Of a stretch of 47,051 bases of DNA, positions 1-47,051 are shown in pieces. The notes under the pieces were generated by a model. It saw only the letters and a program-made list of their open reading frames with translations, did no database searches and was not told the origin of the DNA. The first letter of the stretch is position 1; each line of letters starts with the position of its first letter. The translations under genes were made by a program, and so were the position numbers. The stretch is from the IMG/VR virus record IMGVR_UViG_3300047159_000049. One strand, given 5' to 3'. The DNA is from a virus. Lineage: Duplodnaviria; Heunggongvirae; Uroviricota; Caudoviricetes.

Positions 1-1
1 C

Positions 2-940
2 CTGGGTAGACGCGACTTCGATCTCCTGCGGAAGATGAGCGTTGTAGTTCTTTATCTTCGACAGAATGGATCCGGCAAACCCATCGGCGTATGCCTTGAT
101 GTTCCCAAGGGCGTCAGACACGGCGTTCTTGATCTTGGATGCCGTATAAACAGAGTCGCGCAGGGCCATCATCATGCTGACTGCGGCTGCCGACTTATAC
201 AGCGTATCGGTAAGCTTGCGGTTTCCGCCATTGATGGCGTCGACGAAATTGTTGAATCCATCGACGACGGCCGACCCGACGTTAGAGGCTTCGGTGATCG
301 TTGACAGAACGTCGATCCCATGCTCGACGTATGCCTCGCGGACGTAAGTGACGTCCTTGAGGGCGGCGTCAAACGCCCCGGTTCTGCACGAATCGTTGAA
401 ATCGTGAATCGCCTTGAGCGGGCGGATCTTCGAGATCTGCGGATACTCAACGGGCGAATCGTCTCCTTTGGCTGCTTCGGTGCAGGTGGCTATCAAATAA
501 GACATCGATTGGATCACGGACACCATGAGAGCCTCGTATTGAAGGATGACCACGGTCTTCTTATCGCGGTAGGCTTCCTTGAAATCGTTAGAATGTTTGC
601 TGATGTTGCTGAGGCATTCGATGATATCAGCCACGGCTTGGGATGCTTCGCTTTGGCCGAAATACTCCGAGACTCCGTCGACTGACGACTTCAGTTTGGA
701 GAGAGCTGCCTGGATCGCAGGATAGTCCTTGTACATCTTGAGATCGCCGCGAGAGCGATCGATGTCCTGGGAATCGACTGCCGGGACTTTGTCTTTGAGA
801 GATCCCATGATCTCCCTGGCGACGAAAGCCACCGACGCTGCCTTTGGCCCATCGTCGATCTTAGAATATTGGTCCTTGGTCATATCCCCAGATTCTAGAA
901 GATACTTCTTCAGGAGCTTTTCCGATTCATAGTGCATCAT
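2..940 (-). CDS. Putative virion (head-associated) structural protein, partial; runs off the left edge
   Basis: Missing from the ORF track because no stop lies in the window. Translated by hand from ATG 940 after a GGAGG RBS: MMHYESEKLLKKYLLESGDMTKDQYSK...DIDRSRGDLKMYKDY...KKTVVILQYEALMVSVIQSMSYLIATC. Open to position 2. Last gene of the late operon starting at 4392 and resembles AR9-type virion proteins from memory. Confidence 0.65.
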   Translation of the reverse strand, partial: MMHYESEKLLKKYLLESGDMTKDQYSKIDDGPKAASVAFVAREIMGSLKDKVPAVDSQDIDRSRGDLKMYKDYPAIQAALSKLKSSVDGVSEYFGQSEASQAVADIIECLSNISKHSNDFKEAYRDKKTVVILQYEALMVSVIQSMSYLIATCTEAAKGDDSPVEYPQISKIRPLKAIHDFNDSCRTGAFDAALKDVTYVREAYVEHGIDVLSTITEASNVGSAVVDGFNNFVDAINGGNRKLTDTLYKSAAAVSMMMALRDSVYTASKIKNAVSDALGNIKAYADGFAGSILSKIKNYNAHLPQEIEVASTQ

Positions 941-979
941 ATTTGCATCCTCCGCCTTTCATGATTGCCGATAAAATAT

Positions 980-1237
980 TTATTTTCCGAGGACATCGTC
1001 GGGGTTGATTCCCTCTTCGATGCAGAATTCCTCGAACGTGATGAGATTCGGGTCGTATCCTCTGCTGATCATCAGAGACTCGGCTCCTTCAAGAGGAACC
1101 GAATTCGGATCGCCTTTGAGATACTTTTTGCGCTGAGCCTCAAGCTCTTTATCCGAGAGCTTAGGATTCTTGCTGTCGGGAACTTCCTTGGCATGCGCGC
1201 CGACTGGCTTCTTAACTTCTTTGTCCATGATCATCAC
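980..1237 (-). CDS. Small hypothetical protein in the late operon
   Basis: 85-aa ORF with a 4-nt overlap with the stop of the 1052-aa ORF; co-oriented between two virion-type genes. Confidence 0.65.
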   Translation of the reverse strand: MMIMDKEVKKPVGAHAKEVPDSKNPKLSDKELEAQRKKYLKGDPNSVPLEGAESLMISRGYDPNLITFEEFCIEEGINPDDVLGK

Positions 1238-4200
1238 CTCGCTAATTTAGCAATGGCAGAAAGCTGCTTGGTCGTTCTGTCATCGATTGATCTATTCTCG
1301 AACGCCGAATAAGGGACGACATCCCAGCTGATGGCATCAGGATCGTCGCAAATCATGAGCGTTCCATCCCCATACAGATCGTCATCGGCGATCATGACTG
1401 AGAGAGCGCTGTATCTGCGCATAAGCTTGATCGCCAGCTTCACGTCTTTGGCATAGTCGTCTCCGGTTTCCTGCTTGCAGGCTTCGACTTCCTTATGCGA
1501 GAAGACGATGTGCGCGTTGATAACGTTGTCAAGCTGTTTGCCGGCGAGCTTGTTGGCCACCGCGATATTGGAAAGCTTTTCGAGGTTGTTCCAGAGATCT
1601 CCGGAATTAGGAAGGTTCTTGGCACTGTCATCAGCGTCTTTGAAAGCTCCGGAGATCGCGTCTGCGATAGGATTGCCAAGCTTGGCATCGTCCGATGAGA
1701 ACACGCCTTTGACAGCCTTATTCTTGTCGGAGTTCATCTTAAGGACGTATTCCATCTCCGCTGACGGAACCCTGGTTATGACGCCAAGAATCCCGATGAC
1801 TGCGGTGAGGCTGGAATCCGAAGTGCGGCCGTCGTTAAAGCGGCTGTTGAATTTGACGGTCATGACCAACGGATCGTTGTATCTGCGATCGCGAAGATCT
1901 TTCTTGTCGTATTCGACGGATCCGTATGCCAGCAATCCTTTTGACCCAAATTCAGGGACGAGCGAAACGTCCTGATCGGTAGGATTGACGTTATAGGTAT
2001 AGGTGTTATGTCTGATATTCGTATTGAGGACTCGCTCATTAAGCAATGCCGATTCAACGATGTATTCTCGGCATCCTTTCAGAGATTTTGAGATATCCTC
2101 GCAAAGCGATTTGTTATAAGCTTTGGCATGAGGAAGGGTGGCTTCATGCATGGAGTATTCCTCATTGCGTACCGGGCGGGTATACGCCGGAGTGACGTTG
2201 TAAAGGCCTTTGACGCTCTTGAAGAAATCATCCTGGGCGTCTTTGAGCGCTTTGGCTTCAGACGCATACTTGTCTTTCTGATAAGCCGCGTTGGAATCCT
2301 TGCCGCCTTTATAATCGATGACGCCGTTCTTGTCCATATGATATCCGGTGTTGTACGCGTATTCTTGGTCAAGATCCCAAAGCTGCTTGCGATTCTTGTC
2401 CATCTGATTGATGAGAGTCTCGACGCGCTCCCATCCTTCGATATCGTCGTGAACGGTCGAAGAATGCGGCATGGAATCCCATTTATTGCGAATGATGGCG
2501 TACATCGCAGCAGCAGACGCCGCTCCGCCAATGACGGCGGGAAGCGCGATTGCCCAAGGAAGAGCGGCAGCCGAAGCTCCGGCCGCAGCGCCGATTCCCC
2601 ATCCGGCCAATCCGCTGGCGGTGGCTCCGGCAGCTCCGACGCCGGCGATCTGCCAAGCTTGCTTGGTGGTGAGTCTGAACGTCTCGGTCATCGCTCTCGT
2701 GTAGATGAGCTTGTTGCGCGCGATGTTGTTCGCGGTGTCTTTATCGACAAGCCCGAATTCGGTCATGTCGACGTCTCCGCTCTTATGCGTGACGGTCTTG
2801 GTTCCGTATGATCCGGTAATGATGTCAGACGACTTGAATTGCATGACGAGCTGCGCTCTGGTGGATCTTGACATAGGAATGCCAAGACGGACAACGCAGT
2901 AGGAGATGAATTCGTTTCCTGAAATGCGATTAGACACAAGAAGGTAAGACGCTTTCTCGTATCTGTCTCTGAGGAACGGGTTGTTGGCGATGACCTTTCC
3001 GATCGTGGTGTTGTCGTCATTCATGGAAACTTTTAATTTATTAGGATCGAACTTAAGGTTAGTCATGTTCTCAAGGCTTCCGAGGACGTCAGAATCCTCT
3101 TTCTCGCCTTTCATGGAATCCGGAATAGCCGAATCGGTGTCTCTGGCTCCGGACTCGTCATCGGCTTCTTCTGAAGACACTTCGGCTCTGGCAATGACTG
3201 TTCTAAGCGTGTTGATATCATCAGACACGCCATCTGCCAATCCTTCAAGCCCATTGAATAACGCTGTCAAAGCAGCCTCAGGATCGGACGCGGCCGCAGC
3301 CGACGCCTTGAACGACGCTCCTCCAGAAGGAGGAACCGATCCGCCTGATCTCTCTGACGGAATGACCGCCGGATAAGACGCTTCGCTCATGGTGGTAGAA
3401 ACGATGGCTTTGATAGACGTGAGAGTATTCTGCATCATCCCGGCGTCGCTGATCAGCTTCGACACCGCGCTGGAGATATCATGATCGGAATACGCATCGC
3501 CATAAGTCATCTCGCGAGCCGACTTAAAGATGTCATCCGCTTTGTCGATGGCTCCGTCTGTCTCCGCGTCAAGAGCGCGAACAGCCGACTTGCGCTCACT
3601 GTCGCTCATGCTTCCGATCATCTTGACGACTTTGGAGTTTTTGCGATAATATTTGATGACGTCGAATGCGTTGCCATCGAGGCGCTTAGCCTCAGCGACG
3701 AGAGAATCATTGTCGTCTTTGGAAAGGGCTTCGGATAAAATTAATTTTTCCGCGACGCTTTCCTCATCGGCGTTGGACGTTATGATCGCCCCCTCGAGAA
3801 GGGAATCCGCGTATTCGTCTCCGGTAGTCGGCATCGCCGATTCTTTTCTAAGAAGGGCATACGCCGCGCTGTTGCTCATGACGTCATCGGTTGAAAGGTC
3901 GCCGGTCGCGGCCTTTGCCGCGATGCGCTTCGTCCCGAATTCAGGCCCGGTCAGGCGATCAAGCGCCTGCATGGCCATGTTGCCTCCGACCGAGGTTGGC
4001 TTCAAATCTGAAATATCAACGACTTGATTGGACACGATGAGGTTGATGTATTCGGCGTATTGCTCTTCGAGAGCGCGCTTAATCATGACGGCAGTGTCAG
4101 CCGAAGTATCGTCCGACACGATGATCGGGAAAGTCTTCAGCGCCCTGTTGGCCATGCTCTTGACGGAGCCGGCTCCCATCGCCATCCCCAATGCGCTGAT

Positions 4201-4392
4201 AAGCCTCTTTCTGGCCTCTCCTTCGTCGCGCGAAGCAAGATCGGGATCGAATCCCTTTCCGCTGCCTGAATAAGAATCGCTAGGAACAGGGGCATAAGAC
4301 CCAAGCTTCTTGTTCATCTTGTCCTGATACGTCTCTTTGCTTTTGAATAGTGAGCTGAAGATTCCGCTTTCGTCTATGTTTTTGTCTGCCAT
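1234..4392 (-). CDS. Large putative virion/head protein with an internal Gly/Ala-rich hydrophobic segment
   Basis: 1052-aa ORF behind the late motif at 4422-4435. The N-terminal block ALKTFPIIVSDD...KRALEEQYAEYINL and the C-terminal block DPLVMTVKF...TAVIGILGV resemble jumbo-phage virion proteins (recalled, not searched). Confidence 0.65.
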   Translation of the reverse strand: MADKNIDESGIFSSLFKSKETYQDKMNKKLGSYAPVPSDSYSGSGKGFDPDLASRDEGEARKRLISALGMAMGAGSVKSMANRALKTFPIIVSDDTSADTAVMIKRALEEQYAEYINLIVSNQVVDISDLKPTSVGGNMAMQALDRLTGPEFGTKRIAAKAATGDLSTDDVMSNSAAYALLRKESAMPTTGDEYADSLLEGAIITSNADEESVAEKLILSEALSKDDNDSLVAEAKRLDGNAFDVIKYYRKNSKVVKMIGSMSDSERKSAVRALDAETDGAIDKADDIFKSAREMTYGDAYSDHDISSAVSKLISDAGMMQNTLTSIKAIVSTTMSEASYPAVIPSERSGGSVPPSGGASFKASAAAASDPEAALTALFNGLEGLADGVSDDINTLRTVIARAEVSSEEADDESGARDTDSAIPDSMKGEKEDSDVLGSLENMTNLKFDPNKLKVSMNDDNTTIGKVIANNPFLRDRYEKASYLLVSNRISGNEFISYCVVRLGIPMSRSTRAQLVMQFKSSDIITGSYGTKTVTHKSGDVDMTEFGLVDKDTANNIARNKLIYTRAMTETFRLTTKQAWQIAGVGAAGATASGLAGWGIGAAAGASAAALPWAIALPAVIGGAASAAAMYAIIRNKWDSMPHSSTVHDDIEGWERVETLINQMDKNRKQLWDLDQEYAYNTGYHMDKNGVIDYKGGKDSNAAYQKDKYASEAKALKDAQDDFFKSVKGLYNVTPAYTRPVRNEEYSMHEATLPHAKAYNKSLCEDISKSLKGCREYIVESALLNERVLNTNIRHNTYTYNVNPTDQDVSLVPEFGSKGLLAYGSVEYDKKDLRDRRYNDPLVMTVKFNSRFNDGRTSDSSLTAVIGILGVITRVPSAEMEYVLKMNSDKNKAVKGVFSSDDAKLGNPIADAISGAFKDADDSAKNLPNSGDLWNNLEKLSNIAVANKLAGKQLDNVINAHIVFSHKEVEACKQETGDDYAKDVKLAIKLMRRYSALSVMIADDDLYGDGTLMICDDPDAISWDVVPYSAFENRSIDDRTTKQLSAIAKLAR

Positions 4393-4421
4393 TAGCGTGC
4401 CTCAATATCTGTGAAGTATGG

Positions 4422-4435
4422 ATAATTAATTGTTC
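4422..4435 (-). promoter_or_regulatory. Putative phage late promoter GAACAATTAATTAT
   Basis: Recurrent motif, 30 nt upstream of ATG 4392. Confidence 0.7.
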
Positions 4436-4496
4436 GCCATGCCAAGAATGCCGAGAAGAAGGCTTTTTCCTGACGCATCCAAACCCCGTTTGATGG

Positions 4497-4505
4497 ATAT
4501 ATTAT
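4497..4505 (+). promoter_or_regulatory. Putative phage early promoter ATATATTAT
   Basis: One of six intergenic ATATATnAT copies, each upstream of a + strand operon. Confidence 0.6.
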
Positions 4506-4535
4506 AGTCATGAAAGAAAGAAGGTTACAAACATT

Positions 4536-5240
4536 ATGTCTAAATTTTCTAGAAAATCCACAGACAAAGCTCCGTCCAAGAAGCAGCTCAAGGAGTTCAA
4601 AGAAGCCGAGGCCACGCTAGCCGCGATGCCTGACTCTCCGACCAAGATGCCGATGGAGGTTCTCAAGCAAATTGAGAAAGCCGTGGTAGATCCGAAGAAG
4701 GAAAGATACGACTCGATCATCAAGTTCGCCACAGAATGCAAGACCGCCTCAAGCGTCAAAACGGATATGTTTGGCGCATCTAAGGTTTGCTGCGCGTTCC
4801 TCGATACCGTATACGACGGATGCCCGATGTTCTATTTCATGATCACCGACAAAGGAGATCTCATCGTGTCATACGATCTTTCAAAAGAAGACAATGACGT
4901 GCCTGAGAGATTCTGCAAAGACGGCAAAGCCCCGAGAGGATATTTCCTTTCGGCGCTCGTCGATCAGAATAGAATCAAGGACATCTACGGAAAATCAATC
5001 AAGATGATCAGGCTATTCGAAGGAGATTTCAATTCGGCCAAGAAGAAAGCGATCATCTCGAGAGACGAAACCACGGACGACAACGCCGCGGTTATGGCGT
5101 GCCCTGGAGAGACCACCGACGCGGACAGAAAGAGCGTCTACGTCAACAGCATCGGGCCGAAAGCCACGATGGATCTTCTCTGGGATGAGATCCCGACGGA
5201 CGCGCTTTACGACGCGTCGAAGATCTTTAAGGACAATTAG
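4536..5240 (+). CDS. Hypothetical protein
   Basis: 234-aa ORF with an AGAAGG RBS, first gene after the early motif. Confidence 0.8.
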   Translation: MSKFSRKSTDKAPSKKQLKEFKEAEATLAAMPDSPTKMPMEVLKQIEKAVVDPKKERYDSIIKFATECKTASSVKTDMFGASKVCCAFLDTVYDGCPMFYFMITDKGDLIVSYDLSKEDNDVPERFCKDGKAPRGYFLSALVDQNRIKDIYGKSIKMIRLFEGDFNSAKKKAIISRDETTDDNAAVMACPGETTDADRKSVYVNSIGPKATMDLLWDEIPTDALYDASKIFKDN

Positions 5241-5242
5241 TT

Positions 5243-5467
5243 ATGCTAAGCGCAAAACAGATATCAGACATCAGGTCTCTATACAAGCACGGCACCCGAG
5301 TCGTCATTGAGACGATGCACGACCAAAACAGGGTTCCATACGGAACCGCCGGGACGGTCAAGTACGTCGACGACGAAGGCACCATCTTCGTGGCTTGGGA
5401 CAACGGGTCGTCCTTGGGAATCCTCCCAGAGATCGACACGTTCCACCTCGAAATCGAAAGGAAGTGA
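5243..5467 (+). CDS. DUF4314-family small SH3-like protein
   Basis: GTRVVIETMHD..VPYGTAGTVKYVDDEGTIFVAWDNGSSLG matches the DUF4314 pattern (GtrV.L..M.D...p.Gt.GtV..VDD.G.ihv.WdnGssL). Confidence 0.8.
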   Translation: MLSAKQISDIRSLYKHGTRVVIETMHDQNRVPYGTAGTVKYVDDEGTIFVAWDNGSSLGILPEIDTFHLEIERK

Positions 5468-5473
5468 GCCGCC

Positions 5474-6247
5474 ATGTCGGATGATTTAACAGTCAGCCAG
5501 GAAAACTCCATAGCGAACACGTCCTTCAATCAAAGAAGGACGTCTTTGGAAGACCTGTCGAGCCGAATCATATCAAACGCCAACATTCAAGAAGACTACT
5601 TCCCGGCTAGCGTGATAATGTATAAGCGGCGCTGCGAGATCGCCTACCTTCTGAAGAATCCGCTTAAAGCCACCCAGACGAAGCCGGTGCTGCTTATCCT
5701 CAGCAGATCGAAGATGGGCTGGAACGGGCGAGAGCTATCCAAGACGGCCGGAATAAAGGCCGCCGCCGATATGCCTGCCAAAATCAGCATCTCGGAAGTC
5801 TCAATCAACAAATCGAAATTATACGAATCCTATCGCGTTGAAAAATACTATGGCGCGATCATCAAAAACAACAGCCATTATGGAATGATCATAAATTATA
5901 CGGATACCTTGATATCCTGCAAATTCGCACTAGGCGGAAGCCTGGCGTCGAAAATAAAAATATTTTACGACCCGAACGGCGAGCGCCCCGATGGCTATAT
6001 GAGCGAATGCGACACGGCGATATCCGAAAGCGGATCGACCATACTTTACGAGTTCAACATCTTCGTCTATGACGACTGCGAATACAGAGGCAGCCAACGA
6101 TCCAGAGCTAACACGCCGGATAATCAGAAATGGCATAAGCTCGTCAAAGCGAAGCTGATCAACATCTCCAAGCATAGAATAGTCAGCGCGCTCTGCGACG
6201 CTATGCCTGAATGCGCAAGCAGCATCAAATTAGACGCAATGGTCTAA
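5474..6247 (+). CDS. Hypothetical protein, C-terminal tag family (SSIKLDAMV)
   Basis: 257-aa ORF in the operon; ends in the shared C-terminal motif. Confidence 0.8.
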   Translation: MSDDLTVSQENSIANTSFNQRRTSLEDLSSRIISNANIQEDYFPASVIMYKRRCEIAYLLKNPLKATQTKPVLLILSRSKMGWNGRELSKTAGIKAAADMPAKISISEVSINKSKLYESYRVEKYYGAIIKNNSHYGMIINYTDTLISCKFALGGSLASKIKIFYDPNGERPDGYMSECDTAISESGSTILYEFNIFVYDDCEYRGSQRSRANTPDNQKWHKLVKAKLINISKHRIVSALCDAMPECASSIKLDAMV

Positions 6248-6269
6248 AATGCACCAAGGAGGCATGTAT

Positions 6270-6524
6270 ATGAATACGACGCTAAAGTCAATCATCATCA
6301 CGTTTCTTCCTGACGACGACCAAGCCAAGCCCGAGATCAAGAAGAACATCCCAAACGATCTCGTCAGCAAAATCACGGAGCCGTCTGATGGCAAGATCGA
6401 GCTATCGGTAGAAGACGCCAATTTCGCAAAAGTTGCCAATTCCGTCAAGCAGATCAGACGGGCTAGTTGCTGCGCGATCGTCCCTGGGGTCGGAGTCGTC
6501 AAGATCTCCGATAGATCGCTATGA
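6270..6524 (+). CDS. Hypothetical protein
   Basis: AGGAGG RBS at 6257-6262 favours ATG 6270 (or 6264) over 6249; ATGA overlap with the next gene. Confidence 0.7.
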   Translation: MNTTLKSIIITFLPDDDQAKPEIKKNIPNDLVSKITEPSDGKIELSVEDANFAKVANSVKQIRRASCCAIVPGVGVVKISDRSL

Positions 6525-7201
6525 CTTCGAAAGATATCAAAAGCGACGGGACCGAAGGCTCAAGCGACATCAGCGGAAAGACGTATCAGCTCATCGCGTC
6601 CATGGATGCCCGCAGAGGCGAAACGAAAAACAAAAACGTCGATCTGCGCAAATACGGGGTGTCTGGAAAGATGTACGTCGAGGCAAGCACCAACAAGATA
6701 ATCGGGTTCACGAGATCCGGCTTCCGAGAGCATGCCTTCTTTCAGTATTTCTCGGCAAGAGAGATGCATCAGCTATGGGAAAGCAAACCCGTTTACCTCG
6801 ATGATCTCGGATGCTGCGTAAACGGCATGCTGAGAAACAACATATCCGTGGTCATCCGCGTTAGCTACTATAACGAAGAATACTACGCCAGAGTCGAGTT
6901 CGTCGTATGCGCAGATTCAAGCAATCCTGGGATAATCTTGCTTCCGCCAAGCGACAAATATCAGGATATCGAAAACAGCACAATCATATATATCGGAGAC
7001 GTCAACAAAGACAAGGATCTGGACATCACGTTCCGCAGCAAAAAGCCTGAAAAAGGCGCTCTGATGAACGCCATCAAAAAGGCATCAGATCTCATCATCA
7101 AAAACGCCTCAGGAGACGGATTCGATCCATCCAGATTCGATTGCGACGACGTCAAGATAAAAGCGTTCATCGACTCCGCCATCGTCCAAGCGTCTATCTA
7201 A
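6521..7201 (+). CDS. Hypothetical protein, C-terminal tag family (DSAIVQASI)
   Basis: 226-aa ORF followed by a terminator. Confidence 0.8.
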   Translation: MTSKDIKSDGTEGSSDISGKTYQLIASMDARRGETKNKNVDLRKYGVSGKMYVEASTNKIIGFTRSGFREHAFFQYFSAREMHQLWESKPVYLDDLGCCVNGMLRNNISVVIRVSYYNEEYYARVEFVVCADSSNPGIILLPPSDKYQDIENSTIIYIGDVNKDKDLDITFRSKKPEKGALMNAIKKASDLIIKNASGDGFDPSRFDCDDVKIKAFIDSAIVQASI

Positions 7202-7202
7202 A

Positions 7203-7232
7203 AGAAACCGCCGATCCGGTTTCTTTTTTTTG
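7203..7232 (+). terminator. Rho-independent terminator
   Basis: AAGAAACCG-CCGATC-CGGTTTCTT stem followed by a T-tract. Confidence 0.85.
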
Positions 7233-7258
7233 CCAACTCGTATGCGGAAAAGGCCCTC

Positions 7259-7272
7259 GAACAATTGATTAT
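7259..7272 (+). promoter_or_regulatory. Putative phage late promoter GAACAATTGATTAT
   Basis: Recurrent motif 24 nt upstream of ATG 7296. Confidence 0.7.
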
Positions 7273-7295
7273 GCAAAATTCAAGAGGCATGATCG

Positions 7296-8489
7296 ATGGC
7301 TTCCGACAATATTAGTACCTCAGACCTATTCGTAAACACCAATTCGGATCCATCGGGCTTCAGAGAGCTGTCCAGATTCAATGGCTATTTCGACAACCGA
7401 TACGTCGATGACCATCCAGGCGGAAGCGCGTTCATATTCGTGACCAAGCCGATGCTGTTCATTCTGCCAACGAAGCCGTCGGCCGCCGATTCCAGGAAAG
7501 ACTATCTCGCATACGGAAACATGACGAAGGATCCTAAATTCGCGCAGTTCCTGGTAAAAGAATCAGGCGGAAACGATGAGGACGGATACATCGCCAAGAT
7601 GCTCTCATACAAAGAATACACCGACGTTCAGTCCCTGTTCCTTCCGATCTTCACCAACCGCACGATAACGTTCGATTCCCAGGATGTCTCTCTCGACACC
7701 GAAGACGCGTTCAACACAAAAGAAGGATACCGAATCCCGATGCCTGGAACCAAAACCCAATCGGAAGCCGCTGGGAACATCGCCATCGGCATGCTGCCCG
7801 ACACCCTCAATCTCGATATGATAAAGATAATGACGCTATGGGTAAATTACATATCATACATATCAAACGGCACCTTCGACGCCAACCCCGATATGGTGCG
7901 CAACTGCCAGCTTGATTACATGTCATCGATATACTATTTCGTTCTGAATCCGGATGGAAAGACGTTGAAATACTGGTGCAAATACACCGGATGCTACCCG
8001 ACGTCGATCCCTTATTCGGCGCTGTCGTATTCAAGAGGGGACGGCTCGCCTCAGAACATAACCGTCCAGATGGCTTACACCGTCAAAGAGGATCTCAGCC
8101 CGCGCATACTCGAAGACTTCAACAAAGTTTCCCTGAGAGTCGCCGATTGCTGGGACGACTCGTCGAGCGCCGCATCGGAAGACGACAGCGGAAGCGGCGA
8201 ATACATCGCCGGATCGACAAGCCCGCTTCTGTCTGAGAAAGCCCTCTCGCAAAACAGCGGATTGATGGCAGTCATCAACTCAGCCAAACGAGATCCTATC
8301 GTGTTCAGGGTTCCAAAAAAGAACGCGTCGGACGTCAAATCGTCTAACAGCGACGCGATCCCTGCGCATTTCGAGCTTTCGTTCGGCAGATCGACGATGG
8401 CGTCATCCGTGATCAAGAGCGTCACCGGAAACAACACGGACGGCCTGATAGATTACGATTCGTTCTGGAAGAGCCCGTTGGAGTCGTGA
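7296..8489 (+). CDS. Putative tail-tube-fold/baseplate virion protein
   Basis: AFIFVTKP and LDYMSSIYYFVLNPDGKTLKYWCKYTGCYPTSIPY resemble T4 gp19/gp48/gp54-like tube-fold proteins of jumbo myophages. Directly upstream of the baseplate wedge gene. Confidence 0.6.
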   Translation: MASDNISTSDLFVNTNSDPSGFRELSRFNGYFDNRYVDDHPGGSAFIFVTKPMLFILPTKPSAADSRKDYLAYGNMTKDPKFAQFLVKESGGNDEDGYIAKMLSYKEYTDVQSLFLPIFTNRTITFDSQDVSLDTEDAFNTKEGYRIPMPGTKTQSEAAGNIAIGMLPDTLNLDMIKIMTLWVNYISYISNGTFDANPDMVRNCQLDYMSSIYYFVLNPDGKTLKYWCKYTGCYPTSIPYSALSYSRGDGSPQNITVQMAYTVKEDLSPRILEDFNKVSLRVADCWDDSSSAASEDDSGSGEYIAGSTSPLLSEKALSQNSGLMAVINSAKRDPIVFRVPKKNASDVKSSNSDAIPAHFELSFGRSTMASSVIKSVTGNNTDGLIDYDSFWKSPLES

Positions 8490-8533
8490 CCGCCTTCGGA
8501 AAATAAAAATAAATCCTGCGAGGACATAATCTT

Positions 8534-11449
8534 ATGGCAAGCGCAACATCATCGACTAACATCATATCGGCATCGAAGGCGGACATCTACGCCAAGCTCC
8601 TGGCAATCGCCGAGAAGGAGCTTCCGACAGACATCGACACGACCGACTTCCTTAAGTCGTCTCTGTTCGGATACGTCACCGAGAGCATGGCGATGATCGC
8701 CAGAGACTCGGCGATCCACAGCTCGATGATCTACAAGGAGTCGTTCCTCAATACCGCGACGATGCCGAAATCCGTGTATAACTGGGCCAAGATGTTCAAC
8801 ATCGAAGTCGGATACGCCACTCCGGCATACGCCGATATAACGGTCATGATCAGCAGCGACGTCCTCGACAATTACCTCGGAGACGGATCGGTGGCGATGT
8901 CGTCCGCGAAGTTCGCGGATTACGGAAGCGACGTGACGTCGGTCGTCGGAGACAGCAATTACGGCCGAGTCATCGTGCTCAACAGAAAAGACCCGTTCAT
9001 CGCAGGCAGCGTCAAATTCTCGCTCGAAAGATCCGTCATGATCTATAAAGGATCCCAGGAGTCCGGAAACGATTACGTCGCCAAATACGTATCGACTGAG
9101 CAGACCTCAACGTCTTATGGCACGTACAACAGCCCGTTCATCAGAATCACCAAGACGAGCGACGGGTCGATCGGATTCGTCGTGAGGGTTTATCAATACG
9201 AGACGCAAGAAACCAAGAAGCAGATCACCTCGTCATCGTTCATCAGCACCAAAGTGCATGAATTCACTTACACCAATCAGCTTGCCGGAATGCAGCTCAG
9301 CAGCACTAAGGGATCGGTAACGACCCAGGTGTCTCTCGATTACACCAATCTTGAGACGACTTCTTCCACCGACAGCACCGACGCCAGAGCGTATTACAGC
9401 ATTCTTGGAAACAACACGATCCAGGTGAAGTTCGGCGAATCGTTCGTTCCTACTGCCGGATGCACCCTTAAATTCGACGCATATTCAACGCTTGGGGCAT
9501 CCGGCGTCATGTCTTATTCAGACCAGCTCGTTCTTACCCCGTCCGACGAAACTTTCAAAAAGCTCGCAGTCTCCGCCTATATGACCGACGGAAAATCATA
9601 TGGCGGATCAGACGCTCCTACCCTCTCTGAGATCAAGAGCACCATCATCGATGAAATATCGACCCGCGACACGATCGTCACCGAATCCGATCTCAACTCC
9701 TACTTCCTCAAATTGACGAAAATGCTCAAGACCATAGACGGAGGGTCGATCACCTTCGCGAAGAAGAGAGACGATATCCTGAGAAGAGTCTTCGCGGCGT
9801 CGATCGAAATGAGAACCGGGCTTGACAGAGACGGAAACGCGGCGTCAAGCGGATATGTGTCCGAGGCGATTCCTACCGACACCCTAGACGTCGTTTACGC
9901 CAATCCGAAATCCCTTGGGTTCTCAATCGATTCGACTTATCCGGTTGTCGAAGCATCCGAATATTCTCAGGGATACAAATTCGGGGACAAAATGTCTGAT
10001 GCGGCAACGCAGGTGTCGTCCGTAAGCAACGGAATAGCCACGTACAAAGACTATTACATCATGCCTTTCTACGCTTACGTCACGCTATCGCCATACAAAC
10101 GGGTCAAATACATATACGATATGACGAATGACACGTCGTCTCTTTCATTTAGATCAGCGGCAAAGCTTGGCCCAGGCATGATCTCGCCTAACTCAGTTTC
10201 CGTAAAAAGAGGATTCAGCATAGACAGTTATGGCGGAATGATCAAATCGGCAAACTATGAGTTCGCGTTCACGTTCTCTGGGAATTACGACTTCGCCAAC
10301 CAATACTCCGCTTCCAATATCTCCATCGCGCTTAAGATGTACTCATCGGCCAACTCTTACGTGTCGATCGCCCTCGGAGACAGCAGCAACGAAGCGACCG
10401 GATCAACATACAAGATCGAATCGTCCCAATCGAGCACGAACAGCTCAGTCTACACAACGACAATAACAGCAAGCATTCCCGTGTATTCCGATTCAGAATT
10501 CTCAATGGAATCCGGAGGATCCTATGGAAGCTATATCAATCTCGGATCAGACGGAAGCATCAAATTGGCCGAAGACATCATGCCTGAGATAGACATCTCC
10601 GGATCAATCAGCTCAAGCGGAATCAGCATCGCCTGCAGATCGGATGAATACATGGGTCTATTCCGCAATCTTGACGATATCATTTCGTCAGACATCGAAG
10701 TCAAATCGACAGTCGCGGCCCCAGATGCCGCAACGGCAAAGGCAAACGTCACCGCTTTCTCAAGCGGATGGCTAACCGATTCCGATGGAGCCGACATAAC
10801 CCCGACGTCAGGTGTTTATAAGAAAGTAACGATCGACAGCAACACGTTCATAGTCAAAGGAAACGGAAGCAGCTGGGATCTGTCAACGGCCCCGTCAACC
10901 ATAAACTATCTCGTCATCGATGACGTTCCTCTCGTTCACTCATCGTACTTCTACAATGGAACAACCAGCTATGATGATTTCATCAAGCAGCTTTATATTT
11001 ACATCAATATGCTCCGCAGCAGCTTGAGCAAACTTGAAACCAACACTTTCTTCGATCTCAAATTCGCCAACACGCACGGCCGAGCTCACACCTATGGGAC
11101 GACCACCACCAACATCAGGCTCGAGCTTAAGATCTGGCTTAATTCCGGATACTACGACAGCACCGATTCAACCGGGCTGCAATCCGAGATACGCGATTGC
11201 ATAAGAATGTTCGTCGATTCCGCCAACTCAAACGGAGAGCTAAAAGTGTCGCAGGTCATCGCGCTGACGACGGCCGCCTTCCCAGATCAGATACACCATA
11301 TCGATTTCATGGGCCTCAATGGGACGTTCACGCAATACGTCAAAGCATTGTCGCTCACGGACAGCGAGAAATCGATGTATCCTAAAGAGTATTTCAATCT
11401 CGATTCGGCTAACCTTGACAACGACATCACCTTCAGCGAAGCTGATTGA
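8534..11449 (+). CDS. Baseplate wedge protein (T4 gp6/baseplate-J-like)
   Basis: 971 aa. N-terminal SSLFGYVTESM...ESFLNTATMPKSVYNWAKMFN..GYATPAYA and central GGSDAPTLSEIK...RDTIVTESDLNSYF are typical gp6-like blocks. Confidence 0.75.
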   Translation: MASATSSTNIISASKADIYAKLLAIAEKELPTDIDTTDFLKSSLFGYVTESMAMIARDSAIHSSMIYKESFLNTATMPKSVYNWAKMFNIEVGYATPAYADITVMISSDVLDNYLGDGSVAMSSAKFADYGSDVTSVVGDSNYGRVIVLNRKDPFIAGSVKFSLERSVMIYKGSQESGNDYVAKYVSTEQTSTSYGTYNSPFIRITKTSDGSIGFVVRVYQYETQETKKQITSSSFISTKVHEFTYTNQLAGMQLSSTKGSVTTQVSLDYTNLETTSSTDSTDARAYYSILGNNTIQVKFGESFVPTAGCTLKFDAYSTLGASGVMSYSDQLVLTPSDETFKKLAVSAYMTDGKSYGGSDAPTLSEIKSTIIDEISTRDTIVTESDLNSYFLKLTKMLKTIDGGSITFAKKRDDILRRVFAASIEMRTGLDRDGNAASSGYVSEAIPTDTLDVVYANPKSLGFSIDSTYPVVEASEYSQGYKFGDKMSDAATQVSSVSNGIATYKDYYIMPFYAYVTLSPYKRVKYIYDMTNDTSSLSFRSAAKLGPGMISPNSVSVKRGFSIDSYGGMIKSANYEFAFTFSGNYDFANQYSASNISIALKMYSSANSYVSIALGDSSNEATGSTYKIESSQSSTNSSVYTTTITASIPVYSDSEFSMESGGSYGSYINLGSDGSIKLAEDIMPEIDISGSISSSGISIACRSDEYMGLFRNLDDIISSDIEVKSTVAAPDAATAKANVTAFSSGWLTDSDGADITPTSGVYKKVTIDSNTFIVKGNGSSWDLSTAPSTINYLVIDDVPLVHSSYFYNGTTSYDDFIKQLYIYINMLRSSLSKLETNTFFDLKFANTHGRAHTYGTTTTNIRLELKIWLNSGYYDSTDSTGLQSEIRDCIRMFVDSANSNGELKVSQVIALTTAAFPDQIHHIDFMGLNGTFTQYVKALSLTDSEKSMYPKEYFNLDSANLDNDITFSEAD

Positions 11450-11468
11450 TGCTGCAAAATCGAGTGAC

Positions 11469-11482
11469 GAACAATATATTAT
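11469..11482 (+). promoter_or_regulatory. Putative phage late promoter GAACAATATATTAT
   Basis: Recurrent motif; implies the next gene starts at 11521 (GGAGG at 11508-11512), not 11446. Confidence 0.6.
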
Positions 11483-11520
11483 CGAAATTCGCAAGACATT
11501 CGACATCGGAGGCATCACAG

Positions 11521-12876
11521 ATGGATGCATACAGACCGCGCAAAACCCAATACGATAAAACACTCGAGACCATCGCAGGCATAAAAGACCGCGAGCTCCG
11601 TGAGGCCGATGCTGCGGAGAAAAAAGAAAATAATTCCATTTTCGAGAGCGCCAAATTCTCCCAGAACGCCGCCGTCGCAAGACGCTTAGCCGCCAAGCGC
11701 AACGCCGTTCTTGAGTCACAATATGACGGGCGCGTCGCCGAAATAGGACTCGAATTCGCATTGGCCGAGGCAGCCTCGCGCGCGCTTCCTCTTGACCATG
11801 ACGAATACAGCAAGCTAAACCCGAAGTACGTCACCGAGATCTACGAATCGATCTGCGACGCATTCAAAGGCCCCGTCAGCACCGACAATCTCTCTCCGGC
11901 AGTCAAAGTGATCCTCGAAGGAATCCGCAAAGCCGCCCCTGAGAAATCAGAAGGAATCCTCATGGAAGACAAGAGCCTCCACGATAAGCTTCTCATGAGC
12001 CTCCAAGATGACGAAGACGTCAACAAAGCAATCGATTCGCTCAGCGCCGGAGTCCGCGACAACGTCGCAGGCATCGTCGCCAACGATCAGAAAGAAGCCG
12101 ATCAGATCAACGCCGCCATCGATGACATCAAGACCGCCAAAGACATCGCGGCCGAGAAAGCCCAGCAAGATCAGCTCGCCCAGCAGCAAGCCGTCGATCA
12201 GCAATCGGCTCAGGACGCGGCAGCCGCGCAGCAAGCGCAGGCTGACGATCCTGCCACTTACGACCCCAATTACGTCGCAGACCCCAACGCAGCCGCGGCT
12301 CAGCCCGACGTCGCCCAGCAAGGAAAAGACGTCAGCGTCACCGTCGGCGGAACGACAATCACCGTCCATAACGAGAGCTATGCCAAGAACGCCCCTGTAC
12401 GCGGAATAGTCGAAGCCCTTTCGCTCAAAGAGTCGCTCAATATGCTTGACGAAGGCAAAGACTACAACGCCGATCTCGCATTGGCGAATGCCATCAAGAC
12501 CATCACCGTCCTGGAAACCCTCAACGCCAGCGGATTGGTCCACGTCGGCCATGCCGGATACGCCCGCCTTCTCGAGAACATCGGAAAGACCTCCGCATGC
12601 AAATCGAAGATCATGCGCAGACAGCTCAAAGAGGACGAATGCGAAGACGACACCGGCAAGTGCGCCGGAGAGCCAGTCAAGACCATCGCCGACATCGCCG
12701 CGGAGAAGAAAGCCGCAGGCAACGGCGGATCGGTAGCGGGATTCCCTGATGGGTATTTCGCAACCAAGAGCACGTATTCGGTCCGCAAGAGCAACGGATA
12801 CGACGCGCCGGCAGACCCCAACGCCTACATCAGCGACGGCGGAGCCCCAGCGGTCTCGACCGAAGCCGGAAAATAA
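11521..12876 (+). CDS. Putative virion (head-associated) protein with a Gln/Ala-rich low-complexity linker
   Basis: Start reassigned from 11446 using the RBS and late motif. LANAIKTITVLETLNASGLV resembles a recurring jumbo-phage virion protein block. Confidence 0.6.
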   Translation: MDAYRPRKTQYDKTLETIAGIKDRELREADAAEKKENNSIFESAKFSQNAAVARRLAAKRNAVLESQYDGRVAEIGLEFALAEAASRALPLDHDEYSKLNPKYVTEIYESICDAFKGPVSTDNLSPAVKVILEGIRKAAPEKSEGILMEDKSLHDKLLMSLQDDEDVNKAIDSLSAGVRDNVAGIVANDQKEADQINAAIDDIKTAKDIAAEKAQQDQLAQQQAVDQQSAQDAAAAQQAQADDPATYDPNYVADPNAAAAQPDVAQQGKDVSVTVGGTTITVHNESYAKNAPVRGIVEALSLKESLNMLDEGKDYNADLALANAIKTITVLETLNASGLVHVGHAGYARLLENIGKTSACKSKIMRRQLKEDECEDDTGKCAGEPVKTIADIAAEKKAAGNGGSVAGFPDGYFATKSTYSVRKSNGYDAPADPNAYISDGGAPAVSTEAGK

Positions 12877-12880
12877 AAAT

Positions 12881-12913
12881 AAAAGCCCGGACGATCAAGT
12901 TCGGGCTTTTCTT
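12881..12913 (+). terminator. Rho-independent terminator
   Basis: AAAAGCCCG...CGGGCTTTT stem with a T-tract. Confidence 0.85.
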
Positions 12914-12941
12914 CGCTTGGCAGACATGATATAGTCATTGT

Positions 12942-13328
12942 ATGGAACACAAAGTAATAGTGGCTAAGGCCATCTCTCAGATCTACAAAATACCAGCAGA
13001 AAGCATCGAATGCGCCGCGGCGCCTCAATCATTCTGCGCACCATCGCGCAGCAACGGCAGCTGCGTGAGCTATAGCGTGCACACCCCAGTCAAATGCGTA
13101 GAAGCCGACTCTTTTGTGACGATCGACCCATCCAGAATAATCCAGGTATTTGGTTCAGGCTACAAAGAAACCGTTGTCTATATGTCTGAGATCTCCGGAT
13201 CCGAAATGCTTCCGATCGGATTCAGGCTAGACATGCCGTTTCCAGATTTCATCGAGGCGATGAGCCATTGCGGATACGGCATATGGGGCCTTCAGCCATC
13301 AAGCATTCGAGTAGACGACAAAATCTAA
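12942..13328 (+). CDS. Hypothetical protein, C-terminal tag family (SSIRVDDKI)
   Basis: 128-aa ORF preceded by an extended -10-like TGATATAGT (12927-12935). Confidence 0.7.
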   Translation: MEHKVIVAKAISQIYKIPAESIECAAAPQSFCAPSRSNGSCVSYSVHTPVKCVEADSFVTIDPSRIIQVFGSGYKETVVYMSEISGSEMLPIGFRLDMPFPDFIEAMSHCGYGIWGLQPSSIRVDDKI

Positions 13329-13344
13329 TCCTGCAGAACAGCGC

Positions 13345-13358
13345 CACCAATTAATTAT
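13345..13358 (+). promoter_or_regulatory. Variant late promoter CACCAATTAATTAT
   Basis: Deviates from the GAACAATnnATTAT consensus at two positions (ACCA for AACA); intergenic. Confidence 0.45.
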
Positions 13359-13408
13359 ATTTATCATCACGGCTTCTCGGATTGAGAAGCACGCAAAGAG
13401 GCAACGCT

Positions 13409-14053
13409 ATGCCGAATCAGAAACAACTGCCTATCCGCATCAAGACGCTGGACCGGGACAACTTCCGGACCTACTATCTATGGCGAGACGACGCTTCCCG
13501 CCAAGCCTGGCTATTCTTCTCCTACAACACCCAAGGTAGCCATGACAATTATTCAAGAGGGGACATCTTCCCGTGCGCGGGAATCGCCCTTCCGCCGAGG
13601 CTTGCCAGAATCATGGGCATCAGCAAGCTCGGAGCCGAATTGGGAGAAGCCTATGGAGTCAAAGAGACGTCGCTCATCAATTCGCTCAAAGAGCCTACCA
13701 AGCACGAAGACGACGTCGCCGAAAGAGTGGCTGCCGGAGGAGATACCAAATTCAAGCCTAAGCAGTGGCGCAATTCGGAGAAGACATATTACAAAGACGA
13801 ATCCGTTTTCATGAAATCCCTCATGCTCGAAGCGTATGAGGAAGCCCAGGAAGACATCGAATCCGAAAGCCATCTTCCCGAAGATCAGCGCAAATTCGTC
13901 ATCAAGCAGATACCGCTGCAGGATTTCTACAAAGAAGTTGATAGGCTCTACTACACGGAAGGATACTCATTCCCGATCGTGACCGAAGGGCTTAAGTCGG
14001 CAAAGCGAAAGCAAGCCAGAGCCGCCAAGAAAGCGGAAGCCGAATCAAAATGA
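13409..14053 (+). CDS. Hypothetical protein
   Basis: AGAGG RBS supports ATG 13409 (MPNQKQ); terminator follows. Confidence 0.75.
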   Translation: MPNQKQLPIRIKTLDRDNFRTYYLWRDDASRQAWLFFSYNTQGSHDNYSRGDIFPCAGIALPPRLARIMGISKLGAELGEAYGVKETSLINSLKEPTKHEDDVAERVAAGGDTKFKPKQWRNSEKTYYKDESVFMKSLMLEAYEEAQEDIESESHLPEDQRKFVIKQIPLQDFYKEVDRLYYTEGYSFPIVTEGLKSAKRKQARAAKKAEAESK

Positions 14054-14057
14054 CAAG

Positions 14058-14086
14058 AAGGACGGATCGAAAGGTCCGCCCTTTTC
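14058..14086 (+). terminator. Rho-independent terminator
   Basis: AAGG-A-CGGATC-GAAA-GGTCCG-C-CCTT followed by TT; GNRA loop. Confidence 0.75.
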
Positions 14087-14102
14087 AATACTCGCCAAGG
14101 AA

Positions 14103-14166
14103 ATATATCATTTTTGCGACAAAGAGCGAAGCATCTATTGACTTCGCCTTTTAGCAAGCTTAAACT
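14103..14166 (+). promoter_or_regulatory. Tandem promoters: phage-type ATATATCAT (14103-14111) and sigma-A-type TTGACT-N17-TAAACT (14138-14166)
   Basis: Motifs read directly; spacing of 17 counted. A TAGCAA/TTGCTA inverted repeat overlaps the -10. Confidence 0.6.
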
Positions 14167-14197
14167 TTTGCTAGTCAGAATCACAAGGAGACGCATT

Positions 14198-14734
14198 ATG
14201 CCAAATTCAGACAAGATGCTTTTCGTTCATTATGGATCGAACCATTTCGATCCGCATAAATTCGATGACGTCAAGAATCTCAGCAGCTGGTTCTATCATA
14301 AGCCGCACGGCGGGCTTTGGGGCACTCCTTCGTCAGGGAAAACCGGATGGAAGGAATGGTGCATCGAAGAGAACTACCGCGTCGATCAGCTGTCGGAGTC
14401 TTTCAGATTCAGGATCCGCAAAGGGTCCAACGTCCTGGTCGTCCACAAAAAATCAGATCTAGCTCCGTTCATCATCGTCGAAGGAGGATGCTATTTCAAT
14501 GATCTGATCGGCGTCAAATGCGACAGGATCGACTTCGAATCCGTCAAGCAGCATTATGATGCCATAGTCGCCATCAAAAGCAATTTCGACGAAGATCTGT
14601 TCGGATACAAAGAGACCCCGTCCAAGAAGACAAAGGGGTCATATGATTGGCAGCCTCAGATACTGTATGGATGGGATTGCGACAGCATCCTCGTCCTCAA
14701 CAGAGGCTGCGTCGTTGAGGAATTTAAAAAATAA
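14198..14734 (+). CDS. Hypothetical protein, possible ADP-ribosyltransferase-like fold
   Basis: AAGGAG RBS supports ATG 14198. Motifs FVHYG...KPHGGLWGTP...WKEWC...LYGWDCDSILVLN. Confidence 0.5.
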   Translation: MPNSDKMLFVHYGSNHFDPHKFDDVKNLSSWFYHKPHGGLWGTPSSGKTGWKEWCIEENYRVDQLSESFRFRIRKGSNVLVVHKKSDLAPFIIVEGGCYFNDLIGVKCDRIDFESVKQHYDAIVAIKSNFDEDLFGYKETPSKKTKGSYDWQPQILYGWDCDSILVLNRGCVVEEFKK

Positions 14735-14755
14735 TTCCCGGAAAGGAGAATCGTT

Positions 14756-16396
14756 ATGATAGATGCGAAAGCAAAGGAGACCAAAGAGTTCAACGATGCA
14801 TTGGCGTCAGATGATTTCGTCAAGAACAACAGACTGGTCTCTCAGATCATCGACAGATGGTACTGCGACTTAAAAGGCATGCTCAAAAAGCATGCCGATT
14901 GCCCAGTGGCAACCATCTTCCTGTCTGGATACGACATCTTCACGTACAAAGGAGACGACAGCAGCCAAGACAAAATATACGCAGCCAGCCTTACATCTCA
15001 ATTGAGCGGAGACACGTTCTTCATAAGATACGGCAAGGTCGTCAAAAACAAAAGCACTAATCAAGACGATTTGGAATACACCGAAGACGTCGATAAAATA
15101 GAATCGTTCTCGGATAAGCTTTCGTTCGGAGGGCACGACGGAGAGATGATCTCGCGCAACCTGTTCTGCATGCTGATCGGCGGCATGTCGAAAGACGTTC
15201 TCGTCAAAATAAGAGCCAGAGACCTTTACACTAGCTTTGACTCCGATAGATGCCAGGTGCTGACAGGAAACCGCGGAAGCATCGCTGATCTATATCGCTG
15301 GAACGACAGAAACCAAGACGTCGCCAGCATGGTTGACAGCGCTATCGCCGATACGATCTCCACTCTTGGAAACGGATCGTGCGTATCAAGACGATACCTA
15401 CAAAAGTACGCCTGCGAGTCAAAGCCTTTCTTATACGTAACGGTCGCCAACATGGCGCATGACTTCTCTGAGGCAGGGTCGATGTCCGCTGCATCTGAAA
15501 GATACAGCAACAGCAGCTATCGATGCTATCTTTATTGGCCGCTCGTCATGTTCTCTGAATACAACGCATACGACACCTCCTCATATACTAATGATAGGGA
15601 AAACGGCATCCGCGAAAGCACCAAAGAAGTCCTCACGTACTATTTCGGGAAGGACTATCTCAAACGCAAAGACGCCAAGATCATCAGCGCCGCGTCCGAC
15701 GTCGTCGCCGCGTCGAAAGAAAAACGCGCTTCAGACATAATCAGAACATCGGACGTCGTCATGCTGTGCGACGAAGTCAATTTCATAAACAGCAATAAGG
15801 ACAAGTCTGACTCAGGCGGCGGCTTCCCATTCTACGACGATACCGCATACAGCCATATATACGGACTGAAATTCGATAAGTCAGGCGTCATCAGAAAGCG
15901 CAAGGATAAGGAAAAGGCAAACGTGGTCGCGTCGTGGCTCATCGAAGACGGCAATCCGATGACCGACGTCAAAGGCGACCAGATAGAAGCTCAGATCGTC
16001 GGGTCTTCTTTCCTTAAAAAGACCTTCGACGCAAATGGGTACATCGCCATTCCTACCGAAAGCGTTCTTGACGTCCCCAACGAAACGCTGTCTAATTACA
16101 GAGACTTCATATTCGTCAAGAAGTCAAGCATCGACAAGATCGGCCTGTACATCGACGTCAGCGTCTCCAGCAGCTCATACGACAAATCAAAAGTATACCA
16201 GCTTATTCTCAGATTCGGAAAAGGCTATCACATCGACGTGGCCAGATTCACGGTGACCAGCAAAAACAAACTGGATCATTATGGAACCGAGATCGAGGAT
16301 TTCGATCTAGCCAAAGTGAGAAATACCATCTCATGCGGAGGGATCATCCCGACAGCCGGATTCGACGCCGTGTTCGTCAGAGCTGAGATCGGCTAA
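14756..16396 (+). CDS. Hypothetical protein
   Basis: 546-aa ORF with an AAAGGAG RBS; no recognisable domain. Confidence 0.8.
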   Translation: MIDAKAKETKEFNDALASDDFVKNNRLVSQIIDRWYCDLKGMLKKHADCPVATIFLSGYDIFTYKGDDSSQDKIYAASLTSQLSGDTFFIRYGKVVKNKSTNQDDLEYTEDVDKIESFSDKLSFGGHDGEMISRNLFCMLIGGMSKDVLVKIRARDLYTSFDSDRCQVLTGNRGSIADLYRWNDRNQDVASMVDSAIADTISTLGNGSCVSRRYLQKYACESKPFLYVTVANMAHDFSEAGSMSAASERYSNSSYRCYLYWPLVMFSEYNAYDTSSYTNDRENGIRESTKEVLTYYFGKDYLKRKDAKIISAASDVVAASKEKRASDIIRTSDVVMLCDEVNFINSNKDKSDSGGGFPFYDDTAYSHIYGLKFDKSGVIRKRKDKEKANVVASWLIEDGNPMTDVKGDQIEAQIVGSSFLKKTFDANGYIAIPTESVLDVPNETLSNYRDFIFVKKSSIDKIGLYIDVSVSSSSYDKSKVYQLILRFGKGYHIDVARFTVTSKNKLDHYGTEIEDFDLAKVRNTISCGGIIPTAGFDAVFVRAEIG

Positions 16397-16445
16397 AAAG
16401 AAGGGTCTCTTTCGAAAGAGCCCTTCTTATTTTTTTTTATTTTTT
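16397..16445. terminator. Bidirectional terminator between convergent genes
   Basis: AAGAAGGG-T-CTCTTTCGAAAGAG-CCCTTCTT with A- and T-tracts on the two sides. Confidence 0.85.
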
Positions 16446-16452
16446 CCGGAAA

Positions 16453-17484
16453 CTACTTCGCGGCTGGGGCGGCTTTGGCAGCGGTCTGCTCATCGACTGG
16501 GGCTTGCGCCTCGGCTTGGGCTTCCTCATCTGCCTGAGCGTCATCTTCGCCTTGGCCATCGGCTTCGTCAGACGCGTCTTCGCCTCCGTCATTGACTTCG
16601 GCGTCGACCTCAGCAAGGCGTCTCGAAAGCTTGTATTGGCACTCAAGCTCAAGCTCATATGCTTTGGCATCGAGCTCTGATTTAGCGCCATCGGATAAGC
16701 CAAGCGACTCATCGTCTCTGGTAGCGCGGATCCAATGAATGATCTCACCGAATCCTTCGCGGACTTTGTAGAAAGCGTAATCGGCGTCGACGGCGGTTAC
16801 CTCAGTCACGGTATCGACATTCTGAAGAACCTCAGTCCAAGTCGGCTCGACGCGGCCATATTGCATGAGCAATTCGATGATCGCATCCGACATTCCGGCT
16901 ACTTCGTCATAGTATTTTCCGAGAAGCTCATGGTCTTGGAGCCAATTGCCTCCGGCGAGCATATGATGATAGATCTTGAAGTCCTCGTATCTTGCCTTCA
17001 GAACGCACATAAGCATCAATGCGGGATCCGCGTCGGCCTGGGCTTGCTCCGCTTCCGCCTCTTCAACGAGGAATTTCTTGACTTCGTTGAGCTCGGCGAG
17101 GCGCTTTCCATACTCTTTCATGAGGGGAGCCCATCTCGGCTGAGACGCCAAAGTAACCATCTGGTCTTCCTTGAGAATGCCATCGGAGCCATTAGTGACT
17201 TTCTTCGAAATCGCTGAGCAATAGGCCATGTCCTCTTTGAGGATCTGCTTAAGCTCTTCGCGATCGATCTTTGCTGACTCAGCAACAGCTTCTTTCTTGG
17301 TTTTCATAGGCTTTTTACTTCCCTCGATTTGTTTGGCGGAGATCTTCACGCCTTTGTTAGACATATATTTATTCAGCTTGTGGATTACGTTATAGTTTAT
17401 CTTTCCGTGCTTTCCGACGAGCAATCTGGCATATGCCGCCATTGACTCGTGCTTGTTTCCGGATGGATTGCCATTCTTTTCCAT
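16453..17484 (-). CDS. dps: Dps/ferritin-like domain protein with a long N-terminal extension, late-expressed
   Basis: KIYHHMLAGGNWLQDHELLGKYYDEVAGMSDAIIE carries H-x11-H-x14-D-x3-E, the spacing of the Dps ferroxidase ligands. Confidence 0.7.
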   Translation of the reverse strand: MEKNGNPSGNKHESMAAYARLLVGKHGKINYNVIHKLNKYMSNKGVKISAKQIEGSKKPMKTKKEAVAESAKIDREELKQILKEDMAYCSAISKKVTNGSDGILKEDQMVTLASQPRWAPLMKEYGKRLAELNEVKKFLVEEAEAEQAQADADPALMLMCVLKARYEDFKIYHHMLAGGNWLQDHELLGKYYDEVAGMSDAIIELLMQYGRVEPTWTEVLQNVDTVTEVTAVDADYAFYKVREGFGEIIHWIRATRDDESLGLSDGAKSELDAKAYELELECQYKLSRRLAEVDAEVNDGGEDASDEADGQGEDDAQADEEAQAEAQAPVDEQTAAKAAPAAK

Positions 17485-17511
17485 TTACGCGCCGTCCTTA
17501 AATGATTGCAG

Positions 17512-17525
17512 ATAATCAATTGTTC
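17512..17525 (-). promoter_or_regulatory. Putative phage late promoter GAACAATTGATTAT
   Basis: 28 nt upstream of ATG 17484. Confidence 0.7.
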
Positions 17526-17533
17526 AGAGTTGA

Positions 17534-20149
17534 TCAAAGCGCAAGGCCATTCTCAGCTATGATATCGTTGAGATCCATCGCTTCTTCAAGAAGAGACTTC
17601 TCGTCATCTGTCAGATCGGAGCTTTCGGAAAGGGCGTTAAGCTGATCTTTGGAAAGCATTATGATCTTAGATCCGATGACCGCGTCTGATTCGACAGGCC
17701 ATTCCCAATCTTCGGCGAACTTAGACTTAAGGAACCCAGGATCATTGGTCTGACCAGCCAAAGCGCCAGCCTTCATAAGCTGCTTCTTGCGGCGATGCTT
17801 GCGAATCGTCTTGGCTATCTTGTAAGCGGCAATAGGCGCTGCCACAGCAGCAGCCCCGATTGCCAAAGGAGCGGCCATTCCTTTGAGAGATGCGAGCGTC
17901 GCAGACCCAATTCCTTTCAATCCGCTATATGCGGCGGCATGATCGGCAGCCCATTTGGTCCAGCCGGCCTTGTGAGCGGCCAGCCATCCTTCCCAAGCGT
18001 CTTTGGATCCGATATTCGACATGGCGGTCTTCCAAGCCGGGCCGGTTGTGGCCATAAGATCCGAATACGATTTAGCTATCGCCGGCCCCCAGGTTGATCC
18101 ATAAGACGCACCTGTGGCGGGATTGATTGCCGTAGACATCGCGTATGCCCCAGTTCCGACTGCTGCGCCAGCCCCAGCTCCGACAGCTTTTCCGACGTCA
18201 TGCTTATTGACGGCAGTCGGATCGTCGCTGTATCTTGACTCTTTCAAGACATAAAACGAATTCTCGGTGCTGATGCTGCTCATGGCATCAATGGCGTTTC
18301 CGAGAGATTCCGTCGCAAGCTTCATCGCAGCCGATCTTCCGGCTGGGCTTGCCTTGGCGCGGCCATATGACTTCACCAATCTCAAAGCTTGGGCCGCCAG
18401 TTTGTCGCTGGCTGATTTGTCATTGAGATCCAATCCGTAATAGGATACGTTCTGAATATGAGAATCCGGAATGAAATCCTTCTTGTCGTTTGAGTATCCG
18501 GTGATTCCCTTCGGCTTAAGCGGACCTTTGAAAAGAGTCCTGTTGCCGAATAATTTTTTTATTTCCTTGAGCGTCTGGACGCAAGACGCCTTGTCGGACT
18601 GCGACCCGTTGCTCTTGATGAATGACACGATATCGTTAATCGACATCGATCCAAGCTCAGGGTATTTGCTGATCATATCCGACGGGATATGCGACCAGGC
18701 TATGCTGTTTCTGGCGTTCTTTTTGTCCGCGGCGTTCTTGACAAGCGCCATGATCGATCCGGCCAGAATAGACGCAGCCGAAACTGCTCCCGACACGATC
18801 AGGGTAGTCGCAAGCAGGCCAAGGCCCTCATTCACGGTTTCCTCTTTCGAAGCCTCTTTAGGAAGATACCCGCGAAGGCGATTCTTGTCTCCGACAGTGT
18901 CGTAGGATATCCCGTATTTCTTCATCTTGGCGATGATGGCATCGGCCAATTCACCGGCGTGGCTGTCATCGACGTAATTGAAGAATCTGATTGCTGAAAC
19001 GACGTGGTCTTTGTCGCATAGAGGGAATTTCTTCTCCTCAGGCACGCCATATTCGCGCTTATCCGGATCGTCAGGAAGCTCTCCCTCAAGCAAATCGGCT
19101 ACCAATTCCTCATTTTCCATATTGTCACCTTCCATGGCCACTAGCGACTCCTTGCTTCTAACCAACGGAGCCATGGCTGATTCATTAGATTCATTGCCTG
19201 ACAGAAGCTTGTCTAGGTCATTTATCATGGCCAATGCCGCTTCAGGGGTATCGACCGACGCTCCGCAGGCATTCTCATGGCCTCCGCCATTATATCTCTT
19301 GGCGACTTCTCTGACATCTATTCCCTGGGATCTGATCTTGGCGTTGATGTGGTTCCTTCTGCCAAGAAGCATCACCCCGATCGGGCATCCGCGTATCGTC
19401 GACAGCTCATATGCCATGGACGCCGCCGAATCTGTCGATATGCCGTTTGCGTGGGCGACGGCGTCATCTATGTAAATATAGGCGACTCCGTTGCGGGATC
19501 TCTTATAATTGCCAAGGATATAGGATCTTGTTTTGGCGTCAAGCGGGCTCTGAGACGACATCCTCGTGAACAGCTTCCTTGAATTAAGGCCGCTGTCCTG
19601 AAGTATCCCGGCCGCCACGAGAGCCGACTTCGACATGTTGTATTCGAATCTTCCGTTATCGGCAGCCATCCCTTTCATGAGATCGACCGACATGCTCTTG
19701 CTGATCGGATATCCTTCCGATTTAAGGAAGAGAGTGATCAGCTCGCAGGTTGATCCGGCGGACTCATCGGACGCGTCGGCGTCGACTTTAATCAAAGAAG
19801 GATGATGGTCGAATCTGGCTGTTTTGTATTTGCCTGACACATCGCCTGCTACTCGGCCCGCCTCACCTAGATCCAGATAGATAACCAGGCCGGTCTTGTC
19901 CATCGAAACCCTGGTTCCTTCTGACGAAACGATTATTTTTTTATTATCCCCGTACTTCGATCTCAGCGCAGCCGCCAAGGCCGAAACCGACCCAATGGCG
20001 TCCGAATCAGGAGAGATATGTCTCACCAAAACGATGGTCTTGGCGGAGTCTATTAGCCTTTGTATGGCATCGAATCTCGTTCCATAGTCGTACGTTTCTA
20101 TGGACACCGGATTCTCATTTAGCGAACTCATCTTGCAATAACTATGCAT
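17534..20149 (-). CDS. DHH/DHHA1 phosphoesterase (NrnA/Pde2-like) fused to a DUF6582-like domain and hydrophobic segments; probable virion protein
   Basis: HISPDSDAIGS, YLDLG, FDHHP, SAGSTCEL, GMAADNGRF and RSQGIDVREVAKRYNGGGHENACG are all present. These are followed by YGVPEEKKFPLCDKDHVVSAIRFFNY (DUF6582-like) and Gly/Ala-rich hydrophobic helices. Start is 20149 (leaderless) or 20131. Confidence 0.75.
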   Translation of the reverse strand: MHSYCKMSSLNENPVSIETYDYGTRFDAIQRLIDSAKTIVLVRHISPDSDAIGSVSALAAALRSKYGDNKKIIVSSEGTRVSMDKTGLVIYLDLGEAGRVAGDVSGKYKTARFDHHPSLIKVDADASDESAGSTCELITLFLKSEGYPISKSMSVDLMKGMAADNGRFEYNMSKSALVAAGILQDSGLNSRKLFTRMSSQSPLDAKTRSYILGNYKRSRNGVAYIYIDDAVAHANGISTDSAASMAYELSTIRGCPIGVMLLGRRNHINAKIRSQGIDVREVAKRYNGGGHENACGASVDTPEAALAMINDLDKLLSGNESNESAMAPLVRSKESLVAMEGDNMENEELVADLLEGELPDDPDKREYGVPEEKKFPLCDKDHVVSAIRFFNYVDDSHAGELADAIIAKMKKYGISYDTVGDKNRLRGYLPKEASKEETVNEGLGLLATTLIVSGAVSAASILAGSIMALVKNAADKKNARNSIAWSHIPSDMISKYPELGSMSINDIVSFIKSNGSQSDKASCVQTLKEIKKLFGNRTLFKGPLKPKGITGYSNDKKDFIPDSHIQNVSYYGLDLNDKSASDKLAAQALRLVKSYGRAKASPAGRSAAMKLATESLGNAIDAMSSISTENSFYVLKESRYSDDPTAVNKHDVGKAVGAGAGAAVGTGAYAMSTAINPATGASYGSTWGPAIAKSYSDLMATTGPAWKTAMSNIGSKDAWEGWLAAHKAGWTKWAADHAAAYSGLKGIGSATLASLKGMAAPLAIGAAAVAAPIAAYKIAKTIRKHRRKKQLMKAGALAGQTNDPGFLKSKFAEDWEWPVESDAVIGSKIIMLSKDQLNALSESSDLTDDEKSLLEEAMDLNDIIAENGLAL

Positions 20150-20161
20150 AATCAATTGTTC
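20148..20161 (-). promoter_or_regulatory. Putative phage late promoter GAACAATTGATTAT
   Basis: Overlaps ATG 20149 so that the predicted +1 A is the A of ATG. Confidence 0.7.
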
Positions 20162-20196
20162 GGGCCGTTATATTCGAGCGAAAACGCAAGACAGCG

Positions 20197-20205
20197 ATAT
20201 ATGAT
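20197..20205 (+). promoter_or_regulatory. Putative phage early promoter ATATATGAT
   Basis: Back-to-back with the leftward late motif, the same layout as 4422-4505. Confidence 0.55.
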
Positions 20206-20272
20206 TTTGTTGTGAAGAAGGACAACGTCTGGCTTGCCACAGCCGTTCCCTATTCAAAATTGGAGAATAAAT

Positions 20273-20998
20273 ATGTCAATTCATGAATCGCATTACAACG
20301 ACACGCTGTCGAAAGACGACGTGAACAAGCTTGTATCTGAGACCAACAGGCTTAAAGACTATGCTTATTACGGAGACCCGAAAACCGGAGAAGGCGGCGT
20401 CACGCGCAAGGAATACGATTTCCTCGTCGGCGCCATTTATTCGGCCAAGCGCTCGCTCAACAGCGACGGCGCCTATTCTAAGAAGATGCTCTACTATTAC
20501 ATCGCAGACAACCTTTTCGAGTATCTCATCGAGAAGAAGAAATACGATGAAGCGTTCAGCGATCTCAGCCGTATGATCTTAGCCGCCAGCGGCGTTACCA
20601 TCAGCTTCGGAAGCGGAAATCATTGCGACGTAACTGGCGATGACTTCACGACCAAGACCGACAGCGACGTCAAAGAAGCTCTGGCCAAAGCCGACGCCCT
20701 TCCCGACGGCGGCGAAGACGATGATGAGCCGAAAGCCAAGCGGGCGTACCATCGCCATGATGGCAGCCGCCGGCCGGGACGCCCGAAGAAAGGCTCCGTC
20801 GATCAGCCTGATGCTTCAAAAGAGGATCAGTCTAAATTCGAGAAGAGATTCGCATGCATCCAGTATGCGATCCTCAAGAAGGCCAAATCAAAGCAAGAAG
20901 GCGTCGAGATGGCCAAGAAATACGTAGCCAAGTACATCAAAAAATACAACGTCAAGGTCGTTGTCCGGAACGACATGTTCATCTCCGGACTCAACTAA
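20273..20998 (+). CDS. Hypothetical protein with an AT-hook-like motif (RRPGRPKK)
   Basis: GGAG RBS supports ATG 20273; basic C-terminus. Confidence 0.7.
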   Translation: MSIHESHYNDTLSKDDVNKLVSETNRLKDYAYYGDPKTGEGGVTRKEYDFLVGAIYSAKRSLNSDGAYSKKMLYYYIADNLFEYLIEKKKYDEAFSDLSRMILAASGVTISFGSGNHCDVTGDDFTTKTDSDVKEALAKADALPDGGEDDDEPKAKRAYHRHDGSRRPGRPKKGSVDQPDASKEDQSKFEKRFACIQYAILKKAKSKQEGVEMAKKYVAKYIKKYNVKVVVRNDMFISGLN

Positions 20999-21032
20999 AG
21001 AAGACGCCTGCGGCAAGCAGGCTTCTTTTTTT
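20998..21032 (+). terminator. Rho-independent terminator
   Basis: GCCTGC-GGCAA-GCAGGC stem with a T-tract. Confidence 0.85.
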
Positions 21033-21048
21033 GTTTCCTAGTCCGAGA

Positions 21049-21057
21049 ATATATCAT
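21049..21057 (+). promoter_or_regulatory. Putative phage early promoter ATATATCAT
   Basis: Intergenic, directly after a terminator. Confidence 0.6.
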
Positions 21058-21082
21058 TCCTTTGAGAAAGAAGGACGGTTTA

Positions 21083-21811
21083 GTGAAATACAATCAATTT
21101 TCATTTAGTGCCGATATCCCTGACATAGTGGCGATAGCCACAATAGGATCGGTTCATTATCGGTATGTCGATCTTCCGGAAAAGTCAAAAGACATATATT
21201 TCTCGAAGCAGACGATCAATCTTTATTCATCCAAGTCAAGGACGTATCAGCTCAACATCCGCGATCTGACTGACGCCGTGGCCATAAGATGGCCCAGAAG
21301 AAACGCTCCTAGCGCATCAAAGAATCCGAATATCGCGGACATCATTTTCATGAATGACGGATCGTTCGACAAAAGCGGGTCTCAGATAACGTCTTACTAC
21401 GGAGACTACGATATGTACATGTCAGTCGTCATCAAGCATTCGAATAATTCAGGAGACTATCCGGTGTCCTGGTATGACGACTTCCTGACGATTCCGATCA
21501 GCTCCGGATTCACGGTAGCCCTTGAGAAATGGCTGAAAGACAGCGGATTCGTATGCATAAGCGATTCCGAAGGGGTCTTCGTCAATTCGGAAAAGCTAAA
21601 ATCGAAAGAGTATTCGATAATGGCCTACGTCACCGGCCGCGACAGGCTTGCCTGGAAAATAAAAAATAATTCCATCGGAAGCGAGCGCGATATCGACGTC
21701 GGGCGCAACTGGTCAAGATCAAGCCGGCTGCATTCCCACGTCCTATCGGTTCTAAAACCGTATATCGACGAATACGAATACAAGTCGATAATGCTTCAGA
21801 GAAAGATCTAG
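21083..21811 (+). CDS. Hypothetical protein, C-terminal tag family (KSIMLQRKI)
   Basis: AGAAGG RBS favours GTG 21083 over TTG 21062. Confidence 0.75.
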   Translation: MKYNQFSFSADIPDIVAIATIGSVHYRYVDLPEKSKDIYFSKQTINLYSSKSRTYQLNIRDLTDAVAIRWPRRNAPSASKNPNIADIIFMNDGSFDKSGSQITSYYGDYDMYMSVVIKHSNNSGDYPVSWYDDFLTIPISSGFTVALEKWLKDSGFVCISDSEGVFVNSEKLKSKEYSIMAYVTGRDRLAWKIKNNSIGSERDIDVGRNWSRSSRLHSHVLSVLKPYIDEYEYKSIMLQRKI

Positions 21812-21823
21812 AAAGGATTCATC

Positions 21824-22426
21824 ATGCCAAAGAAGAAACCGATGTTCGCATTCACCAACTCAACCATAGCCAATACCATCAGAAGCACTACGACCGACAT
21901 GGCCACCGAAACAGAGTATCTCAAGAACACCACTGACGATCTGTCGAAATCAAAAAAGCTTTACGCCTCGCTGATGAGGAACCTTGGCCAGGAATTCGAC
22001 ATCATCGCCGTGACCATGGCCATAGCGTTCTGCAATCCCAATTCCAATTATTCCAAAGACACCCCGTCCGACCAATGCTCAAACGTCATCAACATGGCAG
22101 AGCTATGCGCCAAAGTGGCCAGAGACAAGCTAGGAGACGGAGCGATCGACAGCGCACTTAGATTCAGCTCAAGGCGCAAGAACAATGACTTCAAAGCCGT
22201 CCAAGCTTACACGATGCTTCACTCGATGTGCAATCTGGTGAACGACCCAAGCTTCGATCTTGGAGGCCAGCATACCGGAATAAGTGTCCTGCTGAAATCG
22301 ATCGTCCCGAACGGAGTCGTCCTCAAGATGGCAAAAACGGCGGAGTTCAAGAAGACCGCCGAAGACCTGGCCGACAAAGTGCTTAGCCTAAGCGAAGACG
22401 AGCTGAGGCTTGATCTAAAGATCTGA
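21824..22426 (+). CDS. Hypothetical protein, C-terminal tag family (DELRLDLKI)
   Basis: 200-aa ORF with an AAAGGA RBS. Confidence 0.8.
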   Translation: MPKKKPMFAFTNSTIANTIRSTTTDMATETEYLKNTTDDLSKSKKLYASLMRNLGQEFDIIAVTMAIAFCNPNSNYSKDTPSDQCSNVINMAELCAKVARDKLGDGAIDSALRFSSRRKNNDFKAVQAYTMLHSMCNLVNDPSFDLGGQHTGISVLLKSIVPNGVVLKMAKTAEFKKTAEDLADKVLSLSEDELRLDLKI

Positions 22427-22438
22427 AAGGACATTATT

Positions 22439-23029
22439 ATGGATAATCAAACCAATACGACAAATCAAGATGACAAATCCATCACTCTTACGGTTAAAAT
22501 ACAGATCCCATGCCGCCAAGACAGCATCATAGCATTCGCATGCCAAGGGCATAGCCGAGGAAAATGGTATATCGAATGCCTTTACTACGATCCTAACGCG
22601 CCCAAAGACAAAATCGGCGTCTGCAGCTTCTGCGTTTCCGACGATACCGGCGACGCATTCTATCAATACGTCAAATCAAGCGGAGGCTTCTCGCTTCTGT
22701 CAAGCACCAAGAAAGAAAGCCTATCCCAAAGCTTCTCGGCGTTATGCATCGGAAAATACACCGAGTCTGGCGCCCGCGTCATCGTCACAAAAGGATTCGA
22801 CAAATACCGTTGGAAGCATGACAGCACGTCATCCTCTACCACAACAACGCATACGCACAACATCTTCATATACAACGACACCGATGCTGAAAACTATAAC
22901 AGCCGCATCTGCATAGCCAGGGGAATCACCGCCAAAGGCCCTCGCTTCAGGCAAATTCTCAGCCTGCTCAAGAAAAGCGGACTGCCTGACGCTGAGCTCG
23001 ATTCGATTAAGATCAATCTGATGCTTTGA
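22439..23029 (+). CDS. Hypothetical protein, C-terminal tag family (DSIKINLML)
   Basis: 196-aa ORF with an AAAGGA RBS. Confidence 0.8.
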   Translation: MDNQTNTTNQDDKSITLTVKIQIPCRQDSIIAFACQGHSRGKWYIECLYYDPNAPKDKIGVCSFCVSDDTGDAFYQYVKSSGGFSLLSSTKKESLSQSFSALCIGKYTESGARVIVTKGFDKYRWKHDSTSSSTTTTHTHNIFIYNDTDAENYNSRICIARGITAKGPRFRQILSLLKKSGLPDAELDSIKINLML

Positions 23030-23031
23030 TC

Positions 23032-23060
23032 AAAAAAGATCCCCAACCGGATCTTTTTTT
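23032..23060 (+). terminator. Rho-independent terminator
   Basis: AAAAAAGATCC-CCAACC-GGATCTTTTTT. Confidence 0.85.
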
Positions 23061-23062
23061 AG

Positions 23063-23091
23063 TTGCAAACGGCAAAACCCGATGCTAGTAT
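23063..23091 (+). promoter_or_regulatory. Sigma-A-type promoter TTGCAA-N17(TGn)-TAGTAT; leaderless transcript predicted
   Basis: Spacing counted; GTG start lies 6 nt after the -10; no RBS. Confidence 0.55.
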
Positions 23092-23097
23092 CTAGTC

Positions 23098-23751
23098 GTG
23101 GAAACAATAATTATTTTATCCGAAAGCAGCTACAACGTAGGCTATGTGTTCCTCGGGCCATCCATAGCGTGCATTTTGTTCTGGGTCGTAAAGCTGATAA
23201 TCGGAGGATTCGACATCAACAGACGCGACCGAGAATTTTATGGCGAGTCGCGCAACAAATATTCGAGATCCGCCAATAAAGTAGCTGACGCGATCATGCC
23301 GGTCAAGGCATCCAAGACTATCAACGTCTCCAGCAAAGGAATCAATTACTCCATTGAAATAGGAGACAAGGAAGGAGCCATGCGAAATCAGATCTGCTAT
23401 CGCATAGCATACGGATTCCTAAGGCCGTCTCCGCAGGCCTGGAAGGTGCGCAGACTATCGACGCCGAAAGACAATCAGCTAGCCGCCACCGACGAAGCCC
23501 TCAGAATAGCATACCAAGAGCTTGGTCCTAAAAAGATGCGAAAGCTATGGCTGTACGTCAATTCTAAAGACGTCACATCATGCCCTAAAACTCTCGAATC
23601 TATTAAGCAGCTCGTCGAGTTTGTTTACACCGAGATAAGGGAAGGCGGATACATCGTCGAACTGTCAGACCATCAAAACGATATGCGTGCTGCCCTGAGA
23701 AGCATAGAAGCCTCGGACGAAGACGAGATTGCCCTAGACATGATACTCTGA
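23098..23751 (+). CDS. Hypothetical protein with one N-terminal TM segment, C-terminal tag family (DEIALDMIL)
   Basis: Hydrophobic VGYVFLGPSIACILFWVVKLIIGGF near the N-terminus. Confidence 0.7.
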   Translation: METIIILSESSYNVGYVFLGPSIACILFWVVKLIIGGFDINRRDREFYGESRNKYSRSANKVADAIMPVKASKTINVSSKGINYSIEIGDKEGAMRNQICYRIAYGFLRPSPQAWKVRRLSTPKDNQLAATDEALRIAYQELGPKKMRKLWLYVNSKDVTSCPKTLESIKQLVEFVYTEIREGGYIVELSDHQNDMRAALRSIEASDEDEIALDMIL

Positions 23752-23772
23752 TCCCATTTTCTTGACGAAAAC

Positions 23773-23816
23773 AAAGCCTCCCGAACAATCGATTATAATC
23801 GATCGGAAGGCTTTTT
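23773..23816 (+). promoter_or_regulatory. Hairpin/terminator containing the late promoter GAACAATCGATTAT (23783-23796) and sequestering the downstream RBS
   Basis: AAAGCCTcCCGA...TCGGaAGGCTTT-TT stem. The 16-bp palindrome ATCGATTATAATCGAT is internal. GGAAGG RBS lies in the 3' arm. Confidence 0.6.
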
Positions 23817-25433
23817 ATGTCAGCAAAATTCAGCACATCTGGGACATCGACTGCGGTAAAACAGGTAATGTACGTCGATTCCGCTGCCAGCAACGCCAAG
23901 TCAGAGTGCTATAAAATCGTTGATCAAAACGGAAACGTCTTATGGTGCAAGCCTTACACGTTCTCTTACAGCAAAGGAACCGGGGTAGCGTCGATATCCG
24001 TAATCAGGACATCTTCGTTGGAGCCGTCCATATCCGTTGCTGAAAACGGAGACAACCTTGCCGACGGAGACACCGTTTATTACGGAGACACGATCCAGAT
24101 AAAAGCCAACGCATCGACAGGATATTCCATAAACGGAACGTATCCTGTGACGATCATCGTAACTGACAAGGAAGACACCCATACGTTCACCGCAGGGGCG
24201 ACCATAAATCAGCATACGCTGTCCATTCACATATTCAGAGACAACAAAGAGACCACCGCCTCTGCTCAGAAAATAACAACCAAGATAACCGTATCAGGAA
24301 CCACCACCACAAACGAAAGCTCGGACTATTCAAAGACATTCGATTACGGAACCCAATATTCTCTATCCGACGCATACTATAACGTGGATAGCGTAAAAAA
24401 CAAATTCCTCAAGTTGGACACGGCGCTTCCTATCAGCGGAAGCCTTCCAGACAGCGATAAAAGCCTCGATCTCTATTTCACAACGGTATCGCATACGCTG
24501 ACCATAACGAAAGACACCGGAGTCAGCACGATAACGGTCACCAGAAACACCTCTCCTTATGGAGGAGGCGCAACCGGCGCCCTTTCTACCGGAGACACTA
24601 TTTATTATGGAGATACCCTCAGCGTCAGCGCAACCCCGTCCACCGGATATCGAATGGATTCCGGAAGCGCCGACGGCGGCACATACACATACGACATAAC
24701 CGTCGGGGAAGATGACATAACAGTCGAGCCTGAATGCTCCGTTAGATCATTCACCGCTACGCTGAACGGGAACAGCCACTCAACCATATCCCTAGTAGTC
24801 GTGTCGTCTCCTTTGAACGGAACGGTAAAGACGTATGACTATGCAGCGACGCTATCGCCTACCGTTTATTATAATGACGTCGTCTATTATGTCGTCAAAG
24901 CCGATTCTGGATATAAGATCGCTATCTTGCACTACAGCAGCGACTATGAAACTCAATGGTACACATACGAAAGCACTTATACGAGCCCATCGATGACCAT
25001 CACCAGAGACATCTCTTACACCCCTGTATTGCGTCCGTATCTCAAAGCCCCGAGCTGCGTTTCATCGTCAGGATCCTATACGTCATCATCTGGAAGCGTC
25101 ACATCAGTTATATCAAATTACAACAGCATAGCGGTTACCGCTCATTACAGCATCTCGTCATCGGAAGGATATTTCCAATGGACGACTCAAGAAGGGATTT
25201 CATCTTATCCATACACCGAAACCGTTACTCACACTGCTCAATCCAGAGATATATACATCGGAGCTGGATCGACAATGTCTCTGTATATCGTAGATGGGTC
25301 TTATCCGTATTACACCCTGACATTCACGGCTTATTTCTCGCCTGCTTCTTCAAGCGATAGCAACTATCTAAGTTCGGATTCATCGACCATAGCTCCAAAC
25401 ATATACACTCCAAGCAGCTCGCAGACATCATGA
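23817..25433 (+). CDS. Ser/Thr-rich repeated beta-domain (Ig/InlB-B-repeat-like) protein; probable virion surface protein
   Basis: Three internal repeats (GDTVYYGDTIQIKANASTGY, GDTIYYGDTLSVSATPSTGY, PTVYYNDVVYYVVKADSGY); late motif upstream. Confidence 0.6.
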   Translation: MSAKFSTSGTSTAVKQVMYVDSAASNAKSECYKIVDQNGNVLWCKPYTFSYSKGTGVASISVIRTSSLEPSISVAENGDNLADGDTVYYGDTIQIKANASTGYSINGTYPVTIIVTDKEDTHTFTAGATINQHTLSIHIFRDNKETTASAQKITTKITVSGTTTTNESSDYSKTFDYGTQYSLSDAYYNVDSVKNKFLKLDTALPISGSLPDSDKSLDLYFTTVSHTLTITKDTGVSTITVTRNTSPYGGGATGALSTGDTIYYGDTLSVSATPSTGYRMDSGSADGGTYTYDITVGEDDITVEPECSVRSFTATLNGNSHSTISLVVVSSPLNGTVKTYDYAATLSPTVYYNDVVYYVVKADSGYKIAILHYSSDYETQWYTYESTYTSPSMTITRDISYTPVLRPYLKAPSCVSSSGSYTSSSGSVTSVISNYNSIAVTAHYSISSSEGYFQWTTQEGISSYPYTETVTHTAQSRDIYIGAGSTMSLYIVDGSYPYYTLTFTAYFSPASSSDSNYLSSDSSTIAPNIYTPSSSQTS

Positions 25434-25449
25434 TTAGGACGGAATACCC

Positions 25450-25707
25450 ATGGACACGATGATAATGCACGATTATGAGAAAATCAAATCGTCCGGTGAC
25501 TTCGATTTATACGTGGATCATCCGATCTACCAGATAGTTTCCGCAGGGGACGGATATCACATCATAGACGCCGCCACCAAAGAGACGGTAGGCACGAAAG
25601 CGTTTCTTAGAATCCTGTCATTCGACGAAGACGGATATCCATTGAAAACTAAGGTCTACGATGATCTATCGAAATACTCAATAGTCAAAGACGAGGATAC
25701 CAAATAA
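25450..25707 (+). CDS. Small hypothetical protein
   Basis: 85-aa ORF with a GGA RBS; TAATG overlap with the next gene. Confidence 0.65.
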   Translation: MDTMIMHDYEKIKSSGDFDLYVDHPIYQIVSAGDGYHIIDAATKETVGTKAFLRILSFDEDGYPLKTKVYDDLSKYSIVKDEDTK

Positions 25708-26489
25708 TGGACAGCATCATTTCAGAGGCGATGAGCAACAACCTGTTTGACGTCGTGACCAAAGGGCATGACATCCTTGCCATGTATGTCGGAGGATCCC
25801 GCCTGATCGGGTCTGACCAAGACGACAGCGATTATGACCTCATCGTTCTCACGAAGTACGAATCGATCCGCCCAAGGGAATTCTTAATGTACAAAGGAAC
25901 CTCGCGGATAGAATGGTACTACAAAGACATCATGGACATGTGCTATCCATACGAAAACGTCAACAGCAACAAAGAATACATGTTCTGCCTTCAAGGGGTT
26001 CAGATAAAGCAGCTTTCATACGACGGACTTGTCTATGTTCAATCAGGATGCGAGGATTACGTCAAAGCCATCCTCAGCCTGAAAGACGACATATCAAAAA
26101 TCGCATGCTATACCCTGGCTGACTATTTCAGCAAACAAATCAACGAGATGGTATCCACCAGAAAGCTCGTCATTGAGCCAAGGCCGTATTATTTCTATTA
26201 CAAATACATCTACCACTTGGCGTACATCTCATACATCCTTAAAGGCGAAGCCGTCGATTTCAATCTCATAAAGTCCCTTAAGCGGGTATGCTCCGATTCC
26301 CCGGACATCTCCGATTCGGCCGTATCAGGAATAATCGATCGCATGGCGATACTCAAAGAATACGTCGAAGCGAATCCGATCGACATCCCATCGGAGGAAA
26401 CGAAACTGTGCGACAAGATGTCGGCAGCCCTTCCGTTCTGGGCTCCGGTCACCATCGATGAGCTCGCATCAGCTTCCGATGCCCAGTAG
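25707..26489 (+). CDS. Pol-beta-superfamily nucleotidyltransferase domain protein
   Basis: hG[GS]-x-DxD signature: MYVGGSRLIGSDQDDSDYDLIV. Confidence 0.75.
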   Translation: MDSIISEAMSNNLFDVVTKGHDILAMYVGGSRLIGSDQDDSDYDLIVLTKYESIRPREFLMYKGTSRIEWYYKDIMDMCYPYENVNSNKEYMFCLQGVQIKQLSYDGLVYVQSGCEDYVKAILSLKDDISKIACYTLADYFSKQINEMVSTRKLVIEPRPYYFYYKYIYHLAYISYILKGEAVDFNLIKSLKRVCSDSPDISDSAVSGIIDRMAILKEYVEANPIDIPSEETKLCDKMSAALPFWAPVTIDELASASDAQ

Positions 26490-26507
26490 ACGATTTAGCC
26501 GTCCGGG

Positions 26508-26516
26508 ATATATAAT
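26508..26516 (+). promoter_or_regulatory. Putative phage early promoter ATATATAAT
   Basis: Intergenic; followed by the leader hairpin GCATCCG-TTTGC-CGGATGC (26534-26552). Confidence 0.6.
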
Positions 26517-26600
26517 AATCTTGTAAGCAGAGAGCATCCGTTTGCCGGATGCCCTTCGTTTGCCGATTTAAAAAATATTTTCCAGAAAGGGGGCGACCGT

Positions 26601-27131
26601 GTGAGAGTCGCACTTAACAAAGACGGAGGCGCCGCCAAGAACTTCCTCGGAAGAAGCAAGGACTGCCATTACGGAAACGCCATCGCCATCAGGCTGATAA
26701 CCCAGAACAAGATACCGAAGAGCATCGTCTACATCAGGACTAAGAAAGGCCGGATATACGCTTACGTCGATGACATTCACAACCATATGCGAAAGCTCAT
26801 CGAATCTACCGGCCAGATGTCTTTGATCGTCGACGGCAAAGACAACGTCCTATTCGTCGACAAACAAGTCATCAGAATGGATCCTGAATACTACGTCGGG
26901 AAGTACAATCCATACGATGAGCCGTGGGCCAACATATTCTCATGGTATGACCATTACGTCCCAAAATACTGCATCACGGTGACTCCGGTAAAATCGAATC
27001 CCGAAAAGCAGTACGTCATCTTCGACACTCTTATTCAATCAGAGATCAAGACTGCCATCGAAGCGCTGATCAGGCCAACACGCCCTGAATTAGCCGACGA
27101 GCTCGATTTAGAGATCGCCCTCCGCATCTGA
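26601..27131 (+). CDS. Hypothetical protein, C-terminal tag family (LDLEIALRI)
   Basis: GTG start with an AAAGGGGG RBS. Confidence 0.75.
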   Translation: MRVALNKDGGAAKNFLGRSKDCHYGNAIAIRLITQNKIPKSIVYIRTKKGRIYAYVDDIHNHMRKLIESTGQMSLIVDGKDNVLFVDKQVIRMDPEYYVGKYNPYDEPWANIFSWYDHYVPKYCITVTPVKSNPEKQYVIFDTLIQSEIKTAIEALIRPTRPELADELDLEIALRI

Positions 27132-27147
27132 AAGAAAGAAGGATTTT

Positions 27148-28095
27148 ATGTCCAAAGACGAAAACAAGAAAGCCAATTCGTACGACGATTGGAACATCCC
27201 AGTCGCTTTCATCTGCAACAAAAGCAGCAACGTCATCGGCTATATGGCCATGAACGGGAAGAATTCCATCGTGTCTTCTACGCGCATCAACAGAGACGAC
27301 AGCTATTACTACAACGGAAGCACCGTTCAAACAATGGCCATCAAGAACGGATTCCCGACCGATCCCGTCACCACGCTGATGATGAGCGTCGAATCCTTAT
27401 GGACCGGAAAAAGATATTACGGATGCAACATGAACGATCTGATCAAGATCGTCTATGGCAGCAACCTCCTTTACATCCCGAAGCAGAACATCTCGCTATT
27501 CGCCAAGGCCGCCAACGTCAAGGTGATTCTCAAGACGAGCTCGTCTTACAAGTTCTACCATAACGGAAACAACGCGCCATACACCAATAAGCCTGAGAAC
27601 CCGATCGAATTGTGCGAATGCTTCGGAAAGATCAGAAACGAGTTTATCAAAAACAGAGCTGCGTCAGATCATCAAACCGAGCCGACGTACGCCGAGGTCA
27701 TCGCCTGGGCCAAAGAGTATTATCATTACGTCGAGACCATGCAGTATCCGGTCATCACGGCCGTTTACTCCGTTCTCTATCGCTTCAACGACGATTCCTC
27801 GAGCAACAATAAGAAAGGCTCGCTTTACATCCCGATCTTCGAAGGAGCCCAAATCAGCGTCGTGACCGACAAAAACTCGACGAACGAAGACGTCTATAAG
27901 AAGCTCAGAGCCGCCATCACCGACAAGACGAAGATCGAAAAGGCCATCATCGAAAACAATAGCCTAGCCACCATCATCAGAGACAAATCGCTCGCGACTT
28001 ACCAAAGCACCGATGATCTGGCATCGATGATCGGATGCGAATTCGATTCCGTCTACTGCAACGATCAGCTTCTCGGCAAGAAGGGAAGATACTGA
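27148..28095 (+). CDS. Hypothetical protein
   Basis: 315-aa ORF with an AGAAGGA RBS; no tag. Confidence 0.8.
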   Translation: MSKDENKKANSYDDWNIPVAFICNKSSNVIGYMAMNGKNSIVSSTRINRDDSYYYNGSTVQTMAIKNGFPTDPVTTLMMSVESLWTGKRYYGCNMNDLIKIVYGSNLLYIPKQNISLFAKAANVKVILKTSSSYKFYHNGNNAPYTNKPENPIELCECFGKIRNEFIKNRAASDHQTEPTYAEVIAWAKEYYHYVETMQYPVITAVYSVLYRFNDDSSSNNKKGSLYIPIFEGAQISVVTDKNSTNEDVYKKLRAAITDKTKIEKAIIENNSLATIIRDKSLATYQSTDDLASMIGCEFDSVYCNDQLLGKKGRY

Positions 28096-28125
28096 TCCGT
28101 TAGTTACAACTGCTAGCCGATAGCA

Positions 28126-28169
28126 TTCCCGGACAGGACCAACCCCTGCCCGGGATTTTATTTTTATTT
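28126..28169 (+). terminator. Rho-independent terminator
   Basis: TCCCGG-ACAGG...CCTG-C-CCGGGA stem with a long T-rich tail. Confidence 0.75.
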
Positions 28170-28191
28170 CCCGGAAAGGAGGAGCCAATTA

Positions 28192-28740
28192 ATGCTAATT
28201 AAAATGGACGTTCTGAAAGGATTGGACGAAGGAGATAGATCTACGCACGTCGTCACGATCACTCTTGACGACGTCAAAAGAGCATTGGCCAAAGGGCATG
28301 CCTTCGAATTGACGATAGACCGGCATCAATCCAAGAAAAGAGGCAATTTCTTAGGCATGCAATTCGCGGACACGACCTACGACATATTCGATCCAAATCC
28401 CGAAAGCGAAACGTGCCGACGCATCGTCGCATTCGCCAAGAAGAAGATGCTGACCGTATTCAGCGGAAAGACAAACGATCCTTCGAGCTCAAGCCGTGAC
28501 AGACTTTACGTTTTCGCTACTCCGGAAATGGTCAAGCGCATAATCGTGATGCCTTCTTATATGTGCTGTCATAACGAATATCCTCTGGCATTCAGAATCG
28601 AAGACAACGTATCAGCATCCATATTTCCTGTGGCAAGCAAAGGAAACAACAAGATAGACGACTTGAGAATAGCCATAGACGACATCAGAAAAATAGATTC
28701 CGCATTAGCGGAGTCTATCTCAGTCGAGCTTAAGATCTAA
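28192..28740 (+). CDS. Hypothetical protein, C-terminal tag family (ESISVELKI)
   Basis: AGGAGG RBS; its 3' end is tandemly duplicated. Confidence 0.8.
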   Translation: MLIKMDVLKGLDEGDRSTHVVTITLDDVKRALAKGHAFELTIDRHQSKKRGNFLGMQFADTTYDIFDPNPESETCRRIVAFAKKKMLTVFSGKTNDPSSSSRDRLYVFATPEMVKRIIVMPSYMCCHNEYPLAFRIEDNVSASIFPVASKGNNKIDDLRIAIDDIRKIDSALAESISVELKI

Positions 28741-28788
28741 AAGATTCCGCATTAGCGGAGTCTATCTCAGTCGAGCTTAAGATCTAAA
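28695..28788 (+). repeat. Perfect 47-bp tandem duplication (2 copies)
   Basis: AGATTCCGCATTAGCGGAGTCTATCTCAGTCGAGCTTAAGATCTAAA at 28695-28741 and 28742-28788. Confidence 0.95.
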
Positions 28789-28789
28789 A

Positions 28790-28819
28790 GAAAGAGCCTC
28801 TTCCGAGACTCTTTTTTTA
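28790..28819 (+). terminator. Rho-independent terminator
   Basis: AAAGAG-C-CTC-TTCC-GAG-A-CTCTTT with a T-tract. Confidence 0.7.
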
Positions 28820-28900
28820 TGTGATGTATATCAACGCGCTAGCCGAAGAGCTTTTTATAGTTGTTGAATTAGCGGAATTTGTATAGTGAATTACCGCCGC

Positions 28901-30148
28901 TTAATCGCTGATGCGATTTGAAGCGGCGGCTTCCTGATTCAACGGGGCGCCGGCGTGCGCTGATACGGATACCAGCGGCACGTCATTATCCTCTCCACAG
29001 GCTTTGATTCGGGCGATTCCCGCCCTATTGTCTTTCAAAATCCTTATTCCCTCATCACGGATGTTCAATGCCGCATTTAGATCGCGATCATTGTGGCACC
29101 CGCACGCCGGGCATATCCAATCGCGGACGGAAAGATCTTTGGTTATCGGATCTTTCTTCCCGCAATTATGGCATATCTGAGACGACGCGAAAAAGCGTCC
29201 TACCTTGACGAACGCCTTTCCGCGATCCGCCAATTTGTATTCCAGCATCGATCTGAACATGCCGAATCCGTTGTCCATCGTTGCTTTTCCAAGCTTGAGA
29301 GATCTGGATATCGAGCGCATGTCGATATCCTCTACGGCGACTATATCGTATTCTTCGGAGATCTCTTTGGATTTCTTTTCTAAGAAATCCTTTCGGCATG
29401 CCGCAACTTTGGATGCCGCTCTTGCGAATTTTACGCGCGCTTTCTCATGGTTCTTTGACCCAGGCTTTGTCCTGGAAAGACGCTTTTGTTTTTGTTTAAG
29501 CAGATACTGAGCCCTTCGAAAATAATGCGGCATCCCTGAAAGCTCGCCGTCTGAAGATACAAATAAGCCATCGGACTTGTAATCGAGCCCAACCGCATTA
29601 GATTCGTCCAACAAGACATCCGGGACGATTTTGTCGAATTTGCACGACAACGATACGTAAAATCTTTCGTCGCATTCCATCGAAATGCAAACAGACGTGA
29701 TCCTGCATCCGATAGGGACGCCGCGGTGATACACCCATTTTACCGGGCCTATCTTAGGGATATTGATATGCTTTCCATCACTGGAGATTCTTATGTTTCC
29801 ATTATTGCATATAGTCATCGTTTGGCGATCTCTTCTTGACAGAAATCTCGGCTTGCCGGAATGCATAGGACCTTTATATCTTTTTACGGCCGATCCAATA
29901 TGCCTCAGCGCTTGCTGCAGCGACGTCGATTCGGCGTCTTTTAGGAACGATAACTCCGATTTAAGGTTTTTAAGATTTCTCGATTCTGAGCAATAATCAT
30001 ACGAATATCCCGCCGTATCTATTGCAGCGCGTACGCGTTCTATGGACTTGTTAGCAACGAATCGAATGTCCCCGAACATCCGTGTCATTAGGATCTTCTG
30101 CTGTTTGCTCGGATAAATCCGATATTTATAATACCGGTTAACGATCAT
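28901..30148 (-). CDS. tnpB: RNA-guided endonuclease TnpB
   Basis: N-terminal YKYRIYP HTH; RuvC D (VGLDY), E (VAVED) and D (NDRDLNAALNI); zinc finger CHNC...CPAC. Confidence 0.95.
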   Translation of the reverse strand: MIVNRYYKYRIYPSKQQKILMTRMFGDIRFVANKSIERVRAAIDTAGYSYDYCSESRNLKNLKSELSFLKDAESTSLQQALRHIGSAVKRYKGPMHSGKPRFLSRRDRQTMTICNNGNIRISSDGKHINIPKIGPVKWVYHRGVPIGCRITSVCISMECDERFYVSLSCKFDKIVPDVLLDESNAVGLDYKSDGLFVSSDGELSGMPHYFRRAQYLLKQKQKRLSRTKPGSKNHEKARVKFARAASKVAACRKDFLEKKSKEISEEYDIVAVEDIDMRSISRSLKLGKATMDNGFGMFRSMLEYKLADRGKAFVKVGRFFASSQICHNCGKKDPITKDLSVRDWICPACGCHNDRDLNAALNIRDEGIRILKDNRAGIARIKACGEDNDVPLVSVSAHAGAPLNQEAAASNRISD

Positions 30149-30603
30149 TCCTCAAATACCCTATTAGCTTTTATTCCATGCTTAGCAAAACTATGGTCGT
30201 TATCCCCTTGGCTTTCGATGTAGTTCTTTATAACGTCTATCGTGGCTCCTCCCGTTGTCAGTAGGCAGTAGCTTTTGCTCCAAAACGCAGACTTCCATAG
30301 TATGGATTTTATCTCGGGATATTTCTCTTTTATAAGACGGCTTGACGCAGCTTTGTATGAATTTATAAATTTGGACAGAGTCGTCTTAGGCTGAGCCGTA
30401 AACATGACATGAATATGATCTACGTCATGGTTCCATTCTGCTATCTTTATTCCGTATTCCTTGCCTATTCTTTCGAATATTTCTTTGGCGTAATCAGATC
30501 TTTCGTCATTGAAAGCCTTTTTCCTATACTTAACTACCATCACCAGATGGTAATACATAAGAAATACTGAATGATTGTTCGAATCCAATTCTATAGTGTT
30601 CAT
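30145..30603 (-). CDS. tnpA: Y1 HUH transposase TnpA
   Basis: YHLVMVVKYRKK, HuH motif DHIHV, FWSKSY, and catalytic Tyr in VIKNYIESQ. Start 30603 preferred over 30624; ATGA overlap with tnpB. Confidence 0.95.
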   Translation of the reverse strand: MNTIELDSNNHSVFLMYYHLVMVVKYRKKAFNDERSDYAKEIFERIGKEYGIKIAEWNHDVDHIHVMFTAQPKTTLSKFINSYKAASSRLIKEKYPEIKSILWKSAFWSKSYCLLTTGGATIDVIKNYIESQGDNDHSFAKHGIKANRVFEE

Positions 30604-30715
30604 AATATATTGTTGCTTAAACACATATCTAACGTTTAGTTGCGCCGCGATTCATCTCGCCGCCTAGAATCTCCAGATTCTTGAGGCGGGAGTATTCTCG
30701 CTGGTTTTAGATAAA

Positions 30716-30746
30716 AAATAAAAAACCCTGGGGTGCCCAGGGCTTA
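30716..30746 (-). terminator. Rho-independent terminator of the minus-strand operon
   Basis: CCCTGGG-GTG-CCCAGGG stem with a T-tract on the minus strand. Confidence 0.8.
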
Positions 30747-31535
30747 TCAGATATTCAAATCAAGTATCAGAGACTGCTTGCGGTCTTCAGGTATCCACCC
30801 CGTGCTTCCAGTTGAGGCCTCGATCGCTTCGTTTGCGGAATCGAACGTGAATGCCAAGTCCCACGATCTCAGATAATTTCCTTCTGACAATAATTGGTCT
30901 ATGTCATCAAGACTGTCATAGACGTATTTGTTCACGACGGAGCCTATGCTGGCCGCTTTGAACACTCCGTAATACACCGAATATCCGCCGCCTGACCTGA
31001 TCATCACGATCGACGAATCGTCTCCGAATCCGTCTTTAGACATGATTGCCATGCGTATTCTGCCAAAGCGCTCTTGCTTTACCACGAATCTCCCGTCTCC
31101 GAAAGCGGAAGCCATCCTCAGTATCTTTCTCCGAGAATCATAGTCGTTGTCGCACACGACGTCTAGGCTTATAGTGTCAAGCGGCTCGGCCGTAGGATCG
31201 CAGTCCTTCCTCAGCGCCGCTATCGTGACGCTTATAGTCCTGTTTTTGGCTTTCCCTTCGTCATCTTCCACGAAATTCTCGCTTAGCGTAGCTAATCTGA
31301 AAGAGCCATTTCTGACGTACTTATTGATGTATCTGATGGCAGTTCCGAATTTGCATTCGGCTATATACTCGCTCGTACGGATGCCTCCACTCGTACGGAT
31401 GGCGCCATGAAGGGACATCTTAGGCCATAGCCTCCTGATAACCGGAGCCGCCAAAGACGATATCGACGGTATTAAGTTTGTCGGCGCTGCCTGTATGGAA
31501 ATATTGCTGATAGATTTGTTTTTGCCCATTTTCAC
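30747..31535 (-). CDS. Hypothetical protein, C-terminal tag family (QSLILDLNI)
   Basis: 262-aa ORF with a 4-nt overlap with the upstream gene. Confidence 0.75.
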   Translation of the reverse strand: MKMGKNKSISNISIQAAPTNLIPSISSLAAPVIRRLWPKMSLHGAIRTSGGIRTSEYIAECKFGTAIRYINKYVRNGSFRLATLSENFVEDDEGKAKNRTISVTIAALRKDCDPTAEPLDTISLDVVCDNDYDSRRKILRMASAFGDGRFVVKQERFGRIRMAIMSKDGFGDDSSIVMIRSGGGYSVYYGVFKAASIGSVVNKYVYDSLDDIDQLLSEGNYLRSWDLAFTFDSANEAIEASTGSTGWIPEDRKQSLILDLNI

Positions 31536-32257
31536 AGCTCCCGATCCAGCGCAATCGAATCCGATATGGCCTGCCTTTGGTCGCTCGACTCGGAATTGAC
31601 GATCATCTGAGCAAATGAGTCTTTGTACGACAGCAGTATCACGGTAACGCTTCCTCCTATGGACTCCGGGTCTATCCCAAGGAAGAATTTGCTTATCTGC
31701 GTCGCATACGACTCGAATTCCTTGACGAATTTCTTTCCTGAAAGCTCGCCAAGGATCCGCTCATACGCCCCATACACGCCAAAAGCATTAATCATCGTGT
31801 ATATGGCATCGGATGCGATGCACTGCGAAAGCTCATCGAGGAATCCAGACGGAGAAGTCCCAGGGGCAAGCGATTTTTGGCTTGGGTCGTAATCAACGGG
31901 TATTCGCATGGAAATGGGGTTATTCCCTATGCCGGAAAATGTACGATCCTCGATTCCGAATGTGATTGCGATCTGAAGGCACGTCACAGCGGCGTCCCTG
32001 AGCATCTTCTTGATGGCCGAATACGAGATGGCCGCCAATACCGCGTTGGTTCTCGACCTATGCTCAAAGCTCTCAGACAGCGAGGTGTTCAGATTGGCCT
32101 CGAACTCGTCATAGGCCGCCTTTGAATACCCGGAAGACGCCCCGAAAGCGCGGTCAGAGATATCCTCAGATATCTTATCGATGGCTTCGGCGTTAGCGAT
32201 GCGGTCGATTCCGCTGGCGAATATATCGCGTATGTCTTTGTAGCTGCTGTTTTTCAC
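31532..32257 (-). CDS. Hypothetical protein, C-terminal tag family (DSIALDREL)
   Basis: GTG start 6 nt after a sigma-A -10 element. Confidence 0.75.
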   Translation of the reverse strand: MKNSSYKDIRDIFASGIDRIANAEAIDKISEDISDRAFGASSGYSKAAYDEFEANLNTSLSESFEHRSRTNAVLAAISYSAIKKMLRDAAVTCLQIAITFGIEDRTFSGIGNNPISMRIPVDYDPSQKSLAPGTSPSGFLDELSQCIASDAIYTMINAFGVYGAYERILGELSGKKFVKEFESYATQISKFFLGIDPESIGGSVTVILLSYKDSFAQMIVNSESSDQRQAISDSIALDREL

Positions 32258-32263
32258 GCCTTG

Positions 32264-32292
32264 ATTTTAAGCCGCAAAACCGCGGCAGTCAA
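32264..32292 (-). promoter_or_regulatory. Sigma-A-type promoter TTGACT-N17-TAAAAT; leaderless transcript predicted
   Basis: Spacing counted; the spacer is itself palindromic (GCCGC-N6-GCGGC). Confidence 0.65.
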
Positions 32293-32328
32293 CAGAAACA
32301 GGTTTCTGACAGAAAGCCACTCTCACAG

Positions 32329-32337
32329 ATATATCAT
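32329..32337 (+). promoter_or_regulatory. Putative phage early promoter ATATATCAT
   Basis: Heads a 7-gene operon; followed by the hairpin GATGGC-N7-GCCATC (32352-32370). Confidence 0.6.
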
Positions 32338-32407
32338 TTTCACGAGATAGGGATGGCATTAGACGCCATCTAGGGATTTAAAAAATAATTCCCTAAGGAC
32401 ACAAATT

Positions 32408-33103
32408 ATGTCAGCACTTCCAGATACCTACAAAGGATGGAAAGCATTCTTCGACAACTTAGACTCATTCTGCGCAAATCATCGAATCCGCACTTGCGGG
32501 CCGCTGGCTTCGACTAGCCTTGGAAAGCCTCTCCTAAAAGGGATTTCCTCAGTTGCGTTTGTCCGCATAGTTCCGCAAAGCGTCGTCCATAAAACCCATG
32601 GAAAGAAGATCATCAAGTACTCGGTAGAGGATATACTGTATCTAGATTCAGAAGGAGAGCCTGGGCATCTAGGATACGCCGCCGAGACATTTGCTCCTGA
32701 AGGCGTTCCATACCTCTCGATGCTTTTCATCCCAGAATTCGACACCACCATAAGCTCAGAGTCGGCAAGGTCGCTAAAACGATATATAACCGACAACGGC
32801 TTCTTCCTATACGAAAAACATAAGCATGCCGATATAGACGAACTGCTATTCATCAATGGCAATCTTCTTGAATCAGGCCTAATCGAGCTATCAAGATTCA
32901 ATGGCATATCAAACGATACTTACTGCTGCGTCACACTCACCACATATTCGAAAGTTCCTTATGCCGCCAACAGAAACGGTACGTATTCGTATAATCTATT
33001 AACTCGCGACAATACCGCCATTGACATCGCCAAGAACATCAAAGCCGGAGTAAAAGACAAAAGCCTGGCAGATTCGATAGTCATGTCTGTTTTCATGATC
33101 TGA
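32408..33103 (+). CDS. Hypothetical protein, C-terminal tag family (DSIVMSVFMI)
   Basis: 231-aa ORF. Confidence 0.8.
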   Translation: MSALPDTYKGWKAFFDNLDSFCANHRIRTCGPLASTSLGKPLLKGISSVAFVRIVPQSVVHKTHGKKIIKYSVEDILYLDSEGEPGHLGYAAETFAPEGVPYLSMLFIPEFDTTISSESARSLKRYITDNGFFLYEKHKHADIDELLFINGNLLESGLIELSRFNGISNDTYCCVTLTTYSKVPYAANRNGTYSYNLLTRDNTAIDIAKNIKAGVKDKSLADSIVMSVFMI

Positions 33104-33114
33104 AAGGAGATCCT

Positions 33115-33783
33115 ATGTACAATAGCATCAACAGACTAATCGAGCTTCAAAACTCTAATCTCGAGTATCTTCTCCATGGAGAGCACAGGCTATCCCCATC
33201 CGATATCACCATCATCAAAGCGATGAGATACAGCGAATACCCTAATAAGATCTCAATCGTATGCGACTGCATCATCAGAGAAGGGCCAGACAAGAAACGG
33301 ATCCTTTTCTGCATCCTCGACCCAATAAAGACGACAATCAACGGGCCGTTTTACAATAAGATTATTAAAGACATCCTGAAATACGGGTTTGTCAAAGTTG
33401 CCGATCATTCGCTCTTGTTCGGAAACGACATTAAAAACGGGTGTGTCTTTCTTGGACAAAACGAAAGCAATATCCTCAACCGCGGACTATACACAACGAC
33501 TGATCTATTTGACATCTATGTCAACGTCGCTCCGTTGGCTACCGGAATCGCAAAGATCGGACTAAGCGACCCAGAAACGTACGTCTCTCACGGCGAAGGC
33601 CATCTGGACGCGTGCGTCATCAGAACAGGATGCTCAGACCCAAGCATGAAAGGCGCCACCTATGACATCGTTGAATCAAAAAGCATCGATGGCCACGACG
33701 TCATATCCAAGATCTGCGACGAAGCCGGAAAGGTTTTGTCGAAGAGCTTGGCAGACTCCATCAGAGCGAACACGCTGGTGTGA
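33115..33783 (+). CDS. Hypothetical protein, C-terminal tag family (DSIRANTLV)
   Basis: AAAGGAG RBS. Confidence 0.8.
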   Translation: MYNSINRLIELQNSNLEYLLHGEHRLSPSDITIIKAMRYSEYPNKISIVCDCIIREGPDKKRILFCILDPIKTTINGPFYNKIIKDILKYGFVKVADHSLLFGNDIKNGCVFLGQNESNILNRGLYTTTDLFDIYVNVAPLATGIAKIGLSDPETYVSHGEGHLDACVIRTGCSDPSMKGATYDIVESKSIDGHDVISKICDEAGKVLSKSLADSIRANTLV

Positions 33784-33795
33784 AAGGAGATTTCC

Positions 33796-34566
33796 ATGTT
33801 CAAAAAATACAACGTAATATCAAGCCCGATATCCGCGCAGATGCGCCTATTGGCAGACGCATACGTCAGCAGCCAGAAGGAATTCGACGTGCTTCCTTCC
33901 AAAGAGCTTAAGCCAGCCTTAGGATTCGCCGAGCCTTTCATATGGCGCAAAACCAACGGAGACTCCGGCATGGCGTTCATCCTTTCGGAGTATTACGTCT
34001 TCTCCGAAGGAGGCCCTGACAGATTCATCCGATCGAAAGGCATCTGCATCCTCGATAGCTTCTCCGTCATCGGAAAGCACGCCGCCACCGAGGAAATTAA
34101 AAAAGAATTCCACGGAGACGGGCTTGAGTTCTTCATCAGGCGCAAAAGGATCTCGATCATCCCCAAAGAGGATTACTCGAACCTTGGAAGCGAATACATC
34201 ACGCGCAAGGGAAGGAGCCACGTCGTAGACGAATTGGTGTTCCTGAGCCCTGAGCAAATCAATGCCGGCCATGCCGACATCATCGAATCCGAATTCACGA
34301 ACAGCCTTCGGGTCATCCCATCAAACGCCAGCGAGACGTTCCGCGAGCAGTCGCTGTTCAACTGGTCCAATTCGTTCAACTTCGACGTCGCCATGGTCAT
34401 CCCAAACGAGGAATGCAGCGGATGCAACATCTGCAATCTCAGCACCAAAAACGACAACATGGAAGACAAGAAATACGTCGACAACGCAAAGACAATCCGC
34501 AGATCGCTGATCAGAGTATTGGGAAAACCAAAGTTCGACAGCATCTCGATGTCTTTCAAGGTTTAA
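33796..34566 (+). CDS. Hypothetical protein, C-terminal tag family (DSISMSFKV)
   Basis: AAAGGAG RBS. Confidence 0.8.
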   Translation: MFKKYNVISSPISAQMRLLADAYVSSQKEFDVLPSKELKPALGFAEPFIWRKTNGDSGMAFILSEYYVFSEGGPDRFIRSKGICILDSFSVIGKHAATEEIKKEFHGDGLEFFIRRKRISIIPKEDYSNLGSEYITRKGRSHVVDELVFLSPEQINAGHADIIESEFTNSLRVIPSNASETFREQSLFNWSNSFNFDVAMVIPNEECSGCNICNLSTKNDNMEDKKYVDNAKTIRRSLIRVLGKPKFDSISMSFKV

Positions 34567-34571
34567 TCAGC

Positions 34572-34892
34572 ATGTCACTTCTAAGAAAAGGCGATAAGAT
34601 CGAAGGATACGCCGTATCAGGAATAGACGGCTATTCCGGCCACTACACGCTGTCGTCCCCGGATGGGACGGCGGAGACGATCAGCGGATATTCCCTGACG
34701 CGGATCCTGGATGGCCAGACGACTCTCAAAGCCGTGCTGGCCAACAAGAGACGCCATAGGGGAAAGCCGATCGGATACGTTTACCGAAAGAAAAAGCTTA
34801 AGAAGCAGATCCTTGAGAACCTCAAGGACGCATATCCGACGTCGCCGTGCAAAGAAGATCTGAGCTCGCTCATAATGCAGCTCGAAATCTAA
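34572..34892 (+). CDS. Hypothetical protein, C-terminal tag family (SSLIMQLEI)
   Basis: Start moved to ATG 34572 (MSLLRKG) to avoid overlap with the upstream gene. Confidence 0.7.
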   Translation: MSLLRKGDKIEGYAVSGIDGYSGHYTLSSPDGTAETISGYSLTRILDGQTTLKAVLANKRRHRGKPIGYVYRKKKLKKQILENLKDAYPTSPCKEDLSSLIMQLEI

Positions 34893-34907
34893 AGAAAGGA
34901 GCGCCGC

Positions 34908-35501
34908 ATGGACGCAAATCTAAAAATCAGAAATCTTGTCAACAACTCAGACTTGCTCAAAAACGAAAGCACGACCGAAGACAAGATAACCAAAGCCGCC
35001 ACCAGCGGAAGATATTCCGCATGGGGCATCATCAGAATGTACAGGGGATTCGTAGACCCCGGATCGAGCAGCCCATACACCAGAGTAATCTCAAGCGTGG
35101 CGTTAATCCCGGCGTATCCTAAGAACGTCGGAGATCCCAAGATCGGAAGCAAGCGCGTCGTATGCTTCTCGCACTCAGTATCCGGATTAAGCGAAGCCGG
35201 AAGATTCATATCGGAGATCAACCGATCGAAGAACCTCAAACGCGTCATGACATTCAGAGGCGAGGACGCGCAAGTTAGAAGCCTAAGTTTCGTCTGCTTT
35301 CTCGCGTGCACCGACGCTGACATAGCCGATGGCTTGGACATCGTCAAGGAAAACAACAAAGCCGTTTTCATGCTCGGAAGCGCAGTCATGCTGCGAGTTC
35401 CGATCATCGATGCGGAGCAAGGCATCAAAAGCGTCTGCGACGCCATCGAGAAACTAAACAAGCCCAGAGCCGACAGCATACGGACGAATCTGAAAATTTA
35501 A
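34908..35501 (+). CDS. Hypothetical protein, C-terminal tag family (DSIRTNLKI)
   Basis: AAAGGAG RBS. Confidence 0.8.
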   Translation: MDANLKIRNLVNNSDLLKNESTTEDKITKAATSGRYSAWGIIRMYRGFVDPGSSSPYTRVISSVALIPAYPKNVGDPKIGSKRVVCFSHSVSGLSEAGRFISEINRSKNLKRVMTFRGEDAQVRSLSFVCFLACTDADIADGLDIVKENNKAVFMLGSAVMLRVPIIDAEQGIKSVCDAIEKLNKPRADSIRTNLKI

Positions 35502-35528
35502 AAATAATCCCATCGCGGGATAGAAAGG

Positions 35529-36356
35529 ATGGCATTTATGCTATTCAAAAGAAAAGAACGAGTTCTAGACGATCTTGAATCCGAAGTCGAAAGATGCGTC
35601 GACAAAGACATCCATCATCTCGTCGAAATCAACAACGACAGCGCGGCCTACTCCATTTTCAGCATCGTCTTCAAAGGATTGCAGCGCTCTGCGATCTACT
35701 CGTTGCCAGACAGCGTCGCCAATATGGATGTCTACGACGCGAAGCGCTATGCCGCCATGGACAGATACTTCAAGTCCGGCAAATTCAGACGCCATGCGTA
35801 TAAGATACTCTTCAAGGCCAACCGGACGCAGCACGGATGCAGCTTTCCTGACGACATCGAAAAAGCCTACGACTCAATAGAGGTCTTGAAAAAGCCCAAG
35901 TACGCCAAAGACTTCTATATGCTGTACTGCTATCGCGAGCGCGTCGAGATCGAAACGAGATTGTACAACGCGATGTGCGCGGCTCAGGCCGCGCTCCTCA
36001 TCACTTATGGATCAGCCATCGTCAGGCAATCCAAAGAAAACGGCGATCGCGCAAGCGAGGAAAGCATCGCAAACAGCGTGTCTGAGACAGCCAAGACGGC
36101 AAAAGCATTCGAAGGCGAGAAGCTGTTTTGCCAAGCAGACACCATCCTGATCTCCGACGCCGAGCTTCTGGCGTTCGTCAAAGCGACCAAGATCGCCGTC
36201 GACATCATCATCAAAGACGACCTCAAGACAAGCGGAAAGGCCGGGGTCAATAAGATCCTGGCGGCCCTCAGAGACAACATCGAAAAAGGTATCGCCGAAT
36301 CCAAAGCCGCCGTCAAAGCCAAAGCCGACTCGGCTGTCGTCGACCAATCCATATGA
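35529..36356 (+). CDS. Hypothetical protein, C-terminal tag family (DSAVVDQSI)
   Basis: AAAGGA RBS; start could be 35538. Confidence 0.8.
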   Translation: MAFMLFKRKERVLDDLESEVERCVDKDIHHLVEINNDSAAYSIFSIVFKGLQRSAIYSLPDSVANMDVYDAKRYAAMDRYFKSGKFRRHAYKILFKANRTQHGCSFPDDIEKAYDSIEVLKKPKYAKDFYMLYCYRERVEIETRLYNAMCAAQAALLITYGSAIVRQSKENGDRASEESIANSVSETAKTAKAFEGEKLFCQADTILISDAELLAFVKATKIAVDIIIKDDLKTSGKAGVNKILAALRDNIEKGIAESKAAVKAKADSAVVDQSI

Positions 36357-37006
36357 CAGCGAAGAAACCAGCCAATAGCGATTATGGGCTGTCATACGAC
36401 GCCATCAGCCAAGGAGCCAAGCGCTCAATCCAGAGCGTGATATACTCCTCGAACTTCGTCATCCTCAAAGAAGACGAAAACTCAGCCGTCAAAGTAAGGC
36501 GCGACAGAAAGACGGGCCTCGTAACGCACGTCTATCTGAAACGCCCGACGATCTGCCGGATCATCATGTTCAGCGAAGATCCGTCATCCCACAGCCGCAG
36601 AATCATCACAGCCAGCGTCAAGGCGCCTGAGATGGACGGCATCCTTGAAAGCGCTCCGCAAAGCTATGCGGTCGCATTCAATGAGAAATTCTTCACAAGC
36701 GCCGTATCCGAGCACGACAACGATTTCGACGGAGGCGTCCGCCAAGCCATCATCATCAAGAAAAGCTCGCTCAGGCATCTCGCGCTGATCGAGGGAACGG
36801 ATCTGCCGACAAATGAGATGCGGGTCATCTATGACGAAAAGATCTGCCTCTTCACCTATGGCGAATTCGGATTCTGCATCAGCAGCGTGAGAGCCGCCAA
36901 CGCGTCGTTCCTAAGAACCTTCGCGAAATACGACGACCCGATCAAAGCCGAGAAGATGCGAAGCGCCATCAGCGCAGAAGCCCTGCCGGAGGATTTTAAA
37001 ATTTAA
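36353..37006 (+). CDS. Hypothetical protein, C-terminal tag family (EALPEDFKI, divergent)
   Basis: ATGA overlap with the upstream gene; last gene of the tagged block. Confidence 0.8.
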   Translation: MTAKKPANSDYGLSYDAISQGAKRSIQSVIYSSNFVILKEDENSAVKVRRDRKTGLVTHVYLKRPTICRIIMFSEDPSSHSRRIITASVKAPEMDGILESAPQSYAVAFNEKFFTSAVSEHDNDFDGGVRQAIIIKKSSLRHLALIEGTDLPTNEMRVIYDEKICLFTYGEFGFCISSVRAANASFLRTFAKYDDPIKAEKMRSAISAEALPEDFKI

Positions 37007-37101
37007 TTCCCCGGACAGGCATGCATCATCAAGATGAGGCAGGAACGACAAGTCGCCCTGCCTCTTTCCGCCAACGCTACGGAAGAAAGGAGGCCAGCAT
37101 C
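37007..37101 (+). promoter_or_regulatory. Structured intergenic leader (two hairpins; attenuator/terminator-like)
   Basis: GAGGCAGG...CCTGCCTC (37036-37064) and TTCCG...CGGAA (37066-37084), directly before an AGGAGG RBS. Confidence 0.45.
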
Positions 37102-37524
37102 ATGGCCGAAGACAGAAAAAGCTTCTACGCGCCCAACGAGTTCAACCTCGATCGGGAGCAGGAAGGCATCATGACCATCATCTCGCACTGCAACCTCGCC
37201 GAGACGCTCAAGGCATTCCGCGACATCACCTACGATCAGGTGTCCTATTTCGGAGACGACGCCAAAGGAGTCATCTACAACGGGAAATACAGCGACGAGC
37301 AGATCGATCAGGCGACAAAGCTCCAGAGAACCATCTCCGGGGCGGCCGACATGCTCGGGCAGATCATCCTGAACGGGATGACGTTCGACGAAGGCTACGC
37401 CAAGATGAGGATCTATTCGGAAGAGACGGCAAGCGAGTACGCCTCCGAGAACGAGCGGCTCAAAAAAGAAGTCGCGAACCTCAACGCCGAAATCAAAGAC
37501 CTCAAAGACAAATACGGGGTCTAA
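37102..37524 (+). CDS. Hypothetical protein with a C-terminal coiled coil
   Basis: AGGAGG RBS supports ATG 37102 (MAEDRK). Confidence 0.75.
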   Translation: MAEDRKSFYAPNEFNLDREQEGIMTIISHCNLAETLKAFRDITYDQVSYFGDDAKGVIYNGKYSDEQIDQATKLQRTISGAADMLGQIILNGMTFDEGYAKMRIYSEETASEYASENERLKKEVANLNAEIKDLKDKYGV

Positions 37525-37537
37525 GGAGAAAACATCT

Positions 37538-37636
37538 ATGAGCAAAAAAGAAACAAAGCCGGAAGAAACTTCTGCTAAAGCAGCTGAAAACAAACCGGAG
37601 CCAACTAAAAAGCCGAAAGCCGATAAAAAGCCATGA
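37538..37636 (+). CDS. Very small Lys/Glu/Pro-rich protein (32 aa)
   Basis: AAGGAG RBS; MSKKETKPEETSAKAAENKPEPTKKPKADKKP; below the ORF-track cutoff. Confidence 0.5.
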   Translation: MSKKETKPEETSAKAAENKPEPTKKPKADKKP

Positions 37637-37779
37637 CGCGCTATTACAAGCTCATGGTATTGACCAACGGCAGATGGAAGACCAACTCCAGAAGCCTGCC
37701 CATCGGCGACGCCAAAGCCCTGAAAGGACTCTGCGACGCCGCCGGGGTGACGACGAAGATCAAAGAAGACAAGAAGTGA
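37633..37779 (+). CDS. Small hypothetical protein (48 aa)
   Basis: ATGA-coupled to the previous ORF; MTRYYKLMVLTNGRWKTNSRSLPIGDAKALKGLCDAAGVTTKIKEDKK. Confidence 0.55.
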   Translation: MTRYYKLMVLTNGRWKTNSRSLPIGDAKALKGLCDAAGVTTKIKEDKK

Positions 37780-37814
37780 TTTCCGACAACAACCAAAAGG
37801 AGGCACAGTTGCCT

Positions 37815-38183
37815 ATGAACACCGAATTAGACGAATTCTTTGGCGAATTCTTAGCCATCGCCAAAGTCGATATCGAACGACAAAGGATCCACGCGATCCG
37901 AGATGGCATCAAGTCAAGATCGCCAAGAACCTACACCATCATGCTGATGCTCGAATCGATGGGCGCCAAAGGCGTCGTCGCCAAAGCCATCAGCGGTCTG
38001 AAACCCGGAAAGATATCGGCCCGCAAGTGCGCCAAACTGAATATGGCTCTTTCCAAAGAGCTCAAAACACGCGAGAAATCGTTCTTGGCATGGGCCGACT
38101 CAGGCCAGCTGAACGAAAACGATCTGCTCCTCCTGGCCGCAGATATCAACTACAAAGCGCCGCTGATCGAAAATAAAAAATAA
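37815..38183 (+). CDS. Hypothetical protein
   Basis: AGGAGG RBS supports ATG 37815. Confidence 0.7.
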   Translation: MNTELDEFFGEFLAIAKVDIERQRIHAIRDGIKSRSPRTYTIMLMLESMGAKGVVAKAISGLKPGKISARKCAKLNMALSKELKTREKSFLAWADSGQLNENDLLLLAADINYKAPLIENKK

Positions 38184-38211
38184 ATCCCTTTAAGGGACAA
38201 GGAGAATCATT

Positions 38212-38739
38212 ATGGCAAACGACAATAGCGTCAGGCTCGGCAAGAAAGAGCTGCTCAGCCTCAAATCAAAAGGCCGCAGCGAAGACTACAATCAGGCGAT
38301 CGACGATGCCATCGACCTCATCGGAAAGATGGAGCAGGACATCGCCGACAAGAAAGCCAAGGCAGCCGCAGCCGCGGCAGCCAGAAAAGCAGCCGCCATC
38401 GCAGGCCGCGGATCGGACGCCCCGGATATCTACGACGATCTCCTCGACATCGAGGAGCGCAACGGCTCCGGGCGGCCCCTTCAATTCGACGTCGTCTTCG
38501 GATGCAACATCGAGGACGTCGGCACCAGCAGATACTATGAGAAAGACAGCGTCGATTTAATCCCGACGATCGAGAAAGCCATGGACGCGTTCTATGACTT
38601 CGTCGCCAAATACGGAAAGCAGGCCGTCAATGGCATGCGCGTCGTTCTGGAAGACTGCAACGAATACGACGAGATCACGATCGTCGCCGAATACTCCGAC
38701 GGAAAGCTCAAAACGGAGTGCGGCACGTTCTATTGCTAG
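38212..38739 (+). CDS. Hypothetical protein
   Basis: AAGGAG RBS. Confidence 0.8.
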   Translation: MANDNSVRLGKKELLSLKSKGRSEDYNQAIDDAIDLIGKMEQDIADKKAKAAAAAAARKAAAIAGRGSDAPDIYDDLLDIEERNGSGRPLQFDVVFGCNIEDVGTSRYYEKDSVDLIPTIEKAMDAFYDFVAKYGKQAVNGMRVVLEDCNEYDEITIVAEYSDGKLKTECGTFYC

Positions 38740-38784
38740 CCGTAAATAAAAAATAAATCCCTTTAAGGGATTGGAGGCATCAAT

Positions 38785-39633
38785 ATGCTTAAGCTAGAAG
38801 ACTGCATCAAAGGATTCGAGAACGACAAAGTCGAAATCGATAAAAAAGAAGCCGTCGAGAAAGGATGCTACGAACTAAAAACCATCATTCCCGGCGACCC
38901 GCTATTCGCTGAGGCTTCCAGCATTCTCAGCCCGATACTCGGAAGCATCCCGCAAATCACTCTTTCGTTCTGCCTGCGCGAAGACACATCCTATCTCGAG
39001 AACGGCAAAATCGACACCTATGCCGAAATCGGCTTCGACGGGCTCAAAATCAAGACAAGCGCCGACCAGAACGCAGTCAAAATCCACGACTACGAAGGCT
39101 ACGCGAAGAACTCCGCTTTCACAAAGGCGCTCGACGACGCATACGCAAGCATCATCGCCTTGTTCAACAAAGGGCTTGCCACTCCGATATACGCCAAGCC
39201 AAACCCGATGTTCTTCGATTCGATGCGCATTTCGGCTTGCTACGATTCGGCCAACAAAGGCGCGGCCGCCATCAGCAAGATCGAAGTCAGCCTGATCCAA
39301 ATCGGGGCCGCGATCAGCAGATACGTCCTCATCCCACATATCAAAGGCGAGATCGGCCCGGCTCTCACGGCCGATGTCGTGACAGACAAGAACGGATACG
39401 TCCTCTTTGAGAACCTACACAGCAATCTGCCAAACTGCATCGGCAACATCGACATCGAGTTCTTCGCCGACGTCAAGCACGTCAGAGTCGATCCGGTCAT
39501 CCCAGCCAGCAAAGCCCGCACCTTATCGGACATCAAAGACGAATACCTGAAATACATCGAAAGCGTGCAGGCCGTCATCAGCTCTTTGATGACAGACGAT
39601 CCGAAGAAACAATCCGCCAAGAAGAAGAAATGA
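38785..39633 (+). CDS. Hypothetical protein
   Basis: GGAGG RBS. Confidence 0.8.
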   Translation: MLKLEDCIKGFENDKVEIDKKEAVEKGCYELKTIIPGDPLFAEASSILSPILGSIPQITLSFCLREDTSYLENGKIDTYAEIGFDGLKIKTSADQNAVKIHDYEGYAKNSAFTKALDDAYASIIALFNKGLATPIYAKPNPMFFDSMRISACYDSANKGAAAISKIEVSLIQIGAAISRYVLIPHIKGEIGPALTADVVTDKNGYVLFENLHSNLPNCIGNIDIEFFADVKHVRVDPVIPASKARTLSDIKDEYLKYIESVQAVISSLMTDDPKKQSAKKKK

Positions 39634-39662
39634 AACCCATAAGGGGAAAGGAATACACATTT

Positions 39663-40238
39663 ATGAACCAAGCCGCAAAATCAGAAGTCGATCCCGGGCT
39701 CAAAGGATCGGCCGACGCCTATCGAGCCATGCTGCTCTCCGGAGTCCAATCCGAGCCGCTCAGCCGCAAGCCGATCTCCAAAGAGGACCTCGACGCCGCG
39801 ACCCTGAAGCTCGCCGAAGAAAACCATGAGTCCTGGCGCGCAGCCAAGGCAGCCCATGGCTGGAAGTACGGGCCCGAATCCGACAAAGACAAGAAGACCA
39901 ATCCGTATCTCGTCGATTTCGACAAGCTGCCCGACGAAGTCCGCCAGAGCAACATCGACGCGGTCTCCGGCATCGTCTCCATCATGGCCAAGCTCGGCCT
40001 CGGCTTCTGCAAGAAAGACGACCTTCTCAGCAGCATCGCCGCCACCATCCACGACAACTGGTCGCTGGGCAAGATCAAAGCCGGCTGGTCTTACGGGCCG
40101 GACCGCGACGACGCGAAGAAGATCCATCCGGATCTCCTGCCGTTCGATCTCCTCACCGACGAGGACAAATCATACGACATCGAAACCGCCAGGGGCATCC
40201 TCGACGGATTCTGGGACATGGGCTATACGACAGCCTGA
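39663..40238 (+). CDS. Tandem RyR-domain protein
   Basis: Two copies of LA...H..W...K...GW.YGP..D..KK.hP.L.pFD.L (LAEENHESWRAAKAAHGWKYGPESDKDKKTNPYLVDFDKL; IAATIHDNWSLGKIKAGWSYGPDRDDAKKIHPDLLPFDLL). Confidence 0.85.
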   Translation: MNQAAKSEVDPGLKGSADAYRAMLLSGVQSEPLSRKPISKEDLDAATLKLAEENHESWRAAKAAHGWKYGPESDKDKKTNPYLVDFDKLPDEVRQSNIDAVSGIVSIMAKLGLGFCKKDDLLSSIAATIHDNWSLGKIKAGWSYGPDRDDAKKIHPDLLPFDLLTDEDKSYDIETARGILDGFWDMGYTTA

Positions 40239-40288
40239 TCCCAAGGAAATAAAAAATAAAATCCCCGACCGGGGACAGGAGGAACGAT

Positions 40289-40585
40289 ATGCCAGAGGAA
40301 GAGCTCGACGCGCTTGAGCAGGAGGAGATCCGAGACGAGCGCACCTTCCGATACGCCATGCTTTTGGGATTCGCCGTCTTCGTCATCATGCTCGCCATGG
40401 CCGTCGCGCTGTCCGTCTCCGGATGGTGGGAAGGCATCGGCCTGCCGATCGCCGGCCCGGTCATGTCCGGGCTGATGAGCGCCGCCGGATTGGCGGCCGG
40501 GATAGTCGGAGCGAGCGGCCTGGCTTTATGCCACCGCGAGAAAAGCCTTATCGACAAGGCCAGAGAGGAGCTAAACAGCCAATGA
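40289..40585 (+). CDS. Small membrane protein (2 TM segments)
   Basis: AGGAGG RBS; two hydrophobic stretches. Confidence 0.7.
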   Translation: MPEEELDALEQEEIRDERTFRYAMLLGFAVFVIMLAMAVALSVSGWWEGIGLPIAGPVMSGLMSAAGLAAGIVGASGLALCHREKSLIDKAREELNSQ

Positions 40586-40962
40586 GCGAAAATTCAAAGC
40601 CAGACCCATTCAAGTCCGGCAAAGTCTATGCCGTCTCCATCAAAGTCAGCGCGATCGTCAGGGTCAGGGCGCCGTCCGCGGCATCAGCCGAGGAAACCGT
40701 CAGGAAAGCCCTGTCAGGCGCGGTCAGCAACCGCGTCGACGATCCCTACAGCTATTACACATGCCTGGAAGACGAATCCGATCTCAAGCTGATCCAGGAA
40801 GTCGTGTCCGGAAACGTCGAGGTCATCGGGTCGTCCCCGTATGGCCCATACGCGAAGCCGCCGGCAAACGAAGTCGTCTACGTCTCTGACGGCGAGCGCC
40901 TAGTCGGGCAAGTCGGCATCCGCAAAAACGACGGAAGCCTGGACCCATCGGTCAAGAGGTAA
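40582..40962 (+). CDS. Hypothetical protein
   Basis: ATGA-coupled start 40582 (MSENSK) preferred over 40423. Confidence 0.7.
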   Translation: MSENSKPDPFKSGKVYAVSIKVSAIVRVRAPSAASAEETVRKALSGAVSNRVDDPYSYYTCLEDESDLKLIQEVVSGNVEVIGSSPYGPYAKPPANEVVYVSDGERLVGQVGIRKNDGSLDPSVKR

Positions 40963-40967
40963 TCTTT

Positions 40968-41300
40968 ATGAATGATTACGATTTCGCCAAAGCGGCCATC
41001 GCCAAGGGCATGAACCCGGCTTTCGTCCTCGTCAGAGGCGAGAGCGGGAAATGGTATCTCACCTTCGTCAGCGGAGACGTCGTCAATTTCGACGGAAGCG
41101 ACCATCACCTCGAGGCCCGCGGGCAGGCTTGGTCGACAGACCCGGACTCCTACGGCCGCGACGGAAGCGATCTCGTCCCGACGTTCCATCAGGGAGCCCA
41201 TATCTATCAGCTCCGGCGGTCCAATTACGGGACTGAGTGGAAGGAGTGCCCTTCCGTGTCGGCGATCAAAGCCAACAACTACAACATTCTGGGGGAATGA
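40968..41300 (+). CDS. Hypothetical protein
   Basis: GAGG RBS. Confidence 0.7.
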   Translation: MNDYDFAKAAIAKGMNPAFVLVRGESGKWYLTFVSGDVVNFDGSDHHLEARGQAWSTDPDSYGRDGSDLVPTFHQGAHIYQLRRSNYGTEWKECPSVSAIKANNYNILGE

Positions 41301-41422
41301 CCATGGCAGTCAGCATCCAAATCCCGCAATTCCGGGAAAAAAATAAAAAATACGTTTCGCCGAAGCAGCGCAAGAAGATCATCGCCAGGGCCGCCGGAGT
41401 CCCCAGGCCGGGGATATTCTGA
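41297..41422 (+). CDS. Small basic hypothetical protein
   Basis: ATGA-coupled; M(TM)AVSIQIPQFREKNKKYVSPKQRKKIIARAAGVPRPGIF. Confidence 0.45.
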   Translation: MTMAVSIQIPQFREKNKKYVSPKQRKKIIARAAGVPRPGIF

Positions 41423-41449
41423 GCGATCCGATAGGAGGCGCATATCTAT

Positions 41450-41794
41450 ATGAAGTACAAACTGAAAGACGGCATCGACCACAGCGTCCTCAAGGACTAC
41501 GGATTCGTCCGCCTCAAGACCAAAAACAACAAGTCAGGCGACGTCTGCTACGTCAAGCCTCTCGCGTCATACACCACCGACGCGCTGATCGACACCTATT
41601 ACGGCATCTGCGTCAACGCCACCGGAGACCGGATCTTCTACAAGACGAAGAACACCGGGATCATGGGGCATGCGCCTTTCGAAGGCGAGACGCGCCCGAT
41701 CGGCTTCTTCACCAAGCTCGTCATCAAAGACCTCATCAAAGACGGGGTCGCCGTCAGATGCCGCAAAGAGGATCTCCCCGATGTACGTCATTAG
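41450..41794 (+). CDS. Hypothetical protein, paralog A
   Basis: AGGAGG RBS; ends FFTKLVIKDLIKDGVAVRCRKED. Confidence 0.75.
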   Translation: MKYKLKDGIDHSVLKDYGFVRLKTKNNKSGDVCYVKPLASYTTDALIDTYYGICVNATGDRIFYKTKNTGIMGHAPFEGETRPIGFFTKLVIKDLIKDGVAVRCRKEDLPDVRH

Positions 41795-42098
41795 GCCAGA
41801 CGTCACCGTGGCCGACATGAAGAGGCTCGGATTCTCGGTGACGTCGGCCAAGGCGACGAAATCGTCGTCGCACGTCATCATGTCGAGAAGATCCGAATAC
41901 GATGGATTCCGCGACGCATACGTCGACATGGCGGGAAGCCGCGCCGTACTATGCCGGAAGGAAACGTGCCTCATGGGAGACCCGAGGCCGGTCATCTCCT
42001 GGTCTGGATACGTCGGATTCTTCAGCAGGATCGTCATCAAAGACCTCATCAAGGCAGGCATCGCCGTAAGATGCAGAAAGAAGGACATACGGGAATGA
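41781..42098 (+). CDS. Hypothetical protein, paralog B
   Basis: Ends FFSRIVIKDLIKAGIAVRCRKKD; the N-terminus MYVIRPDVTVADMKRLGF aligns with paralog A. Confidence 0.75.
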   Translation: MYVIRPDVTVADMKRLGFSVTSAKATKSSSHVIMSRRSEYDGFRDAYVDMAGSRAVLCRKETCLMGDPRPVISWSGYVGFFSRIVIKDLIKAGIAVRCRKKDIRE

Positions 42099-42727
42099 GC
42101 AAATCAAGCTTCGCCAAGCGCTTATTCGGCCATCTGAGAACAGTGACCAGGCACCGGCGATACGTCAGGAAGGCATGCTTCGGCATGCTGATCCCCTGGC
42201 GCGGTCTGAAGCACGACCTTTCGAAATTCAGCCCGGTCGAGTTCTGGGCCGGGGTCAGATACTACACCGGGACCAAAAGCCCGATCGACGCCGAGAAGGA
42301 CGCCAACGGAGGCGTCTCATACGGCTGGGCCCACCACCGAGGCCACAACGACCATCATTGGGAGTATTGGGTCGACTGGAACCAGAAAGACGCATCCAAC
42401 AAGCCGATGCCGTACGGAGTCAAGATGCCGTACGACGCCGTGATCGAGATGCTGTGCGATTTCATCGGGGCCGGGAAAGCCTACAACCCGAAGGGATGGA
42501 ACCCCAAGGACGAGCTGGCCTACTTCCTCGACAAAGCGCCGCATCGAATCTACAACGAAGAGACGTACTGCCTCTTCCTGCATCTGCTCAAGACGCTCGC
42601 CTCGCTCAACGACGAGAAGGCGTTCTTCGCATGGTACAGGATATGCCATAAGACGATCCGGGAAGGCTACGAGTCCGGAAGCGGATTCTCCGAAGCCCCG
42701 GAGGAAACGGGAGGCGATCTCGGATGA
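42095..42727 (+). CDS. DUF5662-family (HD-like) protein
   Basis: HLRTVTRHR...KHDLSKFSPVEF...YYTGTKSP...WAHHRGHNDHHWEYW...MPYDAVIEMLCDFIGAGKAY. Confidence 0.8.
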   Translation: MSKSSFAKRLFGHLRTVTRHRRYVRKACFGMLIPWRGLKHDLSKFSPVEFWAGVRYYTGTKSPIDAEKDANGGVSYGWAHHRGHNDHHWEYWVDWNQKDASNKPMPYGVKMPYDAVIEMLCDFIGAGKAYNPKGWNPKDELAYFLDKAPHRIYNEETYCLFLHLLKTLASLNDEKAFFAWYRICHKTIREGYESGSGFSEAPEETGGDLG

Positions 42728-43257
42728 AAGACGAAAACGATGCGCCGGCAGCAAAGCGCGCCTATCACGTCGGGATGTTCGGCGGCAAATTCATGCCGCT
42801 TCACAAAGGGCATCTCTACTGCATCGACGTCGGGTCTTCCCAATGCGACATCCTATACGTCATCCTCTTCTCCAACGGGGATCAGGAGACGCGCATCCTG
42901 GAAGGCTCATCCGCATCCGACAAACTGTATCTGTCAGTCGAAAGCCGAACCGCCGTCATCAAAGAGGTGTGCGGCCGGTATCCCAACGTCCGGTTCATCA
43001 TCATCGACGTGGCCAAATGCCGCCATGCCGACGGATCCGAGGATTGGGACGCCGAGACCCCGCTCGTCCTGGAGAAGTGCGGGCATCTCGATTCGGTCTA
43101 CAGCAGCGAGCCGTCATACGACTCTTATTTCAAGAGGGCGTATCCCGGGGCGCAGCATGTCATCGTGGACGCCAAGCGCCTGCGGTATCCGATCAGCGGA
43201 ACGATGATCCGCAATATGAAAACATTGGAGGAAAAACAAAAATGGATAGTCAAGTGA
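42724..43257 (+). CDS. nadR: NadR-type NMN adenylyltransferase (cytidylyltransferase-like) domain, without the kinase domain
   Basis: HIGH-type motif FGGKFMPLHKGH; EDWDAETPLV; YSSEPSY; ISGTMIR; directly upstream of pnuC. Confidence 0.75.
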   Translation: MKDENDAPAAKRAYHVGMFGGKFMPLHKGHLYCIDVGSSQCDILYVILFSNGDQETRILEGSSASDKLYLSVESRTAVIKEVCGRYPNVRFIIIDVAKCRHADGSEDWDAETPLVLEKCGHLDSVYSSEPSYDSYFKRAYPGAQHVIVDAKRLRYPISGTMIRNMKTLEEKQKWIVK

Positions 43258-44015
43258 ACAGCGTCGCCCCTAAGCTGGAGATCACGTTCGGACGGGACGT
43301 CAAGAACTCGTTCAAGTCGATGAAGTGGTATGAGTGGGTCATGGCAGCCGCCATGGTCGCCATCGCCGGATACTATATGATCGCCGCGTTCGTCAAGCCC
43401 ACCGAGGGAGGCAACCCCGGCTGGCTCACCGTCGTCAATTTCGTCTCGGCGATCTGCGGGATCGTCTGCGTCTTCTTCACCGCGAAGGCATCGACGGCCA
43501 ACTTCGTGTTCGGCGCCGTCAACACCGTCGTCTACATCGTCTATCTCGCATACTGGAAGATCTACGGCACGATGTGCCTCGAGCTCATCGTCTACATGCC
43601 GATGAACTTCGTGTCATGGGCGATCTGGGCGAAGCACAAGGATGAGCGGGAGCATCAGCTCACGAAGTCGCGCAAGCTGACCTGGTGGCAGGATCTCATC
43701 GCCCTCGCATTCGTCGCCGGGGTCACGATGGCGTTCAAGTATTGGCTGCTCCCCATCATGAACAGCGACGAAGACGTCGCCTGGCTCGACGCCGTCACCG
43801 TGGCGATCGGGGTCGTGGCCGTGTTCCTCGAGGCGTTCCGCTTCCGGGAGCAATACGTCCTCTGGCTCGTCACCGACGTCATCGCCGTCGCGATGTACAT
43901 CATCCACCTCGATCCGGTCTATCTCACCAAGAAGAGCATCTATCTCGTCATGGCCGTCATTGGCCTTATCAACTGGATCAGGCTCAACAAAGACCGCAAC
44001 AAGTCCAACGAGTGA
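43242..44015 (+). CDS. pnuC: Nicotinamide riboside transporter PnuC
   Basis: GGAGG RBS supports ATG 43242. Multiple TM segments; NFVFGAVN and WLDAVTV...REQYVLWLVTD motifs. Confidence 0.85.
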   Translation: MDSQVNSVAPKLEITFGRDVKNSFKSMKWYEWVMAAAMVAIAGYYMIAAFVKPTEGGNPGWLTVVNFVSAICGIVCVFFTAKASTANFVFGAVNTVVYIVYLAYWKIYGTMCLELIVYMPMNFVSWAIWAKHKDEREHQLTKSRKLTWWQDLIALAFVAGVTMAFKYWLLPIMNSDEDVAWLDAVTVAIGVVAVFLEAFRFREQYVLWLVTDVIAVAMYIIHLDPVYLTKKSIYLVMAVIGLINWIRLNKDRNKSNE

Positions 44016-44038
44016 ATCCCAAGGAGGGAATCCGAATT

Positions 44039-44815
44039 ATGAACATCCAAAGCCTCAGCGTGGTCGTCCCCAACAACGGCTGCGTCAACAACTGCAGATT
44101 CTGCTGCGTCAAGATGCACGCCGACTCGTACAAGAACCAGCTCGACTGCAACCTGCCGTTCTACGACCTCTATCTGAAGGACTACATGGAGCGTCTCGCC
44201 TTCGCCCGCGACAACGGATGCAACACCGTCATGATCACGGGCGACAGCGAGCCTCAGCAGAACCGCCAGTTCATGGAGTTCTTCGGCACGATCAACAAAG
44301 CCCTCGACAAGCCGTTCCGCAACATCGAGATGCAGACCACCGGCACCCGCCTCGACGACGGATACCTGCGCTTCCTGCGCAACCACGTCGGGGTGAAGAC
44401 CATCAGCGTGTCGGTCTCCAGCTTCGACGACGGGGAAAATAATTTAATTATCGGCACGAGAGGGGAGGGGTCTTTCATCAAGCTCGCCTGGCTGTGCGGG
44501 GAGATCGTCAAATACGATTTCAACCTCCGCCTCAGCGTCAACCTCCTCAGCACGTTCGACAAGCTGACCCCGGAGGAGATCTTCGCCAAAGCTAAGGAGC
44601 TCGGGGCCAACCAAGTCACGTTCCGCATCATGTACACCAACGGCGAGAGCTGCCCGCAGAACGACTTCCTCGCCAAGTGCAACGGCGACCCGAAGCACAC
44701 GGCGTCCATCACGGACTACGTCCTCAAGAACGGGCGCCCGCTGGAGAAGCTCGAGTACGGCCGCATGCGCTACAGCGTCAACGGCATCTCCGTCGTCGTC
44801 GATGACGACTGCTAA
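44039..44815 (+). CDS. Radical SAM protein
   Basis: CxxxCxxC motif CVNNCRFC, ITGDSEP and EMQTTG; start 44039 after an AAGGAGG RBS. Confidence 0.8.
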   Translation: MNIQSLSVVVPNNGCVNNCRFCCVKMHADSYKNQLDCNLPFYDLYLKDYMERLAFARDNGCNTVMITGDSEPQQNRQFMEFFGTINKALDKPFRNIEMQTTGTRLDDGYLRFLRNHVGVKTISVSVSSFDDGENNLIIGTRGEGSFIKLAWLCGEIVKYDFNLRLSVNLLSTFDKLTPEEIFAKAKELGANQVTFRIMYTNGESCPQNDFLAKCNGDPKHTASITDYVLKNGRPLEKLEYGRMRYSVNGISVVVDDDC

Positions 44816-44832
44816 GAAGGAGGCAAAATAAT

Positions 44833-45636
44833 ATGAAAGGCTACAAAGGATTCGACAAGGATTTGAAATGCCGAGGATTCCAATACGAGGTTGGCAAGAC
44901 CTACGAATGCGAAGGAAAGGTTGCGCTCTGCGAGAACGGATTCCATTTCTGCGAAGACCCGAAGAATATCCGTGGTTACTACGCCGACTTGACCGTCTTG
45001 CCGCTATTGCGAGGTCGAGGCATCCGGGGAAATCGTCAATGGTGACGGCAAGTGCGTTTGCTCGAAGATAACCATCGTGCGGGAAATCCCTTTGCAGGAG
45101 TTCCTCGCTCTCGTAAACGAAGGAACGGGAAATAATGGATGGTCGAACGAGGGCGACTCGAACAAGGGCGACTCGAACAAGGGCGACTCGAACGAGGGCG
45201 ACTCGAACAAGGGCGACTCGAACAAGGGCGACTGGAACAAGGGCGACTCGAACAAGGGCAACTGAACGAGGGCGACTCGAACGAGGGCGACTGGAACAAG
45301 GGCGACTCGAACGAGGGCGACTCGAACGAGGGCAACTGAACAAGGGCGACTCGAACGAGGGGGAACGACTCGAACAAGGGCGACTCGAACAAGGGCGACT
45401 GGAACGAGGGCGACTGGAACAAGGGCAACTCGAACAAGGGCGACTCGAACGAGGGCGACTCGAACAAGGGCGACTCGAACGAGGGCGACTCGAACATCGG
45501 CTCATACAATCGCGCCGATGGAGCGTGCGGAATCTTCAACACGGACGGAGGTTGCGTAATCTTCAACGGATACACGCCAATGAAGCACACCGAAATCGAG
45601 AAGACGGACGGATACCGATATTTGGCATCGTGCATC
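44833..45636 (+). pseudogene. DUF7666-type N-terminal domain plus N-x-G-D-x pentapeptide-repeat gene; four frameshifts and 3' end lost
   Basis: MKGYKGFDKDLKCRGFQYEVGKTY...GFHFCE; frame continues as CRYCEVEASG after +1 near 44999, then -1 (45263), -1 (45337) and +4 (about 45362). The tail GIFNT...IFNGYTPM joins pncB. Confidence 0.75.
45146..45492 (+). repeat. 15-bp tandem repeat, 23 units (AAC [A/G]AG GGC [G/A]AC T[C/G]G)
   Basis: 347 bp = 23 x 15 + 2, matching indels of -1, -1 and +4. Confidence 0.9.
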
Positions 45637-46755
45637 CACAAGCACACGAACCTCATGGGCGAGTATGTCTTCAAATGCCGGAAAAAAGGCGTCCGGTTCA
45701 CCAAGGAGATGCTCGACGAGATCTGCCAGCAGGTCGATCATCTCTGTTCGCTTTCCTTCACCAAGGAGGAGCTTGACTATCTCCGCACGATCCGGTTCCT
45801 CAAGCCGGACTACGTCGAGTTCCTTCGCCTATGGCATCCGATCCGCGATTACGTCTCGGTCAGCCTCGGATCCGACGGATCCCTCGGCATCCGGGTCAAG
45901 GGGCCGCTGTACTCCGCCATGCAGTTCGAGATCTATCTGCTCGAGATCGTCAACGAGGTCTATTTCAGGATGTCGTACGATTACGCCGATCTGATCCGCG
46001 AGGCCGGAGCGCGCCTTGACGAGAAGATCCGGAAATTCGACTCCGGCGAATACTCGTTCAAGTTCGCCGAGTTCGGATGCCGGAGGCGCCTCTCCCGCGA
46101 ATGGGAGGACGAAGTGGTCCGCAGGCTGACCTCCGAGACCCACAACTGCGTCGGGACGTCCAACGTCTACCTCGCCATGAGATACCATCTGCTCCCCGTC
46201 GGGACCTACGCGCACGAATTCGTCCAGATGTACCAAGGGATCGACACGATCCCATTGGCGATGACGAACAAGCTCGCCCTCAGGGAATGGTTCGAGGAGT
46301 ACAACGGCGACAACGGAACGGCCCTGACCGACACCATCACCACCGACTGCTTCCTGCTCGACTTCGACAAAGTCCAGGCCACCATGTACACCGGCGTCCG
46401 CCATGACAGCGGGGACCCGTATGCGTGGGGCGAGAAGATGCTGGCCCATTACGATAGGCTCGGCATCGACCCGAAGACGAAGACGCTCCTCTTCTCCGAC
46501 TCGCTCACCTGCGACAGGGCCCAGGAGATCTACGATCATTTCAAAGGCCGCTGCAAGGTGGCCTTCGGGATCGGCACCCACTTCACCAACGACACCGACC
46601 ACGACGCCCTCAACATCGTGATCAAGCTGCAATACGTCAACGGACGCCCGGTCGCCAAGCTGTCCGACTGCCCCGGCAAGACGATGTGCCAGGACGACCG
46701 ATTCACTGACTACCTTAGGGAGACCGTCTCCCGCCGGGTGGCCATCGGGAAATAA
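45580..46755 (+). CDS. pncB: Nicotinate phosphoribosyltransferase PncB, N-terminally truncated/fused
   Basis: EFGCRR, GTSNV, PVGTYAHE, TDT, GVRHDSGDP, FSDSL, FGIGT and PVAKLSD.PGK are present. The N-terminal SLLDTDxYK block is absent. Confidence 0.85.
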   Translation: MKHTEIEKTDGYRYLASCIHKHTNLMGEYVFKCRKKGVRFTKEMLDEICQQVDHLCSLSFTKEELDYLRTIRFLKPDYVEFLRLWHPIRDYVSVSLGSDGSLGIRVKGPLYSAMQFEIYLLEIVNEVYFRMSYDYADLIREAGARLDEKIRKFDSGEYSFKFAEFGCRRRLSREWEDEVVRRLTSETHNCVGTSNVYLAMRYHLLPVGTYAHEFVQMYQGIDTIPLAMTNKLALREWFEEYNGDNGTALTDTITTDCFLLDFDKVQATMYTGVRHDSGDPYAWGEKMLAHYDRLGIDPKTKTLLFSDSLTCDRAQEIYDHFKGRCKVAFGIGTHFTNDTDHDALNIVIKLQYVNGRPVAKLSDCPGKTMCQDDRFTDYLRETVSRRVAIGK

Positions 46756-46781
46756 AAAAATAATCCCAGGAGGGACGCATC

Positions 46782-47036
46782 ATGGACGATTTCCTCAAAG
46801 GCTTCATCCCGCACAAGCCCAAAGTCTTCTACTGCGGGGGCAACACGCCGAAGAAGCAATTGGCTTCCTATGGCAAGGACAACGCCGAATGGATGGCCGG
46901 GATCCTTGACGGCGGAAACGCCGAGGCGATCGACGAGCTCCGAGGCATCCTGTCCTTATGGGACATGACGATCGGGGACGCCGTCGACGTCATAAAGGAT
47001 TTCGGCATCCCATGCAATTACGCAGGAAGGAAGTGA
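46782..47036 (+). CDS. Hypothetical protein
   Basis: AGGAGG RBS; 84 aa. Confidence 0.7.
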   Translation: MDDFLKGFIPHKPKVFYCGGNTPKKQLASYGKDNAEWMAGILDGGNAEAIDELRGILSLWDMTIGDAVDVIKDFGIPCNYAGRK

Positions 47037-47051
47037 CCATCATATGACTCC

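Follow-up and report, generated by a model that had tools for sequence, protein, structure and literature searches.

The T4 capsid-targeting sequence is an N-terminal peptide, cleaved by the prohead protease, that is found on late packaged proteins (IPI–III and Alt). Encapsulin cargo-loading peptides and microcompartment encapsulation peptides are C-terminal and amphipathic, stand behind a variable linker and are shared by unrelated cargo of one shell protein. Scaffolding proteins have coat-binding domains built as a C-terminal helix-turn-helix. In the poxvirus ankyrin/PRANC families, a variable target-binding body is combined with a constant C-terminal docking element, and the genes show tandem expansion and quick turnover; the bacterial adaptor SspB has a ClpX-binding tail. 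Sliding-clamp-binding C-termini, of the bacterial QLxLF type or as in T4 gp43, gp33 and gp55, connect several proteins with one ring. In the Bacillus phage AR9, the present analysis found an early tandem gene family (gp030, gp031 and gp033–gp036) whose members share a conserved C-terminal stretch of about 22 residues with a hydrophobic end.

We analyzed an uncultivated giant phage from wastewater, a jumbo phage of the AR9 type, in which at least 31 proteins end in a common module. This phage is globally common. The window is the whole 47,051-nucleotide stretch of DNA under analysis, and G002 is a strain record 99.9% identical to it. The conserved unit covers roughly 25–31 residues (about 30), and its last 9–10 residues, here called the tag, belong to a final segment with the consensus A-D-S-I-x-L-D-L-K-I. 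Tagged genes make up about one-fifth of the genes over the approximately 118 kb examined. Their products, the carriers, are soluble proteins of 106–289 aa with no assigned function. Searches that included Pfam and PHROG matched them to no known family and found no relatives outside the phage’s own lineage. A preliminary description knew of no account of such a tag, and a literature search likewise found none published.

Each of the known systems resembles the module in part. The T4 sequence is also a short terminal peptide common to unrelated polymorphic phage proteins, with one reader, but the module is about 30 residues long and C-terminal in all members, which does not fit an N-terminal signal with a prohead-protease site; the promoter motifs ahead of its carriers are of the early, not the late, type (by analogy with AR9 only), and signs of cleavage or packaging were not seen. 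Encapsulin and microcompartment peptides share the short, amphipathic, C-terminal character and the unrelated bodies. However, no shell gene was found linked to the carriers, the consensus differs and AR9-type phages have no known compartment; a scan of window proteins, from an incomplete genome, yielded neither an encapsulin nor a microcompartment family. Poxvirus ankyrin/PRANC proteins and SspB combine a variable body with a constant C-terminal element, as we propose for the carriers, but the carriers are related to them in neither sequence nor fold, carrier bodies are not repeat proteins and the hub is putative. Sliding-clamp peptides are likewise hydrophobic C-terminal peptides common to several proteins. 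The tag lacks their Gln/aromatic signature, its consensus D-S-I-x-L-D-L-K-I matches neither QL[SD]LF nor SLDFLF, and its approximately 30 carriers, which match no known family, are not replication or transcription proteins. The AR9 gp030–gp036 family belongs to the same phage group and consists of tandem genes with early promoters annotated upstream, but it has only six members, whose bodies are clearly homologous. Its tail shows no profile similarity to the module (reciprocal hmmsearch, nothing better than E 0.17; hhalign probability 0.3%).

The tagged ORFs of the window are listed below; bit scores come from a 9-residue scoring matrix, with each member scored leave-one-out.

5474..6247, plus strand, 257 aa, ends in SSIKLDAMV, 11.9 bits; neither a Pfam nor a PHROG family matched
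6521..7201, plus strand, 226 aa, ends in DSAIVQASI, 10.5 bits
12942..13328, plus strand, 128 aa, ends in SSIRVDDKI, 13.5 bits
21083..21811, plus strand, 242 aa, ends in KSIMLQRKI, 12.9 bits
21824..22426, plus strand, 200 aa, ends in DELRLDLKI, 16.2 bits
22439..23029, plus strand, 196 aa, ends in DSIKINLML, 12.8 bits; tail similar to the family A module (see below)
23098..23751, plus strand, 217 aa, ends in DEIALDMIL, 4.9 bits, a moderate match
26601..27131, plus strand, 176 aa, tag DELDLEIAL followed by 2 extra residues (RI)
28192..28740, plus strand, 182 aa, ends in ESISVELKI, 10.8 bits
30747..31535, minus strand, 262 aa, ends in QSLILDLNI, 9.1 bits
31532..32257, minus strand, 241 aa, ends in DSIALDREL, 11.8 bits
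32408..33103, plus strand, 231 aa, tag DSIVMSVFM followed by 1 extra residue
33115..33783, plus strand, 222 aa, ends in DSIRANTLV, 4.6 bits
33796..34566, plus strand, 256 aa, ends in DSISMSFKV, 10.1 bits
34572..34892, plus strand, 106 aa, fusion allele, ends in SSLIMQLEI
34908..35501, plus strand, 197 aa, ends in DSIRTNLKI, 15.0 bits; no relative in a search of 5.8 billion proteins
35529..36356, plus strand, 275 aa, ends in DSAVVDQSI, 6.0 bits
36353..37006, plus strand, 217 aa, marginal, ends in EALPEDFKI, 3.7 bits; 13 bits in a separate scoring

Translation reproduced the C-termini quoted in the preliminary description for 18/18 ORFs. Its position counts also hold (terminal I, L or V in 18/18; S at −8 in 13/18), as does the placement of tagged genes on both strands, 30747–32257 being minus-strand. 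Under leave-one-out scoring, 12 of the 18 tags reached 9 bits or more and 16 reached 3.7 bits or more; the two remaining tags (26601 and 32408) fit once shifted by 2 and 1 residues, respectively. ORF 36353–37006 does end as described, but its membership is only marginal. The enrichment of the motif is strong and specific to the C-terminus. With the full matrix, 1 of 14,412 internal 9-mers of window proteins reached 9 bits, and no other window ORF had a C-terminus scoring above 0.1 bit. A model-free test found 20 pairs of C-terminal 10-mers with a BLOSUM62 score of at least 18, compared with 0 for internal control segments. The earlier remark that KSLADSI is written with different codons in 33115–33783 and a neighboring gene is confirmed and can be generalized: over 817 positions at which paired tags share a residue, the codons agreed in 37.5% of cases, where codon usage predicts 37.9%. 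Codon agreement thus shows no excess, and selection acts at the level of the peptide.

Tagged genes were said to be absent to the right of 37.1 kb. This is true inside the window, but G002 carries 12 more approximately 6.1–16.6 kb past the window end (the second cluster). Besides these 12 carriers there is P0128, the tag being present on one further copy in other strains. In the closest relative, whose tail-tube protein is 69% identical, the tag is found on three proteins that are encoded elsewhere in the genome and have unrelated bodies. The complete relative G004, at 47% identity, has no such tag.

The module is laid out as a helix, a turn often containing Pro or Gly, and the final amphipathic segment. 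Hydrophobic residues alternate at −7, −5, −3 and −1, and the hydrophobic moment over the last 11 positions falls from 1.43 at 170 degrees to 0.40 at 100. Polar positions are kept as well as hydrophobic ones, with D at −9 in 24/34 members, S at −8 in 18/34 and D at −4 in 19/34. The chain ends exactly with the motif in 29/34 members and runs 1–2 residues further in 5/34. AlphaFold2 modeled a family A protein as a compact fold (pLDDT 85, pTM 0.85) that includes the module as a helical hairpin. Two C-terminal helices were predicted for family B at low confidence, and models of single carriers were poor. The models thus suggest a helix-turn-helix with the tag as its last helix. The amphipathic terminal beta-strand envisaged earlier agrees with the alternating hydrophobic residues, but a free strand is not supported, as AlphaFold2 places the second helix of the hairpin there.

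It had also been claimed that the carrier bodies do not align. This holds for the 18 window proteins, among which there was no BLAST match with E < 0.1, but it fails in the second cluster, where eleven genes form two true duplicated-gene families. Family A (7–8 members; BLAST down to 2e-41 within the family) and family B (4 members, homologous within the family) are both tandem duplicates carrying the module. Part of the tagged set is therefore made up of ordinary duplicated genes. Paralogy of the bodies, which the preliminary description had named as a refuting scenario, thus holds for these eleven genes but does not extend across families: the bodies of A and B are unrelated (hhalign probability 0.2%), as are the approximately 20 single carriers to either (best hhalign probability 5.9%). 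Bodies without detectable similarity could nonetheless share a fold. When 30747–31535 was compared with a second-cluster protein, the BLASTP match (E 4e-6) was confined to residues 232–262, the last 31. Across families, similarity in the −32 to −10 stretch was weak but significant and exceeded that of control segments.

The motif ATATATNAT-N6-G precedes tagged operons in both clusters. The AR9 early-promoter consensus is AAATATATATTAT-N6-G (PMC5312081), and the motif matches this layout, making it a candidate promoter. In the window and G002, the intergenic, correctly oriented sites of this AT-rich ATATAT..AT element are all followed by N6-G. They are listed with the early-type motifs upstream of tagged genes.

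Window, N6-G sites at 4497, 14103, 20197, 21049, 26508 and 32329, intergenic, correct orientation
G002, N6-G sites at 13521, 14708, 17911 and 50956, intergenic, correct orientation
4497..4505, plus strand, early-type motif ATATATTAT-N6-G upstream of operon 4536-7201
21049..21057, plus strand, early-type motif ATATATCAT-N6-G upstream of operon 21083-23029
26508..26516, plus strand, early-type motif ATATATAAT-N6-G upstream of 26601-28740
32329..32337, plus strand, early-type motif ATATATCAT-N6-G upstream of the seven-gene tagged operon 32408-37006

Upstream of 31532..32257 on the minus strand there is a sigma-70-like site (TTGACT-17-TAAAAT). The mention of both phage-type and host-type promoters in the preliminary description is thus supported, the AR9-like motif standing before most tagged operons and the sigma-70-like site before one. 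Given the AR9-like motif, we infer that the carriers are probably early products, their genes being transcribed by the injected virion RNA polymerase immediately upon infection.

Carrier bodies evolve rapidly by tandem duplication, indels, replacement of genes and one or more fusions, while the module, polar positions included, is under purifying selection. In the fusion allele 34572..34892, an untagged gene of 75 aa runs straight into the final ~31 codons of a tagged gene, owing to a 465-bp deletion. Fusion and non-deleted alleles were both found in independent public runs. Two events can be placed on the sequence.

34791..34795, plus strand, junction of the 465-bp deletion, with microhomology; grafts the module
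28695..28788, plus strand, 47-bp tandem duplication of the tag-coding end of gene 28192-28740; second copy out of frame

Our preferred reading, to which we give slightly less than an even chance, is that the module serves variable early effectors as a constant handle for docking or assembly, with a putative common partner. Through it, a large number of variable early proteins (effectors or host-takeover proteins) would be linked to a single partner, or to one another, much as viral adaptor families use a constant docking domain or as a cargo-loading peptide works. The C-terminus-specific enrichment, the lack of any excess of identical codons, the recurrence of the module in the second cluster and in P0128, the unrelated bodies and the polar conservation all argue for such a handle. 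So do the three unrelated bodies in the 69% relative together with the absence of the tag from G004, and the restriction of the match between 30747–31535 and a second-cluster protein to the last 31 residues, with the −32 to −10 stretch above controls. A natural deletion has grafted the module onto another small gene, with both alleles in circulation, and early-type motifs precede tagged operons whose products have neither family matches nor outside relatives. Counting against the handle, no partner was found in this analysis, and the hairpin inside the compact family A model suggests that the module may be part of the fold rather than exposed. It is possible, if rather unlikely, that the module is a portable address label of about 30 residues, read by one putative phage or host hub, through which early effectors would plug into one machine; new carriers would then arise by gene fusion, with lineage-specific versions across jumbo phages.

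The main rival, which we judge rather doubtful, is that all carriers belong to one old, lineage-specific duplicated superfamily, in which the tag would be the best-kept structural element, a terminal helical hairpin with no partner of its own. The eleven ordinary duplicated genes and the tandem arrays of similar-sized genes do fit a single old, very diverged family, as do the inclusion of the module in the high-confidence model of family A and the pair of C-terminal helices predicted for family B. AR9, too, has an early duplicated family, six members strong, with its own conserved C-terminus. However, profiles link neither A, B nor the single carriers, and similarity ends sharply about 31 residues from the C-terminus. 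Members of only 106 and 128 aa exist, the fusion allele sets the module on a 75-aa body, and the conserved polar positions are of the surface type. A helix-Gly-strand motif that had seemed common to the carriers was rejected, as it is not enriched in them.

A cargo-loading or addressing peptide, by which carriers would enter a compartment built by the phage or be packed in the capsid and so reach the next cell, is quite unlikely. A short terminal module on unrelated bodies would suit this role, the predicted C-terminal helix-turn-helix resembles the coat-binding domains of scaffolding proteins, and the carriers at 5474, 6521 and 12942 lie among virion operons. Yet the upstream promoter motifs are early-type rather than late-type, no recognized virion protein bears the tag and the encapsulin-type consensus is absent. 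A reported lack of chimallin in AR9-like phages (PMC13282480) also counts against this reading and makes import into a phage nucleus unlikely. As a C-terminal degradation signal resembling the ssrA tag, or as a protease-adaptor tail like that of SspB, the module would time the removal of early proteins or deliver their targets to a host protease. The C-terminal position and hydrophobic last residue agree with this role, and a limited lifetime would be sensible for probably early proteins, but a predicted folded hairpin of about 30 residues far exceeds known C-terminal degradation signals and tolerates 1–2-residue extensions, so we hold this to be very unlikely. A PDZ-like beta-augmentation ligand with a free carboxylate in fixed register, as first proposed, is highly improbable despite the alternating hydrophobic residues and a moment peaking at strand periodicity, since 5/34 members run 1–2 residues past the tag, AlphaFold2 models the segment as a helix and conservation reaches about 30 residues upstream. 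Among the proteins scanned, from part of the phage genome, no PDZ family appeared.

In this part of a wastewater phage common across the globe, roughly one gene in five thus belongs to a single undescribed system. If the module proves to be no more than the core of a diverged family, the set would be an extreme case of duplicated genes diverging within one phage. If the module is a docking handle, it would mark a set of early host-takeover or anti-defense proteins and serve as a single bait for finding their hub, and a large block of uncharacterized jumbo-phage genes would become experimentally approachable. The laboratory-cultivable phage AR9, with its smaller analogous early family, may provide a test bed.

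Translation reproduced all 18 of the C-termini quoted for the window's carriers, the proteins that end in the tag of nine to ten residues. Scored with a nine-residue matrix built leave-one-out, 12 of the 18 tags reached 9 bits or more. When the full matrix was used, that score was reached by 1 of 14,412 internal 9-mers of window proteins, and no other C-terminus of the window exceeded 0.1 bit. A model-free comparison likewise found 20 high-scoring pairs of C-terminal 10-mers and 0 among internal controls, confirming the excess over background. Tag positions sharing a residue use the same codon in 37.5% of 817 cases, while codon usage predicts 37.9%. Conservation of the tag is therefore at the level of the peptide, as the preliminary description had proposed, and does not stem from recent DNA copying. 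We found no published description of such a tag.

The window derives from a jumbo phage that has not been cultivated. Its tail-tube protein (7296-8489) is a member of Pfam family Phage_TTP_15 and places it nearest, among cultured phages, to AR9, PBS1, Yersinia phage phiR1-37 and the Staphylococcus jumbo phages (33-38% identity). The motif GAACAATnnATTAT, in the AR9-like AACA-N6-TA late-promoter form, precedes virion genes. Megablast against phage records gave no match. The phage is present in metagenomes of wastewater and bioreactor sludge from at least 14 studies, across which its nucleotide variation is almost nil. Three runs labelled RNA-Seq contain the stretch only as contigs, a form that cannot show transcript starts.

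The IMG/VR record of a 99.9% identical strain (G002) reaches beyond the window, and direct translation revealed a second cluster of 12 further carriers there, some 6.1-16.6 kb after the window ends. One additional tagged copy, P0128, was found in other strains. A search of genomes with A1, a 30-position profile of the tagged tails, gave 10 matches in G002 and 0 in three relatives, and overlooked 12 clear G002 carriers. Since empty results with such short profiles are unreliable, the complete 333-kb genome of a relative with 47% identity was checked directly, and the tag family was not found in it. In the closest relative (contig L022; tail-tube protein 69% identical), three genes in tandem encode proteins with the termini ...LVVDSLI, ...LMLDIAV and ...LILDLKI, and position -8 of the tag is G, A or R in place of S. 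The bodies of these proteins have no match in the window, and the genes lie at a different place within an otherwise syntenic structural region; the tagged genes that adjoin the window's tail-tube gene were not found at L022. With different carriers at a different site in one relative and no tag in the other, the system is therefore lineage-specific, with its genes in variable islands. No co-conserved partner could be singled out, and most non-structural genes of the window are missing from the 47% relative.

The claim that the protein bodies do not align held for about 20 carriers, including all 18 of the window, which showed no link to each other or to the two duplicated-gene families of the second cluster, but it failed within those families. 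Family A comprises seven second-cluster genes, or eight with P0128, with BLAST E-values down to 2e-41. Family B comprises four more, one of them truncated and untagged, and shows no relation to family A (hhalign probability 0.2%). An exhaustive search of 1.84 billion representative proteins with a family A profile returned only copies from this phage itself, and the carrier at 34908-35501 had zero relatives among 5.8 billion proteins. No carrier matched Pfam or PHROGs, and a sequence search of the PDB gave only chance-level matches, a Z-alpha domain at E 0.7 among them. A helix-Gly-strand motif, considered as a shared feature of the bodies, was not enriched (3.6 per 1000 aa in carriers vs 3.7). 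The tagged cluster of the window also includes an untagged 260-aa protein (25707-26489) with a weak match to a Pol-beta-type nucleotidyltransferase (PF18765, E 1.3e-4, below the curated cut-off).

What the carriers share is longer than the tag. A 262-aa carrier (30747-31535) and a 271-aa protein of the second cluster share 45% identity across precisely the final 31 residues, with no similarity elsewhere (E 4e-6). When different families are compared, the segment from -32 to -10 exceeds controls in similarity by a modest but significant margin, and a helix-like segment is visible in the alignment 10-20 residues ahead of the tag. The AlphaFold2 model of family A, built from eight sequences, is confident (pLDDT 85, pTM 0.85) and has an alpha/beta body followed by a terminal helix-turn-helix (H192-207, H210-224), with the tag making up the latter half of its final helix. 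The low-confidence model of family B also ends in two helices. The tag had been read as an amphipathic beta-strand; its sequence does have strand-like periodicity, whereas the family A model makes it helical. ESM Atlas models of two window carriers were unusable (pLDDT 0.30 and 0.40). With the family A model, Foldseek found nothing in the PDB at E <= 0.001, comparison with AlphaFold DB gave no convincing match (TM <= 0.29), the best VIA-align Z of 5.7 pointed to no convincing known fold, and BFVD yielded only small uncharacterised phage proteins. A predicted homodimer scored 0.35 against a mark of 0.42.

We tentatively favour the reading that this C-terminal module of about 25-31 residues is a constant handle carried by early proteins whose bodies vary. 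Its chief rival, which we consider possible though less probable, is that the module is just the best-conserved part of one very diverged family. The homology of bodies within families A and B is in keeping with such a family; the unlinked bodies of the other carriers fit a handle. The polar residues D(-9), S(-8) and D(-4) are as strongly conserved as the hydrophobic positions, which suggests a functional surface beyond mere core packing.

Strain variation touches the module directly. Through a 465-bp deletion in the window, the final ~31 codons of a tagged gene have become fused in frame to an untagged gene of 75 aa. Both alleles were seen in independent runs, and together within one public run (X5); module grafting therefore occurs in nature. 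Gene 28192-28740 carries a tandem duplication of its tag-coding end. The second cluster (G002:C1 52314-62781; L031, L032, L033) differs between strains: G002 lacks P0128, has a frameshift in one family A copy, and has one copy with just 78% identity to the corresponding gene of other samples, compared with 99.9% genome-wide. Elsewhere, an IS200/IS605 element at window 28860-30715, encoding TnpA (Y1_Tnp) and TnpB (OrfB_IS605, Cas12f1-like TNB), was not present in three other samples or in L001, which diverges exactly at 30710. G002 has an 816-bp insertion at window position 38752 (L001 9087-9902), missing in the window, with a 274-aa ORF that has Cys-rich motifs and no Pfam match.

The remaining explanations are each less likely than either a handle or a diverged family. 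A cargo-loading signal, which could also sit on dissimilar proteins, is improbable; import into a phage nucleus is unlikely from the phage's family, since chimallin is reportedly missing from AR9-like phages (PMC13282480). We give still less credence to a degradation signal or protease-adaptor tail, which a tag at the extreme C-terminus might suit; the conserved module extends well upstream of the tag. A strict PDZ-type ligand is the least probable; the tag is terminal in most members, but in 5 of 34 one or two residues follow it, a poor fit for such a ligand.

In both clusters, all tagged operons on the plus strand have ATATAT[N]AT ahead of them, followed by six bases and a G. Sites of this form are:

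Window 4497, 14103, 20197, 21049, 26508 and 32329: ATATAT[N]AT-N6-G, candidate early promoters
G002 13521, 14708, 17911 and 50956, reverse strand: ATATAT[N]AT-N6-G, candidate early promoters

The layout is the same as that of the AR9 early promoters, AAATATATATTAT-N6-G, which are used by the injected virion RNA polymerase (PMC5312081). The motif appears to be this phage's early promoter, and by analogy with AR9 the tagged operons would be expressed early. AAAGGAGG usually follows within a few bases, and the mRNA leaders would be very short. For the minus-strand pair 32257-30747, the upstream site is sigma-70-like, in agreement with the earlier statement that tagged genes lie under both phage-type and host-type promoters.

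AR9 has a tandem family of its own. Six early genes, gp030, gp031 and gp033-036 (NC_031039.1 24579-30840, L054), lie behind annotated early promoters, and their products share a conserved C-terminal stretch of about 22 residues, ..F..S..RV..YEA..IL[ED].L. Members of this family have homologous bodies, and their tail has no relation to the module described here; gp033, at only 56 aa, is hardly longer than its tail. The AR9 tails are testable in a phage that grows in the laboratory.
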